Of a stretch of 64,000 bases of DNA, positions 1-64,000 are shown piece after piece. The DNA comes from a virus. Every line of letters starts with the position of its first letter. Positions within the stretch are counted from its first letter, which is position 1. The notes below the pieces were generated by a model. It had not been told where the DNA came from. It did no database searches and saw only the letters and a list, made by a program, of their open reading frames with translations. Location: IMG/VR virus record IMGVR_UViG_3300043470_000815; one strand, 5' to 3'. The position numbers and the translations under genes were made by a program.

Positions 1-309
1 TTCAGTGTTGGCATATATACCCCTCCACCCAAAATTAATCGAACCTAAGTCAAATGTGTTGGAAATATTGGGAATAAATGATGATGATATTTGACCAAAA
101 AAAGAAATAGAAGCCGAAACACCGTAATGATTTGACGAAATTAAATAAAATGGTTCACTGTCACCTTTATCACCCTTAACGCCCGGTACACCTTGTTCAT
201 ATAATTTTATAACATTTTGATTATCGAATATCGAAATTACTTTATCATAAGATGTGTCTCGTGATAAAATACGTTCATCTTCATCGTATGTTATAATTTT
301 ACGTGTCAT
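1..309 (-). CDS. Tail-fibre-like virion protein, N-terminal part (runs off the window)
   Basis: Not in the ORF track. ATG at 309 overlaps the TGA of 306..698 (ATGA). Manual translation MTRKIITYDEDERILSRDTSYDKVISIFDNQNVIKLYEQGVPGVKGDKGDSEPF...FDLGSINFGWRGIYANTE is open to base 1 and has a short collagen-like G-X-Y stretch. Confidence 0.55.
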   Translation of the reverse strand, partial: MTRKIITYDEDERILSRDTSYDKVISIFDNQNVIKLYEQGVPGVKGDKGDSEPFYLISSNHYGVSASISFFGQISSSFIPNISNTFDLGSINFGWRGIYANTE

Positions 310-698
310 CGGGTTATGCTTGATATAAATTTCGCTTTACCTTCATATACAAGTTCGGAATAATAAGATAAACCCGAACCCGACATTATAAATAAATCAA
401 AATACGCTTCTTGGTCGGGTGGTAACATTGAACTGGAATAAGCACTAATTTGAATACCAATACTACCTGATGTTAATGGTAATTGTACCGAACCTGAAAA
501 TGGTGTTAAATTTAATCCACTACCATCAACTCCAATAGATGATGATAATGTTAAATCTATAACTGTCGAATTAGGATTTGGTCTAAATTGCATTCGGGCA
601 TGATAATCAGTTAAATTGCGGGGTTGGTTATCCACAAAATATTCAATACGACGTTTAAAAGTCGCACCTTTCCTGATTATCAATATATCTTTAGACAT
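306..698 (-). CDS. Virion/tail-fibre-associated beta protein
   Basis: IIRKGATFKRRIEY...NLTDYHARMQFR pattern is typical of small phage tail-associated proteins; lies among fibre-like genes. Confidence 0.4.
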   Translation of the reverse strand: MSKDILIIRKGATFKRRIEYFVDNQPRNLTDYHARMQFRPNPNSTVIDLTLSSSIGVDGSGLNLTPFSGSVQLPLTSGSIGIQISAYSSSMLPPDQEAYFDLFIMSGSGLSYYSELVYEGKAKFISSITR

Positions 699-1008
699 TT
701 TCCCCTTCTATTAAATCATAAACTTGACTGTAAATGTTTTTATTACTATTTAAGTCAAAGTCAAATTTTAAATTAAACCAATGAATTGGTGTAACACGGT
801 AATCACGTGCCATTTTATCAGTCCAAACGTAGATAACAGCCTCGGATTCTATTCGCGTAATCCATTCAGTTTCACTTTCAACGTTTTCCTTATCGGAAGG
901 TTTTAAAAATTCAAAATCTTGGTTGGATGTAATAATTTTTTGAACGCGTAAATAAGCGTTTTCCAATATATCCCCGTTTGGGAGCGTGTAAGTTAATTGT
1001 TTAGCCAT
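691..1008 (-). CDS. Hypothetical protein (possible fibre assembly factor)
   Basis: 105 aa, overlaps its neighbours in the fibre cluster; function inferred from context only. Confidence 0.3.
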   Translation of the reverse strand: MAKQLTYTLPNGDILENAYLRVQKIITSNQDFEFLKPSDKENVESETEWITRIESEAVIYVWTDKMARDYRVTPIHWFNLKFDFDLNSNKNIYSQVYDLIEGENV

Positions 1009-2062
1009 AAGTTCTGATTTCTACGAAAAGAGGTGTATCTGTATTTAAATCGGCAGTGTTCAATGAATTTGCCATATCATAACTTCTCAATCTTAAATTG
1101 AAACCATCTAATACTGAAAACTGATAATAATTTGCATCGCCAGTTGAAATATGATTATTAGATATTACAAATGTTTTAGTCGAACTAAAAATATCTTGAT
1201 CTACCGTAATTATATAATGTCCCTCACTATTTCTGAAAATATTAATATCAAGAGTAGTATAATCATTTTGTAAAATATTTTCAATGACTGGATCATTAGA
1301 AACAGTTTGCGTCATTGAAAACGATATAACTTTATAATTCCGACCATTCATAGCATAACTAGATGTTAAATGATCTCTAATAGTTCCAACATCGGGTATT
1401 GAACGGTCGTTTAATTTTAATGTTTCTTGATAATCGGAAGCATATTGAATACCTTTACCATCTGCACTATCAGACACTACCAACCCGATAACACCTGTAT
1501 TACTTCCTACTGGATCAAATACTATATAATGGTTATTTGTACCAATTTGTAAAAAAGGATCGGGTGTAAATATTATATTCGTCCCATTATTTTGTCCTAT
1601 AAATATTTCAGTATTCGGATTCACCACAAATTTAAAATCCTCGACATTATTAATATTTTCAATTCTAAATGGACATGCTCCTAGATTATCAACCCTAGTT
1701 AATCCATTCAACGTACCCGACCCCGAATAAATTCCAGTCCGCCCAATTTGAGCAGAAGATGAAAATAACCCGCTAGGCATTGGATTTACCTTACCCCAAC
1801 TACCACTGTAAAAATACAATGTTCTGTCAGGTGTAACGACAAATCTTGGTTTAAACTTAGTCGGAGTTGTTACTGGAACACCATTTGTACTTGCAATTTC
1901 GATACCTTGACCGATATTATCCCATACTAATGTATCCCTATTCCACGCATATTGAACGCCATTTACATCAATCGCAAATTCGGCATCAGTTCCCACACTT
2001 GGAATTGTATTTGGTTGTCCAGTGGTGTATATTATTCCACTACCTTTTATTATATTAGACAT
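1001..2062 (-). CDS. Putative tail fibre/virion protein
   Basis: 353 aa, Gly/Ser/Thr/Asn-rich and beta-type; DVNGVQYAWNRDTLVW and ALYFYSGSW-like repeats. Confidence 0.45.
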   Translation of the reverse strand: MSNIIKGSGIIYTTGQPNTIPSVGTDAEFAIDVNGVQYAWNRDTLVWDNIGQGIEIASTNGVPVTTPTKFKPRFVVTPDRTLYFYSGSWGKVNPMPSGLFSSSAQIGRTGIYSGSGTLNGLTRVDNLGACPFRIENINNVEDFKFVVNPNTEIFIGQNNGTNIIFTPDPFLQIGTNNHYIVFDPVGSNTGVIGLVVSDSADGKGIQYASDYQETLKLNDRSIPDVGTIRDHLTSSYAMNGRNYKVISFSMTQTVSNDPVIENILQNDYTTLDINIFRNSEGHYIITVDQDIFSSTKTFVISNNHISTGDANYYQFSVLDGFNLRLRSYDMANSLNTADLNTDTPLFVEIRTYG

Positions 2063-2276
2063 TTACTGCCCCTTTTTTGTTTGGTTTTTTAACAGTTTCG
2101 GCGGTTTCAGTTGTGTCTTGGGTAAAATTTTCAATATTGATAGAATCTTCTACAATTGATAAAATTATTTCTTGGGTGGTAGGTTCTTCTACAATTGTTA
2201 AATCGGGAGTGGTAGGTTTTTCTACTTTATAAACTTTTAATTGTTGCCATGAAGCAAGTTTGGATTGTTGGGACAT
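2055..2276 (-). CDS. Hypothetical small acidic/Thr-rich protein
   Basis: 73 aa ORF preceded by AAAGGA and coupled to the downstream gene. Confidence 0.5.
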   Translation of the reverse strand: MSQQSKLASWQQLKVYKVEKPTTPDLTIVEEPTTQEIILSIVEDSINIENFTQDTTETAETVKKPNKKGAVNV

Positions 2277-2286
2277 ATTGTTTCCT

Positions 2287-2928
2287 TTATTTTAATAAAT
2301 TTAAAACGTGACTAACTGCCTCGTTTCTATGATTTTCTATTAATTCTGTAATATTTACAAATGGTGAATTTTTTAATAATTCAATATCGTAAATTGCCGA
2401 ATCATTTTTATTTTTAAGATCAATTTGCTGGAAATCACCACAAAAAATCATAATTGAACCTTTTCCCAACCTCCCAACCGCCATCCTAAGTTGACTTTTA
2501 GTTAAATTTTGAAATTCGTCGATTAATACAACCGCGTTTTCAAAAGTTTGGCCACGAAAGTGCTGGAGTGAAATCATTTCGATTTTCTTTTCAACTTCCA
2601 AAGACTTTAGTTTTTCGGGTTTGTTGTACACTTTGCGAAAATTAGAACGGATTGGAACTAACCAAGGCTCAAGTTTTTCTTCCAATGTACCGGGCAAAAA
2701 TCCAATATCTTCTGTACCAACCGTTGGTCTTGTGATAACAATTCGTTCGACATTTCCTTTAAACAATTCTTGTAGTGCTATGTATGTTGAAAGTAGAGTT
2801 TTGCCACAACCCGCGTTCCCAATAACAAAATTGTATGGATGTTTTAAAATTGCGTCTTTAGCAATTAATTGTTCATCGTTTAATGATAAATTAAATTGAA
2901 CATTTCCCTGTTTCTCTTTTTTCATCAT
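2287..2928 (-). CDS. phoH: PhoH-family ATPase
   Basis: GNAGCGKT Walker A, IVITRP, GFLPGTLEEK, RGQTF, LIDEFQN, GDFQQID: the full PhoH motif set. Confidence 0.93.
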   Translation of the reverse strand: MMKKEKQGNVQFNLSLNDEQLIAKDAILKHPYNFVIGNAGCGKTLLSTYIALQELFKGNVERIVITRPTVGTEDIGFLPGTLEEKLEPWLVPIRSNFRKVYNKPEKLKSLEVEKKIEMISLQHFRGQTFENAVVLIDEFQNLTKSQLRMAVGRLGKGSIMIFCGDFQQIDLKNKNDSAIYDIELLKNSPFVNITELIENHRNEAVSHVLNLLK

Positions 2929-2936
2929 GTGTTTAT

Positions 2937-2944
2937 TATAAATA
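2937..2944 (-). promoter_or_regulatory. Candidate late promoter motif (TATTTATA on the coding strand)
   Basis: Lies between a terminator and the phoH start. The same motif occurs at 3916-3923, 10252-10259, 10559-10566 and 21674-21681. Confidence 0.4.
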
Positions 2945-2953
2945 GTACAATAA

Positions 2954-2985
2954 ATAAAAAAACACCCTCCTAACGGAAAGTGTTT
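2954..2985 (-). terminator. Rho-independent terminator
   Basis: Minus strand AAACACTTTCC-GTTA-GGAGGGTGTTT followed by a T run, just after the stop of 3003..3755. Confidence 0.85.
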
Positions 2986-3002
2986 AATTTTTTTAAAAAA
3001 AA

Positions 3003-3755
3003 TTATTTAAGCATTTTAGTTATATATTGCGGAATAGCAAACCGCCCATATTTGATTCCTTTTTGTATATCGAAATTACAATCTTCGTAATCTGCTAATG
3101 AACATATTTCATTATCATCTGAAAAAATAATTTTGTATTTATTATATTTCAAAATATCAAATGAATCAAAAGAATAATTTATTTTTGGTAATACAAATAA
3201 TTCATTATACAAATAACCAAGTCCAACCTCACGATCATCATTAAAAAATTTACCATTTTTATACGTTAGTAATGTACCAAAATAATCAAATATTATTGTA
3301 ACATCTTTTAGTTTTGGAAATCCACAAAGTGTATCAACACTGTCATGCAATACTTTTAAGAATAAAGTTGTACCATACACCAATATTTCATCTGCATCAT
3401 CGAAAACACTAACAGTATGATCACCATCGGGTTCGCATAAATCGACCGTGTAGGTAGGTGTTTGAATACTACAAATTGCAATACCAAACGATGAAAAATT
3501 AACAATATTTGATAGTATATCCAACCCATCACCGTATTGTTCTCTTAAACGTTCCTGTATAAAATCTAATGGGCAAAACTTTTTCAACCATAAATCCTGA
3601 ATAAATGATGTGTTCCATAATACGCCGCTGGATTGTTCGTATAGATTGATTGGAAATTTTATTTGGGTCAATTGTTGGTCGAGTGTTTTTAATAAAAACT
3701 GTTGTCCAAGTAACCACTGTTCAGGTGTTACATAAGTTTTATCTATTGCTGCCAT
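3003..3755 (-). CDS. Hypothetical protein
   Basis: 250 aa ORF; no motif recognised. Confidence 0.6.
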   Translation of the reverse strand: MAAIDKTYVTPEQWLLGQQFLLKTLDQQLTQIKFPINLYEQSSGVLWNTSFIQDLWLKKFCPLDFIQERLREQYGDGLDILSNIVNFSSFGIAICSIQTPTYTVDLCEPDGDHTVSVFDDADEILVYGTTLFLKVLHDSVDTLCGFPKLKDVTIIFDYFGTLLTYKNGKFFNDDREVGLGYLYNELFVLPKINYSFDSFDILKYNKYKIIFSDDNEICSLADYEDCNFDIQKGIKYGRFAIPQYITKMLK

Positions 3756-3761
3756 TTATTT

Positions 3762-4037
3762 TTAAATTAATTTAAAATGCGAATCGTATTCATAAAAGTG
3801 TTCATAATATGTAGTTTCGGGATATTCAAAACCATCATAATCTATTCCACTTGGACTTATATGTTTTTGAGTATGGCTGTATCGTTCTACTACCAACCGA
3901 ATTATTCATTAAATTTATAAATATTTAAATTCGGTTGGTACTTCAAGATTTCGGAAATCGTTATGAATCGCAAAATCTGTTTCAATAGGTTTACCATAGC
4001 GTTCAATTATATTCGCAATTTTATTTTCGTGTGTCAT
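3762..4037 (-). pseudogene. Small gene interrupted by a 48-50 bp palindromic insert
   Basis: One frame runs from ATG 4037 to TAA 3762 and exactly fills the intergenic gap. Its three internal stops all lie inside the 3891-3940 palindrome; removing 48 nt gives a 75 aa ORF. Confidence 0.6.
3891..3940. repeat. Perfect 13 bp inverted repeat with a 24 bp AT-rich spacer
   Basis: TACCAACCGAATT (3891-3903) and AATTCGGTTGGTA (3928-3940). Confidence 0.95.
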
Positions 4038-4043
4038 TTATTT

Positions 4044-4592
4044 TTAAAACTTCTTAAAATAATAATATGGACAATCCATTAATAAACTTTGATTTAAACC
4101 AAAATGAATAAATTCAGAACAATCTTCATAACGTCCATTTTCCATTTCCAAACTACTAGGAAACATTTGAAGTGCTAATTGTTCATTTCGCTGATATTCG
4201 TCAAATGCTTCTTTAGATAAAAATGCAACATATCCGTCGCGTTTTTTACCCGACCATGAATCATATTCAATACAATCCGCAATGTATAATTGTGTTAATT
4301 TTGAATCTTTATTAGAACTTAAAAAATCCGTATCATTTAACCAAACAACCTCGGTTGGTTTATAAGTTTTACCAGCCATATCTACCCAAAATTTATTTGA
4401 AAAATTGAAATATAATGGTAAGTTTTGACCGTTCACAATACCTATTTTCCAACCAGCCTTGGTCGGTAAGATATTAGAATCAATAATCCATAATTTTTCT
4501 TGAATTGAAATTAAGGCAGTCATATAACCATTTACAGCATCGTCAGACCATCCTTCAAATGATTGTGAACGTAGTGTTTCTAAATAATTCAT
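4044..4592 (-). CDS. Hypothetical protein
   Basis: 182 aa ORF in the co-oriented early-type cluster. Confidence 0.6.
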   Translation of the reverse strand: MNYLETLRSQSFEGWSDDAVNGYMTALISIQEKLWIIDSNILPTKAGWKIGIVNGQNLPLYFNFSNKFWVDMAGKTYKPTEVVWLNDTDFLSSNKDSKLTQLYIADCIEYDSWSGKKRDGYVAFLSKEAFDEYQRNEQLALQMFPSSLEMENGRYEDCSEFIHFGLNQSLLMDCPYYYFKKF

Positions 4593-4692
4593 CAGTATTT
4601 TATTTTTTTATTAAAAATCTATTGTAAATTTTTCTAATTCGTTTAAACAAATAAATTCAGTATTTCGATATTTTTTAGCACAATAATTCATT

Positions 4693-4926
4693 TCAATTGT
4701 TTAAATTGTATTGTAAATGTAAATTAAGTTTTTTATGTTCGTAATCCAACAAATACCTATCCACCTTATTATCTGCATGAATTACATCTGCCCATAAAGA
4801 TTCGGTGGTTGGTCTGTATTCGTATTGATTTGCAAGTTTATATTGGATATAACCCTCGCTAACGTTTAAATCCGTAGTTTCAGATAGAAACAAGTTTGAA
4901 CCTTCAAAGAAATTTATTTTTTTCAT
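4693..4926 (-). CDS. Hypothetical protein
   Basis: 77 aa ORF coupled to the upstream gene. Confidence 0.55.
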   Translation of the reverse strand: MKKINFFEGSNLFLSETTDLNVSEGYIQYKLANQYEYRPTTESLWADVIHADNKVDRYLLDYEHKKLNLHLQYNLNN

Positions 4927-5294
4927 TATAAGTCAGATATAATTTTTAAATGTTTTTCTTGTTGAATTTTAAATTCTTCGTCGGTTAAAAATCGTTTTAA
5001 TTCGTGACTAAAGGTTGGTTTGCCAAACCCACCAGTACAATATGTTTTGATAATGTCTAACGGATTATTAACCACTTTATTATAAAATTCAATATCGTCT
5101 TGGCGTAAATACGTGCTAAAATGATCGAATATAAATACAAATTTTTCTAAGAAATATGGTGAATCAAATTCAATCCAATCTTCATATTCAGTAATATCAT
5201 ACATCATCCGCTTAATGAACGATTCTTTCATGTCGTCGATCACATTAAAACATAAATTTATTGCAATAGTTTCTTTGTTTTTATCAGTTAACAT
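4926..5294 (-). CDS. Hypothetical protein
   Basis: 122 aa ORF directly downstream of a promoter/leader element. Confidence 0.55.
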   Translation of the reverse strand: MLTDKNKETIAINLCFNVIDDMKESFIKRMMYDITEYEDWIEFDSPYFLEKFVFIFDHFSTYLRQDDIEFYNKVVNNPLDIIKTYCTGGFGKPTFSHELKRFLTDEEFKIQQEKHLKIISDL

Positions 5295-5319
5295 TTTTTA
5301 TCTTATTTTTAATTACACA

Positions 5320-5378
5320 TGGTAAATGATTTCATTTCCTTAAAGAAATCAAATGTGAAATTTGATGTTACAAAGGTA
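5320..5378 (-). promoter_or_regulatory. Bacteroidota-type -7 element (TACCTTTG, 5371-5378) plus conserved 48 nt leader, copy 1
   Basis: Fits TAnnTTTG. Bases 5320-5367 are near-identical to 45528-45576. No TTG at the 19 nt position in this copy. Confidence 0.7.
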
Positions 5379-5416
5379 AGTAGTTTTTTGGTGGGGTGGT
5401 ATTCGTTAACAATTAA

Positions 5417-7447
5417 TTAACAAATTTTACGTGAATTATGTCCAGTGACGAAATTTAATCTAAACGGTGCTTTGGTTGTAATTTTAACAAATCCGTTACA
5501 ACCACACTGGCAGGTTGGACGAATATCATTGAAAATATGCTTAATCACATAACTTTCCCACCCTCCAGTATGATGCTTATTTATGTGCTGAATATATGAC
5601 TTATGTGAATAAAAATCGTCCTTATTACATTCCAAACAAACAAATTTTTCTGATAAATTACTTTGCTTAGTTAATTTTTGAATTTCTATTGGACGGTATT
5701 CTCCATATAAATTTATATATTCGTCAACTGATGTTTTATGTGATAATTTTAAATGCGTACTAAAACCATTGATAGAATACTCATTTTCACACATTTGACA
5801 GGTAATATCTATACTTTTTCGACTACTTTCTTTTTTATTTCGTTTCAATTTAGAGTGTTTTAAATTTTTTCGAGCGATTGGGTGCGATAAATCTACTTTA
5901 ATATTTGAATTATCATAAACTTTTTCATATCTCAAATTTCCACAATCCCAAATCCAATCATAACCCAACATTTTCATATTTTCCCACTCGGATAATTTAC
6001 TATCCGATTGCTTGAATATACTTAAAATGAGTTCTTTCGTGAATTGTCTCCGATCTGAACGTTTATTTGGATATACAAGATACCAGTAATTAGGACGACC
6101 CATTGATGTTAATGTAAATCCTAATAAATCATATACACTTTTACTTAATAAATCTGTCCAACGTCGATCTGCATAAGAAAATAATTTTACTGGTTTATAA
6201 TTTCGTTCAAAATATTTTAGTAATTTATTAGCCGCACCAATCACATTTGTATTTAGTTTTGAACAAAATCGTTTTAATTCGATTTCAGTTTCTTTACGAC
6301 TACGCTTAAATGTCATCACTGAAACAAGTTCCAAATTATGAAATAATCCGAAATTTAGGGCGGTTGGATCACCTTGACCTTGTAAATGGTTATCATCTAA
6401 AAATTTACTAATTTCTCTAAATGGTAATTCCTTTAATTCGCATTTCCTTGCAAAAATTGTATCCTTATTTAATTTTAATTCATTTTTAATACGACTAATA
6501 ACAATATCTTTTTTAAACAACCACTCATCTTCAAATATATGAATTAATTTAACACCGTTTTCTTCACACATTAATGTTTTATTTATATGATACCGTTCTA
6601 GTTTACCATTCGCTTCACTATGCCAATATAGTCCATTAAATTCTATCGCTAAATTAAATGATGGTATAAATATATCAACTTCTTCACCCAACTCCTTTGT
6701 ATTAGGTTTATATGGTATGTTCCATTCGGTTAATAAGTCACAAATTTGTTCTTCATATTTTGAACGCCATGTGGATGAATTAATTAAATTATCATTTTTA
6801 TAATACAATATACGCATTTTATCACGGAATGATTCACTACTCATTATATCAATGTCATGCTTAATTCTATATTGATCCTTGGTCATATTATGTTTATCAC
6901 GTAAATGTGTATTGGTCAATGTAATAAACCATTCATTACATTCTAAACATTGGATTCGATTATCCTCATTATCATTTATCGTTTTAATTCGATCAATCTT
7001 TACCAATGAATTTGACCACAATTTATCATTCGGGAAATCTACAATGTGGGTATCTTTGGTAATACCATGTACATCTAATAGATGTTTTCCAACCCATCCA
7101 CCATTATCTTTACCATCTTTGGTTTTTCCCGACCAATTGCAGTGAGGACAATTCCAACGTTCATCTTGGTTAGGTAATTTATCGACAATTTCCCAATCTT
7201 CCAAATTAAATTCTTTGTTTAAAGAATTAACCGAATATTTTTTAAGTTGACCTGATTGTTTAGCACCAAGACTAAAACATTTCCCATCTATTTTAGACTT
7301 ATATTGTTTTGTATTGTCAAATACTAACTTTGGTTGGTCAGATTGGTGTTTAGATTTGCATTCGTTATTACAAAATGCTTTTAATTTCTTAGGCAATTCC
7401 TTACCACATTGTTTACAATTCATATTGTTTGTTTTTGTATAATACAA
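5417..7447 (-). mobile_element. Multi-zinc-finger Hef-like/Vsr-type (PD-(D/E)XK) putative homing endonuclease
   Basis: VDIFIPSFNLAIEFNGLYWHS nuclease motif; Hef-like C-terminal part (ELKRFCSK...GAANKLLKYF...SYADRRW...WDCGN); four C2H2-like fingers plus CxxC/CxCGC knuckles. Likely start is ATG 7423. Confidence 0.75.
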
Positions 7448-7475
7448 ATATATGGTATTTATTCGGATTAAACAA
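7445..7475 (-). promoter_or_regulatory. Bacteroidota-type sigma70 promoter
   Basis: TTGT (7475-7472), 19 nt spacer, TATATTTG (7452-7445). Confidence 0.75.
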
Positions 7476-7496
7476 GTATATTAACTATACATTAAC

Positions 7497-7530
7497 AAAA
7501 AAAGGCTTGCCTAAATTAATAGACAAACCT
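7497..7530 (-). terminator. Terminator after the major capsid gene
   Basis: AGGTTTGTCTA/TAGGCAAGCCT stem (with G-U pairs) followed by a T tract. Confidence 0.8.
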
Positions 7531-7570
7531 AATTTTATTTTACGTTTTTTATAACTAACCGAATTTAATA

Positions 7571-9235
7571 TTATAGAGTATTCAAACCTTCAATATATAA
7601 TTTGGCATAAAACTCAGGACGCAGCATTTTTTTCGCGTAACGAGTCATGACACCTTTACGGGGCGTGAAGTTATCGGGATCGAGGACGGTTGGAGTCATA
7701 ATCATCGGAACATAAGGAGCGTAAACGGCCCCATTTTCTAGCCACGTTGACCCTTTATAACCCATCAAGATTACATTTTCCTTCATATAAGGATTTTTCC
7801 AAACCTTAAATCGGTTGTTCAATGTACCAATTTTTTGTACACCAAAGTTAAACGTTCCTTGATCTCCAGTCGTATCGGTAGCAAAACCCGGAATTGATTC
7901 CAAAACAGTAGCAACCATCGGTGAAACAATCATAAAGTTTGCTCCGCCCCTGACAGTACTTGCATGAATTTTGTTACTTAATTTTTGCAATTTAGTACCA
8001 ATTGTCTGAAACCATGTAGGCTGTGTATATGCAGTCAAATTTTGCGTTATCGGTGCGAAACCTGAACCATTCCATTCATAACCAATCCTAGTTGACCAGT
8101 AATCGGTATGTGAAGAAGGTGCTTCTGATAGCAACATATCCAAAATTTCCAAGTCAATTTCTTGCGAAATATATTCACCCAACACCCCCGTCAATTCGGC
8201 TTCTACGTCGATATTTTGGTAGGCATTTAAGTCTTGTGAAAATTCAGGTGTCCATTGTGCTTTCAACTTACGCGTTTTCGCAATAATTGATTCAGAACGC
8301 ATTTCAAGGTTAATTGATGGAATATCCAACGGATTATCCATGTTTGAACCTGCCTGTGTTTTACCTGCCTCAAAATCACCACGTGTTGTATCGGTTGGTT
8401 GTTTGTGATAATTTACATTCAAACGAGTTGCAGCCGCAAAGGTTGAACCCGATACTAAGAATGAAATTGTACCAGCCGATTTATTATATTTTGTAAATTC
8501 TTGATATACATCATTTACAACTGCACCAACACTGTTTGACAATGTAAAGGCACGTGTACCCATCGGATCAAATGATGCAATAGATGCAGTAGAAATTGTT
8601 ACTTTAACAATAGATGAACCACCAACCAATAAAGATTGACTAAATTCACTATTAAAATTATAATCCGTTGCTGAAACTGAACCTGTTACAAATTCCGTAG
8701 AACTTACAGCAGCCGCAATTGCCAATGCAGATGAACTATAATCGTTGATAGAATAACCAAAACGTCCGGGGCCATAGAGACCCTCGGTTGGTGTTGCCCA
8801 ACCATAAGTAGCGGCTGTACCTTTATTTGCATCAGTAACACCAAACATAGAATCGTTTTGCGAATCTTTGCCACTGTTACTATTAAATCCGGGTTGACCA
8901 TTACCATATTTCAAATCAAGCCAAAATACTAGACCTGATGGTAAATTCATCGGTTGAATTGAAATATATTCTTTTGCAGATACGTCAGCAAAAATACGGC
9001 GTACCAATGGTAACGCGATACCAGCCCATTCTTCCGAACCTTGTACAGTTCCCGTTTGGTTGGCTTCTTTAAGTAATTGCACAGCCTGATTTTCCAACAG
9101 TTGTGCCATGTTCCCTTTGTTTGGCCCTGAAAGACCTTCCAACAAACCAGTACGTTCCCATTTGTTTGTCAACAATTGGGCGTTTTTACGCTGGTTCATA
9201 AATTGATCCTTGGGTAAAAGACTTTGAATATCCAT
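7571..9235 (-). CDS. g23: Major capsid protein (T4 gp23 family)
   Basis: PLVRRIF, SIQPMNLPSGLVF, KTRKLKAQWTPEFSQDLNAY, YAPYVP, KGVMTRY: hallmark gp23 motifs. Confidence 0.97.
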   Translation of the reverse strand: MDIQSLLPKDQFMNQRKNAQLLTNKWERTGLLEGLSGPNKGNMAQLLENQAVQLLKEANQTGTVQGSEEWAGIALPLVRRIFADVSAKEYISIQPMNLPSGLVFWLDLKYGNGQPGFNSNSGKDSQNDSMFGVTDANKGTAATYGWATPTEGLYGPGRFGYSINDYSSSALAIAAAVSSTEFVTGSVSATDYNFNSEFSQSLLVGGSSIVKVTISTASIASFDPMGTRAFTLSNSVGAVVNDVYQEFTKYNKSAGTISFLVSGSTFAAATRLNVNYHKQPTDTTRGDFEAGKTQAGSNMDNPLDIPSINLEMRSESIIAKTRKLKAQWTPEFSQDLNAYQNIDVEAELTGVLGEYISQEIDLEILDMLLSEAPSSHTDYWSTRIGYEWNGSGFAPITQNLTAYTQPTWFQTIGTKLQKLSNKIHASTVRGGANFMIVSPMVATVLESIPGFATDTTGDQGTFNFGVQKIGTLNNRFKVWKNPYMKENVILMGYKGSTWLENGAVYAPYVPMIMTPTVLDPDNFTPRKGVMTRYAKKMLRPEFYAKLYIEGLNTL

Positions 9236-9244
9236 TTAAATTAT

Positions 9245-9250
9245 CTCCTT
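9245..9250 (-). promoter_or_regulatory. Shine-Dalgarno site of the capsid gene
   Basis: AAGGAG 9 nt upstream of ATG 9235. Confidence 0.75.
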
Positions 9251-10145
9251 AGATTGCTTTTTTAATGTTTGCAAGTTCCTGCCAACGTGAAACCATTTGC
9301 ACGGATTCGTTTAGCGATTTTTTAACGGTTGGTGCTGCTTTTGATGCAAAACCTTCCTTAATGTTAGTTTTCTTGCGATTTTTGTTAATTGTTTGACAAA
9401 CAGTTGTGTAAACTAATTTTGTTTCACGAATTGATGTTGCACGATCCAAACTTTCCAATATGCTTGTAAGTTGTGGTTTTGTTAAATCAAATTGGCGTGT
9501 AATTTTAGTGTTATACAACAATTTTGCATTTAATAAATTTACTTCATTAATAGTTTTTTTCAATTTTGTGACAACCATTAACGCTTCATTCTTTTGCTTT
9601 TTTAGATTGGCATTTTCCGAACGTAACCTACGAACTTCACTGTTAACAGAACGGGTTGGAACTGATTCATCGTATGCACCACCATCGGTAGATTCTACCA
9701 TTTCTTCGTCTTCACCTTCCATTTCACGCATAATCATTTCGTAAATTTCATCATCGGTTGGTTCTTCACTTTCCTCTTCGTATTCGTCACCTTCCATTGC
9801 CATTTCATCATCTTCAAAATCCATGTCGTCACCTTCCATAGCCATTTCGTCGTCTTCTTCGCCATCCAATTCACGCATTAATTGTTCCATTTCCATTTCA
9901 TCATCAGATGGTTCTTCGACTTCCATTTCTTCCGCACCACCCAATTCGTCTTCAAATGATCCAAAACCTGTATCGGTTGGTTCTTCGGCTTCCATTTCGT
10001 CATCTTCTTCTTCGGATAAACGGGCAGAAATCATCCTTTGCAGGGATGGTTGAAATGACTCTGCAATAGCGGCTTTGGCATTAGCATATGCCGTTGATCG
10101 GACGGCTTTTGCGTCGGCCAATGCTTCTTTAAGTAATTTACTCAT
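9249..10145 (-). CDS. Prohead scaffold/core protein (gp22-like)
   Basis: Directly upstream of the capsid gene; very acidic centre, coiled-coil C-terminus (EVNLLNAKLLY), ends RWQELANI. SD AGGAG at 10156-10160. Confidence 0.85.
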   Translation of the reverse strand: MSKLLKEALADAKAVRSTAYANAKAAIAESFQPSLQRMISARLSEEEDDEMEAEEPTDTGFGSFEDELGGAEEMEVEEPSDDEMEMEQLMRELDGEEDDEMAMEGDDMDFEDDEMAMEGDEYEEESEEPTDDEIYEMIMREMEGEDEEMVESTDGGAYDESVPTRSVNSEVRRLRSENANLKKQKNEALMVVTKLKKTINEVNLLNAKLLYNTKITRQFDLTKPQLTSILESLDRATSIRETKLVYTTVCQTINKNRKKTNIKEGFASKAAPTVKKSLNESVQMVSRWQELANIKKAI

Positions 10146-10210
10146 TGTAGAAATACTCCTAATTTCTAATTTGTTTTAAGTTTATTATGAAACTTAATAT
10201 TATATTTTTT

Positions 10211-10275
10211 AATTGTATGTTGATTGCCTATTAAAAAGCAATATATTTTATTATAAATATGTTTTATTTTTGAAA
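10211..10275. repeat. 65 bp direct repeat, copy 1
   Basis: 64/65 identical to 10518-10582; contains the TATTTATA motif and an ATTGC/GCAAT mini-stem. Confidence 0.95.
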
Positions 10276-10283
10276 ACGTTTAA

Positions 10284-10493
10284 TTATACAAATTTAACAT
10301 TAGGATAATTTGATAAAATATTTATAATTACATTGTAATTGACACCCTTTGATTCAGCGTTAGTTATCAACGAATCTAGTTTTCTGTAAAAGTCTTTTGC
10401 TTTTGGGTCAGATATAGAAGTGTCTTCACGTAAAATCTGCTCATAAATTTTTCTTACACGATTTTCTAATAATTGATTTGTTTTTTTTTGCAT
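10284..10493 (-). CDS. Small putative head cargo protein (LLENRVRKIYEQILRE leader)
   Basis: 69 aa, lies between the two 65 bp repeats. Confidence 0.6.
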   Translation of the reverse strand: MQKKTNQLLENRVRKIYEQILREDTSISDPKAKDFYRKLDSLITNAESKGVNYNVIINILSNYPNVKFV

Positions 10494-10517
10494 GTTGTTC
10501 CTTAATTATTTGATATG

Positions 10518-10582
10518 AATTGTATATTGATTGCCTATTAAAAAGCAATATATTTTATTATAAATATGTTTTATTTTTGAAA
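10518..10582. repeat. 65 bp direct repeat, copy 2
   Basis: See 10211-10275. Confidence 0.95.
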
Positions 10583-10588
10583 CCGTTT

Positions 10589-10894
10589 TTAAAATTGTTT
10601 ATCCCTAAAATAATCTTCCACATTGCTATGATTTAGTGGAAAGGGTATTCTTAATCGTATGCCTACCGGAAGTCGTAATGTAGGACTACTAATTTTATTT
10701 GCACGTGCAATTATAACCCAATATCGTACATCACCATATTCAGCAGCGGAAATTAAATCTAATCTATCACTGATTTTTGTAATAATATATTTATCACTAT
10801 TTCGCGGTGCGATATTTGGATAATATAAAGTAGAATAGCGACGCTTTCCATCTTTATCTTTTATTATTTCAGCAAATTCTTCGTAGCGTTGCAT
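10589..10894 (-). CDS. LysM/tail-X-like baseplate protein
   Basis: DRLDLISAAEYGDVRYWVIIARANKI...LPVGIRLRIP is the LysM/gpX pattern. Confidence 0.75.
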   Translation of the reverse strand: MQRYEEFAEIIKDKDGKRRYSTLYYPNIAPRNSDKYIITKISDRLDLISAAEYGDVRYWVIIARANKISSPTLRLPVGIRLRIPFPLNHSNVEDYFRDKQF

Positions 10895-11008
10895 CTAATT
10901 TGAAATTATTTGACTTGGGTTGGGTGTTAACAGTTTTTTATTGGATGATAATTTTAATCCACCCAACCTATGTTCCCAAAATAAAATTAATTGATTTTTG
11001 GTTATAAT

Positions 11009-11473
11009 CTAACCTTTAACCGTTTGTATAATTATTTGTTTTATTTTTTCATCCAATTCACGCATTGCTGCTATAATTTTAAAACTCATTTGTTGGGTGA
11101 CAGTTTCTAAATATTCATCAATATCACCTTCCATCCTAGTTCCTAAATTATCATTATTTTTGAATCCAATCTCATACGCTTTTAAAATCTTTTGCATTTT
11201 TGGATTAGCAGAAATTTTATTAATTTTGGGTTCACCGCCACCATAAATAGAAATAGATACAGATATTTTACCATCCAAGGCTGGTTCTAATTTAACACCA
11301 TCGGCAAATCCACCATTAAAATACTTTCCTTCATATTTTAAAGTTTCGTCTTTTTTAGGTTCGGTAGATTGTTGCGGCTGTTGACTTTGGTCGTCGGTAG
11401 CAGACTTAGATGATTGGCCGTTTGGGGGTTGATCTTCACCTTCCAATTCTTGTAGTATATGTCTTAACTTCAT
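11009..11473 (-). CDS. Putative head cargo protein (MKLRHILQE leader)
   Basis: Shared leader, Gln-rich linker, unknown C-terminal domain. Confidence 0.55.
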   Translation of the reverse strand: MKLRHILQELEGEDQPPNGQSSKSATDDQSQQPQQSTEPKKDETLKYEGKYFNGGFADGVKLEPALDGKISVSISIYGGGEPKINKISANPKMQKILKAYEIGFKNNDNLGTRMEGDIDEYLETVTQQMSFKIIAAMRELDEKIKQIIIQTVKG

Positions 11474-11478
11474 ATAAA

Positions 11479-11796
11479 TTAAAACGAATTTTTTATTTTT
11501 TGATATTGTACATCATCAAATTTGGATTTTGCTATATTTAGCAATTTATTATATATAGAATTACGATATGCTTGTAATTCAGGTGTTAATGATCGTTCCA
11601 ACATGTGTATTTCTTCCACATACTCCATAATCTTAATGTATTTTGGTTGGTTAACCATTTTTGCTAATACCGCAATTGCACCAGTATGGTCGTTTTGTTG
11701 TGTTAATTTATTAATACTTGGTACAACATCTGCTTCCGTTAAAATCTGTTTATAAATTTTACGAATTTTATTTTCTAAAATTTGTTGTTTAGTCAT
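11479..11796 (-). CDS. Putative head cargo protein (ILENKIRKIYKQILTE leader)
   Basis: Shared leader motif; rest unknown. Confidence 0.55.
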   Translation of the reverse strand: MTKQQILENKIRKIYKQILTEADVVPSINKLTQQNDHTGAIAVLAKMVNQPKYIKIMEYVEEIHMLERSLTPELQAYRNSIYNKLLNIAKSKFDDVQYQKIKNSF

Positions 11797-12022
11797 TATT
11801 TAATTCCTTTCGGGTTTGATTATAAGTAGCACGTTCGTTTTGGATTCGTATCCGATCCGATTTTTTTTGGTATGCACGGTTGTCAGATAACTGTTCAACT
11901 ATTTTATTATCCTTTAGTATTTTTTTCCATTGACGAAGTGCAAATGTTAAATCGCCATTGACGGCAACTGAATACGGCGAACCTTGAATTAAGGCATTAT
12001 ATTGTTTTGATTTGATGTTCAT
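11789..12022 (-). CDS. rpsU: Ribosomal protein bS21 homologue
   Basis: 77 aa, basic. VAVNGDLTFALRQWKK...RAYQKKSDRIR...RATYNQ fits the bS21 pattern (V-V-x-x-G-x-x-x-ALRxxKx...YxKxS). Location among head genes matches the described bS21 phages of Bacteroidota. Confidence 0.78.
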   Translation of the reverse strand: MNIKSKQYNALIQGSPYSVAVNGDLTFALRQWKKILKDNKIVEQLSDNRAYQKKSDRIRIQNERATYNQTRKELNND

Positions 12023-12068
12023 TTTGATTTAAAATAAATTAATGGGGTAGGTGGGTTTTAAAGTATGA

Positions 12069-12425
12069 TTAATTGACATCATAATATCGACTTAATCCCG
12101 CACCAATATCTTCATAACACGATTCAAGTCTTTGTTGTAATTGTGTAAGTTCTTTTGATGTTTGTTCAAATACTTTATAAGATTCTTTAAGACGTTTTAT
12201 ATCTCTATTTGTCGTTATATTATCGAACCACCCATCCGTTTCTTTAATTGTAAATCCCTCGGCAGCACTTATTAAATTACCAATTTGTTGTGTAATTTCA
12301 CGTAAATTATTTGATCTATATATATCATTTTTATACGCTGTAAATTGCTTGACAGATTCTAAGAATGCGTTGCGTTCTTCTTTAGAATACGCAATTTCAT
12401 TTTCTAATAGGTATCTTTTTTTCAT
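12069..12425 (-). CDS. Conserved head-region protein, function unknown
   Basis: 118 aa helical ORF between the protease and bS21. Confidence 0.55.
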   Translation of the reverse strand: MKKRYLLENEIAYSKEERNAFLESVKQFTAYKNDIYRSNNLREITQQIGNLISAAEGFTIKETDGWFDNITTNRDIKRLKESYKVFEQTSKELTQLQQRLESCYEDIGAGLSRYYDVN

Positions 12426-12454
12426 ATAAATTTTTTTTAATAAAATATATTATT

Positions 12455-13111
12455 TTATTTCTTATTGTGCATTATGCAACACACATTCGTCATTGAGCAT
12501 AGTATTTCTTGAAGTAATAAATCTATTGTTTCGGGGGTTTCGGTATGAATAAGTTTTCTATCATAATTTTCTGTTATTGCCATTTCAGCATAATGGGTGG
12601 ATGGATTTGAGACTACATCACAGGCCGAAATTAGTTCAAAATCGTCTTGAACTTCAACTAATTCCTGTTCACCACTTTCTTTCAATGGTTGTACGCTTCC
12701 CATCCCCCGCGAACTTTGACCAATACGATAACCAGCCAATAATATTTCACGGACAATGTTACCTGATGGTGTTTTTAATATTTCAATATCTGCATATACT
12801 TCATCATTTTTCCATTTAATATCCATTATTGCTTGAGCGATATTTTTAACGGAAACTAAATTCGCTTCATCCCCGCTGGGGTGATCGCATTCCCCGTATG
12901 CCATTTTAGCCTTAACCATTGACATGTGTTCGTTAATACTACGTTCTAAAACACGTTTAGGATAAACCCTACCATTCTTGTTTGGTGCGTCCGCACGTTG
13001 AATAAGTACATTTTTTAAAATAAGCCTACCATCATTATTTTGAATAGATTCTAATAAGGTAGGTTTTTCAATTGCTATTAACGATGTTCGTTCTATTAAT
13101 AATTTTTTCAT
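12455..13111 (-). CDS. g21: Prohead core protease (gp21 family)
   Basis: QRADAPNKNGRVYP, GECDHP (His), GQSSRGMGS (Ser), DVVSNPS. Start taken as ATG 13111 (MKKLLIE); the track uses 13132. Confidence 0.93.
   Translation of the reverse strand: MKKLLIERTSLIAIEKPTLLESIQNNDGRLILKNVLIQRADAPNKNGRVYPKRVLERSINEHMSMVKAKMAYGECDHPSGDEANLVSVKNIAQAIMDIKWKNDEVYADIEILKTPSGNIVREILLAGYRIGQSSRGMGSVQPLKESGEQELVEVQDDFELISACDVVSNPSTHYAEMAITENYDRKLIHTETPETIDLLLQEILCSMTNVCCIMHNKK
13087..13111. repeat. 25 bp exact direct repeat, copy 1 (protease start)
   Basis: ttcgttctattaataattttttcat is identical to 13757-13781 and encodes MKKLLIER on the minus strand. Confidence 0.95.
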
Positions 13112-13755
13112 CTTTTCCACGAATTTAACCATTCACCTTTAGGCAATTTTTTATATTGTTTCATAACTATACGCTTACTACCCGACAATTTAGCAAGTTG
13201 GTCTTGATTTACTTTATATAAATGTGTACCACTTGTAAAACTATATAATGGATTCGGTAATTCACCTAACGCCCGTTCTGCGTAATCTCTAGCACGATGT
13301 GAACCAAATGATACAAACACTTCACCGGGCGACAATTCGGTTGCGGATTCTTCTTTAATCACACGTCGAATCATTTCGGATAATGATTCTTTTTGAGTAT
13401 TGGTCGAATTTTTATATAAAATAATATTACTATAATTATTTTTATCCGATGCTTTAATCAAATCACTAAAATCACTTATTAATTCCTGCCTATTTTCCGC
13501 TTTGGATATATCGTCTTTCCCATCAGTAATTTTATTATATGTTAAATTTTCAAAATCTAATACAAATTTAGTATTAACTAATTTATCAAATATTGTTCCT
13601 TTTAATGTTGGTTTGTCATCTGTTACATTAAATGGTTTACATATTAATTCTACCTTCCCAACAGATTGACTGGTTAACATTTTTATAATGGTTAAAAAAT
13701 CACCATTTTTGGTAATAGTTTTAAGGGTGGTTGGGGATATTATAGTTTTGGTCAT
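13108..13755 (-). CDS. Putative head cargo polyprotein (internal ESLSEMIRRVIKEES)
   Basis: Two unknown domains separated by the shared motif; flanked by the 25 bp repeats. Confidence 0.55.
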   Translation of the reverse strand: MTKTIISPTTLKTITKNGDFLTIIKMLTSQSVGKVELICKPFNVTDDKPTLKGTIFDKLVNTKFVLDFENLTYNKITDGKDDISKAENRQELISDFSDLIKASDKNNYSNIILYKNSTNTQKESLSEMIRRVIKEESATELSPGEVFVSFGSHRARDYAERALGELPNPLYSFTSGTHLYKVNQDQLAKLSGSKRIVMKQYKKLPKGEWLNSWKR

Positions 13756-13756
13756 T

Positions 13757-13781
13757 TTCGTTCTATTAATAATTTTTTCAT
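13757..13781. repeat. 25 bp exact direct repeat, copy 2 (mini-ORF MKKLLIERK*)
   Basis: The TGA of this mini-ORF overlaps the ATG of 13108..13755. Confidence 0.95.
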
Positions 13782-13784
13782 TAA

Positions 13785-14561
13785 TTATCCAGTTATTTCT
13801 ATTATTGCATCAGCGATTTCATCCATTTTTCGGATATATATTCTAAATTTATCGTTTTTAGTCAATTTTTGTATTATTTCCAAATTATTCATTGCTGTAT
13901 AAAAATTTTTATAAAACGTATCAACTTCTTCTTGTGTGATTTTATCATAAGATTCTTCTTTTAATACACGTCTAATCATTTCAGATAATGATTCTTGTGT
14001 ATTTTTAGGATTTGCTTTCCAAACACTTGAACCATCCCCATCCAAATTATATTTTTTTAAAAAATCACCAACCATCCTTTTATCTGTAAAGGCATCAAGG
14101 AAATCACCTAACTGAATCCGTTTACTACCAATGCCTTGCAACAATGTAAGTGGATCAATTTTATTATCATCTAAAAATTTTTGAACGTATTCTTTACGTG
14201 TTCCTGTTCGTTGTGCAATTTCTTGAGCATAGTCAACTTGGATTGGTTGTTTTTTAGATTTACCGTATGCTTCGGATTTAGGTTGGGCGGTTGGTTGGAC
14301 TTTATATTTCTTTTTACGGTTGTTATTTAAATTGTATATATAATTTATACCTTTTTCATTTTCAACATATAATAAAGTTCCACCCATCTTTTTGGAAGAT
14401 AAATCATCTTTAATATATTCTAAAATATCGCCCGGTTGCATTTTGGCAGCATATTCGTCGAATTTGTTTTGCAATTGGGTTTTATCAAATTTATTCAATT
14501 TAAATACATCCGTCCCAAATGGTTTATCGTTTGCGGTGTAATTGATAATATAATTTACCAT
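13785..14561 (-). CDS. Putative head cargo polyprotein (internal ESLSEMIRRVLKEES)
   Basis: The motif is near-identical, also at DNA level (13951-14002 vs 13346-13401), to that in the adjacent gene. Confidence 0.55.
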   Translation of the reverse strand: MVNYIINYTANDKPFGTDVFKLNKFDKTQLQNKFDEYAAKMQPGDILEYIKDDLSSKKMGGTLLYVENEKGINYIYNLNNNRKKKYKVQPTAQPKSEAYGKSKKQPIQVDYAQEIAQRTGTRKEYVQKFLDDNKIDPLTLLQGIGSKRIQLGDFLDAFTDKRMVGDFLKKYNLDGDGSSVWKANPKNTQESLSEMIRRVLKEESYDKITQEEVDTFYKNFYTAMNNLEIIQKLTKNDKFRIYIRKMDEIADAIIEITG

Positions 14562-14562
14562 A

Positions 14563-15003
14563 CTAAGTATTAAACTCCCTTAATTTAGATGAAACACGCC
14601 CAAGCCGTTGGTCTATTTTCTGAAATTTTCCAAGTGTACCTTTCCAAAAAACGCTTTGATCTGAACCTGATTCTAGTTTTAGTTTTGTTGCATGATTAAT
14701 CATTTGTTCGACTTCACCAAGCATTTTGTTAATTTGTATAATATTATTATTAATCTTTTGACGTTCTGTTAAAGAATCATCCGTTTTATATGTTTTATAT
14801 GAAATTTCATTAATGCTACGTTCAATCATATCTTCAATTAATTCTGAATATGATTCATCATCAGGCTTTCTAATCTTTTTACGAAAAGCATTTGGGGTAG
14901 CATAGAACTCCCCCCCACCAGTGACATTATCTTCTTCAACGGTTGGCATTATTTTTGTAATAGTTTCTATTAAACTTTTCATTTTATTTTTAATACATTC
15001 CAC
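14563..15003 (-). CDS. Conserved head-region protein
   Basis: EDNVTGGGEFYATPNAF motif and coiled-coil C-terminus; likely start MKSLIE (ATG 14982). Confidence 0.55.
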   Translation of the reverse strand: MECIKNKMKSLIETITKIMPTVEEDNVTGGGEFYATPNAFRKKIRKPDDESYSELIEDMIERSINEISYKTYKTDDSLTERQKINNNIIQINKMLGEVEQMINHATKLKLESGSDQSVFWKGTLGKFQKIDQRLGRVSSKLREFNT

Positions 15004-15046
15004 ATTTATTTTAAATTATATGGTTGGGAGGTGGAATTTAAAATTA

Positions 15047-15868
15047 TTATTTAATCTCATTAATCAATTCATAATAAGTCAACATAGCCGACAAATGATC
15101 TTCTTTAATTTTATCACTTATAACTATATTGTTTAATAAATTTATAACTTCGTTTAATTTAATTTGTTGGATTGGATTTGTCAATTTACTTTTTTTGATA
15201 TTTAATTTCTTTTCAATGAATTTACATTCCGTAATAACATAATCCTTGAATTTTGTATCCGTTTCATCTTCATTGATGTATTTTGACAGTAATTGTTGCT
15301 GTTTAGTATTCAGGGTTCGATATTTTTCATTAAACTTTTCGACAATAATTTTGAAACTTAATTTGCGAATATCGGGTTCTTCTTGTGCAATGATTTGTTC
15401 AATTTCATCTATTTCTTTAACCGATTTACCAGTTAAGTTTTCGGAAATAATTTGTTTATTTTGCAGATATGAAGTTGGATTTTTAGCAGTCTTATTTTCA
15501 AATAGATTGTAAATACTTGCAAGTACTTTATAATTAGTAATTCTACTATTATAAAATTCTGTTAAATTGTAATGTTTTTTGATAATTTTATTCAAATTAT
15601 ATTTTTCAACATTTAACTTATTTTCATCAATATTAATTCGATTTTTAATAACTAAATTAATTAACTCATCTGCATTAACAGATACGGAACTTTGATTCAA
15701 TTGTTGGTACAATCGCAATTCAGACAACAACTGTGAATTAACATTAAAGTGTTTTTTAACAATCTTCAATGCCGTTTGTGGGTTGGTTGGATTAAGCGTT
15801 TCGTGCATAATCTTCTTACACAGAATTTCAAATATTATTCCAGTATTCTTTAATTTATTGTGCTTCAT
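15047..15868 (-). CDS. Conserved head-region protein following the portal
   Basis: MKHNKLKNTGIIFEIL N-terminus, helical; function unknown. Confidence 0.55.
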   Translation of the reverse strand: MKHNKLKNTGIIFEILCKKIMHETLNPTNPQTALKIVKKHFNVNSQLLSELRLYQQLNQSSVSVNADELINLVIKNRINIDENKLNVEKYNLNKIIKKHYNLTEFYNSRITNYKVLASIYNLFENKTAKNPTSYLQNKQIISENLTGKSVKEIDEIEQIIAQEEPDIRKLSFKIIVEKFNEKYRTLNTKQQQLLSKYINEDETDTKFKDYVITECKFIEKKLNIKKSKLTNPIQQIKLNEVINLLNNIVISDKIKEDHLSAMLTYYELINEIK

Positions 15869-15876
15869 ATATATAA

Positions 15877-17691
15877 TTATAATTCTTGGTCTAAAATTTG
15901 ACTTTCATTTAACATATTTAGTTCCAAATCAGTTGTTACTTCTTCATTTAATGATTGTTTCGTGTTTTTAGTCATTTGTTTTGTTATCGAATTTACAATA
16001 TTTTCCTTAACACCTTTATCTAATTCACGTCTCCCCAACGGGTCACGACCAAACGCTTTATCTTTGACAGTTTCAAAAGATTTATACTTGTATGGTTGTC
16101 CTTCATTGTTTTCACGTTCATCGGGACTGTATAATTTTTCTAAACTTTCACTATCAGTTGCATTGAATTTAGAAGCAACCTGCATAGATGCAATATCGTG
16201 TGGTGTACCAAATGTTTTTCCTGTTACTTTAGGATCATTACCTTCTTCCGTAATTTGTGTATAACGGAATTTTTCTTTTAAGAAATTAGGCAGCCTTAAT
16301 TTTTCCTGTTTCCATTCACTTTCAGAAAGACCTAAAATATTTTCATATATATAAATATCCGACAATAAATTAGATTCTAATATATTTGCAATTAAGTTGA
16401 ACTTTTCATTTAATAGGTCAATTTTTTGACGTTCGTAAATTATGGATGGACTTGTTAATGATAATTCAAATCCAAGCAAATCTTCGTCTTTATGACCTTG
16501 TGAATGTAAATGTACAATAGCAATTTTATACAGTTCGGACACAAAGATTTTTTGATACCTTTCAATCATTTTGGCAAATCTAATGTCTTCCGCCGAAAGT
16601 GCCGTTTTTGCAGAACTTTCATCATATCCCAAATATGCTTTAGGAATTTTTAACGCAGCCATCATTTTAGATTTAAAGTATTCAACGTCGTCAATTTGTC
16701 CGTCGTTACCAAGTCCCGGCAATGTTTCGATACTTGTTCCCGATTTTCCACCCCGCACAGGTAAATAATAATCTTCTTGTGAATTTAATAAATTATATTT
16801 TAAATTTATTTCACCTGTTGACGGATCAATGTATGGAATTTTTTTCATTTCGGAAATGATTTGTTCCATGTGGCTTTCAATCTCGTTTGGTGGAATATTA
16901 CCAACATCAATTTTAATAATACGACGTTCGGGAGCTCTCATAATCCGATGCAATAACATAGCATCTTCCATCAATTTCATTGACTTGTAATCTTTTCTTG
17001 CACCTTCCAAGGATGACCGACCATACGGTAAAAAATTGGTATCTGTAATTAATCTAAAATGTGCTATTTCATATTGATTAAATGTACTTTGATTACTATA
17101 ATTTTGTCCATCCCCCTCATATCGAAATTTAACTTCGTTTGGGTCTTCACGTGTTCCTTCCTCCCTAACCATTAAACTAGGGTGGATTGGTAATACATTT
17201 ATTACACCGAACTTTTCACGAATTTCTAAGTATAAAAAGAAATCACCATATTTTGCCATTTGTCGAAACCAATGCCACATATTAAATTCTATGTTCATTA
17301 TATCGTAAAACAAATTATGTAATATTTTCTTTATTTCATTATCTTCACTATGTATTACTAACAATTCACCCGTCGCACTTACACTCGTGGATTCGTCAGC
17401 AATTATATCAAGTGCCGATGTTACAATACCGTCACTGTCCATCAATTCATAATCCAAATAAAGCATTTTTCGTAATGCTTCAATTTCATGGTTTACAAAC
17501 GATGAACCCCACCCACTGAACGACGCTGGAGAACGTCCATTCCGCCAACGTGCCTTTGCATTTTGGGGATCGGGACTTCCAGTACTTTGCGTTTTATTTA
17601 CGTCGAATGTCTTTAATCGTTTACCGGGTCGTTTGGTAACAACTACATTTCGTGTAAAAAGTCGTGAAAGTGTTTGTTGAAAGGTTGTCAT
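15877..17691 (-). CDS. g20: Portal protein (T4 gp20 family)
   Basis: LMEDAMLLHRIMRAPERRIIKIDVGNIPP, EDYYLPVRGG, IETLPG, IDDVEYF, ALKIPK, EDIRFAK. Confidence 0.97.
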   Translation of the reverse strand: MTTFQQTLSRLFTRNVVVTKRPGKRLKTFDVNKTQSTGSPDPQNAKARWRNGRSPASFSGWGSSFVNHEIEALRKMLYLDYELMDSDGIVTSALDIIADESTSVSATGELLVIHSEDNEIKKILHNLFYDIMNIEFNMWHWFRQMAKYGDFFLYLEIREKFGVINVLPIHPSLMVREEGTREDPNEVKFRYEGDGQNYSNQSTFNQYEIAHFRLITDTNFLPYGRSSLEGARKDYKSMKLMEDAMLLHRIMRAPERRIIKIDVGNIPPNEIESHMEQIISEMKKIPYIDPSTGEINLKYNLLNSQEDYYLPVRGGKSGTSIETLPGLGNDGQIDDVEYFKSKMMAALKIPKAYLGYDESSAKTALSAEDIRFAKMIERYQKIFVSELYKIAIVHLHSQGHKDEDLLGFELSLTSPSIIYERQKIDLLNEKFNLIANILESNLLSDIYIYENILGLSESEWKQEKLRLPNFLKEKFRYTQITEEGNDPKVTGKTFGTPHDIASMQVASKFNATDSESLEKLYSPDERENNEGQPYKYKSFETVKDKAFGRDPLGRRELDKGVKENIVNSITKQMTKNTKQSLNEEVTTDLELNMLNESQILDQEL

Positions 17692-17715
17692 TTAATTATT
17701 AAATATTTTAAAAAA

Positions 17716-19131
17716 TTACAATAGCCATTTTAAACTTTCGGAATGATTGCCTATTCTTTGCTCCCATGCTGGATGACTTTGTTTGGCTGGATTGTAAACG
17801 TTTTTATGAACATTAGTTATTGATTGTTTAACTAATTCAATACCCATCTGCCTAAGTCGTAACGCGGTATCACGCACATATAAAAACATACAAAAACATA
17901 GTACTAAATCGTCATTGTAGCCGTTTTGTGCTTGTGGTTTACCATTGATCCACATAAATACACTGAATTGATTTATAAGTCGTTTAGAGTGTATAATTGG
18001 ACTTTTTTCACGGGTGTACATTTCTAGTTTAGAAATCATTACAGGTCGTAATACGTGGGTGGTTGTAAAGCCCGGAATCATATCTTCTTTATTTTTCAAA
18101 TCATACCGTTTCATTAGATGTATGTTTTCATCTAAATAAGGATCGTTCTTATAACTATAATATAAATTTTTGTAGCCTTTATCTAAGCACACTTGAACGG
18201 TTGACCACCCAATGTTTTTATTGTCAATTACTAATAACGCATCGTTGTATTCAGTCGCCACACTTACCAACATATTACCAAACATATTAGTATCAATTTT
18301 ACCTTCATATTCAGCCACTTGTTCCAAAGATTCCACGTCCATGACAATAAATGCACTACTATCTTCACCATCCCCACGTGCAACGTCAGCGACAACACAA
18401 TAAGATTTTGTATAATCGGGATATTTCCAAATCCAATAATCACCACCAATACCACGCCGCTCGGTTGGGTCGGTAGTTTTTTCGCGATAATATGCTAATA
18501 TATCAGATTCTATTACAGTGTGACCCGATGTTTCAAAAACGCAATCATTCTCTTGGGCAGCCATACGCTTACCCATCAATTCATCTTGTAAATCACGCCA
18601 TTTTTGGTCACGGTCAGGATGTCGTTTCCAATCTAAACGAATTGGGTTAAATGCACCAAATCCATCTTCTTTAATACCTTCTTCTGCCTGACACCAAAGT
18701 TTATAAAATATACCTTGAGCACCGTTTGGAGTTGATAAAATTATTGCATTACCACCTGTTGCCAATGTCATTTGAGCCGATGTCCAAATTTCATTAGCAC
18801 TTTCCATAAACGCACAATTATGACTAACTAAACCATTCGTGAAATATTCATTATTTAATTTAACATCTATTACATCATATACATAAAAATCCCCTTCCTC
18901 ATAAGAAATTTCACATATTACGTCACCCCCCCACAATTCATCACCAATCAAACAAAAACTTGCTTCTAAAAATTGTCCGTTTGGATATTTTAATAAATGA
19001 CCACTTGTACATTTTAATATATTATTGTTTGTTTTAATTGTAAATAAAATATCAGTGGTAGTTCGTTGTACACCATCAAAATCACTCCAACCATCAGGGG
19101 TTAATATTAAATAGTCATTATTATTTTTCAT
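17716..19131 (-). CDS. terL: IntC (105 aa) fused to the terminase large subunit C-terminal part
   Basis: Intein block B (CTSGH), VYDVIDV and VSHN|C junction, then CAFMESANEIW, LSTPNG, and the nuclease domain VADVARGDGEDSS ... NDDLV. Confidence 0.93.
   Translation of the reverse strand: MKNNNDYLILTPDGWSDFDGVQRTTTDILFTIKTNNNILKCTSGHLLKYPNGQFLEASFCLIGDELWGGDVICEISYEEGDFYVYDVIDVKLNNEYFTNGLVSHNCAFMESANEIWTSAQMTLATGGNAIILSTPNGAQGIFYKLWCQAEEGIKEDGFGAFNPIRLDWKRHPDRDQKWRDLQDELMGKRMAAQENDCVFETSGHTVIESDILAYYREKTTDPTERRGIGGDYWIWKYPDYTKSYCVVADVARGDGEDSSAFIVMDVESLEQVAEYEGKIDTNMFGNMLVSVATEYNDALLVIDNKNIGWSTVQVCLDKGYKNLYYSYKNDPYLDENIHLMKRYDLKNKEDMIPGFTTTHVLRPVMISKLEMYTREKSPIIHSKRLINQFSVFMWINGKPQAQNGYNDDLVLCFCMFLYVRDTALRLRQMGIELVKQSITNVHKNVYNPAKQSHPAWEQRIGNHSESLKWLL
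18817..19131 (-). mobile_element. Split intein, C-terminal half
   Basis: Has its own ATG at 19131; ends His-Asn at 18817; +1 residue is Cys. Confidence 0.9.
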
Positions 19132-20197
19132 AAAATTGCCTCATTGCATATTTTACGGTTGGATGGTTGGTTAAATCAATTTTATTGATATTTTTTTTGA
19201 ACCATTTATTTGTTATCAGAACATATTTTAAATTATTGTCTTTGGCATATTTTTTTGCAAATTTATATTTTACTAAATTTCTTTCAGTATTTTTCTCCGA
19301 ATCGGGTTTAATTTCGTATATAATTTTATTTATAGGATCGTAGAAATCTACAATATAATTGTGCCAATTATCTTGATATGTATATTTTATTCTAATTTTT
19401 TCATATTCTAATTGTGGATTACACAACCAAAAAAACGCATCCCAATTACTTCTAAATTTTTTAACAGTTCCATCTTCCAAATTTACAATAGCATTCCAAC
19501 GTGTCCATGAATTAGTTATACATGGAGTAAATTCACCATTTGCAATCATTAACTTCATTGTTTCTGAATGCTTTTTATGAGTGGCTTCTGTATATATGAA
19601 TGGACGACGTTTTTTAAATTCGTCTGAATTACTTGTAATTTTATTGGATTCTGATAATTTTTTTTTCGTTTCTAATGTATGCCAAGGTTTTCCGTTTGAT
19701 CTCCTAGTTTCTATACCTTTTTGAATTGATTCTTTGGAAAAAACTTGATTTTTTCGATTTATACGCATTTTCATTCGTTGTTCATCTGAAAATGTTCTAG
19801 TTTCAAGATAATTCATAAATCGGTCTTTAATATTTTTCTTATTTTCATCAGACATATTTTCATAGGCTTTTTTACCACTTTCCGAACCCTGCTTACGTTT
19901 ACATTCTCTATTGGTGCAATTATTTCGGAATAACGCACTATTTTCATTGAATGCTGTTTTATTATCACAATATTTACATTTTACAATATCAGTTTTGTAA
20001 TGTTTAATATAAGTTATTCGTTCTTTTAATGATACATTGTAACTATTTAAAAATGTGGTAGATGAATATATCATTTTATAAATATATTGTATATCATTTT
20101 TTACATACCATTGTTCATTTAATGCCCAATGGATCATTTTATCATTCTTAAAAATTTTATCAATTATAATATTATAATCATTCATCTGTATATTCAT
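19121..20197 (-). mobile_element. Free-standing putative homing endonuclease (NUMOD3-like repeats plus TnsA-like PD-(D/E)XK domain)
   Basis: HTLETKKKLSES NUMOD3-like motif; FRSNWD...YIVDFYD...YEIKP nuclease motif; CKYC/CTNREC zinc ligands; sits between the intein halves. Confidence 0.8.
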
Positions 20198-20768
20198 ATA
20201 AAGTTTTTATTTTAATATTTTCAACTATACCAGTTTTTCTATTTTTAATGGTAACAACTGTTTCACCATCCACGCATTCATCCAAAATCAATAAACTAAC
20301 AGCCGAACCGCGAGCGGAATCGGGTTTACTTGACACTGCTTTAATTTGCGACCCATTACTTAAAACTAATTCTAATTTATTATTATTAGTGATTTTAGCA
20401 ACATTTCGCATCCACACAGGTAAGTTATCGTACATCACTTGAACCATTTTTACAATATTTCGAGCAACATCCTGTTTGGTCGCAATAATAAGAATTTTGA
20501 AATTCTCTTTGAATAACATTTGTTGCAAACTGTACATTGCAGTCAATGTACTTATGCCCATCTGCCTAGATTTCAAAACAATATTGAACCTATGATTTTG
20601 GAAGTCTAATAGTGTAGAAACTTGAAAAGGGTATAGATCGAACTTGATCTTACCCTTCATTGGATGTTCAATCATGCAATATTCCTTAGAAAAATATGCA
20701 ACATCGGTGGCACATCGTTCTAATTCTTGCTTAATTACATCACGTATATTTTGCGTTTGACTAGGAAT
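20178..20768 (-). CDS. terL: Terminase large subunit N-terminal (ATPase) part fused to IntN (32 aa)
   Basis: LYPFQ, KSRQMGIST Walker A, RGSAVSLLILDE Walker B, then CVDGETVV...TDE*. The frame stays open 5' of the track start (20675) back to ATT 20768, adding ELERCATDVAYFSKEY. Confidence 0.92.
   Translation of the reverse strand: MPSQTQNIRDVIKQELERCATDVAYFSKEYCMIEHPMKGKIKFDLYPFQVSTLLDFQNHRFNIVLKSRQMGISTLTAMYSLQQMLFKENFKILIIATKQDVARNIVKMVQVMYDNLPVWMRNVAKITNNNKLELVLSNGSQIKAVSSKPDSARGSAVSLLILDECVDGETVVTIKNRKTGIVENIKIKTLYEYTDE
20181..20276 (-). mobile_element. Split intein, N-terminal half
   Basis: Cys1 at 20276-20274 directly after Walker B DE; block A-like CVDGETVVTI. Confidence 0.9.
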
Positions 20769-20791
20769 ACATTTCTCCTATGCTTTTATTT

Positions 20792-21421
20792 TTAAATTTC
20801 GCCTAATTTTTCGGCTATTTTATTTTTAAATTCTGAATATTGACTATCAATTTGGTCAATTAGATATTGTGGATTTTCATTTGTCCATGTTTCAGTACGA
20901 CCATCCGCCCCCTCTATAAAATTAATTGGCTGTGAAATTTCACGTTTTAATTGTTCGACTTCATCATCGGTTTGTTTTAAAAATACTTTAGCATTATTTT
21001 TTATTTTTTCTAAAGCATATTCATTAAATTCACCTTTAATTTTTAATTGTGTTTCTAAAGTCAAAACGCATTCGTGACATTTACCAACCAACCCCTTAAA
21101 TTTTTTATCTAGGTTGGATGGATTTGTACAAGTGCAAACATCTTTAGGGCAATTTTGAAACGTCCGTAAATAATTTCTAATATCTTGAACATTTTCATCT
21201 AAATTTAACAATACTTTTACACGGTATCCATCTTTTTGTTCCCATTTGTAAGAAACACCTGTGATTGGATGTGTTTCGACCCACACATCACCAACATCAT
21301 GTTTAGCGTTACGTGCAACCACAGTATTTACATCGGTTAATCCAAATGTTTTACGGGTTTGGGTTTTATGTTCACCCTTTAGCATTTCTGTAACTGCTTG
21401 TATATTTTTTAGTTTAGCCAT
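20792..21421 (-). CDS. Conserved protein upstream of terminase, function unknown
   Basis: 209 aa with Cys cluster CPKDVCTC...CHEC. Confidence 0.55.
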   Translation of the reverse strand: MAKLKNIQAVTEMLKGEHKTQTRKTFGLTDVNTVVARNAKHDVGDVWVETHPITGVSYKWEQKDGYRVKVLLNLDENVQDIRNYLRTFQNCPKDVCTCTNPSNLDKKFKGLVGKCHECVLTLETQLKIKGEFNEYALEKIKNNAKVFLKQTDDEVEQLKREISQPINFIEGADGRTETWTNENPQYLIDQIDSQYSEFKNKIAEKLGEI

Positions 21422-21659
21422 TAGATTTTAATTGTTTCATATTTGACATAAATGATTCCAGTTTGTTTTCTTCGATACCAACCAACCCCGCAAATTTAAT
21501 AATTGCATGATATTTGTCTAACGGCATTTTTAATTCATTTATCGCAGTGATGAATGATGGTGTATTTTGTAATTTATCAAAAAGTAACAATATGGTAGCC
21601 GTACCATCGGATTGCTCTTGTAAAAGTTTTTTTAGTTTCATGGATAATATATTAATCAT
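21414..21659 (-). CDS. Small putative cargo protein (MKLKKLLQE leader at the second Met)
   Basis: TATTTATA motif at 21674-21681 just upstream. Confidence 0.5.
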   Translation of the reverse strand: MINILSMKLKKLLQEQSDGTATILLLFDKLQNTPSFITAINELKMPLDKYHAIIKFAGLVGIEENKLESFMSNMKQLKSNG

Positions 21660-21684
21660 TATGGTTCGTTTAATATAAATATGG

Positions 21685-23565
21685 TTAATATTTTGAATAA
21701 CGCAATTTATTGTATATTCCGAATATAGGAACTAATGCCCCAAATGTTCCTGTTAGTTTCAATAAACGGTTTTCCCATTCAATAACTATACCTTCATTGT
21801 TATTAATTTGTTTTAATCTGTTAACAATGTTTAGTGTGTTATTGATTTTTTCAGTTTCATCCGATTGGGCTTTAACGCTGTCTATAATATCAAGTATGTA
21901 TTGGTGGGTGGGTTCATTTTCACGCATTAATATTAAATTTCCTAATTTCCAAAATATAATTTTTAATTCATCTTTGTTTTCAAAATTAGATTTAATATTA
22001 TTTGTAAAATATTCTATATATTTTTTTAACGATGAATTTAATTTATAGAGTGGCGTTATTTTAATTAAGAAATTATGAAATACTTTATCATTCGACGAAC
22101 CAAATTGATATGGTAAATTACTGGTACGTGACAATTCATTCCCGACTTCATTATAAGTTATCAACGAATGTAAAGACAAATATTGCTGATTTCCATAGTC
22201 AATAATATTTCGTGCCATTGGATGAATTATTTCAAAATTCAAAAACGTTTGACCATTATTAAAAATTTTATTTAAAACATTTGGATCGAACTGCTTTAAA
22301 AATTCCGTTATTGCTTTATGTGCCTCGGTGAAAGTATGTTGAACATTGTCTTTACCTTCAAATTTTTGTGTTATTTGGTCAACGGTCAACGGATTAACAA
22401 CAGTTGATTTATTACGTGATGCAAGCACTTGGCCGTTTTTGTATGTTACTTGGAAATTGTGACCATCTAATTTAAGCGTACAACGCATATTTTCGGCATT
22501 AGACAATACATCAGATACAAACCGACACATATCATTACATGTCATTGTTTTATCTTCGTATGGGTGCGTTATGTGCTTACTATAAGTTTTAGCAAAATTT
22601 TCAACAGCCAACACGGGGCTGGAAGTTTTAAAATCCTTTTTTTTCATAATTGTTTTTGGTCGCAAATCAATTTCTTGATTTTCTTTATCCCAACTAATAA
22701 TAAATGGAATGTTTACATCAGTTTCCATGTCTTTCAATACACCTTCCGCCCCTGTATTCAACTTAGATAAATGAACACCATGTCGAATAGAAACTTTTTT
22801 AAATATTTTTCGTAAATCGTCTCCAGTGATTGGTGTTTCATTTCTTGGATCATTTAATCGTTGAAAAAAATGTGTTCCTTTGTAAATGTTCTGAAAGTCT
22901 ATATCGACATTAAATTGTTTAAAAAATTTATCAATATATTGTTCGATACGCATTAATTCCGTTTTAGTAATTCGATCACCTTCTGTCAAATTTAAAAGAT
23001 GTTCATCAATTTTTATCAACGCAGTATCTAAAGGATTACTAAAAGATTTTTTAAATAAACTGTCTATTTCGGCATCATACCACCCCATCAAAGTTTTAAA
23101 ATCTGCTTGGTTGGCAGTTGGTAGTAATTTTCTTAAATTCGTTCCACTTAGTTCAATATTGTTAAAAAATACTTGGACGTGTGGTAAAATATACAAATAT
23201 CCGTGTGTGTCTAAAGATTCTAAATTATTAGAATTTGTATATAATTTAAAATATCTGTTTGTATTTAATCGGTCAGCATCTTTACGTCCATAAGCAAAAA
23301 TTAAAGCCGTCTTGGTTGGATCGAATAGTCTTGTTAATTCGGTGCATTTATATGGTTCTTTAACATTGAATACTTTACTGATATTATATTTTTGAATGAT
23401 TTTTAATTTTTCATCAAATGTCAATGGACTGTTTTCATCCGTTTTGTTTGATGTACAGATATAAACATTGTCGCTGCCAAACTTTTCACATAAATGTAAA
23501 TAAGATTGATAATGATGTTTTCCAAATGGTTGGAATCTACCCGAATAAATAATAAGTTTTTTCAT
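21685..23565 (-). CDS. Multidomain protein: HxGH-type nucleotidyltransferase + HFxxRxNDxRN domain + ligase-like (KxDG) domain
   Basis: GRFQPFGKHH and YGRKDADR; THFFQRLNDPRN; HITHPYED...TLKLDG. Confidence 0.65.
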   Translation of the reverse strand: MKKLIIYSGRFQPFGKHHYQSYLHLCEKFGSDNVYICTSNKTDENSPLTFDEKLKIIQKYNISKVFNVKEPYKCTELTRLFDPTKTALIFAYGRKDADRLNTNRYFKLYTNSNNLESLDTHGYLYILPHVQVFFNNIELSGTNLRKLLPTANQADFKTLMGWYDAEIDSLFKKSFSNPLDTALIKIDEHLLNLTEGDRITKTELMRIEQYIDKFFKQFNVDIDFQNIYKGTHFFQRLNDPRNETPITGDDLRKIFKKVSIRHGVHLSKLNTGAEGVLKDMETDVNIPFIISWDKENQEIDLRPKTIMKKKDFKTSSPVLAVENFAKTYSKHITHPYEDKTMTCNDMCRFVSDVLSNAENMRCTLKLDGHNFQVTYKNGQVLASRNKSTVVNPLTVDQITQKFEGKDNVQHTFTEAHKAITEFLKQFDPNVLNKIFNNGQTFLNFEIIHPMARNIIDYGNQQYLSLHSLITYNEVGNELSRTSNLPYQFGSSNDKVFHNFLIKITPLYKLNSSLKKYIEYFTNNIKSNFENKDELKIIFWKLGNLILMRENEPTHQYILDIIDSVKAQSDETEKINNTLNIVNRLKQINNNEGIVIEWENRLLKLTGTFGALVPIFGIYNKLRYSKY

Positions 23566-25391
23566 CGTGAGCCTGAAAATATAAAGCCATTAATATTTGT
23601 TTCTAAATTGGAATAATTTATTCCGTTTCGATATTTAAATTTAAATTTTAGTTCTTCGGGATGTGATTGGTTATTTTTACCAAACAAGAATGAAATGGGT
23701 GTTAAAAAATAAATATGTCCAGCGTTAAATCCACTGGTTGTAGTTGCTTCTAATTTGATATTCCGTAATTTCCAATCCCCCCCATAAATATTAAAATAAA
23801 TTTTATTTAAGGTTGTTTGACCAGTCAAAAAATCGAATCGTTTGTTGCCATTACCACCATTGATAAATCCAATAATTCCATTGTTTTCACTGACCGATCC
23901 CGAAATTAAAATTTCTAACTTAGGTTTGGTAATGTCTGCATTAGAAATATATTCATAATCAAATGATAGTGTATATGCACCGTTTTTACTGTTTATAAAA
24001 TCATAACTTGCAGTTGTATAAAGTTTGATATACGATTCATTATTATGTATTTTAGTATGGTTTAAATGAATAATTCCCGTATTAGATGTACCATCGCGAA
24101 AATCAAAACTTGAACCTGTTATACCATTCCCAACAATGCTCGATGTCCAACTTGAAGAAACTGCCGTTGGGAAATCAGGCATTCCATAACGTCTAAATTG
24201 TAAATCATTTTCGATGACTTGAAAATCACCAGTATTAATCAATAAATCTTTGGGCGTAACGTTGATACTATTCAATGTTAGATACTCACCAATAAAATTA
24301 TACGGTTTATATAAAACATCAATATATTCAACATTACCCGCCACTGGTTCTAAATTAGAAATTTCGGTGTATAAAAAACTTTGAAAATCTGATGGATGTG
24401 TATTTGTTCCAACCACCCCACTATCCAAATAACTACATGTAAAATTACTAAAATTTGTTAAATCGGTTAATGTCAAATACGAATCTAATTGATATTTGAA
24501 ATTTGGATAAATATTTGCCCGTGTATCGTCTATTATTTTTACAATAGATGATGTATATACGCCAAATTGCAATTTATCGAGTGTGGGTATTGGTAAGGTA
24601 TCAATAAATCCGGGGAATTTGGTTCTAACATATTGATACAAATTAAATTCTAATATTCCACCAACCATTGATGAACTGAAAAAACTTTCATTAGTTTGAA
24701 CCGTGTCATAATTCAGCGTATTTACTGGAATTATTGGTCGGTTGGCTGCAAATGGTTGCGTTTCGACTATAAATAAATCAGAATCTAAACTACCCGTTAG
24801 CGTACTTGTGCCTAAATAATTTATAGACAATGGTTCGACATATTTATCGGATAATTTAAATAATGGAGTTGTACTTTCTGAATTATTTAAAATATTCAAA
24901 AATTGCGTAGTGCGTACTTTAGATGTTGATCTAGCAATAGTTTGTTCCTTTAACGGAAATAATTTTTCTTGAATCTTAACACGTGGTGAATCTTTGAAAA
25001 TTGGACGTTCGGTGGTTGGTTGATAAGAAAAATACTTTTCACTTTTCCATAAAACAGAACTGTTCAATTTTGTAGTACCCGCAATTAAGAACTGAATTTC
25101 ACCAAAAGGCATATCGGGATACAAATATAATACAATTAATCTTGCATTATTTTCATTTATAATATCCGTTATTTCAAAATATAAATTATTCCCATTTGTA
25201 TCTAAAATATCAATTTGTATTTGAGAATTTTTTAATAGATTGTCGGTTGGTTTAATTGTAAATGAATTTTTACCAATATAAAATTTTTCAGGTAAATCCA
25301 CCCTAAAGAAATCCTTAGACACTGGATTAGTATCAATAAATTGAAACTGTTTAGATTTAAGGTTATGGTTGGATGGTTTACGTTTTATCAT
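23562..25391 (-). CDS. Putative virion structural protein
   Basis: 609 aa beta-rich ORF; no catalytic motif. Confidence 0.45.
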   Translation of the reverse strand: MIKRKPSNHNLKSKQFQFIDTNPVSKDFFRVDLPEKFYIGKNSFTIKPTDNLLKNSQIQIDILDTNGNNLYFEITDIINENNARLIVLYLYPDMPFGEIQFLIAGTTKLNSSVLWKSEKYFSYQPTTERPIFKDSPRVKIQEKLFPLKEQTIARSTSKVRTTQFLNILNNSESTTPLFKLSDKYVEPLSINYLGTSTLTGSLDSDLFIVETQPFAANRPIIPVNTLNYDTVQTNESFFSSSMVGGILEFNLYQYVRTKFPGFIDTLPIPTLDKLQFGVYTSSIVKIIDDTRANIYPNFKYQLDSYLTLTDLTNFSNFTCSYLDSGVVGTNTHPSDFQSFLYTEISNLEPVAGNVEYIDVLYKPYNFIGEYLTLNSINVTPKDLLINTGDFQVIENDLQFRRYGMPDFPTAVSSSWTSSIVGNGITGSSFDFRDGTSNTGIIHLNHTKIHNNESYIKLYTTASYDFINSKNGAYTLSFDYEYISNADITKPKLEILISGSVSENNGIIGFINGGNGNKRFDFLTGQTTLNKIYFNIYGGDWKLRNIKLEATTTSGFNAGHIYFLTPISFLFGKNNQSHPEELKFKFKYRNGINYSNLETNINGFIFSGSR

Positions 25392-28300
25392 TTTTCTTCT
25401 ATTTGTATTGTAGAATATCCATTTATTTTTTGAACATTTATTCGTTTTTCAACCAAATCTTTCATTGATTCGATATGCGTTATGATTAATAAATAATTAT
25501 AACGTGTTTTCAAAAATTCAAACATTTTGCCCATTGACAACAAATTATCAGTATCCAACACACCAAATCCCTCATCAATTGCTAAAAATGATGGACGTGG
25601 TAAAGACGTTATTTCGGTCAGTGATGTTCTAAACGCCAAACTTAAAATAAATCGTTCCATGCCTGATGTCAGTTCAACTGGCCATGTTTGGTTATCGTTG
25701 TAATTAATAAACGCATGGATATATTTTTCTTCCGTACTTTCTAATTTGACCGTGAAATTAACGACCTGTGATAAAACTTGATTAACTTCAAATTCGATAA
25801 CTGGTAATATCTTTTCCAATATCAAATAAGGTATTCCATCCCGCCCAAGTGCTTGTGTATAAAGTTCATATATACGGTTATTTTTGATTAATAAATTGTA
25901 TTGTTGTATCTTGTTCTGAACTATGTCATATTCACTTTTTTGGCTGGATAATAGACCAAAAACAGACCGATATTCCGTTTGTAATTTATCAGATTGTTTT
26001 TCTAATACGGATAGGTCGGTTTTTAGTTTTTTGATGTCGGCTTCTATTTTCGCATTTTCAATAATAATTTTTTCGTTCGTGTAATAAGTTTCACGTTCGA
26101 TTTCCAAATGCTTAACTCGTTCCTGAATCGTTTGACCTTTGTACTTTATGGTTTTATTCTTTTCCTGACTTAACTGGATATTGGTTAAAATATTTTTATA
26201 TATTTGTACTTGTTTCTCCAGTTCCTTTTGGTCTGCTATTTTAGTTTCTAATTCATTGCGTTCAAATTTTAAATTAGATAACCTATCTACCAATTCAATT
26301 ATAACCACTTCAATATTTGGAATTAATTCAATACTTTTTTTGGCATCAATAACAAATTCATTATTACAGCAAAACTTACAATTTGGATCGTATTCATGTG
26401 AATTTAAATGACTTACTTTTTGATTATGTGTTTCTAATAAACTATTGGATTCAAATAATTTACGTTCACATTTTGCAATTTCCCCCTTAATATCTGCCAA
26501 CCGATTGTCTAATGCTTTATCATAAACAAACCCATCAATATCAGTTCTATCCTTGATTTCATTTTCATATTTATTTAATTGCTCTTTATTGTTTGTTAAA
26601 TCATTTGCTAAACCTTGTAATTCGGCTTTACAATTTTTTATCTGCAATTCAACATTTTTAATATCAATTGTATTGGTTAATACGTTAAATTGCTTATTTA
26701 AACTTGATATTTGATTATTTAAAGTTTTAATTTGATCTTTACATATATCAATTTCTGAATTAATATCACTAACCTTTACTTGGTTTTCATTGATCTGATT
26801 ATTCAAATATGAACTTTTGTCATATAAATTTTCACGTTCGTTTTCGCGAATTAATGCCTGTTGTTCCTTGGTTGTATCTTTGACCAATTTATATAAATCG
26901 TCGTAAATACTAATATCTAAAAATTTATATAAAAGTTCTTTACGTTCCCTTTGCGTTTTATCCACAAATGATTGATTATCATATTGTGTTGATAATGCAG
27001 TGATTATGAAATCATCATAAGTGCCTAAATATTCACGAATGACTTTATTCGTTTGATCCCTATCATCCCCGTTTAATGATAATAATTCACCATTTTCGTC
27101 CAATGTCCAAAAGTTAACATCGACCCTAACAGTATTATTTTTTTGATTCTTTACACCAATTCGCTCGATGAAAAATTGTTGTCCATTAAATTCAAAAGAA
27201 AACTTGCAATAAAATTCATTTTTAGTATTATTTAAAATATGAATTGCCTTAGAAACGCGTGGTGATTTATCGTAAATTACGAAGCATAATATTTCCAAAA
27301 ACGCACTTTTACCTTCAAAGTTTTTAGCCGAAATACTGTAACTTCCATTTAGATCGGTAAAATCAAATGTATTATTTTCACCATAAGAAAACATATTAGA
27401 AAATTCTAATACCAAAGGTTTCCATGTGATATTTCTGAATATATTAGTTGACTGAAAAGTTTTATTATATTGGACATTAATAGATTTAATTTCGTTTATA
27501 ATATCAATGTCAATACTTTGTCCTGTTAAATATTCTTCTAATAATTGATTTTGATAATCTACATTTCTGCTATTCCCAAGTTGTAATGGGTTGGTCAGTG
27601 TGGAATTTATGGGGGTTGATTTATATTTAATTAATTCTACAATAGAATAGCGTTTTGAAAACAATTCCATTGCTTCATTGACAGTTTCTAATTTAGAATT
27701 TTCATATTTTACCCTCAACCGAACTTTCTTTGGTAAATTCTTTGGAATAAAAAATTTATCATTTTCAATGTTCAATGTATAATAACAAAAATCATTTTCA
27801 ATTTCTACAAATTCAGATGTTCGATTTTTTACATCAAATACTAAAACGCCGTGATTGGTTGGTGATTCACCATAGGATTGGCAGATTAAAGAACCGGGAT
27901 ACTTTGCTAATGGATATTTTTCACCGTCCACCACGTGATATTCTTGAACCAATTGATTCGATATATGAATATCACCAAGCATAACCATATCAAACCCTTT
28001 AAATTGTCCGATATTAACCGTCCTACCACCCTCCTGTAAATATTGATTATTGTAACTATTTGACAAAACAGGGCCGTGAAACAATGCAATTTTAGTTTTT
28101 GCTTTTATTTTATCAGCCGTTATCCATTCATCGGGTGAACCCCATAATGAAAAATTAGACCAAACAATTCCACCTAACCGATAAATACCCGACTTTTTCC
28201 AAAAATGTAAATTTGGATGATTTAGGGAATCTACAATGGGTGTTAGTGCGTCTAATCTTTGTGCATTTGGACTAAAATCATGGTTGCCCAACATTAGGAT

Positions 28301-28537
28301 GGTTGGACAACGATCCGCACATTCCTTTAAAAAATTCGACGACATTTGAATTAATTCAGGTGTCATTTCGATTTTATTATGAACCAAGTCTCCACCCAAC
28401 ACAATTATCGTTTCATCATCTTTAACTGAATCTACAAATTTATAAAATCGTTTGAATACTTGTTCATATTCTGCATGTCGTTTGAATAATCGCAGATGTT
28501 GGTCACTACAAAGAATAATCTTATTTATTTGCATCAA
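25388..28537 (-). CDS. Fused Mre11/SbcD (gp47) nuclease - Rad50/SbcC (gp46) ATPase
   Basis: Nuclease motifs SDQH, GGDLVH, LGNHD, LFHG, LGDIH; then NFEGKS Walker A, coiled coil with CKFC hook, TSGMER signature, AIDEGFGVLD Walker B and IITH, all in one 1049 aa frame. Confidence 0.92.
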   Translation of the reverse strand: MMQINKIILCSDQHLRLFKRHAEYEQVFKRFYKFVDSVKDDETIIVLGGDLVHNKIEMTPELIQMSSNFLKECADRCPTILMLGNHDFSPNAQRLDALTPIVDSLNHPNLHFWKKSGIYRLGGIVWSNFSLWGSPDEWITADKIKAKTKIALFHGPVLSNSYNNQYLQEGGRTVNIGQFKGFDMVMLGDIHISNQLVQEYHVVDGEKYPLAKYPGSLICQSYGESPTNHGVLVFDVKNRTSEFVEIENDFCYYTLNIENDKFFIPKNLPKKVRLRVKYENSKLETVNEAMELFSKRYSIVELIKYKSTPINSTLTNPLQLGNSRNVDYQNQLLEEYLTGQSIDIDIINEIKSINVQYNKTFQSTNIFRNITWKPLVLEFSNMFSYGENNTFDFTDLNGSYSISAKNFEGKSAFLEILCFVIYDKSPRVSKAIHILNNTKNEFYCKFSFEFNGQQFFIERIGVKNQKNNTVRVDVNFWTLDENGELLSLNGDDRDQTNKVIREYLGTYDDFIITALSTQYDNQSFVDKTQRERKELLYKFLDISIYDDLYKLVKDTTKEQQALIRENERENLYDKSSYLNNQINENQVKVSDINSEIDICKDQIKTLNNQISSLNKQFNVLTNTIDIKNVELQIKNCKAELQGLANDLTNNKEQLNKYENEIKDRTDIDGFVYDKALDNRLADIKGEIAKCERKLFESNSLLETHNQKVSHLNSHEYDPNCKFCCNNEFVIDAKKSIELIPNIEVVIIELVDRLSNLKFERNELETKIADQKELEKQVQIYKNILTNIQLSQEKNKTIKYKGQTIQERVKHLEIERETYYTNEKIIIENAKIEADIKKLKTDLSVLEKQSDKLQTEYRSVFGLLSSQKSEYDIVQNKIQQYNLLIKNNRIYELYTQALGRDGIPYLILEKILPVIEFEVNQVLSQVVNFTVKLESTEEKYIHAFINYNDNQTWPVELTSGMERFILSLAFRTSLTEITSLPRPSFLAIDEGFGVLDTDNLLSMGKMFEFLKTRYNYLLIITHIESMKDLVEKRINVQKINGYSTIQIEEK

Positions 28538-28712
28538 TAAGTGCTTGATATTTTTGTTTTACTTGATTAATTTCTTGTTCCATACGGTCGTCAAAACTTT
28601 TAGTTAGGACGGGATCGTTAATTACAAAACTAAACCAATACGCTTCTTCAATATTGGCAATTTCATCGTTCATTTTTAGTTTATAATACAGTCTCTTTAA
28701 TCTTTTTATCAT
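28521..28712 (-). CDS. Small hypothetical protein (paralogue of the next gene)
   Basis: MIKRLKRLYYKLKMNDEI...EINQVKQKY. Confidence 0.55.
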   Translation of the reverse strand: MIKRLKRLYYKLKMNDEIANIEEAYWFSFVINDPVLTKSFDDRMEQEINQVKQKYQALIDANK

Positions 28713-28881
28713 TGTATTTTTTCTTTATGGCTTCTATTTCTTCGTCTTGCATTAATATTAAAGACATTAGTTCACTAAAGTCGTTCATATATGTAGCCGC
28801 AAACGTATATTTTCGTTTCATTTCTTTAATTTCGGAACGCATTTGATAATCTAAATACCAATTTTTTATTTTTTTAATCAT
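28681..28881 (-). CDS. Small hypothetical protein (paralogue of the previous gene)
   Basis: MIKKIKNWYLDYQMRSEI...EIEAIKKKY. Confidence 0.55.
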   Translation of the reverse strand: MIKKIKNWYLDYQMRSEIKEMKRKYTFAATYMNDFSELMSLILMQDEEIEAIKKKYNDKKIKETVL

Positions 28882-28889
28882 TTTATAAT

Positions 28890-29804
28890 TTAACTAAATT
28901 TATTAAATAATTTGTGTTTAAATGTGTCGTTTGTTGCAAGTGGTTTTGAACTTTCAATATATTCCCAAACCTTTTTAAATCCTAACGAGGTTGGGTCTTG
29001 GTCGGTTGGCAATTTTACGTGATAAACAGTTTTACCATTTTGTATGAAATATTCCGCTAAATTAAATATATCATTTTCAGCATCACCATCCAAACAGATA
29101 AAAATATTTCGTAATGGACTTTCAACAATTTGTTGTTTTAATCTATTGCTTGGTGTTTTACCATACAAAGGAATAGCGTTCCTACGAATGATAATAGCAT
29201 CAATTTTTGATTCACATAACACAATGTCTTCATCCCAATTTATCAACCAATCATCACCTATAATATTTTTATCGGTTTTTGGAAGAAGGTGCTGTAATTT
29301 TTTTGAAGGCTCATATGCACGTCCGTAATAAAAATTCAATTTACCATCACGGTCATAATTTGGAAAATAAATGTAGCCATTTTCCGAATATCCAATTTTA
29401 TGTTTAATGATGTCCTTAATTGTAATACCACGCGATATTGTGTATTTTAAGGCTTTTTTGTAGATTATACTGTCTTTATTTGGCTTGGATAACTGTTTGA
29501 AATTGGTTGGTAATTTTAACTCTACTACTGGTTCAGGTTCAATTATAGGATTTTCATTTTCTTTCCATAATTCCTTTGCCAATAGTTGCTTGGATTTTTC
29601 TACATTTAATCTAAAAAATAAAGCCCCGATGGTGGGGCCTTTCACGTTTGTACATACCCAACACTTCCAATTTCCATTATTTAATGAAATGCCTAATTTC
29701 GGGCCGTTTTTGCCTTGGTGGAATGGACAATTGAATTGGTAATAGTCACGATTTTTTTTGAATCCTTTACCTAATACAGTTTCTAGTAAATGTAATTTAT
29801 TCAT
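28890..29804 (-). CDS. DNA primase (DnaG/gp61-like)
   Basis: CPFH...CWVC zinc finger, YFPNYD...FYYGR, LCESKIDA, CLDGDA TOPRIM DxD. Confidence 0.9.
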   Translation of the reverse strand: MNKLHLLETVLGKGFKKNRDYYQFNCPFHQGKNGPKLGISLNNGNWKCWVCTNVKGPTIGALFFRLNVEKSKQLLAKELWKENENPIIEPEPVVELKLPTNFKQLSKPNKDSIIYKKALKYTISRGITIKDIIKHKIGYSENGYIYFPNYDRDGKLNFYYGRAYEPSKKLQHLLPKTDKNIIGDDWLINWDEDIVLCESKIDAIIIRRNAIPLYGKTPSNRLKQQIVESPLRNIFICLDGDAENDIFNLAEYFIQNGKTVYHVKLPTDQDPTSLGFKKVWEYIESSKPLATNDTFKHKLFNKFS

Positions 29805-29808
29805 ATTG

Positions 29809-29839
29809 ACAATATAGGTACATTTTACTAGATTATCAA
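29809..29839 (-). promoter_or_regulatory. Bacteroidota-type promoter (variant -7) for the primase operon
   Basis: TTGA (29839-29836), 19 nt spacer, TATATTGT (29816-29809). Confidence 0.55.
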
Positions 29840-29881
29840 ATGATTAACTATTTGTTAACATTAAATTTTAAATCTCAAATT

Positions 29882-30307
29882 TCATACAATGTCACTTACT
29901 TTTTTATTAGACCACATTTTACATGACCAGTAGCCGGGCGTGGTTTTATCTTTTTTCTGATCGCACTTATGTCGGGATCGGAAATTTGCTTTATTTTTAG
30001 GATTGTCCCGTTTTATTTCCATGTTTTTATCACCAAAATTAACTTTAATAACGTTTTGGGTGGAAGGGTCTTTAACATAGACTTTATACTTTTTCACATC
30101 ACCTTGCATTGGTTTACTTAATTTAACAGTACGACCATTATATTCAGATTCGGTTACAACTGAATTTCGTTCACGTAAAATATATTCCATCATTTTTTTG
30201 ACAGAACTTGGAGAATTTAGTGTAATTTCCTTTACACAATTCGGCACTTTACGACCGTTTTTCTTTTTCATTCCGTATTGTTTATATCCAACCCAACATG
30301 GTTTCAT
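29882..30307 (-). CDS. Basic Cys-containing putative head protein
   Basis: PCWVGYKQYGMKKKNGRKVPNCV module plus YKVYVKDP...NFGD...FRSRHKC...GYWSC module, both recurrent in large T4-like phages. Confidence 0.55.
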   Translation of the reverse strand: MKPCWVGYKQYGMKKKNGRKVPNCVKEITLNSPSSVKKMMEYILRERNSVVTESEYNGRTVKLSKPMQGDVKKYKVYVKDPSTQNVIKVNFGDKNMEIKRDNPKNKANFRSRHKCDQKKDKTTPGYWSCKMWSNKKVSDIV

Positions 30308-30334
30308 AATTTTGTAATTTTACCCTTATTAACT

Positions 30335-30739
30335 TTACATATTAGCAATTTTTCTATCCATTTCATCTGCCGCAATTAACGCCATACGTTCAATGTCATC
30401 TACCTTCAATTTCATCTGTTCCGCACCAGTCTGCCAATATTTACGAAAATCATTGTTGTTTTTATTTACAAGTGATCTTGCTTTATTCTGTAACCCTGTC
30501 ATATAACTAAAAAATTCTTCTTTATTGGATAATCTATATTTTGCCAAAAATTCTTTTGCTATTGTTGCATTTTGATTTATATAATCAAAGGCTTTTATTT
30601 GAACCATTTTTCTATTAGACATACTTCCAGCAATTGAAAATAAGTTTTGTATCATATCATCAACTGATTTAGTTGGTTTTATATCACCAAAATCCAATAT
30701 ATTATTATTTAATTCATTTAAAATTCGTCGTAATTTCAT
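30335..30739 (-). CDS. Putative head cargo protein (MKLRRILNE leader)
   Basis: Shared leader. Confidence 0.5.
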   Translation of the reverse strand: MKLRRILNELNNNILDFGDIKPTKSVDDMIQNLFSIAGSMSNRKMVQIKAFDYINQNATIAKEFLAKYRLSNKEEFFSYMTGLQNKARSLVNKNNNDFRKYWQTGAEQMKLKVDDIERMALIAADEMDRKIANM

Positions 30740-31175
30740 TTTTAATTTTACCCTTATAAAATTTTGTATTTGCTATGTGTTTGTTGTAAGAATCTACAAA
30801 TAAAACATCGAATTTTATCTGAAAATACATTTCGTAAAAACTGACATCCGTTTTATTATCCAAAAATAACAAAATTTCACGTGAAAAGTTTTCTTGCCCC
30901 AACAATTTTATATCGGCTTTCAAATCGTCACTGCTACCCCAATACGTTTTCCAATCCGTTTCTTTAACGGATCGTTTAAAAGTTTTACGTTTGTTTTCGG
31001 GTAGAAGTTTTTCTTTTTTTGTTAGCCGAACTTTACGGTTGCTGGATAACATTTTACGCCCGATGTAAATTTTATTATACTGCTCTAAATCTTTATTAGT
31101 GCAAGTAATTTTGTAAATATACCCAATGGCGGTTTCAGGTATTTCAAAATCTTGGTTATTTTGGTATGTCCACAT
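30714..31175 (-). CDS. GIY-YIG nuclease (T4 endonuclease II/Seg-like)
   Basis: GYIYKIT...KIYIGRK...WKTYWGSS...FSREIL. Confidence 0.8.
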   Translation of the reverse strand: MWTYQNNQDFEIPETAIGYIYKITCTNKDLEQYNKIYIGRKMLSSNRKVRLTKKEKLLPENKRKTFKRSVKETDWKTYWGSSDDLKADIKLLGQENFSREILLFLDNKTDVSFYEMYFQIKFDVLFVDSYNKHIANTKFYKGKIKNEITTNFK

Positions 31176-31684
31176 TATTTAATAGAAATATTTGGTTCAA
31201 ATTTAGAAACTACTCCACCCGACACAGTATAATTTACACGTGATCCGTACTTTCTTGCAAATTTATCAATATATGCTCGGTATAATTTATCACGTTTATT
31301 TACAGTTTCATCACCTTTTTCTTCACTACTTTCGGATTTAGGGTTAAATTTTATATAAACTAATTCAATTTCGCCAAATTTATCTTTATATCTTTTTAAC
31401 CATTCTTCCAAACACCCAACCACGTATGACATAGTTTTAATGGCTTGACCTCTGTTTGTCATTACAGCATCTTTATCATTATTTGCAAAAAAATCTACGA
31501 CAATTGCTACACGTTTACCACTGTCCATTGCGATTTCGTTATATGCAAATTTAATAAATATTTTGTATTTGTCTCCAAGAAAGTTAAAACTAACCGTTCC
31601 TTCGTATTTATCCATTTTAAACGAAGCGGCTGGTGGGATAGCAGAACTATCACCAATTTCTAATAATATATTTCTTAATTTCAT
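31175..31684 (-). CDS. Putative head cargo protein (MKLRNILLE leader)
   Basis: Shared leader; alpha/beta domain of unknown function. Confidence 0.5.
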   Translation of the reverse strand: MKLRNILLEIGDSSAIPPAASFKMDKYEGTVSFNFLGDKYKIFIKFAYNEIAMDSGKRVAIVVDFFANNDKDAVMTNRGQAIKTMSYVVGCLEEWLKRYKDKFGEIELVYIKFNPKSESSEEKGDETVNKRDKLYRAYIDKFARKYGSRVNYTVSGGVVSKFEPNISIK

Positions 31685-32109
31685 TATTTTCCACTAAGTT
31701 GTTTTTGAACTGTATGAAATGCCTTTATAGCATCTTCCATTTTCAAATGTATTCGGATAACGTCAATAGGTGCATTTTTATCTAAATATTCCTGTGCTTC
31801 TTTTCGGTGATGTCCGTCAACGATATGATTGTCCGATGAAATGAAAACTGGAGTAAGTTTTTTACCATTTTCCTGTACATCTTTCGCAATACCTTTAACC
31901 TTTTCGGGATAAACTTCATGCTGCGATTTATGCAGTTTGGTTGGTAATATTTTTTCTTTAGTAACTTTTATATCCAAATCTTTTAACGCTTGAACTGCAT
32001 CATTAAATTGTGTACCTTTTATTTGCGGCATATCTTCACGGTTGAACAGTTCTTCACTTAAAATTTTTATATAAATGCGTTTTATTCTATTTTCTAATAA
32101 CTTGTTCAT
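31684..32109 (-). CDS. ParB/Sulfiredoxin-like domain protein (LLENRIKRIYIKILSE leader)
   Basis: PVFISSDNHIVDGHHR ParB-N motif. Confidence 0.75.
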   Translation of the reverse strand: MNKLLENRIKRIYIKILSEELFNREDMPQIKGTQFNDAVQALKDLDIKVTKEKILPTKLHKSQHEVYPEKVKGIAKDVQENGKKLTPVFISSDNHIVDGHHRKEAQEYLDKNAPIDVIRIHLKMEDAIKAFHTVQKQLSGK

Positions 32110-32118
32110 TTTACTTTA

Positions 32119-33717
32119 CTAAAACTGTATTTTTGTTAATATATTTAAATCAACATCATCGCGTAATTGGATTGGTTGGTTCATCTTTGCGACTGCCAAC
32201 AAATTCTTATCATCATCGTAAAATCCAATCGTGGTGAAAAATGGTAATAATGTTCCATCCACCATTTCGGGAATTAATAAATCTGTTTTATAGTTTTGTA
32301 ATGCAGTTTTATTCTGTGATAAATTGAATTGGGACTTTTTTATTCGCACCAATAATTCACGCTGATAAATTGTGTGTGTTCCACGATACTTACATGTCCA
32401 ATTAGTATTATTGAATATATTTAAATATTTAGGATCAAAACTACTAATAACTATATTTCCACGACGATAAAAGACATTACCAACGATCCCTGTTTGATAC
32501 GGTGATTGGTTGGAATTATTTGCCAATGTAATAATAGTATTTTGCGAATAAGCAGTATTATAAAATCTTATTTCATCTAAATTACCATCAAACAAACCAA
32601 ATTGTAAAGAATGTTTATTATAAGCACCATTTAATATTTTTGAACCACTTGATATTGCAACCGAATCCTGATATAATTTAAACATCGAACCCGATTTGGT
32701 TAATCCAATATGATGCCAATTTGAATCAGAAATATTTGTACCTGTTAGTCCTATTTCATTAGTTCCATCCGACCTAGTAAATTTAACCGAACCACTAATA
32801 ATATCAAATTTATATGGATAAACATTGGTTGTTTCGGATACAAATGATCGCGTAACGCTTAATGTATTTACAATTAAATCGTTTTGATATTGATTATTAT
32901 TTCCATATTCCATTTTTTCTATAATATTATTTTTATTTAATATCGTAGAATATGAACTGCTATTATTAGACTTTAACCAAAATGAAATTGTGAAATCTTC
33001 GTCGTCTGTAAAATTAAATTCATCTTTATGTTCCGTTAAAATATACGAATCAGTTGTAAATTTGGCAGACATTCCCGATGGAATATTGTTTATTGTTAAT
33101 CCAGTTTCAAAATTAACATTTTTAACATACGACGGACGATCTACCGAAAACATGCTGGATTGGTAGTTAACGCGGCCATTTTCAATTTTACCGTCACGAA
33201 ATCGAAAGTTTTTAAATGTGTCGTTGAATCCCCAATACGAAATTAAATCTTGCTTTTTTGTAAATGATCCAGTTTCGATTTGTTGGTCATATAAATTACC
33301 GTTTTGGTCGTCTGTTAATAAAAAAACGGATTGGGTAAATTCAACCGACCCCGGCTTTATACTTTCACCATAATCCAAATATGGTAACGATAAAATCGAC
33401 GCACTGTAATTTAAATTTTTATAAGTGTAACGGGAATTGTTATGCTCAAATGAATCATTGAACCTATAATATTGTGTGTCAATGCTATTCCAAATGATGT
33501 GCTGATACGAACCATCAAAACTGTTGGTAGGATCATTAGCGGCTTTTTGTGAACCTATGGGGGTTGGTTTATTGGAATGTACAGCGTTCCAAATTATATA
33601 GCCCGATGATGTATCTGTTAATGTTGCCCCACTTAATCCATACCGCTTATGTACACGAAACGTTGTTAGTGTAGAATCTTGAGGCAGCATTGGGTGTAAT
33701 ATTCGGGGGATCGCCAT
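32119..33717 (-). CDS. LamG/concanavalin-domain virion protein with a tail-collar-like C-terminus
   Basis: FTISFWLK, WHHIGLT, YQDSV, DEIRFYN LamG motifs; ends TTIGFYDDDKNLLAVAKMNQP. Confidence 0.75.
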   Translation of the reverse strand: MAIPRILHPMLPQDSTLTTFRVHKRYGLSGATLTDTSSGYIIWNAVHSNKPTPIGSQKAANDPTNSFDGSYQHIIWNSIDTQYYRFNDSFEHNNSRYTYKNLNYSASILSLPYLDYGESIKPGSVEFTQSVFLLTDDQNGNLYDQQIETGSFTKKQDLISYWGFNDTFKNFRFRDGKIENGRVNYQSSMFSVDRPSYVKNVNFETGLTINNIPSGMSAKFTTDSYILTEHKDEFNFTDDEDFTISFWLKSNNSSSYSTILNKNNIIEKMEYGNNNQYQNDLIVNTLSVTRSFVSETTNVYPYKFDIISGSVKFTRSDGTNEIGLTGTNISDSNWHHIGLTKSGSMFKLYQDSVAISSGSKILNGAYNKHSLQFGLFDGNLDEIRFYNTAYSQNTIITLANNSNQSPYQTGIVGNVFYRRGNIVISSFDPKYLNIFNNTNWTCKYRGTHTIYQRELLVRIKKSQFNLSQNKTALQNYKTDLLIPEMVDGTLLPFFTTIGFYDDDKNLLAVAKMNQPIQLRDDVDLNILTKIQF

Positions 33718-33718
33718 T

Positions 33719-34951
33719 TTATTTTAAACTTAATTTTTCTAATTTTTCCAAATCAGCATCTACCGACTGACCTTGCTGTTTTATTTTTGACGTGAAAGAT
33801 GTGATATAATTTTTTACTTTATTCCACAAATTAGACAACATTCCTTCATTCAATTTACTTTCAGAATTTAACTTTTGGGTCGCAATAGATGATGAAACTT
33901 TTTTTATTGTTGTGTTTGCCGTCAATAATTCATCTGCTATTTTTTTTATTTTACCATTTACTTTACCGTACAATAATTCAAAAATTTCTTTATATTTCGG
34001 ACTTTTTGCTTCGTAACCTTTTTTCTTTATAGTCACCAACACGTTTTTAGTTCTTAAAACACGTTCTTTATTTTCATCAATAGCGTCAATCATAGCGGTA
34101 AATTTTTCATCCAATGGTTTAAATTGCTTGGTAAGTGCTGCCATTTCCGCTGCCATCCTATCCATTTTCTCTGCCAAATCTGCCATTTTTTCCAATTCCG
34201 CAACTAAGGTTGGGTCGGTAATGTCTAATTCAGAAATTAAAGATTCGGAAATTTTATAATTTTTATTTAAAAAATCCAAAACTTCTTTTACATCAGTGCA
34301 TTCTTGAAAACCTTTTGTAGATTTTACAGCATAATCTTTTGTGGTATTATTTGCAACTTTTTGTTTTTTATAATAAACTGGACGATGGATAACTATTGCA
34401 ATTTCTTTTCCATTTTTTTTAATGGATGCTTTACCATTAACAAACTTTAAATCGGTTTCGGTATATTGTTCATTGATGGTCAATTCGTTATAAATCCTAC
34501 GAACTAAATTTTCCAATTTAATTTCACGTTCCTTTCCCAAATCCATTTCTTTAGGTTTGTCGTGTTTGACACGTGGAACTTCTTGATTTTTTATTGGATT
34601 TGTTTTTTTAGGTTTAGGCATTTTGTCACCCAAATCATATCCTTTGATAATGGCAGTTGTTATGGCAATTTCTTCCGAATCAAATGGTGAAATATTTAAT
34701 GGTGTTTTTTCATCGCCGTCAACCGTACACGCATAAATATTATATTTATCTTTATCTTTTTTAATTTTTACTTTTAATGCCATTTCGTTTAGATTTTTAT
34801 ATAATTTAGGAATACGGATTTTTAAAATAGAACGACCATTGACACATGGATTCCCATATTCGTCAAATGATATTTCATTAACGGTAATTTTTTTATTTTT
34901 GAACCGACCAGCCAGTATAATATCACCAATTTCTAAAGGAATGTTTATCAT
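33719..34951 (-). CDS. Putative multidomain head cargo polyprotein
   Basis: Domains separated by LNE, LENLVRRIYNELTINE, LISE and KLNE sites. Confidence 0.5.
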   Translation of the reverse strand: MINIPLEIGDIILAGRFKNKKITVNEISFDEYGNPCVNGRSILKIRIPKLYKNLNEMALKVKIKKDKDKYNIYACTVDGDEKTPLNISPFDSEEIAITTAIIKGYDLGDKMPKPKKTNPIKNQEVPRVKHDKPKEMDLGKEREIKLENLVRRIYNELTINEQYTETDLKFVNGKASIKKNGKEIAIVIHRPVYYKKQKVANNTTKDYAVKSTKGFQECTDVKEVLDFLNKNYKISESLISELDITDPTLVAELEKMADLAEKMDRMAAEMAALTKQFKPLDEKFTAMIDAIDENKERVLRTKNVLVTIKKKGYEAKSPKYKEIFELLYGKVNGKIKKIADELLTANTTIKKVSSSIATQKLNSESKLNEGMLSNLWNKVKNYITSFTSKIKQQGQSVDADLEKLEKLSLK

Positions 34952-35280
34952 TTTATTTTATCCAATAAATCGTTATTAAAAAAGATCGCCACTCGTTTAT
35001 AACCATTAGGCTGAATTTTTATTAATTTATATTTATTTGCAAATTGTTCAAGTTTATCATATTCAGATGATTCGCTTACTTGAGTATTTAAAAGAATATT
35101 GAAATAATTATATCCACGTTGTTTTTTCAAACCAGTTGAATCATCAATTTCTAAATCAAGTCCTGTTTGCTGTTTTATATATGATATTACATTATTGATT
35201 ATTTGTTGTGACTTTGTACTAATTTTTTCTTCATTTAGTACCCGCCTAACGATTTCTTGTAAGGATTTATTTTTAATCAT
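34948..35280 (-). CDS. Putative head cargo protein (SLQEIVRRVLNEE leader)
   Basis: Shared leader. Confidence 0.5.
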   Translation of the reverse strand: MIKNKSLQEIVRRVLNEEKISTKSQQIINNVISYIKQQTGLDLEIDDSTGLKKQRGYNYFNILLNTQVSESSEYDKLEQFANKYKLIKIQPNGYKRVAIFFNNDLLDKIK

Positions 35281-35281
35281 T

Positions 35282-36730
35282 TTATTTCCATTTTAAATTA
35301 ACCTCATATAAGGCTTCGGTTGTATAGTTTTTTACTTTGGGGTAGTTTATCTTACCAACCCCCATAAGTTCATAAGCATCATTGTATAAGCCTACTGTGG
35401 TGGGAAATGTTTGTGGATTTCCATTTGCCATATCGGGAATTAAGTATCCTTCCGACCCTGACCAAAATGTAGAATTATTACTGAAATTATAATCAAAGTT
35501 TTTCACACGAATTATAAATGTATTTTGATGTTCGTAGCCGACTTTACGACTTTTGAATCCTAATATATCACCACTTCCATCCGTAAATTGTGCTGCACCC
35601 GACATTGCCGTAAATAATTTCATTTCATTTTGACCGTTAATATCACTACCTGTCACGGTTAAAAACGACGCATTTAAATCCAAAGCATCGGCATCTAAAA
35701 TATAAACACCTAATTTTGGATAAAATAAACCGTAATAAAATGGACTATTATCTTCTAAAAAAATACCATCTTCTAAAGAACCTGAAACTAAATAATTACC
35801 ATAATCAACAATTCGTAATATTTGACCAGTTGTACCTAATTTAACATTTGATCCAGTATGTGTTTGATTAACGCCCCATTGTGAACCTGATAAATTATGA
35901 ATATTTATTTCATTTAATCGGTCATCTAAAGTATCACCCATCCTATCCCGTCTAACATTTACAGCATAAAAATGAGTTATTTGTTTATTTGGTAATAGTA
36001 ACTCACCACAAAGTCCTTTATATTGTCCATAAATTGCATTTGATAAAGTGAATGTATCAGAACCATATTCATCACGTGTTCCGCCGCCTGTGTTATTTCC
36101 ATAGGCAATATCAAACATTCTTGATGATGAACAATCTGTTATTTTTTTATTATAAATTTGGTAATAAGTTGATCCCGTAAAATATGTTGTTAGATTTCCA
36201 GTATTACCCCAAATTCCATACGTTGATCGGACTTTTCGTATTGGTAAAATTTCATCTGATTCAAATTTGGTATATATTTTACCTGACCCTAAATCAACGG
36301 GAACAATAACAGGTGGAACAACGGGTGGTGGATTTACTGGAGTGGTTGGTGTAATTATTACGGGCGGCACAACAATAACAGGTGGAACTACAACGGGTGC
36401 TAATTGCTTAAATTGTAATACTAAATCGTCATACGAATTATCCTGAATTAAATCTTCACTTTCAATTTCAAAAATAAAATAACCATTTTCTTGGCGGGTT
36501 GGTGTTTTCCTTAAAGTAGAATTTAACCATTGACCGTTTAGATCGTAATCTTCATTTGCTTGAATATTTATCAGCCATGTATTACCCGTAACTGTTTTTA
36601 TATTACCGACAAATCCATCAAATGTCCCATTACCGCTTATTGCATTCGATACAATAAACCGTTGCGGTAAAGCACTTGGATTTTTGATAATGACCGATAT
36701 TGTCCAGTCACCTTGGATTGTTAATGGCAT
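35282..36730 (-). CDS. Virion protein, paralogue of 36761..38233, with an extra N-terminal domain and Pro/Val linker
   Basis: Shares LGSG(K/R)IYTKFE, YGQYK.LC, SFLTVTGS, GSEG, VGLYND with its neighbour. Confidence 0.7.
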   Translation of the reverse strand: MPLTIQGDWTISVIIKNPSALPQRFIVSNAISGNGTFDGFVGNIKTVTGNTWLINIQANEDYDLNGQWLNSTLRKTPTRQENGYFIFEIESEDLIQDNSYDDLVLQFKQLAPVVVPPVIVVPPVIITPTTPVNPPPVVPPVIVPVDLGSGKIYTKFESDEILPIRKVRSTYGIWGNTGNLTTYFTGSTYYQIYNKKITDCSSSRMFDIAYGNNTGGGTRDEYGSDTFTLSNAIYGQYKGLCGELLLPNKQITHFYAVNVRRDRMGDTLDDRLNEINIHNLSGSQWGVNQTHTGSNVKLGTTGQILRIVDYGNYLVSGSLEDGIFLEDNSPFYYGLFYPKLGVYILDADALDLNASFLTVTGSDINGQNEMKLFTAMSGAAQFTDGSGDILGFKSRKVGYEHQNTFIIRVKNFDYNFSNNSTFWSGSEGYLIPDMANGNPQTFPTTVGLYNDAYELMGVGKINYPKVKNYTTEALYEVNLKWK

Positions 36731-36760
36731 ATATTTTATAATTTATTGATTATCAATGAG

Positions 36761-38233
36761 TTACCACAACAATTTTATTTTTAGCAAACACTCGCTGTTA
36801 AAATTCTTTTTAATTGCTTTATTTGTCTTTGCAATTGCCAACAATTCTTTACTATCATTGTACAACCCAACCGAAGTTATAAAAACTTGTGGATCGCCAA
36901 TCATGGTTGGTTGACCTAAATCACCCTCCGACCCCGTTGTAAATGTTTGATTGTTTGAAAAATTATATTCTTGGTTTTTGACACGTACAAAATAGTGTGA
37001 TGATTTTACACGTTCGCCGCTTCGACCAGCAAAACCTAATCTGTCACCCGAAACATCGGTATATTTTGCCGCACCGCTAATGGCTGTGAATAGTTTATAA
37101 GCATTATCACCGGGAATTTCCGAACCAGTCACCGTCAAAAACGAACCCGACCTATCCAGTACATTACCATCAATAACTACAATACCCAACCTACGGTATA
37201 ATAAACCGTAATAATGTGGACTTGAACTATTATATATCCCATCTTCTAAAGAACCCGAAACTAAATTGTAAACTTCACCAGCCGTTGTAACCGTTCCGTT
37301 TGAAACGCGACTATCATCTACCAACCTAATTACGCTTTGTAATGGATTTACTTTAACATTTGAACCAGTGTGTGCGTTTTGTGAACCACCACCAGCCAAA
37401 AATTGACTACCCGATAACCGTTGCAAATTTAATTCCAAATTACCTTCGTCAACAAATTCACGCATCCTTGCACGATTGACATTGACAACATAAATAGAAT
37501 CAGTTGCAGTTCCACCAATTACGAAACGTTCCTGTTCGGGGTCTAAACAAAGTTGCTTATATTGTCCGTAAATTGCCCTTGAAGGTGTATCGTTGATTTG
37601 ACCGCCTTGGTCGGCTGAACCCGAACCTAATTTATGTCCATACGCAACCGCAAATTGTGGTTCACTTCCACAGTCACCACTACCCGAATTATAAACAGAA
37701 TAATAATATTCTTTAGATGTTGCATTTTGAGCAGACGATGTAAAGAAAGTTGTTAAGTTTCCAACATTTCCCGACCATAACGCACGTGTTACTGTTTCTT
37801 GCTGATTTGGTACAATATCACCATTTTCAAATTTTGTATAAATTCTACCCGATCCTAAATTACTAGGTGCGGGAGGTGGTGGATTAACGGGTGCTACTGG
37901 ATTGGATGGAAGTACTGGTGAAACGGGGTTAATTGTTGAACCTCCAATGCCCTCATTATTATTTGGGGTGGTTGGTGTATCTTTCACATTATGAACAACA
38001 TCACCATCACTTAGGACATAAAAATCACCTTTACCGTCTTGGAAGCCGGGAATCTGTAAACCAGTTTCAGTCGTTTTTATTGTTGGGGTTGTGTTTACTA
38101 AAACCGATGGATCAGACGACACCGCCGTTACCTGCAAACCAACCTGTTCTAATTTATTTAATTGACTTGTATCCAGTTTGGTAGCGTTGGAAGTATCTAC
38201 TGATTGGAACGTATTTTTCTTTGTAAATGCCAT
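36761..38233 (-). CDS. Virion (tail/baseplate-associated) protein
   Basis: YFVRVKNQEYNFSNN...ITSVGLYNDSKELLAIAK tail-collar-like C-terminus. Confidence 0.7.
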   Translation of the reverse strand: MAFTKKNTFQSVDTSNATKLDTSQLNKLEQVGLQVTAVSSDPSVLVNTTPTIKTTETGLQIPGFQDGKGDFYVLSDGDVVHNVKDTPTTPNNNEGIGGSTINPVSPVLPSNPVAPVNPPPPAPSNLGSGRIYTKFENGDIVPNQQETVTRALWSGNVGNLTTFFTSSAQNATSKEYYYSVYNSGSGDCGSEPQFAVAYGHKLGSGSADQGGQINDTPSRAIYGQYKQLCLDPEQERFVIGGTATDSIYVVNVNRARMREFVDEGNLELNLQRLSGSQFLAGGGSQNAHTGSNVKVNPLQSVIRLVDDSRVSNGTVTTAGEVYNLVSGSLEDGIYNSSSPHYYGLLYRRLGIVVIDGNVLDRSGSFLTVTGSEIPGDNAYKLFTAISGAAKYTDVSGDRLGFAGRSGERVKSSHYFVRVKNQEYNFSNNQTFTTGSEGDLGQPTMIGDPQVFITSVGLYNDSKELLAIAKTNKAIKKNFNSECLLKIKLLW

Positions 38234-38919
38234 TATATGCCTTTATATTTTTCTTTAATTTGTTGATATGTGTTATAAACCCGCTTTTTGAATTTTTTAT
38301 TATAAATATCATCAAATTTATCAGATAACTTTTGCGGAAACATTGTTTTAAAAAATGTCAAAAATGAATTAAAATCTACTAAAAATTTGTTAGCCAATTG
38401 TGAATTATCTTCAAACATATTTTCAATACTTTCAAGTGTTTCGATAAAAAACGCATTAAATTCGGCGGGACTACTTAAATATTTTGTAATATTTCCAGCA
38501 TCTAACTGTTTGGCAGATGAAGAACGAATATCCGATTTGTAACGTTTAGTATCTAAATAATGTGTAAATTCGTGTACAAACATATTTTTATTCAATCGAG
38601 TATCTGCATACATTAAATTAAATGGTTCAATTAATATAGGCAACACAATTACACCATCATAATTAGAGGTTTTTAATTTAGAAAATCCAGCATTACCGAT
38701 ATTTTTATCTGCTAATACAATTATTAATTTATTATATGTATTGTCTATTTTACTAAAAGGTATTATAAAACCTCCCCACCGATCCGAACGTTCCCATTTA
38801 TTTGAATTTTCCGCCGCATTCTTTATGTATTCTTTTAATTTTGTAAACGCATTTCTTGATTTTAAAACTAATTTTGAATCAGATTCATAATCATATTCAA
38901 GTAGTTGCATTAATTTCAT
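38233..38919 (-). CDS. Putative zinc metallopeptidase (MKLMQLLE leader)
   Basis: FVHEFTHYLD (HExxH) with downstream YLSSPAEFNAF third-ligand region. Confidence 0.7.
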   Translation of the reverse strand: MKLMQLLEYDYESDSKLVLKSRNAFTKLKEYIKNAAENSNKWERSDRWGGFIIPFSKIDNTYNKLIIVLADKNIGNAGFSKLKTSNYDGVIVLPILIEPFNLMYADTRLNKNMFVHEFTHYLDTKRYKSDIRSSSAKQLDAGNITKYLSSPAEFNAFFIETLESIENMFEDNSQLANKFLVDFNSFLTFFKTMFPQKLSDKFDDIYNKKFKKRVYNTYQQIKEKYKGI

Positions 38920-38931
38920 TATTTTTTTATT

Positions 38932-39162
38932 TTATTGTTGTTCAAACCGATATTTACCTTTAACTAATTTAACAACAACACTATTAATTTTACCTTTAGA
39001 ATTAAAAACATCAAATGTATTTTCAACTTCGGTTGGTTTTAATGAAATAGTTGATCCCATAAAATATTGCGAAATTAATTTAATAATTCGTTCTTCCGTT
39101 GGGGCGGATGCTAACAGTTTTGATTCTATTATTAATTTTTTATATATTGGTACTAACTTCAT
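38932..39162 (-). CDS. Small putative cargo protein (MKLVPIYKKLIIE leader)
   Basis: 76 aa ORF. Confidence 0.45.
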   Translation of the reverse strand: MKLVPIYKKLIIESKLLASAPTEERIIKLISQYFMGSTISLKPTEVENTFDVFNSKGKINSVVVKLVKGKYRFEQQ

Positions 39163-39164
39163 AA

Positions 39165-39825
39165 TTAAGGTAAACTTATTGGTGCGTTTCCAGTCAATGG
39201 AACGTTTGGAGTTGTATTAGTAGTTACTTTTTTAACCGTGATATTTACGACAACAGCACCACCAGTTTCAACACCTTCGATTGTCAATGTTGTTGATTTT
39301 GCTGCCAATTGTAACATATTAGCCGTAATAACAACACTTTTACCCGTCAATGTCATACTCGCACCGATTTCGGATTGACTTTGTGGTGAAGAAGTGATTG
39401 CTCCAGTACCGCTGTATTGTTGACCGGGTGCGATTTCTCCTACATACATACTACATACGTCACTATCTGCCAAAGTAAATGTATAACCGAATGTTGTATT
39501 GCCTAACGTGTAATTAATCGTTTGTGGCGTAATTGTAAGGCTTTGCCCGGGGTTTAATGTAACCGATGTTTGTGGAACGCTAACACGTGGAATCCTGTTT
39601 GTTTTACGCGGTAATGTAACCAATTTGGATTTCATTGATTGCGTTTCATCGGGAACTGCTTCCGTAATGGGTAATGAAGTAATTGCAATATCATAATAAG
39701 CCGAACCGTTTGGGTGGTCGGGGTTAAAAAGTGAATAATCAATTTCATCATCTGCCAATGCAAATTGCGTGATTTTAAAATCACCACGACCTTCGGCCAA
39801 TTTTTGCCTACCAAGGCGAGTTAAT
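39165..39825 (-). CDS. Virion structural protein, exon 2 (spliced product 235 aa)
   Basis: Joined to exon 1 it reads MAYIGNGDSGIVIDAILTRLGRQKLAEGRGDFKITQFALADDEIDY; 47+661=708 nt, in frame. Confidence 0.88.
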
Positions 39826-40095
39826 CATTTATTGTTATCCTGACGGCTTTTTATCCACCAGTTCTTACAATTCATTTTCTTGTAAGTTCAGCATATATTT
39901 TCAACCACTTCATAAACTTGGTTGTCGGTCACTCGTGGAAACATTGTATTCTTTTTAAAAAAGTTTTCAGTTTCTATGCGTTACACTGATAAGAATTTTT
40001 TAATTTTCTTATTTAGCACGGTATTGGGATTCTCACCTTTCACCGTTTTTGACCAATTTTTACCTATCAATTACTTGGTAGGGCGACATTAAACT
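39826..40095 (-). ncRNA. Group I self-splicing intron (IA2-like), 270 nt, no internal ORF
   Basis: P1 GCGAU/GUCGC with a U-G pair at the splice site; P10 AUUAA/UUAAU; P2 with GUAA loop; P3 UUGGUC/GACCGA; P4 ACGGU/ACCGU; P6a UAAGAA/UUCUUA; P7 GCAUA/UAUGC; P7.1 GAAAC/GUUUC; P8 CAACCA/UGGUUG; P9 CUUACAA/UUGUAAG; P9.1 CUGGUGG/CCGUCAG; terminal G at 39826. Confidence 0.92.
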
Positions 40096-40142
40096 ATCGC
40101 GTCGATAACTATACCGGAATCTCCGTTTCCTATGTATGCCAT
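40096..40142 (-). CDS. Virion structural protein, exon 1
   Basis: ATG 40142; MAYIGNGDSGIVIDA plus AT; exon ends in U. Confidence 0.88.
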
Positions 40143-40178
40143 TTTCTGTTTGTGTTTTTTGTTTTATAAAATATTATA

Positions 40179-40445
40179 TTAATAACCTTGTTTCTTTAAA
40201 AACGCATTAACGATTTTAAAATATGCTGAATACGCATCTTGAGGGGATTTAGAATTGGTTGGATCGGCATCGTCCATAAAAGAATCTTTATATTGACGGA
40301 AAGATACATTAGGTTCTTTATCTTTTATATATTTCTTCAAACGATTGTCAATATCGCTATTATTATTCGACAATCTATCTATATCAGATTCTTCCTTAAT
40401 TACCCGCCTAACAATTTCTTTTAATGATTCTTTTTTATTTTTCAT
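40179..40445 (-). CDS. Putative head cargo protein (ESLKEIVRRVIKEES leader)
   Basis: Shared leader. Confidence 0.5.
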   Translation of the reverse strand: MKNKKESLKEIVRRVIKEESDIDRLSNNNSDIDNRLKKYIKDKEPNVSFRQYKDSFMDDADPTNSKSPQDAYSAYFKIVNAFLKKQGY

Positions 40446-40476
40446 ATTTTAAATTCTTTTTAATTTAATATAACTA

Positions 40477-43400
40477 TTATTGTACTTTCAAATTACCACC
40501 CAACGGGTCGTCTGTATAATATAAACTGCTTTGATTTGACACAAAAATACTAACAACAGGGCCACCATCAATCGTATTTGGTGAATCAATATTTATTCCA
40601 GCACCTTCCAACCTAGTCCCATAAAATCTTTTATAGTTTTCAGTAGCACATGATTCAAGATGCTGATAATCAGTACAAACCAATGAACGTGAATAATGCC
40701 AACCATACGATTTACTAACAGCCGTGTACCAATCCCTTAAATATTGTGTTTGAAATGTACCACTTGAACTATAATGATATATTACTTTTTTATAACAACA
40801 ATTTAACGGATAATGGTCAATATAACTTTGTGTAATTTCCTGTGAACCTGAAAAGCGGGTTGGTAATGTATCAAATTCTATATTAATATTATTTGGTAAT
40901 TCACCAGCCACTTCAAAATTGGTTTCAAGTGATGCTGTATTGTATTTATAAGTATATGTAAAATCTATTTTTTCATCAATAGACGCGGTGAAATATTTAT
41001 ATTTAAAACCAAGTTCCGTTGAACTGGACGCAATTGTTTCAAAAGTTAAATTTTCAGCACTTGATGAATAGACATCTAAATTATATTCAGTTTCGTATTG
41101 GGGATTAGTTATTTCGGGACGTTTTGTAACACGTACTTTATTAATATGTAATACATCATCTTCGATAAGAATACCACCAATGTAATCCGCCCTACCCGGT
41201 ACTAATTGTTTCAGTTGGTCAAAAAACGTAAAATCAAAAATGCTAAATAATTTAATAAATTTATTTACATTATAGTTTTGTTGATATTTCTGAAAATATT
41301 TATTTGAAAATCTATTTAATTCCGTGTAACCTTCTTCAAATTCGTATTGTGGATCGGCAATATAATCGTCTAATTCCGTAAAACCCGAATGATTATAAAT
41401 ATCATTATTTAACTGGTCGGTTGGACTAAAAACAATTGCCAACCTATTAGTATCAAATGCGAAAGTATCATTTTTAGATATATCAGATCGTTGTTTTGGA
41501 TTTAAATCACGTATTAATTTACTTTCATCTAAACGTACTTTATTGGAACGTAATGTATTACCACCCACCGTTGGAGTGTCAATATAAAATGTTTCATTAG
41601 TTGAAACATATTGTGTCTTTTCATCACCAAATGTCCAATTCTTAAACGATGCAGTTGTATATTGTGAAACTTGACGGTTTGGGTGCGAAGATGAAACATT
41701 GACATAAACGCTATGATCCCACCTTTGGTTATCTGTACCAAGTGGAAAATATCTATATAAAGTATAATACGACGAGGTTGGTGAATTACCATTATACGCC
41801 GCTGGATTTCTTGTATGACTAATTAATGTTGCATCACTTAATGATTCAAAATATTCTTTATATGATGTTATATTTCCTACAAACCTGTTAGAATTACTAC
41901 CAGTTGTACCACCCAACAATATACTTCCAGTTTCCCATGTATCGGTTATTCCAATTGACGAAATCCAATTAAATTTATCGGAATGTGATATTTTTCCATG
42001 CGAACAATCCTTAGAAGATTGAACCGTTATTTCTAAATCAATAGTAGGTAATAATAATATTTCAACGTCTCTTGGTAAACCCCACTGGTTGGTTGGTGCT
42101 ACTGCAAAAGTTTGTCCAATTTGAACTCCACCCAAAGATGCACTAAAATACGAATCATAAGTTGTTACTGACCCTGAAATAAATTTAGAAATATAAGGTG
42201 CTAAACCGTATGGGTTGGACGGACTTACAAAATAACTTTGTGTAAATGGCTGCCCTGCCAATGAAGCACTCGCATCAGTTGAATAGTGGTTGGTTGGAAC
42301 ATCGGATGATTTAACAACGCCCTGACTATAACCATAATCATTGACACTTGATAAATAATATCTTGAACCTGAAACACCTAAATCCGTATCATTATCATAA
42401 AATGTAAAGTTTTCACTGACATTTTTATTTACAATCGAAACATTCCAAAAATCATTATTATAAATTGGTAATAATGAACTGGATACTGTAATCGAGTTTG
42501 AATTATTATCTTTTAAATTAAATTTTAAGTAGCCATATTCATAAGAACCTGAATATTTATTTCCAAAATGGTGTAACGATAAATTGGAATTTAAAACAGT
42601 TCGATCAACACCTTCAATTGCCCAAATTGACATTGACAACGATGATGAATATGTCGTGGAAAATCTAAAATCAATACTTTCAGGAACTTGCACAGTCCCC
42701 AATGAAGAAGTTACCGTTCGACGTGGTAATTCAATCCAGTTTGATCCCGTGAAATTAGATTTAAAATAATATCGGTCATCTATTAGGGTTGGATCGGCAC
42801 TCGGCCCACCATATTCCTTAATTGAAATTAATGTTTGTGGTATTCCATAAATCGACATTAAGGATTTAACAGAACGCATTGTTCCTTTAGTTTTATAAAG
42901 GTGCGGTAAATTGTTAATAATCCTTCGCCATATTTGATGCGTTTGTCCTTCGTGCGTGTAATTTACTAACGATCCTGACTGAATTAATGTTCCGTCTTTT
43001 TCAGTGCCTAATTTATATTTCCATAAATCGGATAATTGTCGTGTATTTTGTAAATCCCACCCAAACGATTTAGCAATATAAAAAGCAAGATCATTACTAA
43101 AACCACGTTCAGGATGTTCATCACGTTCATGGATTTGTGGTAAGGCTTTTATATACGAATAAATTGTGTCATAATGTTGACCAATCATATCGGCAAATAA
43201 AATCAAATTACTGTTACCCTCATCCATTATTATATGTTCGGGAATTGCCCAATACAAACGATTCATATTTGTTTGATCGTAGGTTTGTGCAACGGATTTA
43301 ACACTGTCATACCATTGTGTTACAATAGATGATGTTAAATTATAACTAACGGTTTTATTCGCAATTATTTGCTTTGGGAATGGTGTAATACTTCCAGTTA

Positions 43401-44502
43401 CATCATGCGTAAAAATGGACGCGGTTGGTGCATAATAAAGCCATTTTTCAAACGGATCAAATGTCGTAACAATTTGGTCGATACGCTTTTGATTGATGGA
43501 TTTAGCACCCGATATATACGTTGTATTACTTGCAGTAGATTCGTTTAAAATCTTAATGCTTGAATTATATTCTTCAATTTTTCCAATCTTATAATAAAAA
43601 TTTTCAACTCGTTCTTTGGCAGACGAATAAAAAACAAAATTATTAAAATCGGTATAGTCAATATTTAATCGTACTAAATTTGAACTTGATAAACTTTGTT
43701 CAATTATTTGTTGGGTGGTTGGGAGGTTGCTGTCCAGCATGTCGTCCCAACTTTTGAAAATTGTACTTTCTCCAGTATATTTGGACGTATCGAGATAGTA
43801 ATTAGGGCCGGGAATAACCGTCGTATTTCCACCCACCACAGGCGAAGAAAACGTAATGGTATCAACATAAGGGTCAATACATTCAAATACAAAATATGCC
43901 TTATTAAGTACGTCAATTTCATCAAAGATTGGTTGGTACAATTTTACATAAATTGTCTTTCCATCTTCATCGAACCAATAATTGATTATTTTTTGTATTC
44001 GATTGAACCCAAAATTGACAACGACATTATTTAAAATGTCTGTTTTTGAAAATGTTTCAAGTTGCTTTCTAAATTCATTAAGTTGTGAAATGTATCTTTC
44101 AGCAACGACAAATTTGATTTCAGTTCGATCCGATGAAATTTCTTTTATAAAAACTGACTCTTCACCAAATGAACCAAATAAAGGTTTAAATAAATTACTT
44201 ACAATTACATACGAACCATTTTGTATATTTGCTTCTTTAAAAGTTTTACCAACATTTAATAAAAGACTATTTGTATTCGGTTCAAATGCTGTATAAGACG
44301 CATTATGATTACCCGTTATATAATCTCCGTAAAATGAAAATATATGTAATTCCGATATTTGATCCTTAACAATATTTGGGTCGTGTGGAATTAATATAAA
44401 ATCATTCAATACATTCAAATCGGAATCTAAGAAAAGTTGGCCATACCGCCCACCATTCAAAGTTAAGATTGTTTCGGAATTTATAAAACGTTGTATTGAC
44501 AA
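40477..44502 (-). CDS. Large virion structural protein (probable baseplate wedge/tail component)
   Basis: 1341 aa. MIGQHYD...LAFYIAKSFGW...NLPHLYKTKGT.RSVK.LM.IYG segment resembles P2 gpI/T4 gp7-type wedge domains. Confidence 0.6.
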   Translation of the reverse strand: MSIQRFINSETILTLNGGRYGQLFLDSDLNVLNDFILIPHDPNIVKDQISELHIFSFYGDYITGNHNASYTAFEPNTNSLLLNVGKTFKEANIQNGSYVIVSNLFKPLFGSFGEESVFIKEISSDRTEIKFVVAERYISQLNEFRKQLETFSKTDILNNVVVNFGFNRIQKIINYWFDEDGKTIYVKLYQPIFDEIDVLNKAYFVFECIDPYVDTITFSSPVVGGNTTVIPGPNYYLDTSKYTGESTIFKSWDDMLDSNLPTTQQIIEQSLSSSNLVRLNIDYTDFNNFVFYSSAKERVENFYYKIGKIEEYNSSIKILNESTASNTTYISGAKSINQKRIDQIVTTFDPFEKWLYYAPTASIFTHDVTGSITPFPKQIIANKTVSYNLTSSIVTQWYDSVKSVAQTYDQTNMNRLYWAIPEHIIMDEGNSNLILFADMIGQHYDTIYSYIKALPQIHERDEHPERGFSNDLAFYIAKSFGWDLQNTRQLSDLWKYKLGTEKDGTLIQSGSLVNYTHEGQTHQIWRRIINNLPHLYKTKGTMRSVKSLMSIYGIPQTLISIKEYGGPSADPTLIDDRYYFKSNFTGSNWIELPRRTVTSSLGTVQVPESIDFRFSTTYSSSLSMSIWAIEGVDRTVLNSNLSLHHFGNKYSGSYEYGYLKFNLKDNNSNSITVSSSLLPIYNNDFWNVSIVNKNVSENFTFYDNDTDLGVSGSRYYLSSVNDYGYSQGVVKSSDVPTNHYSTDASASLAGQPFTQSYFVSPSNPYGLAPYISKFISGSVTTYDSYFSASLGGVQIGQTFAVAPTNQWGLPRDVEILLLPTIDLEITVQSSKDCSHGKISHSDKFNWISSIGITDTWETGSILLGGTTGSNSNRFVGNITSYKEYFESLSDATLISHTRNPAAYNGNSPTSSYYTLYRYFPLGTDNQRWDHSVYVNVSSSHPNRQVSQYTTASFKNWTFGDEKTQYVSTNETFYIDTPTVGGNTLRSNKVRLDESKLIRDLNPKQRSDISKNDTFAFDTNRLAIVFSPTDQLNNDIYNHSGFTELDDYIADPQYEFEEGYTELNRFSNKYFQKYQQNYNVNKFIKLFSIFDFTFFDQLKQLVPGRADYIGGILIEDDVLHINKVRVTKRPEITNPQYETEYNLDVYSSSAENLTFETIASSSTELGFKYKYFTASIDEKIDFTYTYKYNTASLETNFEVAGELPNNINIEFDTLPTRFSGSQEITQSYIDHYPLNCCYKKVIYHYSSSGTFQTQYLRDWYTAVSKSYGWHYSRSLVCTDYQHLESCATENYKRFYGTRLEGAGINIDSPNTIDGGPVVSIFVSNQSSLYYTDDPLGGNLKVQ

Positions 44503-44505
44503 TTT

Positions 44506-45498
44506 TTAAATTAATTTTTTAATGTATTCAGTTATTTCATCTACACTATTTGCAGTTTTAGTAAATGTGGTTATTTTTCCAAACAACTCGGCGGTTTGGG
44601 CATTTTCTTCATAAGTTTTATATGGTAATCTATCAGATTTTCCATTAGTAAATAAAGTAAATGACCAATAAGGCATTTTCATAAATGTTCCACGAGTGAA
44701 TTGTAAACTTACACGGTCAGGTTTAAATTGTTCAAATCTTTTAAATGCGACATTTCCTTCAACACCCATACCATATTTTTTTGTCAATATTTGAAACATA
44801 TCTGCTTTACTAAATTTTTTCGTAGATGATTTTGTTTCAAATTTTAATAATGTCGCTTTAGGCAGTACTAATTCGGGATTTTGGAAAACATCGTGGTTTC
44901 GTGTTTGTGAATATTCACGAACTGCGATTTTAACCTTTTTACCTTTAAATAATACACTTGTAGATATTCCTAATGGATAACTTATATTAGTCATTCCATC
45001 ACCCAACCCACCTGAATTATATAAAACATTTGTAATATCCACACTCATCGAAATATTAAAAATAATATCACGAGTATCATCTGCAAATTCCATGACTACG
45101 ACTGCCGTATATTTTCCCCAACCAAGTTTAGAACTTAAAAGTTTATAGGTAAAATCAGTATTATAAATATTTTTTAAATGTTCTTTGTAGGCATTGGTAT
45201 CAAATTCTTTGGAAATTTTATCTAATATATTGTTACCAGTTGTTTCGTATTTATCTTCACGTGCTTTATAATCTATTTGAGCAGATACATTTTTACCTTG
45301 TTTTTGAAGTAATTCATACGCATCTTGAACATCGTTGAATTGTGCATCAGAACCGCCTTTGTCAGGATGTGCTTTCATTGATGCTGTTCTAAAAGCGGCT
45401 TTCAGTTTGGTTGCATCGGAAACATCGGAAATGTCAATATTAAATAATTTTAATGCTTGATCTACTGTGATTTCGGTTAATATTGTTCTAAGTTTCAT
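44506..45498 (-). CDS. J-domain (DnaJ-like) protein with MKLRTILTE leader
   Basis: ALKLFNI...LKAAFRTASMKAHPDKGGSDAQFNDVQDAYELL; intact HPD motif. Confidence 0.88.
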   Translation of the reverse strand: MKLRTILTEITVDQALKLFNIDISDVSDATKLKAAFRTASMKAHPDKGGSDAQFNDVQDAYELLQKQGKNVSAQIDYKAREDKYETTGNNILDKISKEFDTNAYKEHLKNIYNTDFTYKLLSSKLGWGKYTAVVVMEFADDTRDIIFNISMSVDITNVLYNSGGLGDGMTNISYPLGISTSVLFKGKKVKIAVREYSQTRNHDVFQNPELVLPKATLLKFETKSSTKKFSKADMFQILTKKYGMGVEGNVAFKRFEQFKPDRVSLQFTRGTFMKMPYWSFTLFTNGKSDRLPYKTYEENAQTAELFGKITTFTKTANSVDEITEYIKKLI

Positions 45499-45527
45499 AA
45501 TATTTTAGATAATTTAAAAAGTACGTG

Positions 45528-45610
45528 TGGTAAATGAACTTCATTTCCTTCAAGAAATCAAATGTGAAATTTGATGCAACAAAGATACGACCTTTATTAT
45601 TACTGTGCAA
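45528..45610 (-). promoter_or_regulatory. Bacteroidota-type promoter plus conserved leader, copy 2
   Basis: TTGC (45610-45607), 19 nt spacer, TATCTTTG (45587-45580); leader 45528-45576 matches 5320-5367. Confidence 0.8.
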
Positions 45611-45617
45611 CTTTTTT

Positions 45618-46436
45618 TTAATCTTTTTTAGTATTATTTTGTATCGCTAATTCTGCTTGGGCTTTAGCGGCATTTGCTTCCGCTATTGCTGCCTCACTTG
45701 CTGCTTTAGCCGCTGCCGCAACCGCTTGGGCTGCATTGGCTTCTGCTTTAGATTGTTCGGCTTGGGCTTTAACAGCCGCTACTTGGGTGGCCGCATTTGT
45801 ACTGGCGGTTGATGCTATTGCCGCACCTGATTGAACATTTTGATTGATTTGTGTTAAAATTTGGTTGGTTGTTTGATCTGACATAGCAACTGTCCAAACC
45901 CCCGATTTATCAGGTATCATTCCATTTTTAGGAATATCCATACATTGTGCCTCGGTCAAAACACGCACCGATAATAATGTTTGATTTCGTTCTTCCAACA
46001 AAACTTCCAACGTTTTATAATTAGGTATTTCTTTTGCAATTCCATCCACCATTACATAATAAACATATTGTTCCTTTGGTAATGGTACGGAATTTTCAGT
46101 AACACATCTAAATATTTGACCATCGGGTAATGTAAACAAATCTTCAATTATCGGTTCGGGTTTGATAAAATATGAAAAATTTGTATCTAAAAATGTGTTT
46201 ATATCAGAATCGGTAACAATTGTTTTTCTACCAATAAAGTTTATATATAAATTGGGTTGGGTGGTTGGTACGATATAAACATTCGCACTATTTCTAAACG
46301 ACAAAGTATAGTTTTGTTCATCAATAACATTTTGTGGAATATAGTCATACGTCTGCCCTTCCACTGGTATTGAAATCAGTTTGGCGGTAGATGAAATATT
46401 ATCAACATATTGAATATTATTTATTGTTACTTGCAC
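45618..46436 (-). CDS. Putative virion protein with an Ala-rich coiled-coil C-terminus
   Basis: AAKAASEAAIAEANAAKAQAE tail; tail-gene context. Confidence 0.45.
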   Translation of the reverse strand: MQVTINNIQYVDNISSTAKLISIPVEGQTYDYIPQNVIDEQNYTLSFRNSANVYIVPTTQPNLYINFIGRKTIVTDSDINTFLDTNFSYFIKPEPIIEDLFTLPDGQIFRCVTENSVPLPKEQYVYYVMVDGIAKEIPNYKTLEVLLEERNQTLLSVRVLTEAQCMDIPKNGMIPDKSGVWTVAMSDQTTNQILTQINQNVQSGAAIASTASTNAATQVAAVKAQAEQSKAEANAAQAVAAAAKAASEAAIAEANAAKAQAELAIQNNTKKD

Positions 46437-47151
46437 GATTTTTATTTTTCAATTCTCTTGAAATCCACTGTAATGCAATTGGATTTTGGGGTGGTGAAGT
46501 TAAAAATTTATTAATAGTTTTATGTACATTTGCATCAATAGGCGTACTGTCATTGTTATCGACAATAGTCATTTTATTGCTAAACATTGACTGGAATTTA
46601 CCCAAATTATTTTGAACTTCCTGCCACGATTTTACTACCACTGGTTCGGGAACAACTCGGTCACGTTTTAAATTACGTTGTTTAGCAATTTCCAGTGATG
46701 TATTTACAAATATTAAATAACAATCATAACCAATATCTTCTAATATCTTTTTTTGTGCGTTGATTTTATCGGCATTTTTACCAGTACCATCAATCAAAAT
46801 TCCAAGACGGTTTTCGGTAAATTTATTTTGCATATAATCAGTGGTTTTCTTCGCACCCTCCCGACCCGGATTAATCACTTTGTCGTAGGTATCCCTGTCA
46901 GTTTGGAATATAGAATCTAATTCAGATGTTTTGATATTGTTGGTCTTTAAAAATTTTTCAAAAGCAATATCGGAATTTATTAATTTTATACCTTGACTTG
47001 AAAATTTATTTAAACTATTCAGACCGAATAATTTATTTACCACGTATCCTTTACCCGACCCGGGGCCTCCAGCGATAAAAATGGCTTTGAAAATTCCCGG
47101 ATCGTAAACGCCCTCGGTTAATACTTCTTGTAAAATGTGTTTTAGTTTCAT
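46417..47151 (-). CDS. Zeta-toxin/AAA_33-like P-loop kinase with MKLKHILQEVLTE leader
   Basis: IFIAGGPGSGKG Walker A, LINSD, ILIDGTG, RNLKRDRVVP lid. Confidence 0.75.
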   Translation of the reverse strand: MKLKHILQEVLTEGVYDPGIFKAIFIAGGPGSGKGYVVNKLFGLNSLNKFSSQGIKLINSDIAFEKFLKTNNIKTSELDSIFQTDRDTYDKVINPGREGAKKTTDYMQNKFTENRLGILIDGTGKNADKINAQKKILEDIGYDCYLIFVNTSLEIAKQRNLKRDRVVPEPVVVKSWQEVQNNLGKFQSMFSNKMTIVDNNDSTPIDANVHKTINKFLTSPPQNPIALQWISRELKNKNRASNNK

Positions 47152-47153
47152 AT

Positions 47154-47208
47154 ATAAAATATTCTATTTTATTTTGTTAATTAAATCTGCGATTTAATAG
47201 GTTAATAA
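47154..47208. repeat. Two palindromic elements (B: 47154-47173; A: 47180-47198)
   Basis: A (ATTAAATC-TGC-GATTTAAT plus AGGTTAATAA) recurs exactly at 59787-59815. B (ATAAAATA-TTC-TATTTTAT) recurs at 57804-57823 and inverted at 59811-59831. Confidence 0.85.
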
Positions 47209-47259
47209 TTTTTAATTTATTTTAAGGTTGGGTTGGAATCTATTACAGTAATATAATAT

Positions 47260-48342
47260 TTAATATTTAGTAATCCTAAATTCGTGTTTATTGTCGAAAA
47301 ATAATACCGAACCGTCATTATAAATAGCCTTGACTACAATTTTATAATATCGTTCAGGCATCAGTGATGAACAATCCAACCTAACAAAGTTTCCATTTAG
47401 ATCGCAATTAACACGTGTTCCCAATTCATTAAACGGAATAATTACATCGGACGTAACAACATCTTGTATTTGATAAAAACTATTTACAGGTAAACGTTTT
47501 TCAATTAAATAATTTGATGATGTTGAATATGTTTGTGTTGGATAAAACTGGCGGGTTGCCATGCGTAACACCGCAACTTCATTTTGTCCGTAAATATCTT
47601 TTAAATTTTTAAAATATAAAACAGTATCATCGGACGACGTTTCGGTAAATGAACCCGTACCAACCAAACTAGAATCATTCCAAAAAATTTCAAGTCTTGG
47701 AATATAAATTGTATGCGAATATCTACTAAAAAATTGTAATTTTCCTAATGTTTCTAAACTTGTTTCGTCTGAATCTTTATATTTTAAAATAAATCCATCG
47801 TTCGGAATTGAACCCGACAACCAAGTATGTAAAATATTAGTAACATCCATTCTAACATCGGGTGGATCGTTGTCAAAGGATTGGCTGGCAACTACATTTG
47901 TGTACCAATTTCCACCACCCGTTAATGAACCAGTTGTATTTGCATTGTAACTCCCTGTTAACCAACGTGTTCCAACCAATTTAGATGTTTTATAGTTCCA
48001 AGAAACGCCCGATGTAAATGGTGGATTAGAATTGAAAAATCCAGTTCCCGTTGTAACAGACCCACTTAAAGGATATGCAAATAAACTATATTGGGTTGGA
48101 CTATTATTGACATCCGTTGCTCTTAACGACAAAAACGATTGAAAAGTATTTTGCCCAATTAAAGATTGAATAGTTGATATATCAAATTTAATTAAAATTC
48201 GCGAATTAAATGTACCATCTACAATGTCACTTGTACCTTCTTTTATTGGCCATAATTCCAATATCTCATCTACTGACGTATTTTGGTCAGGATATAATTC
48301 GTAAATTGTGTGGTTGGATGAAGGAAATAAGGCTTTATACAT
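47260..48342 (-). CDS. Virion protein (DNRLRE/carbohydrate-binding-like)
   Basis: RILIKFDISTI, DVRMDVTNIL..W, NDGFILK, YIPRLEI pattern. Confidence 0.55.
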   Translation of the reverse strand: MYKALFPSSNHTIYELYPDQNTSVDEILELWPIKEGTSDIVDGTFNSRILIKFDISTIQSLIGQNTFQSFLSLRATDVNNSPTQYSLFAYPLSGSVTTGTGFFNSNPPFTSGVSWNYKTSKLVGTRWLTGSYNANTTGSLTGGGNWYTNVVASQSFDNDPPDVRMDVTNILHTWLSGSIPNDGFILKYKDSDETSLETLGKLQFFSRYSHTIYIPRLEIFWNDSSLVGTGSFTETSSDDTVLYFKNLKDIYGQNEVAVLRMATRQFYPTQTYSTSSNYLIEKRLPVNSFYQIQDVVTSDVIIPFNELGTRVNCDLNGNFVRLDCSSLMPERYYKIVVKAIYNDGSVLFFDNKHEFRITKY

Positions 48343-48362
48343 ATATTTTTAAAAATAACTGG

Positions 48363-50222
48363 TTAATTCTGTGCAATTCTAACACGAATATCTTTTTTTA
48401 AATATTTAATTTCAAAAATGCTCGGTGACACTGATGGGAAAATCACACCATTAACAATCGCGTTTTCAATTGGATAAACGTTCGGCGAATAACCTTGACT
48501 TGTATCAACTAAATTTCCAAAGTTTATCGACATAACAGTTTCAACACCTTCCACCCGATCAAGTTCTGTACGAATTTTAGATATAATAATAGGCTCATTT
48601 ATTCCCATATTTTCGGGTTTAAACATTTCTACCAACCGATCCAAACATCTTAAAATAACTTCATTTGAGTTGGTATTTGGACGTGACATTATTTCAACGT
48701 CAATTGAAATATTTATTATATAAGGATTTTTGATGTTAATCGCATCAGTCAACATTCGATATTGCGATAGAAATTGTATAATATTATTTTTCATAATATC
48801 ATTACATTCTACAAAGTTTTTATTTTTATCATAAGCAAGCACATATAAATTTAATGCGTATGGATTTGGAACACGATCCCCCAACCAATTTCCAATTTGC
48901 GTATCTTGTTCAACAAATACTTTAGCAACCGCACCATATTTGGACGGCATAGAATAAACACGTAAAATATAATCATCACGTGTCACATTTCGATTTTGTG
49001 CGGCGAAGTTAGCCATTGCCTCCTGACGGATAACATCAACATCTTTTCTATTTTGTCCACCCCATGCAGGTAATGGATTATTTACAGCCAATGAATTTTT
49101 TATTGTTTCCAATACAACGGAATCGGTTGAATCGGCTGGATTTGTAATATCAGATTGAACAATTTTAGTAATTGTATTTGGTAATACATTGTCAGTCAAT
49201 CCATTAGCAATTGAATATCGAACGGTTAATGTTGTATTGGTTGGTGCTGTACCGTATGTTTTTGTAAATAAAAAATTGGATGGATCAATGGAAAGGTTTA
49301 CAGTTCGTTCAAAATAATTTAAACCTAAACCAACATTCATCGGGTTTGGAATAATTTCTTCGTCGGATTCGGAACTTAAACCAGCACCAAATTGAATTTC
49401 CGTATAGTTATCTTTTCTAAGTCGTGTAACATAACGAAATTCCGTTTGCTTATAACACAAAACAAAGGGTGTTTGTTGTGACGTGTCGGTATTACGAATT
49501 GATAATGGAATAGTATCTTGTGACAAATAATTTACTTCGTACCATTTATTATTATCATTGTCGTAAATATCAACAATTTCAGTTACATTTTCATTGCGTA
49601 TAACAATCTTGTCATAAGGTTTTGGTTCGGTGAAATCAAATGTTTCTGTAAATAATTCACCACTAACAGCCTTTACTTTTTTCTTTAATAAATAATATTC
49701 AATTACACCATCATTTGTTACAGAATAAACCGTTACCGTGGTTGGATCATACGATGAACTAAAACGAAAATCTATTGAATCTATTGTCCTAAATCGAACG
49801 CTGTTCATTTCGTCCGTTTCCACTACCATATTGGCGTTTAAATATAACGCATATCTAAAATCGGGCTTGGTGTTCACACCGTCACCAATCGACGGAATAA
49901 GTTGAAATACGTCTAATTCTACACTGGCTGGAGTAATTGTTTTTGGCTTGTAACCATGTGCCTGACCAATGTTATATAAATTTATTCTTTCATCAGCCGT
50001 ATATAATAAACTTTCCTGCAAACTAATATTTGAACCATAACTTAACCAATCACTTACCGCTGCCGACATTTCAATCATCATTGTGGCTGGATCGGTTTCA
50101 TTTCCATCTACCAGTTGGTTTGGAAAATAGTTTTTGGCATAGTTAAATAAGGCTTTACGTGCTTCCGCAAAATCTAAATTATTATATTGAATTGCTCGAT
50201 TAAATTTATCTATATTTGGCAT
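48363..50222 (-). CDS. g6: Baseplate wedge subunit (gp6/baseplate J-like)
   Basis: LDFAEARKAL..Y, DP..MMIE, QNRNVTRDDY...YGAVAKV. Confidence 0.85.
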   Translation of the reverse strand: MPNIDKFNRAIQYNNLDFAEARKALFNYAKNYFPNQLVDGNETDPATMMIEMSAAVSDWLSYGSNISLQESLLYTADERINLYNIGQAHGYKPKTITPASVELDVFQLIPSIGDGVNTKPDFRYALYLNANMVVETDEMNSVRFRTIDSIDFRFSSSYDPTTVTVYSVTNDGVIEYYLLKKKVKAVSGELFTETFDFTEPKPYDKIVIRNENVTEIVDIYDNDNNKWYEVNYLSQDTIPLSIRNTDTSQQTPFVLCYKQTEFRYVTRLRKDNYTEIQFGAGLSSESDEEIIPNPMNVGLGLNYFERTVNLSIDPSNFLFTKTYGTAPTNTTLTVRYSIANGLTDNVLPNTITKIVQSDITNPADSTDSVVLETIKNSLAVNNPLPAWGGQNRKDVDVIRQEAMANFAAQNRNVTRDDYILRVYSMPSKYGAVAKVFVEQDTQIGNWLGDRVPNPYALNLYVLAYDKNKNFVECNDIMKNNIIQFLSQYRMLTDAINIKNPYIINISIDVEIMSRPNTNSNEVILRCLDRLVEMFKPENMGINEPIIISKIRTELDRVEGVETVMSINFGNLVDTSQGYSPNVYPIENAIVNGVIFPSVSPSIFEIKYLKKDIRVRIAQN

Positions 50223-50226
50223 TTAG

Positions 50227-50676
50227 TTACTCGACATTTGCGGTCACTTGACCTTGACGCTGAAAGATGGTTATTGTTTTATTTGCATTACTATTTCCAA
50301 CGCTAAATGTAATTACGATTTGTATTGCTTGTTCAGGATCGGAATTAAGACCGGGGAGGTTGGCACGTTGACGAACATCAATCTTATGATTAATTATATA
50401 TGGCAACCAATAATCACATTGTGATCTTATTGCAAATTCAATGTCGTTTCGTACTTTATCGGAATTAGGCTCAAATAAAAATTCTTGAATGCCTATTCCA
50501 AAATTATATAAATAATATCGTTCACCACGACGCGTTAATAATAAATTTATATAATTTGATATTGCTTGTTCTTCCGTCGTTTGTGATGTATTGAAAAACG
50601 ACCTGCCGGGATTTCCATTACTCGGTAGGCGGATTCCGATAGTTTGGTTGTTGTCGTTAGGGTATCGTTTTATCAT
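50227..50676 (-). CDS. g25: Baseplate wedge gp25-like protein
   Basis: NLLLTRRGERY....FGIGI..FLFEP...WLPYI. Confidence 0.85.
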   Translation of the reverse strand: MIKRYPNDNNQTIGIRLPSNGNPGRSFFNTSQTTEEQAISNYINLLLTRRGERYYLYNFGIGIQEFLFEPNSDKVRNDIEFAIRSQCDYWLPYIINHKIDVRQRANLPGLNSDPEQAIQIVITFSVGNSNANKTITIFQRQGQVTANVE

Positions 50677-50680
50677 TCAA

Positions 50681-51163
50681 TTATCCAATATCATTTAACC
50701 AAGATAAATCTTCTTCCTGTGAAAGTTGTACTTGGGGGCGTGGTGAATTATTCATTTTTTTAACCACTGATGAATAATCTTTGTTTAAAATATCCAATGT
50801 TTTTTGTACATTTTCGTTTGCAAGATTTACCGATGCTTCGGGATTTCCTGAAAACGTTGAAATCATTTGTTGATTTGACAACGGTTTATTTGTTTGTTTA
50901 TCGGGAACAAAATCAAACATAACATCATCTTCACGTGGTATTTGGGTAGATGACAACAATTCATTTAACATTGGATTAGATGAATATGTTTTTTGTACTG
51001 GTTTTTTATTAGAACGAACCTGCCTAAGAAATGCCCGTTCAGGTGTTTCATTAAGTGTTTGACCCGATGAATTTTTCAGTTCACTTATAATTTGTGGAAT
51101 TAAACGCTTCACTTCTTTAGCGACCATTAACTCCACCAACCTTTTTATTTTTTCACTTGTCAT
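50681..51163 (-). CDS. Hypothetical late protein (IKRLVELMVAKEV leader-like)
   Basis: 160 aa ORF in the baseplate operon. Confidence 0.45.
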   Translation of the reverse strand: MTSEKIKRLVELMVAKEVKRLIPQIISELKNSSGQTLNETPERAFLRQVRSNKKPVQKTYSSNPMLNELLSSTQIPREDDVMFDFVPDKQTNKPLSNQQMISTFSGNPEASVNLANENVQKTLDILNKDYSSVVKKMNNSPRPQVQLSQEEDLSWLNDIG

Positions 51164-51164
51164 T

Positions 51165-52220
51165 TTAAGGTAATTTAAATTTTTGGAAATCGGCTGTTTT
51201 TAGTTTTGTTACTTGTGCAACGTGGGTGGTTGGGCCAGTTGGGCCTGCGGCAGAAGATGCGGGGGACTGACCGGAACAAAATTCGGCGAAAAAATCAACA
51301 TGTGCCTTAATATAATCTATCAAATCATCCAAGTTCACTTTATATTTATCTGACTGTAATATTACTTCTTTTCCCGTGACAATAACTTGCTCTTTCCCAA
51401 CCAACAAAAGTTTTTCTTTTAAAGCATTGATTACAACACGACCACTGTTTATAACTATCTGTGATGTGTTAGAAAATGTTCCTATTTGTTTAACGGTTAA
51501 ATTTTTATCAAATCCACCCTTGAGTTTAGGTAATTTTTGGGTTGACGTTAAATAAATACTTGATTCGTCCGTTTCAATATCTTCTACTTCATATTTGTTT
51601 GTACTTTGGTTTCCTGTTGGGACTTGTACAGCACCATTGGTAGATTTATTTATCCGTAAAATCATTAATGGGTCGTTTTTAGTCGTCCCTTTCCATGATG
51701 CTTTCTTTTCATAAATAGAATCATTACCCATTATGGTAGATGTGAATCTGATACTTTGACCCGTTCTCCCTTCAAAAATATCATCACCTTCAAACGGCTG
51801 TAATGGAAAAACACGTTTCGGATCGGTGAATGTTTTTGTCCATTTTTCTTTATCATAATCCCTTTGACCACTGTTACCCGCACCCGTATTATTTGAACGC
51901 TTGAACAAATTTGGAAATACGTGGAACGTTAAGTCATCGGTTGAATTAATAGGACATAAATAATAATATCCAATATTTTTTGTATTACTGTTTGACCAAT
52001 CGTTGGACGGTGCTGAAACGACTAAAACGAGTTCACCGATTAACGGGACTCGTTTGTTATAATGTAAAGGTCTTGCAAATACCGACCTAATTTGTCCGAG
52101 GTTGGATTGAAAACTACCAAGTTTTACTTCAATAGAACCCAACGGTAACGGATTGCCGTCGTTGTCTTTTTGACCCGATTTAAAGGCTTTTGTGTTATCT
52201 ACTACTTCAACTGCAAACAT
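51165..52220 (-). CDS. Baseplate hub/spike protein (gp5-like)
   Basis: N-terminal OB-like VPLIGELVLVV, FEGDDIFEGRTGQSIRF, beta-repeat QIVINSGRVVINA; precedes gp25. Confidence 0.65.
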   Translation of the reverse strand: MFAVEVVDNTKAFKSGQKDNDGNPLPLGSIEVKLGSFQSNLGQIRSVFARPLHYNKRVPLIGELVLVVSAPSNDWSNSNTKNIGYYYLCPINSTDDLTFHVFPNLFKRSNNTGAGNSGQRDYDKEKWTKTFTDPKRVFPLQPFEGDDIFEGRTGQSIRFTSTIMGNDSIYEKKASWKGTTKNDPLMILRINKSTNGAVQVPTGNQSTNKYEVEDIETDESSIYLTSTQKLPKLKGGFDKNLTVKQIGTFSNTSQIVINSGRVVINALKEKLLLVGKEQVIVTGKEVILQSDKYKVNLDDLIDYIKAHVDFFAEFCSGQSPASSAAGPTGPTTHVAQVTKLKTADFQKFKLP

Positions 52221-52567
52221 TATTTACTTTCACTTGGTGCATGATTTTCTACTACTTGTTTGGCTTTAGACATTAGTTGTTTAAATTCATCATTCGACAA
52301 TTCAAACATACTGTCTTCATTATCAGATTTTTTAGCCGTTGATTTTACAACCAAAGCGGCCAATTTTACTAACGCATCATCATTGTTGATTGCTACCTGT
52401 TGTAACTTCGTTATTTCGGGTAATAAGTTCACAGCCGCACTTATATCCGTGACAAAATCGGTAGTTGTTTTCAATAACGCATCCAGTTTTTCTTTGCGAC
52501 TAACTGAATTTATATAAATTTCACCTAACAGGGCTTGTAGGTCAATTGGATTGCCAACTTTTTTCAT
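52220..52567 (-). CDS. Conserved hypothetical helical protein
   Basis: NDDALVKLAALV motif; lies between sigma and spike genes. Confidence 0.5.
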   Translation of the reverse strand: MKKVGNPIDLQALLGEIYINSVSRKEKLDALLKTTTDFVTDISAAVNLLPEITKLQQVAINNDDALVKLAALVVKSTAKKSDNEDSMFELSNDEFKQLMSKAKQVVENHAPSESK

Positions 52568-52569
52568 TT

Positions 52570-53289
52570 CTAGTCCTCACTTATTAAAAAATATTTCCAT
52601 TTTCGCGTATCTGAATTTTTAAATTCAATATACATTTCACTATGCAGAAATCTTAACTTATTTATAATTAGTGTGATATATTGGGTTTTAACATCTACTT
52701 GCTCACGAATCTGAATATACAATGCTTTTTTATTATAGTTATCAATCAGATGTGAATTTTTAAATAAATTGAAAATGGCTTCCGCAATTCGTTGATCCCG
52801 TTTTTTAGTAAATAAAATTTCAATATTTTCAATGCCCCACTCCGCCCATTTTCTGCAAAATTCATCTAACTCGGTTGTGTATTCATCACGCACCGATTCG
52901 GATAATAAATTTCTACGTTCATCAATTTCGGTTAATTTGACTTTTTGAAATTTCTTGGTTTCAATTTTCTTTTTATTTTGTATTAGAAAATTAATAGCAA
53001 TTCGATTGTAGTACGAAAATGCTTTACCTTTATCCTTTGTGTATTTAGATAATCGGTTGGTCAGGTAACATACACAATCCAACTTTGTATTAGTATAATT
53101 ATCATCACCATATTCATATAATTTACGATTATGAATAATATTTTCTACTAATTTATTCAAGGCAGGGTAGATTGTTTTCAAATATAGTTTATCCTTGTAC
53201 ACCGAATCTTCCAACCCATTGTATTCAATTATAGCGTTTTCCACTGGTTTTCCAAAATACATATCATTCTTCGTCATTGGTCTTTCCAC
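52570..53289 (-). CDS. g55: Late sigma factor (T4 gp55-like)
   Basis: LNKLVENII...LDCVCYL...SKYTKDKGKAFSYYNRIAINFLIQ resembles sigma region 2 of gp55. Confidence 0.7.
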   Translation of the reverse strand: MERPMTKNDMYFGKPVENAIIEYNGLEDSVYKDKLYLKTIYPALNKLVENIIHNRKLYEYGDDNYTNTKLDCVCYLTNRLSKYTKDKGKAFSYYNRIAINFLIQNKKKIETKKFQKVKLTEIDERRNLLSESVRDEYTTELDEFCRKWAEWGIENIEILFTKKRDQRIAEAIFNLFKNSHLIDNYNKKALYIQIREQVDVKTQYITLIINKLRFLHSEMYIEFKNSDTRKWKYFLISED

Positions 53290-53572
53290 CCAACTGTTTC
53301 ATTTTTAATACTAAATTATTTATTGCAGTCTGAATTACTTTAAACGCAAAACCCACATCATCATCAGATGAAAACGTTCCTTTACCGTCAATTTTATCCA
53401 TTTCAGTTTTGGCAGATACGAGTAGATATAATATCGCATCGTAATATTTTAAAAATTCTTCTTCTAAAATCAGACCTTTAGAAATTGCGTTTTCCAATGG
53501 TGTAATTTTACTATACAAATTATAGTTTATATATAAACTAATAATTAATAAACAGGTTACAATGTAGATCAT
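53264..53572 (-). CDS. Small protein with an N-terminal transmembrane segment
   Basis: MIYIVTCLLIISLYINY. Confidence 0.55.
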   Translation of the reverse strand: MIYIVTCLLIISLYINYNLYSKITPLENAISKGLILEEEFLKYYDAILYLLVSAKTEMDKIDGKGTFSSDDDVGFAFKVIQTAINNLVLKMKQLGGKTNDEE

Positions 53573-54309
53573 TTGTCGAAATCCTTGAAAATATCACCAA
53601 ATGGGTCGGTTGGTGTTTGTGCAATTGGGGCTTTATAGTTTGGTTGATAAAATTTGAATGCTGGTTTGGATGCTTGTACCCACCTTTCAAATTCAAATCG
53701 GGATGCTGCAAAATCAGCGTTATGTAAAATTTGATTTATGTTTGTCCTCGCACGTGTGTCAAGTTGACTACCAAAATAATACGCTTCATTTGCTTTATCA
53801 TAAATACCATCATGTGTTCGGATTGCTAAATATTCACTCCATGAAACTGGTACTTGATATTCTTGCAAGGTAAATAAACTTAAATCGGGAATCAGCATGA
53901 ATGGTTGGTTGGGATCATATGTATAAAGTTTACCCAAATTATCCCTATGCCATTTAGATGGATTTAGTTGATATGGATTATATTCACCAGTCATACCAAC
54001 CTTCCCAAGATCGTGGTGATATGCTGCGAATAGTAACTCATTCAATGTAAAGTTATCTATTTTTAATCCACGTGATTTCCAATGTTCGTATTCAATTTCC
54101 GCAAATTCCGCTACCCTCAAAACATGGTCAACATATCCGCCTGTAAACGCATTATGGTAATGTTCATTTCCACTGGCTGGTAATGTTACAATACGGTCTT
54201 CAAAATAGTCATACATATTGTTTAGATTGACTATTCGATCAGGAAACAATTTGTTTATGTTATCCCTGAATTTTTTATAATTGTTGTTTATTTCTTTTAC
54301 AGATAGCAT
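53569..54309 (-). CDS. HD-domain phosphohydrolase
   Basis: YHNAFTGGYVDHVLRV, YHHDLGK, HDG, HNAD. Confidence 0.85.
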   Translation of the reverse strand: MLSVKEINNNYKKFRDNINKLFPDRIVNLNNMYDYFEDRIVTLPASGNEHYHNAFTGGYVDHVLRVAEFAEIEYEHWKSRGLKIDNFTLNELLFAAYHHDLGKVGMTGEYNPYQLNPSKWHRDNLGKLYTYDPNQPFMLIPDLSLFTLQEYQVPVSWSEYLAIRTHDGIYDKANEAYYFGSQLDTRARTNINQILHNADFAASRFEFERWVQASKPAFKFYQPNYKAPIAQTPTDPFGDIFKDFDK

Positions 54310-54324
54310 TTCTTAAATTTATTT

Positions 54325-54912
54325 TTATCCACCAAACCCATTTGATCGGGTAGATGTTGAACCAAATCCACTTGATGGTTTGGATGGTGTGTAATTAGTT
54401 TTTGATGTAGTAAACCCTTTACTTTGATTATAAGTCGGTTTTGGTGTATTCGTTTGAATAGGAGCAGTTTTTACATTATTAAACCCGTTGGAAGGTTTGT
54501 TTGTGTTCCTACTTTGGTTGTATTTTATACGATCTGAAATTGGTTGATTAACATCGGACTTCGTACCATAATAATTATTTACAACTGTATTTGTCGTTGT
54601 TCGGTAATTTCGTTGACGATCATTCCAATCATTGTCGTTATAATGTTGGTTGCGATAATTGTAAACATTATTCATTCCACCAGCCATGTTCATTAACGAT
54701 TGGAACATCATTAGTTCCATGAAAAATTCCGCACCCGAATGGTCTTTAACGACGACAACTTGACTCCCACCCGGTTGTGTAACGATTTGATGTGTTCCAT
54801 GATCTTGAATTGGGACTGGTTGGGGGGATGAATGACAATTTGATAGTATTAATACAACTGTTAAAAGTGATATTTTGTTCATATTATTAATTAGGCAATA
54901 ACTTAGGTACAC
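54325..54912 (-). CDS. Putative lipoprotein with a low-complexity tail
   Basis: MNKISLLTVVLILSN-C lipobox-like signal; repeated KPSNGF/SKGF/SSGF/SNGF tail. Confidence 0.6.
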   Translation of the reverse strand: MYLSYCLINNMNKISLLTVVLILSNCHSSPQPVPIQDHGTHQIVTQPGGSQVVVVKDHSGAEFFMELMMFQSLMNMAGGMNNVYNYRNQHYNDNDWNDRQRNYRTTTNTVVNNYYGTKSDVNQPISDRIKYNQSRNTNKPSNGFNNVKTAPIQTNTPKPTYNQSKGFTTSKTNYTPSKPSSGFGSTSTRSNGFGG

Positions 54913-55108
54913 CTACAAAATGCACCTGTGAAATTAAAAAATCTTGTGAAGTTACATAAGCATTTTCACCTTTTTCTTGGGCGGTGTAAAAACTTACAGT
55001 AACGGTGCTAGTTGTTATTTGGGAAACGTAACCCAACAACCCAATGTATTCAATATCAGCGATTGTATCCTGAATTTGAACAACATCATTTAATGATAAT
55101 GTGTGCAT
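54887..55108 (-). CDS. Small SH3/KOW-like hypothetical protein
   Basis: LNDVVQI...YIGLLGYVSQI...VTVSF. Confidence 0.4.
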   Translation of the reverse strand: MHTLSLNDVVQIQDTIADIEYIGLLGYVSQITTSTVTVSFYTAQEKGENAYVTSQDFLISQVHFVGVPKLLPN

Positions 55109-55219
55109 AAGATGTAAAAAATTAATGATAAATAAATAATTGTTACGATAATTGAAATTATAATTCCAGTTAATAGATATAATTCAATTTTATTTTTTAA
55201 AAGTCGTCGTAAATAAACT

Positions 55220-55714
55220 CTAAAACGTTTCATATTCTATATTCAACATATTTAATTCTGTTATCGGTAAATATGCCAAACCATAACGATGATATGTTGA
55301 AATAAACCTTTCGATAAATTTATTTAACAAACGATCATTCATTTCTTTAACAACTGATAAAATCCGATGTAGTTTTTGGGCATCATACACAATTCTAATA
55401 GTAGATGATAAAAATACTGATTTATGTTCAAGTAAATTTAAAAATTCTAAGTGAAAATGTCCACGATAATAAATTTGACAATTTTCATTTATTAAAAATT
55501 TGTTTTTTAGATATGTGATAAAATCACTATAATCTTGTTCCAAATCAGTATCACCAACCATGAATAAAATAACCGATTGGTTTTCCGCGACAGTTTCCAT
55601 TTTGTCACGAACCGTTGCGATTAATTGCAACGATGTTAATTTTTTTGCAAGATCAATATCAATTAATACTTGTGTACTGGTTGTTGATGATGGTTCATCG
55701 TAAATGTTTATCAT
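55220..55714 (-). CDS. Hypothetical protein, possibly a degenerate ClpP-fold protein
   Basis: Start taken at ATG 55714. Strand/helix pattern resembles ClpP but the catalytic Ser/His are not seen. Confidence 0.35.
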   Translation of the reverse strand: MINIYDEPSSTTSTQVLIDIDLAKKLTSLQLIATVRDKMETVAENQSVILFMVGDTDLEQDYSDFITYLKNKFLINENCQIYYRGHFHLEFLNLLEHKSVFLSSTIRIVYDAQKLHRILSVVKEMNDRLLNKFIERFISTYHRYGLAYLPITELNMLNIEYETF

Positions 55715-55799
55715 AAAGAATTGTTTTTGTACCACTTAACACGCTGTTCACGTGACATATTTCGTAATTGGCTACTGGTTAATTGTTGGGGCGTTTCGA

Positions 55800-56762
55800 C
55801 TAAAGTTTTTTTTTATCTTCTTCCGATGGTGGGGGAGGGTTAATGACAGAATCAATCATTTCATTAACTTTACTTTTGCGTGGACGACCTAGTTTTTTAT
55901 TAACAGCACGTGGTTTTTTGACTGGTTCTGTTTGTTCTTCAATAACAACTGGTGGTTCTTCGGTTTTTGTTTCTTTGGGTGGTTGGATCGAAAAATAAAC
56001 CCACAACAAACACAATGCAACTGGATCAAATATCAATATTATCAGTAATAAAAAATAATTTACAACCGAATCCATATTGATACCCGAAACGGTAGAAATA
56101 AATTTCAGTGGCCCAAGTTCAGATGTTGCCGTACTTGAATATTCAGTTTCAATCATTTTTAAAGTAAATGAACCGATACTATCATTAACATTTAATATCT
56201 TTTGTTCCAATGAAGTTTTATCTAACAATGCTTTATCAAGTTGATTTTGAACTCCAGTCTTATTAGAACTTATAATATTTGTAATAACTTTTCCGTTAAC
56301 GACCTGCTGTGTTTGGTTGTCCGTTGAAAGTGCTGACCTAAGTTTTTCAATTGATGAATTGACTGAAACAAGTTGGGTTTGTAATTCCTGTTTGGTTGTG
56401 TCAAATAATTGTTTCTTTGTTTTTATTAAAGATACCTTAGTTTGCACGTAATTGTCCTTAGATTTAGTTATTGAATATCCATCGGATAATAAGCCGTAAA
56501 TACCTAAAGATGTCAATACAGACAAAATTATCAATGAACCGATTAAGTAATTCCTTAGATTTTTATTCAAGGCTTCATATTCGGTTTTCAATACCGTTGC
56601 AATTAACAACTTACCAATTGCAAACCCAACCCCCATTAAAATTATAATAATCTTATAATCACTCCCACCCAACAGTTTAGTTAAACCAAAAATGGAAATA
56701 AATTCAGCAATAATCGAAATGAAAATTGCTGAAATTAAAATATATTTTCTGTATTTATACAT
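55800..56762 (-). CDS. Membrane protein with a coiled coil (possible -1 extension to 55711)
   Basis: Three N-terminal and one C-terminal hydrophobic segments; A9 run immediately before the stop. Confidence 0.65.
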   Translation of the reverse strand: MYKYRKYILISAIFISIIAEFISIFGLTKLLGGSDYKIIIILMGVGFAIGKLLIATVLKTEYEALNKNLRNYLIGSLIILSVLTSLGIYGLLSDGYSITKSKDNYVQTKVSLIKTKKQLFDTTKQELQTQLVSVNSSIEKLRSALSTDNQTQQVVNGKVITNIISSNKTGVQNQLDKALLDKTSLEQKILNVNDSIGSFTLKMIETEYSSTATSELGPLKFISTVSGINMDSVVNYFLLLIILIFDPVALCLLWVYFSIQPPKETKTEEPPVVIEEQTEPVKKPRAVNKKLGRPRKSKVNEMIDSVINPPPPSEEDKKKL

Positions 56763-56823
56763 GTATATAAGTTATGGTATCTCTTACCAAAAAACAAGGC
56801 TATTAACAAGTTGTTAACATAAA

Positions 56824-57801
56824 TTAGACATTTTTGTTTAACCATTCAAAATACCAAACACGTGCTTTATTGGATACGGCTTTCATAATCTTTTTCACAT
56901 CCAACCCGTTTTGAACAATTGTATCCGTTTCTTCTTTAATAATATCATCAGCGACCCATTTAAGAAATGCTCCAGTTGTCTTTTCAGATACAACAATATC
57001 GTTAGATTTCATAATATCAATTCCTTGATTAAGGCGATTTTCAGTAAGTGCATATGTTACAAATTCATTGATGCTGTTTAATTCATCAACATCGACGGAT
57101 GCAAGTGTTGTGCGGTTGCTTGGAGAGTGTTTCTTACCAACCGATTTGAATACATAACGATGTCCATTATATTCAGTACTAAATACAATTCCTTCACCAA
57201 CCCCACAGACACCCATTTGTTTACCAACTGGACATTCATTTTCGACCGCAATGGTCAAATCAATAATTTCATTTTGCGAAAGTTCGGGATTGTTAAAATC
57301 AACTGTTACTTGGTAGGTTGGGAATTGACGAATATCCCAAATACCATATTCATTGTTATGTCGGGTAATATTGTTGACCCAAACATCGTCAATTTTCCAC
57401 CCAAAGATTACAAACATTCGAGGTAATTCACTAACAGCAACACCTTTTTGTATTCCTTTTCCGCACCATTCACCGTAAACTGCAATGTGATCGTTAAATT
57501 TAATTCCAGCAAATAGAAAATCTAAATCTACATTTGACATGAACAACTTGAATCCCATATTATCAGACGTTAATTCGAGTTCGCGTTCACGGGATTGGAA
57601 CTTGGTCGTGCCGTCTTTATACCTGACAATAGCGGCGTTCGTGCCATGAATTTTGACCGTTCCATTAAACGTTAAGGTCGGATAAGGCGAAGTGTGCTGG
57701 TAGATTGCTTCATCATTTTGATCCTTACCTTGGTAATCGTGATTAGTTTTGACCGCCCGAATAACGTTACGGAACTGGTCAATTGAAGGGTATTTTTTCA
57801 T
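56824..57801 (-). CDS. RNA ligase 2 family
   Basis: TVKIHGTN, YGEWCG, FVIFG, GEGIV, FKSV ligase motifs I-V. Confidence 0.88.
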   Translation of the reverse strand: MKKYPSIDQFRNVIRAVKTNHDYQGKDQNDEAIYQHTSPYPTLTFNGTVKIHGTNAAIVRYKDGTTKFQSRERELELTSDNMGFKLFMSNVDLDFLFAGIKFNDHIAVYGEWCGKGIQKGVAVSELPRMFVIFGWKIDDVWVNNITRHNNEYGIWDIRQFPTYQVTVDFNNPELSQNEIIDLTIAVENECPVGKQMGVCGVGEGIVFSTEYNGHRYVFKSVGKKHSPSNRTTLASVDVDELNSINEFVTYALTENRLNQGIDIMKSNDIVVSEKTTGAFLKWVADDIIKEETDTIVQNGLDVKKIMKAVSNKARVWYFEWLNKNV

Positions 57802-57831
57802 AGATAAAATATTCTATTTTATTTTTAATTT

Positions 57832-58044
57832 TTAAATTTTAAAATAGCGTTTAAAAAATGTTTCAACTGTCATATAACTTAAAATTGTGACAATTATTAA
57901 AAGTACCAGTTCGATCCACCACCCAATTTCAAACAGACTATTAATTGAAATATTATAGTATTCAAAGAATGGTTTAAGAATGTAATAGTGTATAAGGGTA
58001 TTTACTATTATTGCAAATAATGTTTTGAATATTTTATAGTTCAT
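57832..58044 (-). CDS. Small membrane protein
   Basis: Two hydrophobic segments. Confidence 0.5.
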   Translation of the reverse strand: MNYKIFKTLFAIIVNTLIHYYILKPFFEYYNISINSLFEIGWWIELVLLIIVTILSYMTVETFFKRYFKI

Positions 58045-58253
58045 GCGTTAAATTTTTGTAAAAAGTATTCCAATTCTACTTGGTAGATTGGATAATGATA
58101 AAAATATTCTTGTGTCATTTCAAATGCTGTTTGAATCAATTCACTAAATTCAAGTTTACCTGAATCATGTCGTAGTAATCCATCCAAACAGCCTTGATAA
58201 TATGCAGATATTGTACTTAATTTAAATTGGGATACTTCTGTTAAGTTAGACAT
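58041..58253 (-). CDS. Hypothetical protein
   Basis: 70 aa ORF coupled to its neighbours. Confidence 0.5.
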   Translation of the reverse strand: MSNLTEVSQFKLSTISAYYQGCLDGLLRHDSGKLEFSELIQTAFEMTQEYFYHYPIYQVELEYFLQKFNA

Positions 58254-58420
58254 ACGGTAATCAATAAATTTGTTAATAAAACGATTACAAATTGAACCAC
58301 CATCACGGTTAATGCATCAATGCCTTGTAATGGTTTATATGAATATTGATTTGGTTGGTGGGGTATATCTTTCCATATAAAATATAGCCCAATATAAGGT
58401 ATTAAGTATTTTAGTTTCAT
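58241..58420 (-). CDS. Small membrane protein (not in the track)
   Basis: 59 aa, MKLKYLIPYIGLYFIW...VVQFVIVLLTNLLITVCLT; fills the gap. Confidence 0.45.
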   Translation of the reverse strand: MKLKYLIPYIGLYFIWKDIPHQPNQYSYKPLQGIDALTVMVVQFVIVLLTNLLITVCLT

Positions 58421-58426
58421 TTTTTA

Positions 58427-58630
58427 TTAATTAAATTCTTTTTGTGTTTTTATAAAAATAATGTTATCTGATGAATCCGTAATTATTCCACCTGATTCAT
58501 CCCACAATTCTTTTAGTTGATGCAATGAATAACTACACCATACTGGCTGGTGGGCGTAAGTTCTAAGTTTGAAATATTCACCAATAAAATTAAATGTTAA
58601 ATATGGGTTATTAATGTCTCTATGTTCCAT
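58427..58630 (-). CDS. Hypothetical protein
   Basis: 67 aa ORF. Confidence 0.45.
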   Translation of the reverse strand: MEHRDINNPYLTFNFIGEYFKLRTYAHQPVWCSYSLHQLKELWDESGGIITDSSDNIIFIKTQKEFN

Positions 58631-58678
58631 TAATTAAATCTTTGATTTAATCGGTTAATAAAATTAAAATTTTATGTT

Positions 58679-59140
58679 TTATAATTTAATGTTAAATCTA
58701 TCACGCATTTTTAATATCGTTTCGTCAGGTACGTTGTGGTTATTTTTATTTCCGTGACGATTTTCTACAATTATCGTAAATACATCGTAATCATATTTTT
58801 TAGCCAAATCGAAATACGGTTGCATTTCCCATTCAGTTGTGAATGTATTTGCGATAAAGATTTTAAATTTATCGTCTCCTGCAAAATATGTATCATGTTT
58901 AAATGGATCGTTATATTTTATACTTCCGACATTTCCCCACATTAAACCTTCACATTGATCTTGACACCATTTATGTGCATCCTTAATTTTAGTTATATCA
59001 AAGTTATAATTCCCATCCGATTCTTCAAAATACATATCAGCACTTAGTGCTGGATATTTACCATTTTCGGATAATAAATTGGCAAGAGTGGTTTTACCAG
59101 CACCGGGTAACCCGCGAATTAAAAAAAGTGATTTATTCAT
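58679..59140 (-). CDS. P-loop polynucleotide-kinase-like protein (AAA_33)
   Basis: LIRGLPGAGKTT, SADMYF, ANTFT, HNVPDE. Confidence 0.82.
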   Translation of the reverse strand: MNKSLFLIRGLPGAGKTTLANLLSENGKYPALSADMYFEESDGNYNFDITKIKDAHKWCQDQCEGLMWGNVGSIKYNDPFKHDTYFAGDDKFKIFIANTFTTEWEMQPYFDLAKKYDYDVFTIIVENRHGNKNNHNVPDETILKMRDRFNIKL

Positions 59141-59157
59141 TGTTTAAAAGTAAAATT

Positions 59158-59376
59158 TTATCGAAAAGATTCTAACAATAGAATCTGTGAATTGTATAAT
59201 TTCATCGAATCGCGATACCAATCTCCATATTCCCTATACCGATAATCTATATAAAATCCGTATTTTTTAGGTAAGACATTAAGCATTTCCAAATCTTTTT
59301 CATCTTCAATATTCAATAAAGTTTGAACCCAATCAACTATACGTTGGGAACGGTTATTAGAATTACAAAGTATCAT
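59158..59376 (-). CDS. Hypothetical protein
   Basis: 72 aa ORF. Confidence 0.45.
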   Translation of the reverse strand: MILCNSNNRSQRIVDWVQTLLNIEDEKDLEMLNVLPKKYGFYIDYRYREYGDWYRDSMKLYNSQILLLESFR

Positions 59377-59379
59377 AAA

Positions 59380-59784
59380 TTATTTAAGTTTTTCAATAAG
59401 TGAATAATATTCATCAACATTCGGGGTTGGGAGTGTATCGTAGTATTCTTTTTCAATAAATCGCAATTCGGAAACAATATACTTTACAATTGCAGTATCA
59501 TAATGATATTCTACGGCAGATTTATCAGTACCTAACCAATAATTATATCCTTTTACAATATACCCAAACCGCCAGCAACTTGCGGGATGAATCGCTAATA
59601 AAAATTTTGCAGTTTGGAACGGTGTAAAATCGGGTGGTAAGTTATTTAAAATAATTTTTAAACAATCTTCGTTTAAGAATGGATTATAACCATCCAACCG
59701 TAAAATAATTGCCAAATCATTCCAAATATCATCTGTTTTTGGATACCAGCCTTTAGCGTATAAAAGTAAGTGTTTCAGTTTCAT
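59380..59784 (-). CDS. Hypothetical protein
   Basis: 134 aa ORF directly after palindrome A. Confidence 0.55.
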   Translation of the reverse strand: MKLKHLLLYAKGWYPKTDDIWNDLAIILRLDGYNPFLNEDCLKIILNNLPPDFTPFQTAKFLLAIHPASCWRFGYIVKGYNYWLGTDKSAVEYHYDTAIVKYIVSELRFIEKEYYDTLPTPNVDEYYSLIEKLK

Positions 59785-59786
59785 AA

Positions 59787-59831
59787 ATTAAATCTGCGAT
59801 TTAATAGGTTAATAAAATAGAATATTTTATT
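59787..59831. repeat. Palindromes A and B, second locus
   Basis: 29 bp identical to 47180-47208, followed by element B in inverted orientation. Confidence 0.85.
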
Positions 59832-60042
59832 TTTTATCATTTAAAGTCATTGAAAAATAATTTTCCAACAACGTGTGAATTGATATAAATCCATAACAAA
59901 GTACGAACATTATTCCCGCTTCCCAATAAATCTGACCTTTACCAGTTAAATGATATGCCATCCAAGAAATAGTAAAATAAACGCCTGATAATAATCCAAA
60001 TATTATAAGTGGTGTAATTGATAATGATAGTATTTTTTTCAT
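59827..60042 (-). CDS. Small membrane protein
   Basis: Two hydrophobic segments. Confidence 0.5.
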   Translation of the reverse strand: MKKILSLSITPLIIFGLLSGVYFTISWMAYHLTGKGQIYWEAGIMFVLCYGFISIHTLLENYFSMTLNDKK

Positions 60043-60069
60043 AAAAAGTTAAATTAGTAATTAATAGTA

Positions 60070-60100
60070 CAAAGATACATGGGTTGGGTGGTTTATGCAA
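60070..60100 (-). promoter_or_regulatory. Bacteroidota-type sigma70 promoter
   Basis: TTGC, 19 nt spacer, TATCTTTG; upstream AAAATGTTAATGG is shared with the 62044 promoter. Confidence 0.85.
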
Positions 60101-60146
60101 TACCATTAACATTTTATTAATGATTTAACTTTTAAAAAACGTCGAA

Positions 60147-60317
60147 TTACTTTTTCAACCGTATAGGGCCGCAAATTTCATTATAATATTTTACGGCTTC
60201 TATGTATGTCCAAAAACGGTGTACTTCAAAATGATCTTCGCCATTTTCGGTATAAGCATAATCCCAAATTTTCCATTGATTATTGTCGGGATTAAATTGT
60301 GGTTCATGTGTTTTCAT
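60147..60317 (-). CDS. Small hypothetical protein (not in the track)
   Basis: 56 aa, MKTHEPQFNPDNNQWKIWDYAY... Confidence 0.45.
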   Translation of the reverse strand: MKTHEPQFNPDNNQWKIWDYAYTENGEDHFEVHRFWTYIEAVKYYNEICGPIRLKK

Positions 60318-60318
60318 A

Positions 60319-60950
60319 CTAATGATGGTCTATTTCGTTATAATATTGTCGGTCTTTTAGCAATTCAATCACGTCAGTCAATTTATATGGCTTTAGATCA
60401 TTTCCATCCACCCCAATATCCATTTGACGACCATTACCAAAACGATTATCACCCTGCCAATGTTGATGACCATGAAGTTGGTATGTGCCTTTACGGATTT
60501 CATTCCATGATGAAATTTTAAAATGAAACAGTACGAGTTTTACTTTTTCGATTTCAATTTCAAGATACTTTTGACGTGACGCGAACAAGTGATCCCATTT
60601 TCCTTTTTCTTGATGTGGATCGTGATTCCCGGTAATAAGATGTATTTCCTTAACATTCAACATGTTACGAAATATTTCAATGTTTTGCTCACCCGCGAAC
60701 GACCAATCCCCCAAGTGAAATAAAATTCCATCGTCAGGGATTAAAGTGTTAAAATTGTCTGCCATTTTTTGGGTCATTTCAAGCGGCGTATCAAAATCCC
60801 TAATTTTTAAGTCATTGCCGTTAATTGACCATTCGGTTGTACCACGCGTGATGTTTTTATGGAACGCATGTGTCAAGTGTCCGAGGTAATCCATACTCTT
60901 TCTAAAAGAGATTTACTGGACACCCCGGACATAATAGTGTTTTTTGTCAT
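60319..60950 (-). pseudogene. Calcineurin-like phosphoesterase interrupted by 5 extra nt in motif I (pseudogene or recoded gene)
   Basis: ATG 60950 frame gives RVWITSDT*. The track frame gives HAFHKNI...FHLGDW...ITGNHD...LFHF...LHGHQH. Skipping 5 nt restores WITSDTH. Confidence 0.75.
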
Positions 60951-60963
60951 TTTAATTTAATAT

Positions 60964-61410
60964 TTAAAACTCGTTATTATTATAAATTGATGTTCTCGGT
61001 TTAGGTAAAAATTTCATACCACAATTTGGATAGTTTTTTCGGTATTCTGCCAAAAATTTTGTTGCTTTTTTTATACCATTTGACTGTTTGTATTCATCAT
61101 CAGTATCACCATCAAATTCAAAAACTTTACCAATATCTTCGGGATTTATAGATTCATCATCATAAACCATTACATAAGACTGTGTTGGAAATTTACCAGT
61201 TTCTAAAAATTCGATAAATCTCCACCCATGTCGTTGAATACAATGTTCACCGTTCCACCACATACGAAACTTTTTAAGTTTACCATTTTCAACAAAACAA
61301 ATATCAACAATTTCCTTTGTATAAGTAAACCAAATTTTAGTTTCGTCAAAGTTTGTAACAAATGTTTTGAATGCTTTTTCAAAAGCAGGTTTAGTTCGGT
61401 AATCTTTCAT
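60964..61410 (-). CDS. Hypothetical protein
   Basis: 148 aa ORF. Confidence 0.55.
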   Translation of the reverse strand: MKDYRTKPAFEKAFKTFVTNFDETKIWFTYTKEIVDICFVENGKLKKFRMWWNGEHCIQRHGWRFIEFLETGKFPTQSYVMVYDDESINPEDIGKVFEFDGDTDDEYKQSNGIKKATKFLAEYRKNYPNCGMKFLPKPRTSIYNNNEF

Positions 61411-61656
61411 TTATAATTTATAGTTATCTGTAAGTTGAACATAAACTTCAACGGTAATAAACATAGAGGCACAACTTGTATCACCAACCGTATAAATATT
61501 TGCTGGTTTATAGTTGTTTTTATGGGTTGGTTGGGTAGTTGTTAAAAAACTAATTTTACCCGATTTATTAGCATAACTATTAAACGCAGTGTCTAGTTTA
61601 GTAATATCACCACCCATCTTTAAATAGGTATCCAAACTTATTTTAATTTTTTCCAT
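61411..61656 (-). CDS. Hypothetical protein
   Basis: 81 aa ORF. Confidence 0.5.
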   Translation of the reverse strand: MEKIKISLDTYLKMGGDITKLDTAFNSYANKSGKISFLTTTQPTHKNNYKPANIYTVGDTSCASMFITVEVYVQLTDNYKL

Positions 61657-61659
61657 GAT

Positions 61660-62001
61660 TTAATATTTTTCAATGTTTACTAATCCTAAATCTCGAAAAT
61701 CGGATTTTAATCCTAGTTCATTAGGCAATTTACCACAATAATCTTCAAACATATATATGATTTCCAATGCTTTTGAATCATCAATGGGTACACCATCCAC
61801 CCGCCAACCACCATCGTCAATTGTAGTAATATTTACAGAACTGTTACTACCTGTGAAAATAGAAATGTTTAAAATACCAGCATCGTAGTCATAAACACCT
61901 TTAAAATCACCTGTTAAAAAAACTGCTTGATAAATATCTCCATGCGTTTTTTTAAATTTAGATGATTCTTTTAATATTGCGTGTAATTCGCGTATTGTCA
62001 T
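61660..62001 (-). CDS. Hypothetical protein
   Basis: 113 aa ORF, first gene after a promoter. Confidence 0.55.
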   Translation of the reverse strand: MTIRELHAILKESSKFKKTHGDIYQAVFLTGDFKGVYDYDAGILNISIFTGSNSSVNITTIDDGGWRVDGVPIDDSKALEIIYMFEDYCGKLPNELGLKSDFRDLGLVNIEKY

Positions 62002-62043
62002 ATTTTTTTAATAAAATTTTAATTTTATCTTTTAATTATACTG

Positions 62044-62074
62044 CAAAGATAGGTAGGTGGGGTGGAATGTACAA
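62044..62074 (-). promoter_or_regulatory. Bacteroidota-type sigma70 promoter
   Basis: TTGT, 19 nt spacer, TATCTTTG. Confidence 0.85.
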
Positions 62075-62079
62075 CCCCA

Positions 62080-62526
62080 TTAACATTTTGTTATCAAATT
62101 TAAGGCTTTAAACAATCCAACCTCCAGTGCTTGTTCAAATGTTATAAATCCTTGAAATTCACCAATTAATTGAATCTGTTCATCGTCATAAGTCTGACCA
62201 TCGTGGATATTTTTTGCATCAAATTTATCAATATTATACAAATAACCCAATTTTTCTTTGCGATTGTAGAAGTTTACAGTAACATAAACTTCGATATTAT
62301 GTTCATCCCTAAGCCATTTTTGAAGTATAACTTGTGATGGAGCAGAGATCATTGGAAATTTTAATTTACCTAACCCGTTTTCAATTTCAGAATTACACCA
62401 TTCATCTTCGTAATGGCGACTTAATTCACAATGTTCAACATCATAATAAAAGGCAGAATTTTCATTAAAACCTTTAGTCTTTGCTAGGTTGGCAGTTTGA
62501 TATTTTACAATTTCTTGAGTAACCAT
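62080..62526 (-). CDS. Conserved phage hypothetical protein
   Basis: APSQVILQKWLRDEHNIEV...FEQALEVGL pattern. Confidence 0.55.
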   Translation of the reverse strand: MVTQEIVKYQTANLAKTKGFNENSAFYYDVEHCELSRHYEDEWCNSEIENGLGKLKFPMISAPSQVILQKWLRDEHNIEVYVTVNFYNRKEKLGYLYNIDKFDAKNIHDGQTYDDEQIQLIGEFQGFITFEQALEVGLFKALNLITKC

Positions 62527-62540
62527 ATCTTTTCAAATTT

Positions 62541-62810
62541 TTAATAATCCCATTCGGAATCGTTGATTCGATAACCATTTTCGCGAAGTAATGATACAAG
62601 TTCAACAGCACATTTTGGACACAATTCCATTTGTTGTAGATCACCTCCCCCACATTCGGGAAATGCCTCGCCTGTTTTATGTTTAAATTCGCAATTAAAC
62701 GCATCATAACTGTCTATGTGTATTTTATTATTACATTTGTCGCAAAGTGTATAACTTTCAATAGTTACTTCCACTTCTTTTAATTGCGTTTCGGTTTTTA
62801 TTATTTGCAT
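62541..62810 (-). CDS. Small zinc-ribbon protein
   Basis: CDKC ... CPKC. Confidence 0.55.
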   Translation of the reverse strand: MQIIKTETQLKEVEVTIESYTLCDKCNNKIHIDSYDAFNCEFKHKTGEAFPECGGGDLQQMELCPKCAVELVSLLRENGYRINDSEWDY

Positions 62811-62815
62811 ATATT

Positions 62816-63862
62816 TTAAATCTTTTCAAATTTAGGTTTAATCAAGTTCCAAATTAACTTATCGGTCAATTCGGTGTTATTATCGTATTTCGCGAATAGA
62901 ATTTTTGGATAAATTTTAATAAAATATATTTTACTACATTCATTTACAAATTTTGCAAATTCCTTTCGGGTGGTTGTTTCATGTTTTTGAAATAAATAAT
63001 CATAATACGAATTAATATCCCTAAACCATAATTTCAAATTATTTTCATACTGTTTAATTTTATCATAAAATTCATCAGGTACATCATTCAATATCGAAGA
63101 GACTGGTTTACCATCCCGTAACGCTTCCCAAACCGCCGTAGTTGAAAGATTAGTCATTTGCCGATGTAACCGTACATAATCTGCAAATTTGATCTTACAC
63201 CGATTACCATTAGCAAATTTAACGACAAATCCTTCGTGGTTTTGCCAGTTTAAAGATTTCAAATCTGAATAAGATGTATAAGGATATTTTTTTACATAAT
63301 TTAACCCATATTGTAGGGTATAATCAGCAAGTCCGTCAAAGTATTCGATTTTACCTGTTGGGTGGAAAATTCCAGTTAAAATTAGGTCGGGTTGCTCATA
63401 TTTAACAACAATTTGTTCAAATCCTACCAATTCAAAACAATATGTTAATAATTTGGCCCGACAATTTAGTGCAAAATCCTTATATTTTTCAAACAATATT
63501 CTTTTAGCCTCAACCGCGTAAGGTGAAGTAAATGAGCCACGCGAATTTACAACCAATTCATTATTATACCAAAAAATTCCGATGTACTGTCCGTCTAATT
63601 TGGAATAGACTTCAAACTGGTCGGTTGGAGTGTGTCGATTTTCTTCCAAGTTAAAGAATTTTTTGAATCCCTTGGAAATGATATTACCTTCATAATCTGT
63701 AACCAGTCCACGACATTCAATTAATAATGGATATTCGTCCCACAAATTTTCATATTGAACTTTGGCAGTATAATTCCAAATGTGTAAGGATAAGGTTGGG
63801 TGGGATTGAACCGTAACTAACCCATCCTGTAAATATTGCTTTAGTATTTGTTTATTTATCAT
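62816..63862 (-). CDS. RNA ligase 1 (T4 RnlA family)
   Basis: IWNYT, ECRGLV, KKFFNLEE, SKLDG, SRGSF, CFEL, HEGFVV, KIK. Confidence 0.9.
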   Translation of the reverse strand: MINKQILKQYLQDGLVTVQSHPTLSLHIWNYTAKVQYENLWDEYPLLIECRGLVTDYEGNIISKGFKKFFNLEENRHTPTDQFEVYSKLDGQYIGIFWYNNELVVNSRGSFTSPYAVEAKRILFEKYKDFALNCRAKLLTYCFELVGFEQIVVKYEQPDLILTGIFHPTGKIEYFDGLADYTLQYGLNYVKKYPYTSYSDLKSLNWQNHEGFVVKFANGNRCKIKFADYVRLHRQMTNLSTTAVWEALRDGKPVSSILNDVPDEFYDKIKQYENNLKLWFRDINSYYDYLFQKHETTTRKEFAKFVNECSKIYFIKIYPKILFAKYDNNTELTDKLIWNLIKPKFEKI

Positions 63863-64000
63863 TTTATTTTATATTTTTTTCACGAATAAAATATTATTTT
63901 ATTTCTAATTGTTTAACTTGATTCATTATTTTATCAGTAAGTTCTTTCATTTCCGAAACTCGAATAGAATCTTCTTTAAATGTATCTTCAACTGCTTTCA

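What the first reader, a model, noticed from the sequence alone, without database searches (positions are those of the whole stretch)
10284..47151. Shared Glu-terminated leaders on about 17 unrelated proteins: a candidate capsid-loading and protease-release cargo system
Seen: three recurring short amphipathic motifs, all ending in (I/L)-x-E or EE. Class A, MKL(R/K)xIL(Q/N/L/T)E: 11473, 30739, 31684, 45498, 47151, with variants at 21641, 38919 and 39162. Class B, (L/I)LEN(R/K)(V/I)(R/K)(K/R)IYxxILxE: 10493, 11796, 32109, and a variant inside 33719..34951. Class C, SLxE(M/I)(I/V)RRV(I/L)xEE: 35280, 40445, and inside 13108..13755 and 13785..14561. What follows the motif is unrelated from gene to gene: J-domain, zeta-like kinase, HExxH peptidase, ParB-like domain and unknown domains. 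These genes are interspersed among structural genes. Established: T4 internal proteins and Alt carry a roughly 10 aa capsid-targeting sequence removed by gp21 at (I/L)-x-E, and a gp21-family protease is encoded here. Inference: these are portable address tags that load an enzyme payload into the prohead, release it by cleavage and inject it with the DNA; internal copies would turn ORFs into polyproteins. Caveat: MK-L starts are common in AT-rich genomes.
Basis: partly seen in the sequence, partly recalled or inferred. Interest (0 to 1): 0.82.

Follow-up and report, generated by a model that had tools for sequence, protein, structure and literature searches.

The report
Capsid-loading leader tags on phage proteins
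An uncultured T4-like lake phage starts at least 13 otherwise unrelated proteins (a kinase, a J-domain protein, a ParB-like nuclease and small unknowns) with one of three short leader peptides ending in the cut site of its head protease. This is most likely an enlarged, three-tag version of the phage T4 signal that loads proteins into the capsid.

Summary
Three leader peptides recur on 13 to 14 proteins that share nothing else: six class A (MKL[RK]xILxE), three class B plus one embedded copy, and four class C. Chance expects about 0.005 class A starts; six are seen. Two listed variants (38919, 39162) are not significant.

The phage has a T4-type head module: Gp23 capsid protein, Gp20 portal, acidic scaffold and an S77 protease with His and Ser kept. 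Its scaffold, protease and predicted capsid maturation site carry the same (I/L)-x-E ending, as T4 head proteins do.

Comparative evidence favours portable propeptides:
- Orthologues in the closest relative carry a different tag or none.
- One tag-plus-cargo unit is fused inside a larger protein.
- All 120 kinase homologues examined keep (L/I/M)-x-E|G before the core, although the N-terminal extension is 4 to 94 residues long.
- AlphaFold leaves the leader detached from the kinase fold.
- A homologue in Agrobacterium phage Atu_ph07 was found by mass spectrometry in virions, mainly at fragment size.

Cleavage, packaging and injection are untested for this phage. I file it as a new variant of the T4 capsid-targeting system. 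This scan has reported the same kind of system on other phage genomes.

The parts
11447..11473 (-). Class A leader MKLRHILQE of the 154-aa protein 11009..11473. A Q/P-rich linker and a conserved domain follow. The gene lies in the head module.
   Evidence: The orthologue in relative G001 lacks the leader and linker.
30713..30739 (-). Class A leader MKLRRILNE of the 134-aa unknown protein 30335..30739.
31658..31684 (-). Class A leader MKLRNILLE of the 169-aa unknown protein 31175..31684.
45472..45498 (-). Class A leader MKLRTILTE of the 330-aa J-domain protein 44506..45498 (HPD motif present).
   Evidence: Pfam DnaJ 30.5 bits against a cut-off of 27.8. All 11 full-length homologues keep MK[LIQ][KR]xILxE before the J domain.
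47125..47151 (-). Class A leader MKLKHILQE, followed by a second site VLTE|G, of the 244-aa zeta/PNK-like P-loop kinase 46417..47151.
   Evidence: Pfam Zeta_toxin 46.8 bits. 120 of 120 homologues have (L/I/M)-x-E|G before the core. AF2 pLDDT is below 50 for residues 1-12. Foldseek top hits are 1gvn and 4gp6.
21615..21641 (-). Class A leader MKLKKLLQE at Met7 of ORF 21414..21659; the probable true start is 21641.
   Evidence: The G001 orthologue carries a different leader, MKLMPLYQQIKEE.
10425..10493 (-). Class B leader MQKKTNQLLENRVRKIYEQILRE of the 69-aa protein 10284..10493, in the head module next to the scaffold gene.
   Evidence: 44.5 bits
11734..11796 (-). Class B leader MTKQQILENKIRKIYKQILTE of the 105-aa protein 11479..11796, in the head module.
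   Evidence: 42.1 bits
32053..32109 (-). Class B leader MNKLLENRIKRIYIKILSE of the 141-aa ParB/Srx-like protein 31684..32109 (IVDGHHR motif).
   Evidence: Homology to 968 proteins starts right after the tag. Homologues carry class-A-like leaders or none. The G001 orthologue has no tag.
34469..34519 (-). Embedded class-B-like tag KLENLVRRIYNELTINE (aa 145-161) inside the 410-aa protein 33719..34951, followed by a small domain.
   Evidence: aa 156-231 are homologous (E 5e-13) to a separate 92-aa tagged protein of G001, with the junction E|QYT aligned. The profile score is marginal, 7.8 bits.
35227..35280 (-). Class C leader MIKNKSLQEIVRRVLNEE of the 110-aa protein 34948..35280.
   Evidence: 35 bits
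40389..40445 (-). Class C leader MKNKKESLKEIVRRVIKEE of the 88-aa protein 40179..40445.
   Evidence: 35 bits
13348..13386 (-). Internal class C motif SLSEMIRRVIKEE (aa 124-136) of the 215-aa protein 13108..13755, which lies between the portal and protease genes (the position of T4 gp67/gp68).
13953..13991 (-). Internal class C motif SLSEMIRRVLKEE (aa 191-203) of the 258-aa protein 13785..14561.
   Evidence: In relative L001 the part after the motif is a separate 77-aa protein that starts with a class-C-like leader. The N-terminal domain matches a separately tagged G001 protein.
12455..13111 (-). Prohead protease (Peptidase_S77, gp21 family). The likely start is Met8 of the ORF, giving MKKLLIE|R. 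There is also a C-terminal LLLQE|IL.
   Evidence: Pfam 82 bits; PDB 5jbl E 5e-12. His and Ser align with T4 H85 and S140. Relatives start MKQLLIE/MKQLLID. T4 gp21 starts MNEPQLLIE.
9249..10145 (-). Scaffold-like acidic protein (pI 4.3) that starts MSKLLKE|A.
   Evidence: Position between protease and capsid genes and composition. 42% identical to the G001 orthologue against 77% for the capsid protein. No family hit.
7571..9235 (-). Major capsid protein (Gp23 family). The predicted maturation site QLLENQAVQLLKE|A (aa 45-56) is encoded at 9065..9103.
   Evidence: Pfam 232 bits. The site is conserved as LLENQA[KR]Q[LI]V[KST]E|A in about 60 relatives. It lies near the start of mature T4 gp23 in the alignment.
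15877..17691 (-). Portal protein (Gp20 family).
   Evidence: Pfam 249 bits

Best explanation
The three motifs are removable head-targeting propeptides of the T4 kind.

Proposed mechanism:
1. During prohead assembly the leader binds the assembling scaffold core. The scaffold here is acidic (pI 4.3), and 8 of 11 predicted mature cargo proteins have a pI of 7.9 or more.
2. The S77 prohead protease then cuts after the Glu of the terminal (I/L)-x-E. Class C ends (I/L)-x-E-E.
3. The scaffold is degraded and leaves. The freed cargo stays in the head and is probably ejected with the DNA.

Likely cargo includes a zeta/PNK-like kinase, a J-domain protein, a ParB/Srx-like nuclease and small proteins of unknown function. 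Tags embedded inside longer ORFs mark fusions that the protease would split.

Shown here: the tags and their non-random recurrence; the T4-type head genes and an intact-looking protease; the same ending on the phage's own head proteins; tag gain, loss and swapping among orthologues.

Inferred: binding to the scaffold, cleavage, retention in the head, and injection.
For: (1) Recurrence far above chance on proteins that are otherwise unrelated. Codons differ between copies.

(2) T4-type head module with an S77 protease whose His and Ser are conserved.

(3) The phage's own head proteins end the same way: scaffold MSKLLKE|A, protease MKKLLIE|R, capsid LLKE|A. T4 gp21, gp22, gp24, gp67 and Alt, read from the T4 genome, do so too. 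The T4 CTS is a 10-19 residue N-terminal propeptide, and gp21 has LIE-9 (PMC9026906).

(4) Portability:
- The 154-aa and ParB-like orthologues in G001 lack the tag. The 81-aa orthologue has another tag.
- G001 has its own tag families on at least 8 proteins.
- ParB-like homologues carry class-A-like leaders, none, or (here) class B.
- A tag-plus-cargo fusion has its junction conserved.

(5) In the kinase family, P1 is E and P3 is L/I/M in 120 of 120 homologues, while extension length varies from 4 to 94 residues.

(6) AF2 gives the leader low confidence and leaves it detached.

(7) Atu_ph07 gp53 (87 kDa), which holds the homologous kinase domain, was found in virions with 31 peptides. It was most abundant in the gel band that otherwise holds 21-24 kDa proteins.
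Against: There are no virion, cleavage or injection data for this phage or any close relative.

The timing of expression is unknown. The T4 late-promoter motif is not enriched, and tagged genes also sit next to replication genes.

The resemblance of class B to the capsid propeptide, and of class C to scaffold aa 33-46, is not statistically significant.

Hydrophobic moments are unremarkable.

The invariant L-x-E|G in the kinase family could be a folding constraint rather than a cut site.

Atu_ph07 is a distant jumbo phage. Its processing is inferred from gel-band position only.

A J-domain protein or a kinase could equally act in the cytoplasm of the producing cell.
Confidence: 0.65

Rival explanations
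1. The leaders are protease-cut propeptides of head-assembly proteins only. The tagged proteins would be core or scaffold accessories, like T4 gp67/gp68, that are degraded or expelled at maturation. They would not be cargo kept in the head and injected.
For: Five tagged genes lie inside the head module, between the portal and scaffold genes. Class C is internal in two proteins at the gp67/gp68 position. T4 gp67 and gp68 start with similar leaders.
Against: Enzymes such as the kinase, the ParB-like nuclease and the J-domain protein are not plausible scaffold parts. They are encoded far from the head module. The Atu_ph07 kinase homologue is retained in mature virions.
Confidence: 0.12
2. The leaders are docking peptides for a hub unrelated to the capsid. 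Candidates are a chaperone, a host protein or a phage regulator. The final Glu would be part of the binding motif, not a cut site.
For: No direct evidence of cleavage exists. Tagged genes are scattered, some beside replication genes. The leaders are conserved as an integral N-terminus across the large kinase and J-domain families.
Against: This does not explain why the scaffold, the protease and the capsid maturation site carry the same ending. It does not explain why the ending equals the gp21 consensus. It does not explain why tags change together within a genome while the scaffold is the fastest-evolving head protein.
Confidence: 0.1
3. There is no function. The motifs would reflect AT-rich codon bias at gene starts, undetected paralogy, or an mRNA-level translation-start element.
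For: MK starts are common: 25% of ORFs have Lys at position 2. One similar start, MKLKHLLLY (59380..59784), lacks the Glu.
Against: Expected 0.005 against 5-6 observed, and 0 of 20,000 shuffles reach that. The 16-17 residue class B and C motifs score 34-44 bits. Synonymous codons vary and nothing is shared upstream. Copies also occur internally. The proteins are unrelated beyond the tag.
Confidence: 0.02

Closest known systems
Phage T4 capsid targeting sequence (CTS) on IPI, IPII, IPIII and Alt, removed by the gp21 prohead protease (Mullaney and Black 1996; reviewed in PMC9026906 and PMC3012670)
   Same: A short N-terminal leader sits on unrelated proteins. It ends in (L/I)-x-E. The head module is homologous (gp20, gp21, gp22-like, gp23). 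The scaffold and protease N-termini resemble the leader. The cargo set varies between related phages.
   Different: There are three distinct leader classes in one phage, two of them 16-23 residues long with a basic centre. At least 13 tagged proteins lie in 64 kb, against four in the whole T4 genome. Copies are embedded inside larger ORFs. Cargo types (zeta/PNK-like kinase, J-domain, ParB-like) are not known as T4 head cargo. Leader sequences differ even from a relative with 77% capsid identity. Nothing has been tested experimentally.
Propeptide processing of head and ejection proteins in giant phages phiKZ, 201phi2-1 and SPN3US (cut after Glu by gp21-related proteases; PMC9026906, PMC5694885, PMC10052503)
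   Same: Many head-internal proteins are trimmed after a Glu by a gp21-family protease. Propeptides are thought to target proteins into the prohead.
   Different: In those phages the motif is a minimal S/A/G-x-E and the propeptides are long and dissimilar. No shared, portable leader sequence recognisable by eye has been described there.
Phage P1 Dar proteins and 'polyvalent proteins' of phages (Iyer et al. 2017, PMC5512222; PMC9024508)
   Same: Counter-defence-type domains, including ParB-like nucleases and kinases, are packaged in heads. Several modules can be joined in one polypeptide and processed.
   Different: P1 uses long N-terminal regions and a hierarchy of Dar proteins, not a short shared tag with a protease site. 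Here most cargo are single-domain proteins, each with its own tag.
Atu_ph07 gp53 (Agrobacterium jumbo phage; virion proteome in PMC6102473)
   Same: It contains a kinase domain 40% identical to 46417..47151, preceded by ..VTE|G. It was detected in virions, mostly at fragment size.
   Different: The domain is internal in a 778-aa multi-domain protein of a 490-kb phage. The cut sites were not mapped.

Membership tests
T4-type CTS / gp21-propeptide system | The phage encodes a gp21-family (Peptidase_S77) prohead protease with the catalytic residues | tested here: met
   Pfam PF03420 82 bits; 5jbl E 5e-12. His in ECDHPS and Ser in QSSRG align with T4 H85 and S140.
T4-type CTS / gp21-propeptide system | T4-type head module: portal gp20, scaffold, capsid gp23 with an N-terminal propeptide | tested here: met
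   Pfam Portal_T4 249 bits and Gp23 232 bits. An acidic scaffold-like ORF lies between them. The scaffold itself has no family hit.
T4-type CTS / gp21-propeptide system | A short (10-19 aa) N-terminal leader shared by otherwise unrelated proteins | tested here: met
   Six class A (9 aa), three class B (19-23 aa) and two N-terminal class C (18-19 aa) leaders. Similarity is limited to the tag.
T4-type CTS / gp21-propeptide system | The leader ends in the gp21 cleavage consensus (L/I)-x-E | tested here: met
   All class A and B leaders end I-L-x-E. Class C ends (I/L)-(K/N)-E-E. The same ending is seen on the scaffold, the protease and the capsid site.
T4-type CTS / gp21-propeptide system | The leader is removed by the protease inside the prohead | not testable with these tools
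   Needs virion proteomics or an in-vitro cleavage assay.
T4-type CTS / gp21-propeptide system | The leader is necessary and sufficient for encapsidation, and the cargo is ejected with the DNA | not testable with these tools
   The only indirect support is a distant homologue of one cargo found in Atu_ph07 virions.
T4-type CTS / gp21-propeptide system | Sequence homology of the leaders to the T4 IP leader itself | not tested
   The T4 ip genes were not fetched. Only T4 gp21, gp22, gp24, gp67, gp68 and Alt N-termini were read. They show the same pattern but no alignable homology.
Zeta toxin / AAA_33 P-loop kinases (protein 46417..47151) | Family profile match above the curated cut-off, a Walker A motif and the kinase fold | tested here: met
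   PF06414 46.8 bits against 22.3. GGPGSGKG is present. Foldseek hits 1gvn and 4gp6 at E about 1e-6. The substrate is unknown.
J-domain proteins (protein 44506..45498) | DnaJ profile match and an HPD motif | tested here: met
   PF00226 30.5 bits against 27.8. KAHPDKGG is present.
ParB/Srx-like nucleases (protein 31684..32109) | Family profile match and the DGxHR active-site motif | tested here: inconclusive
   IVDGHHR is present. The window protein itself matches no ParB family in Pfam even at E up to 1. However, 12 of 32 aligned homologues hit ParBc_2 and one hits ddrB-ParB.
Zincin (HExxH) metallopeptidases (protein 38233..38919) | A family profile match in addition to the HExxH motif | tested here: not met
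   HEFTH is present, but there is no Pfam or PHROG hit. Its leader MKLMQLLEY is also not a significant tag.

The most novel reading that the evidence does not exclude
The three leader classes are separate address channels, each copying a different surface of the phage's own assembly proteins. Class A would copy the N-termini of the scaffold, the protease and (in relatives) the capsid protein. Class B would copy the last helix of the capsid propeptide (LLENQ..LLKE). Class C would copy scaffold helix SLQRMISARLSEE. The phage could then set the place and copy number of each cargo. The tags would co-evolve rapidly with the scaffold, so the whole injected arsenal of uncultured T4-like phages could be read from sequence.
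Probability: 0.2. Interest if true: 0.75.

Novelty: new variant of a known kind. Interest (0 to 1): 0.55.

Why it matters
If the leaders work as in T4, the set of proteins a phage delivers with its DNA can be predicted from sequence alone in a very large group of uncultured aquatic T4-like phages. That group has 597 or more capsid relatives in IMG/VR, and 2,709 homologues of the leader-bearing kinase. The likely cargo (a zeta/PNK-like kinase, a ParB-like nuclease, a J-domain protein) would be new kinds of first-minute effectors. Swappable tags would also explain how such phages exchange their arsenal quickly. The tags could serve as loading handles for engineering non-coli phages. Cultured relatives with shared leaders make the idea testable: Flavobacterium phage immuto, Pelagibacter phage HTVC008M and Methylophilales phage Melnitz.

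Tried and rejected
- **T4 late promoter.** TATAAATA gives 25 matches against 19 expected, mostly on the non-coding strand, so it gives no handle on late versus early expression.
- **Mimicry of head proteins.** I tested with tag profiles whether class B copies the capsid propeptide and class C copies scaffold aa 33-46. The scores are about 1-3 bits and not significant, so I keep this only as a resemblance.
- **Amphipathicity.** Hydrophobic moments are not above shuffled tags.
- **Class B and C in relatives.** Profiles find nothing in 80 relatives' head regions. Class A gives only weak hits.
- **Strict class A DNA pattern in five large relatives.** It matches once in each of two genomes, so the expansion and the exact sequences are lineage-specific. 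A complete 178-kb relative with 55% capsid identity has only two tagged proteins.
- **Searches that returned nothing.** The search for related loci with the kinase returned nothing in IMG/VR. The megablast of 20 kb against cultured phages gave no relative. No whole genome is held for the window.
- **Literature dead ends.** There is no paper on Mel-JY01 in the library. The RsoM2USA proteome covered only the strongest gel bands. Papers since 2021 that mention the CTS concern only T4, P1 and giant phages, or merely cite the 1996 paper.
- **Rfam.** There are no matches in the window.
- **Internal tags in 33719..34951 and its G001 orthologue.** They are not at homologous positions. I therefore rejected 'co-variation at one site' in favour of independent insertion or fusion.

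Full report
**What the window is.** All substantial ORFs lie on the minus strand and G+C is about 31%. Profile searches identify a T4-type head module:
- major capsid protein Gp23, 7571..9235, 232 bits;
- an acidic scaffold-like protein, 9249..10145, with no family hit;
- prohead protease Peptidase_S77, 12455..13132, 82 bits;
- portal Gp20, 15877..17691, 249 bits.

Terminase, primase, an SbcCD-like nuclease and a baseplate wedge protein follow. The nearest cultured relatives by capsid protein are Microcystis phage Mel-JY01 (52%), Flavobacterium phage immuto (49%) and Rhodothermus phage RM378 (35%). IMG/VR holds at least 597 relatives; the closest has 77% capsid identity. Earlier notes of this scan describe the genome as an uncultured lake phage of about 187 kb.

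**The observation.**
- Strict class A (MKL[RK]x[IL]LxE) starts five proteins. It also sits at Met7 of a sixth ORF, which probably starts there.
- Class B starts three proteins.
- Class C starts two proteins and lies inside two more.

Profiles built from the members score 14-18, 36-44 and 34-36 bits on members. They score at most 8 bits on every other ORF of the window. From the window's own position-wise residue frequencies, 0.005 class A starts are expected and five are seen. None of 20,000 column shuffles gives more than one. All-against-all BLASTP shows that tagged proteins resemble each other only over the tag. The copies use different synonymous codons and share nothing upstream. The peptide is therefore what is conserved, not a DNA repeat or a start-region element.

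The 'variants' at 38919 and 39162 are not significant. The claimed amphipathicity is not above shuffled controls.

**The phage's own head proteins carry the same ending.**
- The scaffold starts MSKLLKE|A.
- The protease, from its likely start at Met8, starts MKKLLIE|R. Relatives start MKQLLIE. It also has LLLQE|IL near its C-terminus.
- The capsid propeptide ends QLLENQAVQLLKE|A. That site is conserved as LLENQA[KR]Q[LI]V[KST]E|A in about 60 relatives. It lies close to where mature T4 gp23 begins in the alignment.
- In most relatives the capsid protein itself starts M[DN][LI]K[NS]ILNE, which is a class-A-like sequence.

Read from the T4 genome, gp21 starts MNEPQLLIE, gp22 MLKEQLIAE, gp24 MAKINELLRE, gp67 MEGLIE and Alt MELITELFDE. 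The review PMC9026906 states that T4 internal proteins have 10-19 residue N-terminal propeptides that target them to the core. It says gp21 removes them, that gp21 itself has LIE-9, and that the CTS may be a general way for T4-like phages to load varied proteins. The window protease keeps the His and Ser that align with T4 H85 and S140.

**Portability.** I read the closest relative (G001, 127 kb) and a complete, more distant one (G004, 178 kb) in full.

G001 has its own tag families:
- RIKxLLxPLVEQILKE on five or more proteins;
- MKLxPLYxxIKEE on three;
- MKLKQLLLE on the J-domain orthologue.

G004 has only two tagged proteins. The expansion is therefore lineage-specific, and the tags are alike within a genome but differ between genomes.

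Between the window and G001:
- the J-domain orthologues both carry class A;
- the 154-aa and ParB-like orthologues lack any tag in G001;
- the 81-aa orthologue carries a different tag;
- the scaffold is only 42% identical, against 77% for the capsid protein.

Residues 156-231 of the 410-aa protein 33719..34951 are homologous (E 5e-13) to a separate 92-aa tagged protein of G001. The junction ...E|QYT is aligned, and the tag in front belongs to a different family in each phage. This is a tag-plus-cargo unit fused into a larger ORF, which is what the 'polyprotein' idea predicts. Likewise, the part of 13785..14561 after its internal class C motif exists in relative L001 as a 77-aa protein with an N-terminal class-C-like leader.

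**Cargo families.**

*Kinase (46417..47151).* It matches Zeta_toxin and AAA_33. Its model resembles zeta toxin and polynucleotide kinase. It has 2,709 homologues. In all 120 that I read, the conserved core GV[YD]DPGI is preceded by E, with L, I or M two residues before. The N-terminal extension ranges from 4 to 94 residues and takes several forms. AlphaFold gives residues 1-12 a pLDDT below 50, while the rest of the model averages about 86.

Cultured carriers are Melnitz, HTVC008M (MIPFILKE|G), Atu_ph07 and RsoM2USA. In Atu_ph07 the domain lies inside the 87-kDa gp53, preceded by ..VTE|G. The published virion proteome lists gp53 with 31 unique peptides and 45.5% coverage. It was most abundant in gel band 9, the band in which proteins of 21-24 kDa peak (PMC6102473, Table S5). 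A fragment running from G253 to the next L-T-E would be about 23 kDa; that size is my inference.

*ParB-like protein (31684..32109).* It has the IVDGHHR motif. Its 968 homologues align from just after the tag. Small homologues carry class-A-like leaders (MKLKDILES, MIKLIDILKE and others) or none, and here class B, always a few residues before RxDMPQI. Twelve of 32 hit Pfam ParBc_2. ParB-like domains are a recurrent part of the phage 'polyvalent proteins' proposed to be packaged (PMC5512222).

*J-domain protein (44506..45498).* All 11 full-length homologues keep the leader. T4-like Aeromonas phages have MSKMFDQLLE|S at the same place.

**Reading.** The most economical explanation is a T4-type address-and-trim system, enlarged to three leader classes and at least 13 proteins in this 64-kb window. 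What remains inference is binding to the scaffold, cleavage, retention in the head and injection.

I could not determine when the genes are expressed. The likeness of class B to the capsid propeptide, and of class C to scaffold residues 33-46 (SLQRMISARLSEE), is suggestive but not significant.

Rivals, in order of weight:
- propeptides of assembly proteins that are discarded at maturation;
- docking peptides for another hub;
- chance.

**Known or new.** The principle has been known since 1996 for T4. Glu-directed trimming of many head proteins is known for phiKZ-like phages. In the searched library I found no description of multi-class, lineage-specific leader families in distant T4-like phages. 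This scan has reported similar leader systems on other phage genomes. I therefore rate it a new variant of a known kind. A cultured relative, Flavobacterium phage immuto, has at least three proteins with its own 24-residue shared leader ending in L-(K/L)-E. That makes a direct test possible.

Noticed in passing
window 11789..12022 (-): A ribosomal protein bS21 homologue (Pfam Ribosomal_S21, 28.2 bits against a cut-off of 27) is encoded inside the head module, between the protease and the scaffold. It occupies the same place in Mel-JY01 (annotated RpsU) and in relatives L001 and L007.
   Followed up: partly
window 17716..20675 (-): The large terminase is in two ORFs: 20178..20675 holds the N-terminal part and 17716..19131 the rest. 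An endonuclease-like ORF (19121..20197, phrog_15427) lies between them in other frames. G001 has one uninterrupted gene. Rfam finds no group I intron. The start of the downstream piece (LILTPDGWSDFDGV) looks Hint/intein-like.
   Followed up: partly
L001 5628..7355 (= G001 41626..43353): The prohead protease gene of the closest relative is 575 aa instead of about 218. The window protease aligns to its two ends (window aa 80-220 to its aa 435-573). That leaves an insertion of about 350 aa near the catalytic His, possibly an intein.
   Followed up: no
window 25388..28537 (-): A single 1049-aa ORF matches both SbcD-like (aa 2-349) and SbcC-like (aa 148-1047) families. It is a fused gp47/gp46-type nuclease, also fused in G001.
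   Followed up: no
window 35247 and 40409 (-): The two N-terminal class C tags encode Arg-Arg-Val with the same AGG CGG GTA, using the less common Arg codons of this genome (AGG 78, CGG 56 of about 700). The two internal copies use CGA/AGA CGT GTG/GTA. This may only mean that the two N-terminal copies are the more recent pair.
   Followed up: partly
window 32119..33717, 35282..36730, 36761..38233 (-): Three large neighbouring proteins are paralogues. 35282 and 36761 are 45% identical over 388 aa, and the C-terminal third is shared with 32119. Small tagged genes are wedged between them, both here and in G001.
   Followed up: no
window 12069..12425, 14563..15003, 50681..51163 (-): Further head- or baseplate-adjacent proteins start with weaker leader-like sequences ending in (I/L)-x-E: MKKRYLLENE, MKSLIE (from Met8) and MTSEKIKRLVELMVAKEVKRLIPQIISE. 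They are not significant by the class profiles.
   Followed up: partly
L105 2688..3988 and L106 (Flavobacterium phage immuto, NC_055915): Three immuto proteins share a 24-residue leader, M(A/E)(D/N)(T)F(N/D)L(R/K)(S/K)FL(T/V)ENKLT..(L/I)L(K)E. One of them is annotated as cob(I)alamin adenosyltransferase.
   Followed up: partly
G004 (IMG/VR 178-kb relative), first 1 kb and last 3 kb: The ends carry tandem, degenerate repeats that read as K/V/L/A-rich pseudo-ORFs (..AHKVLLAHKV..). They swamped the tag scan and look like terminal-repeat DNA rather than genes.
   Followed up: no
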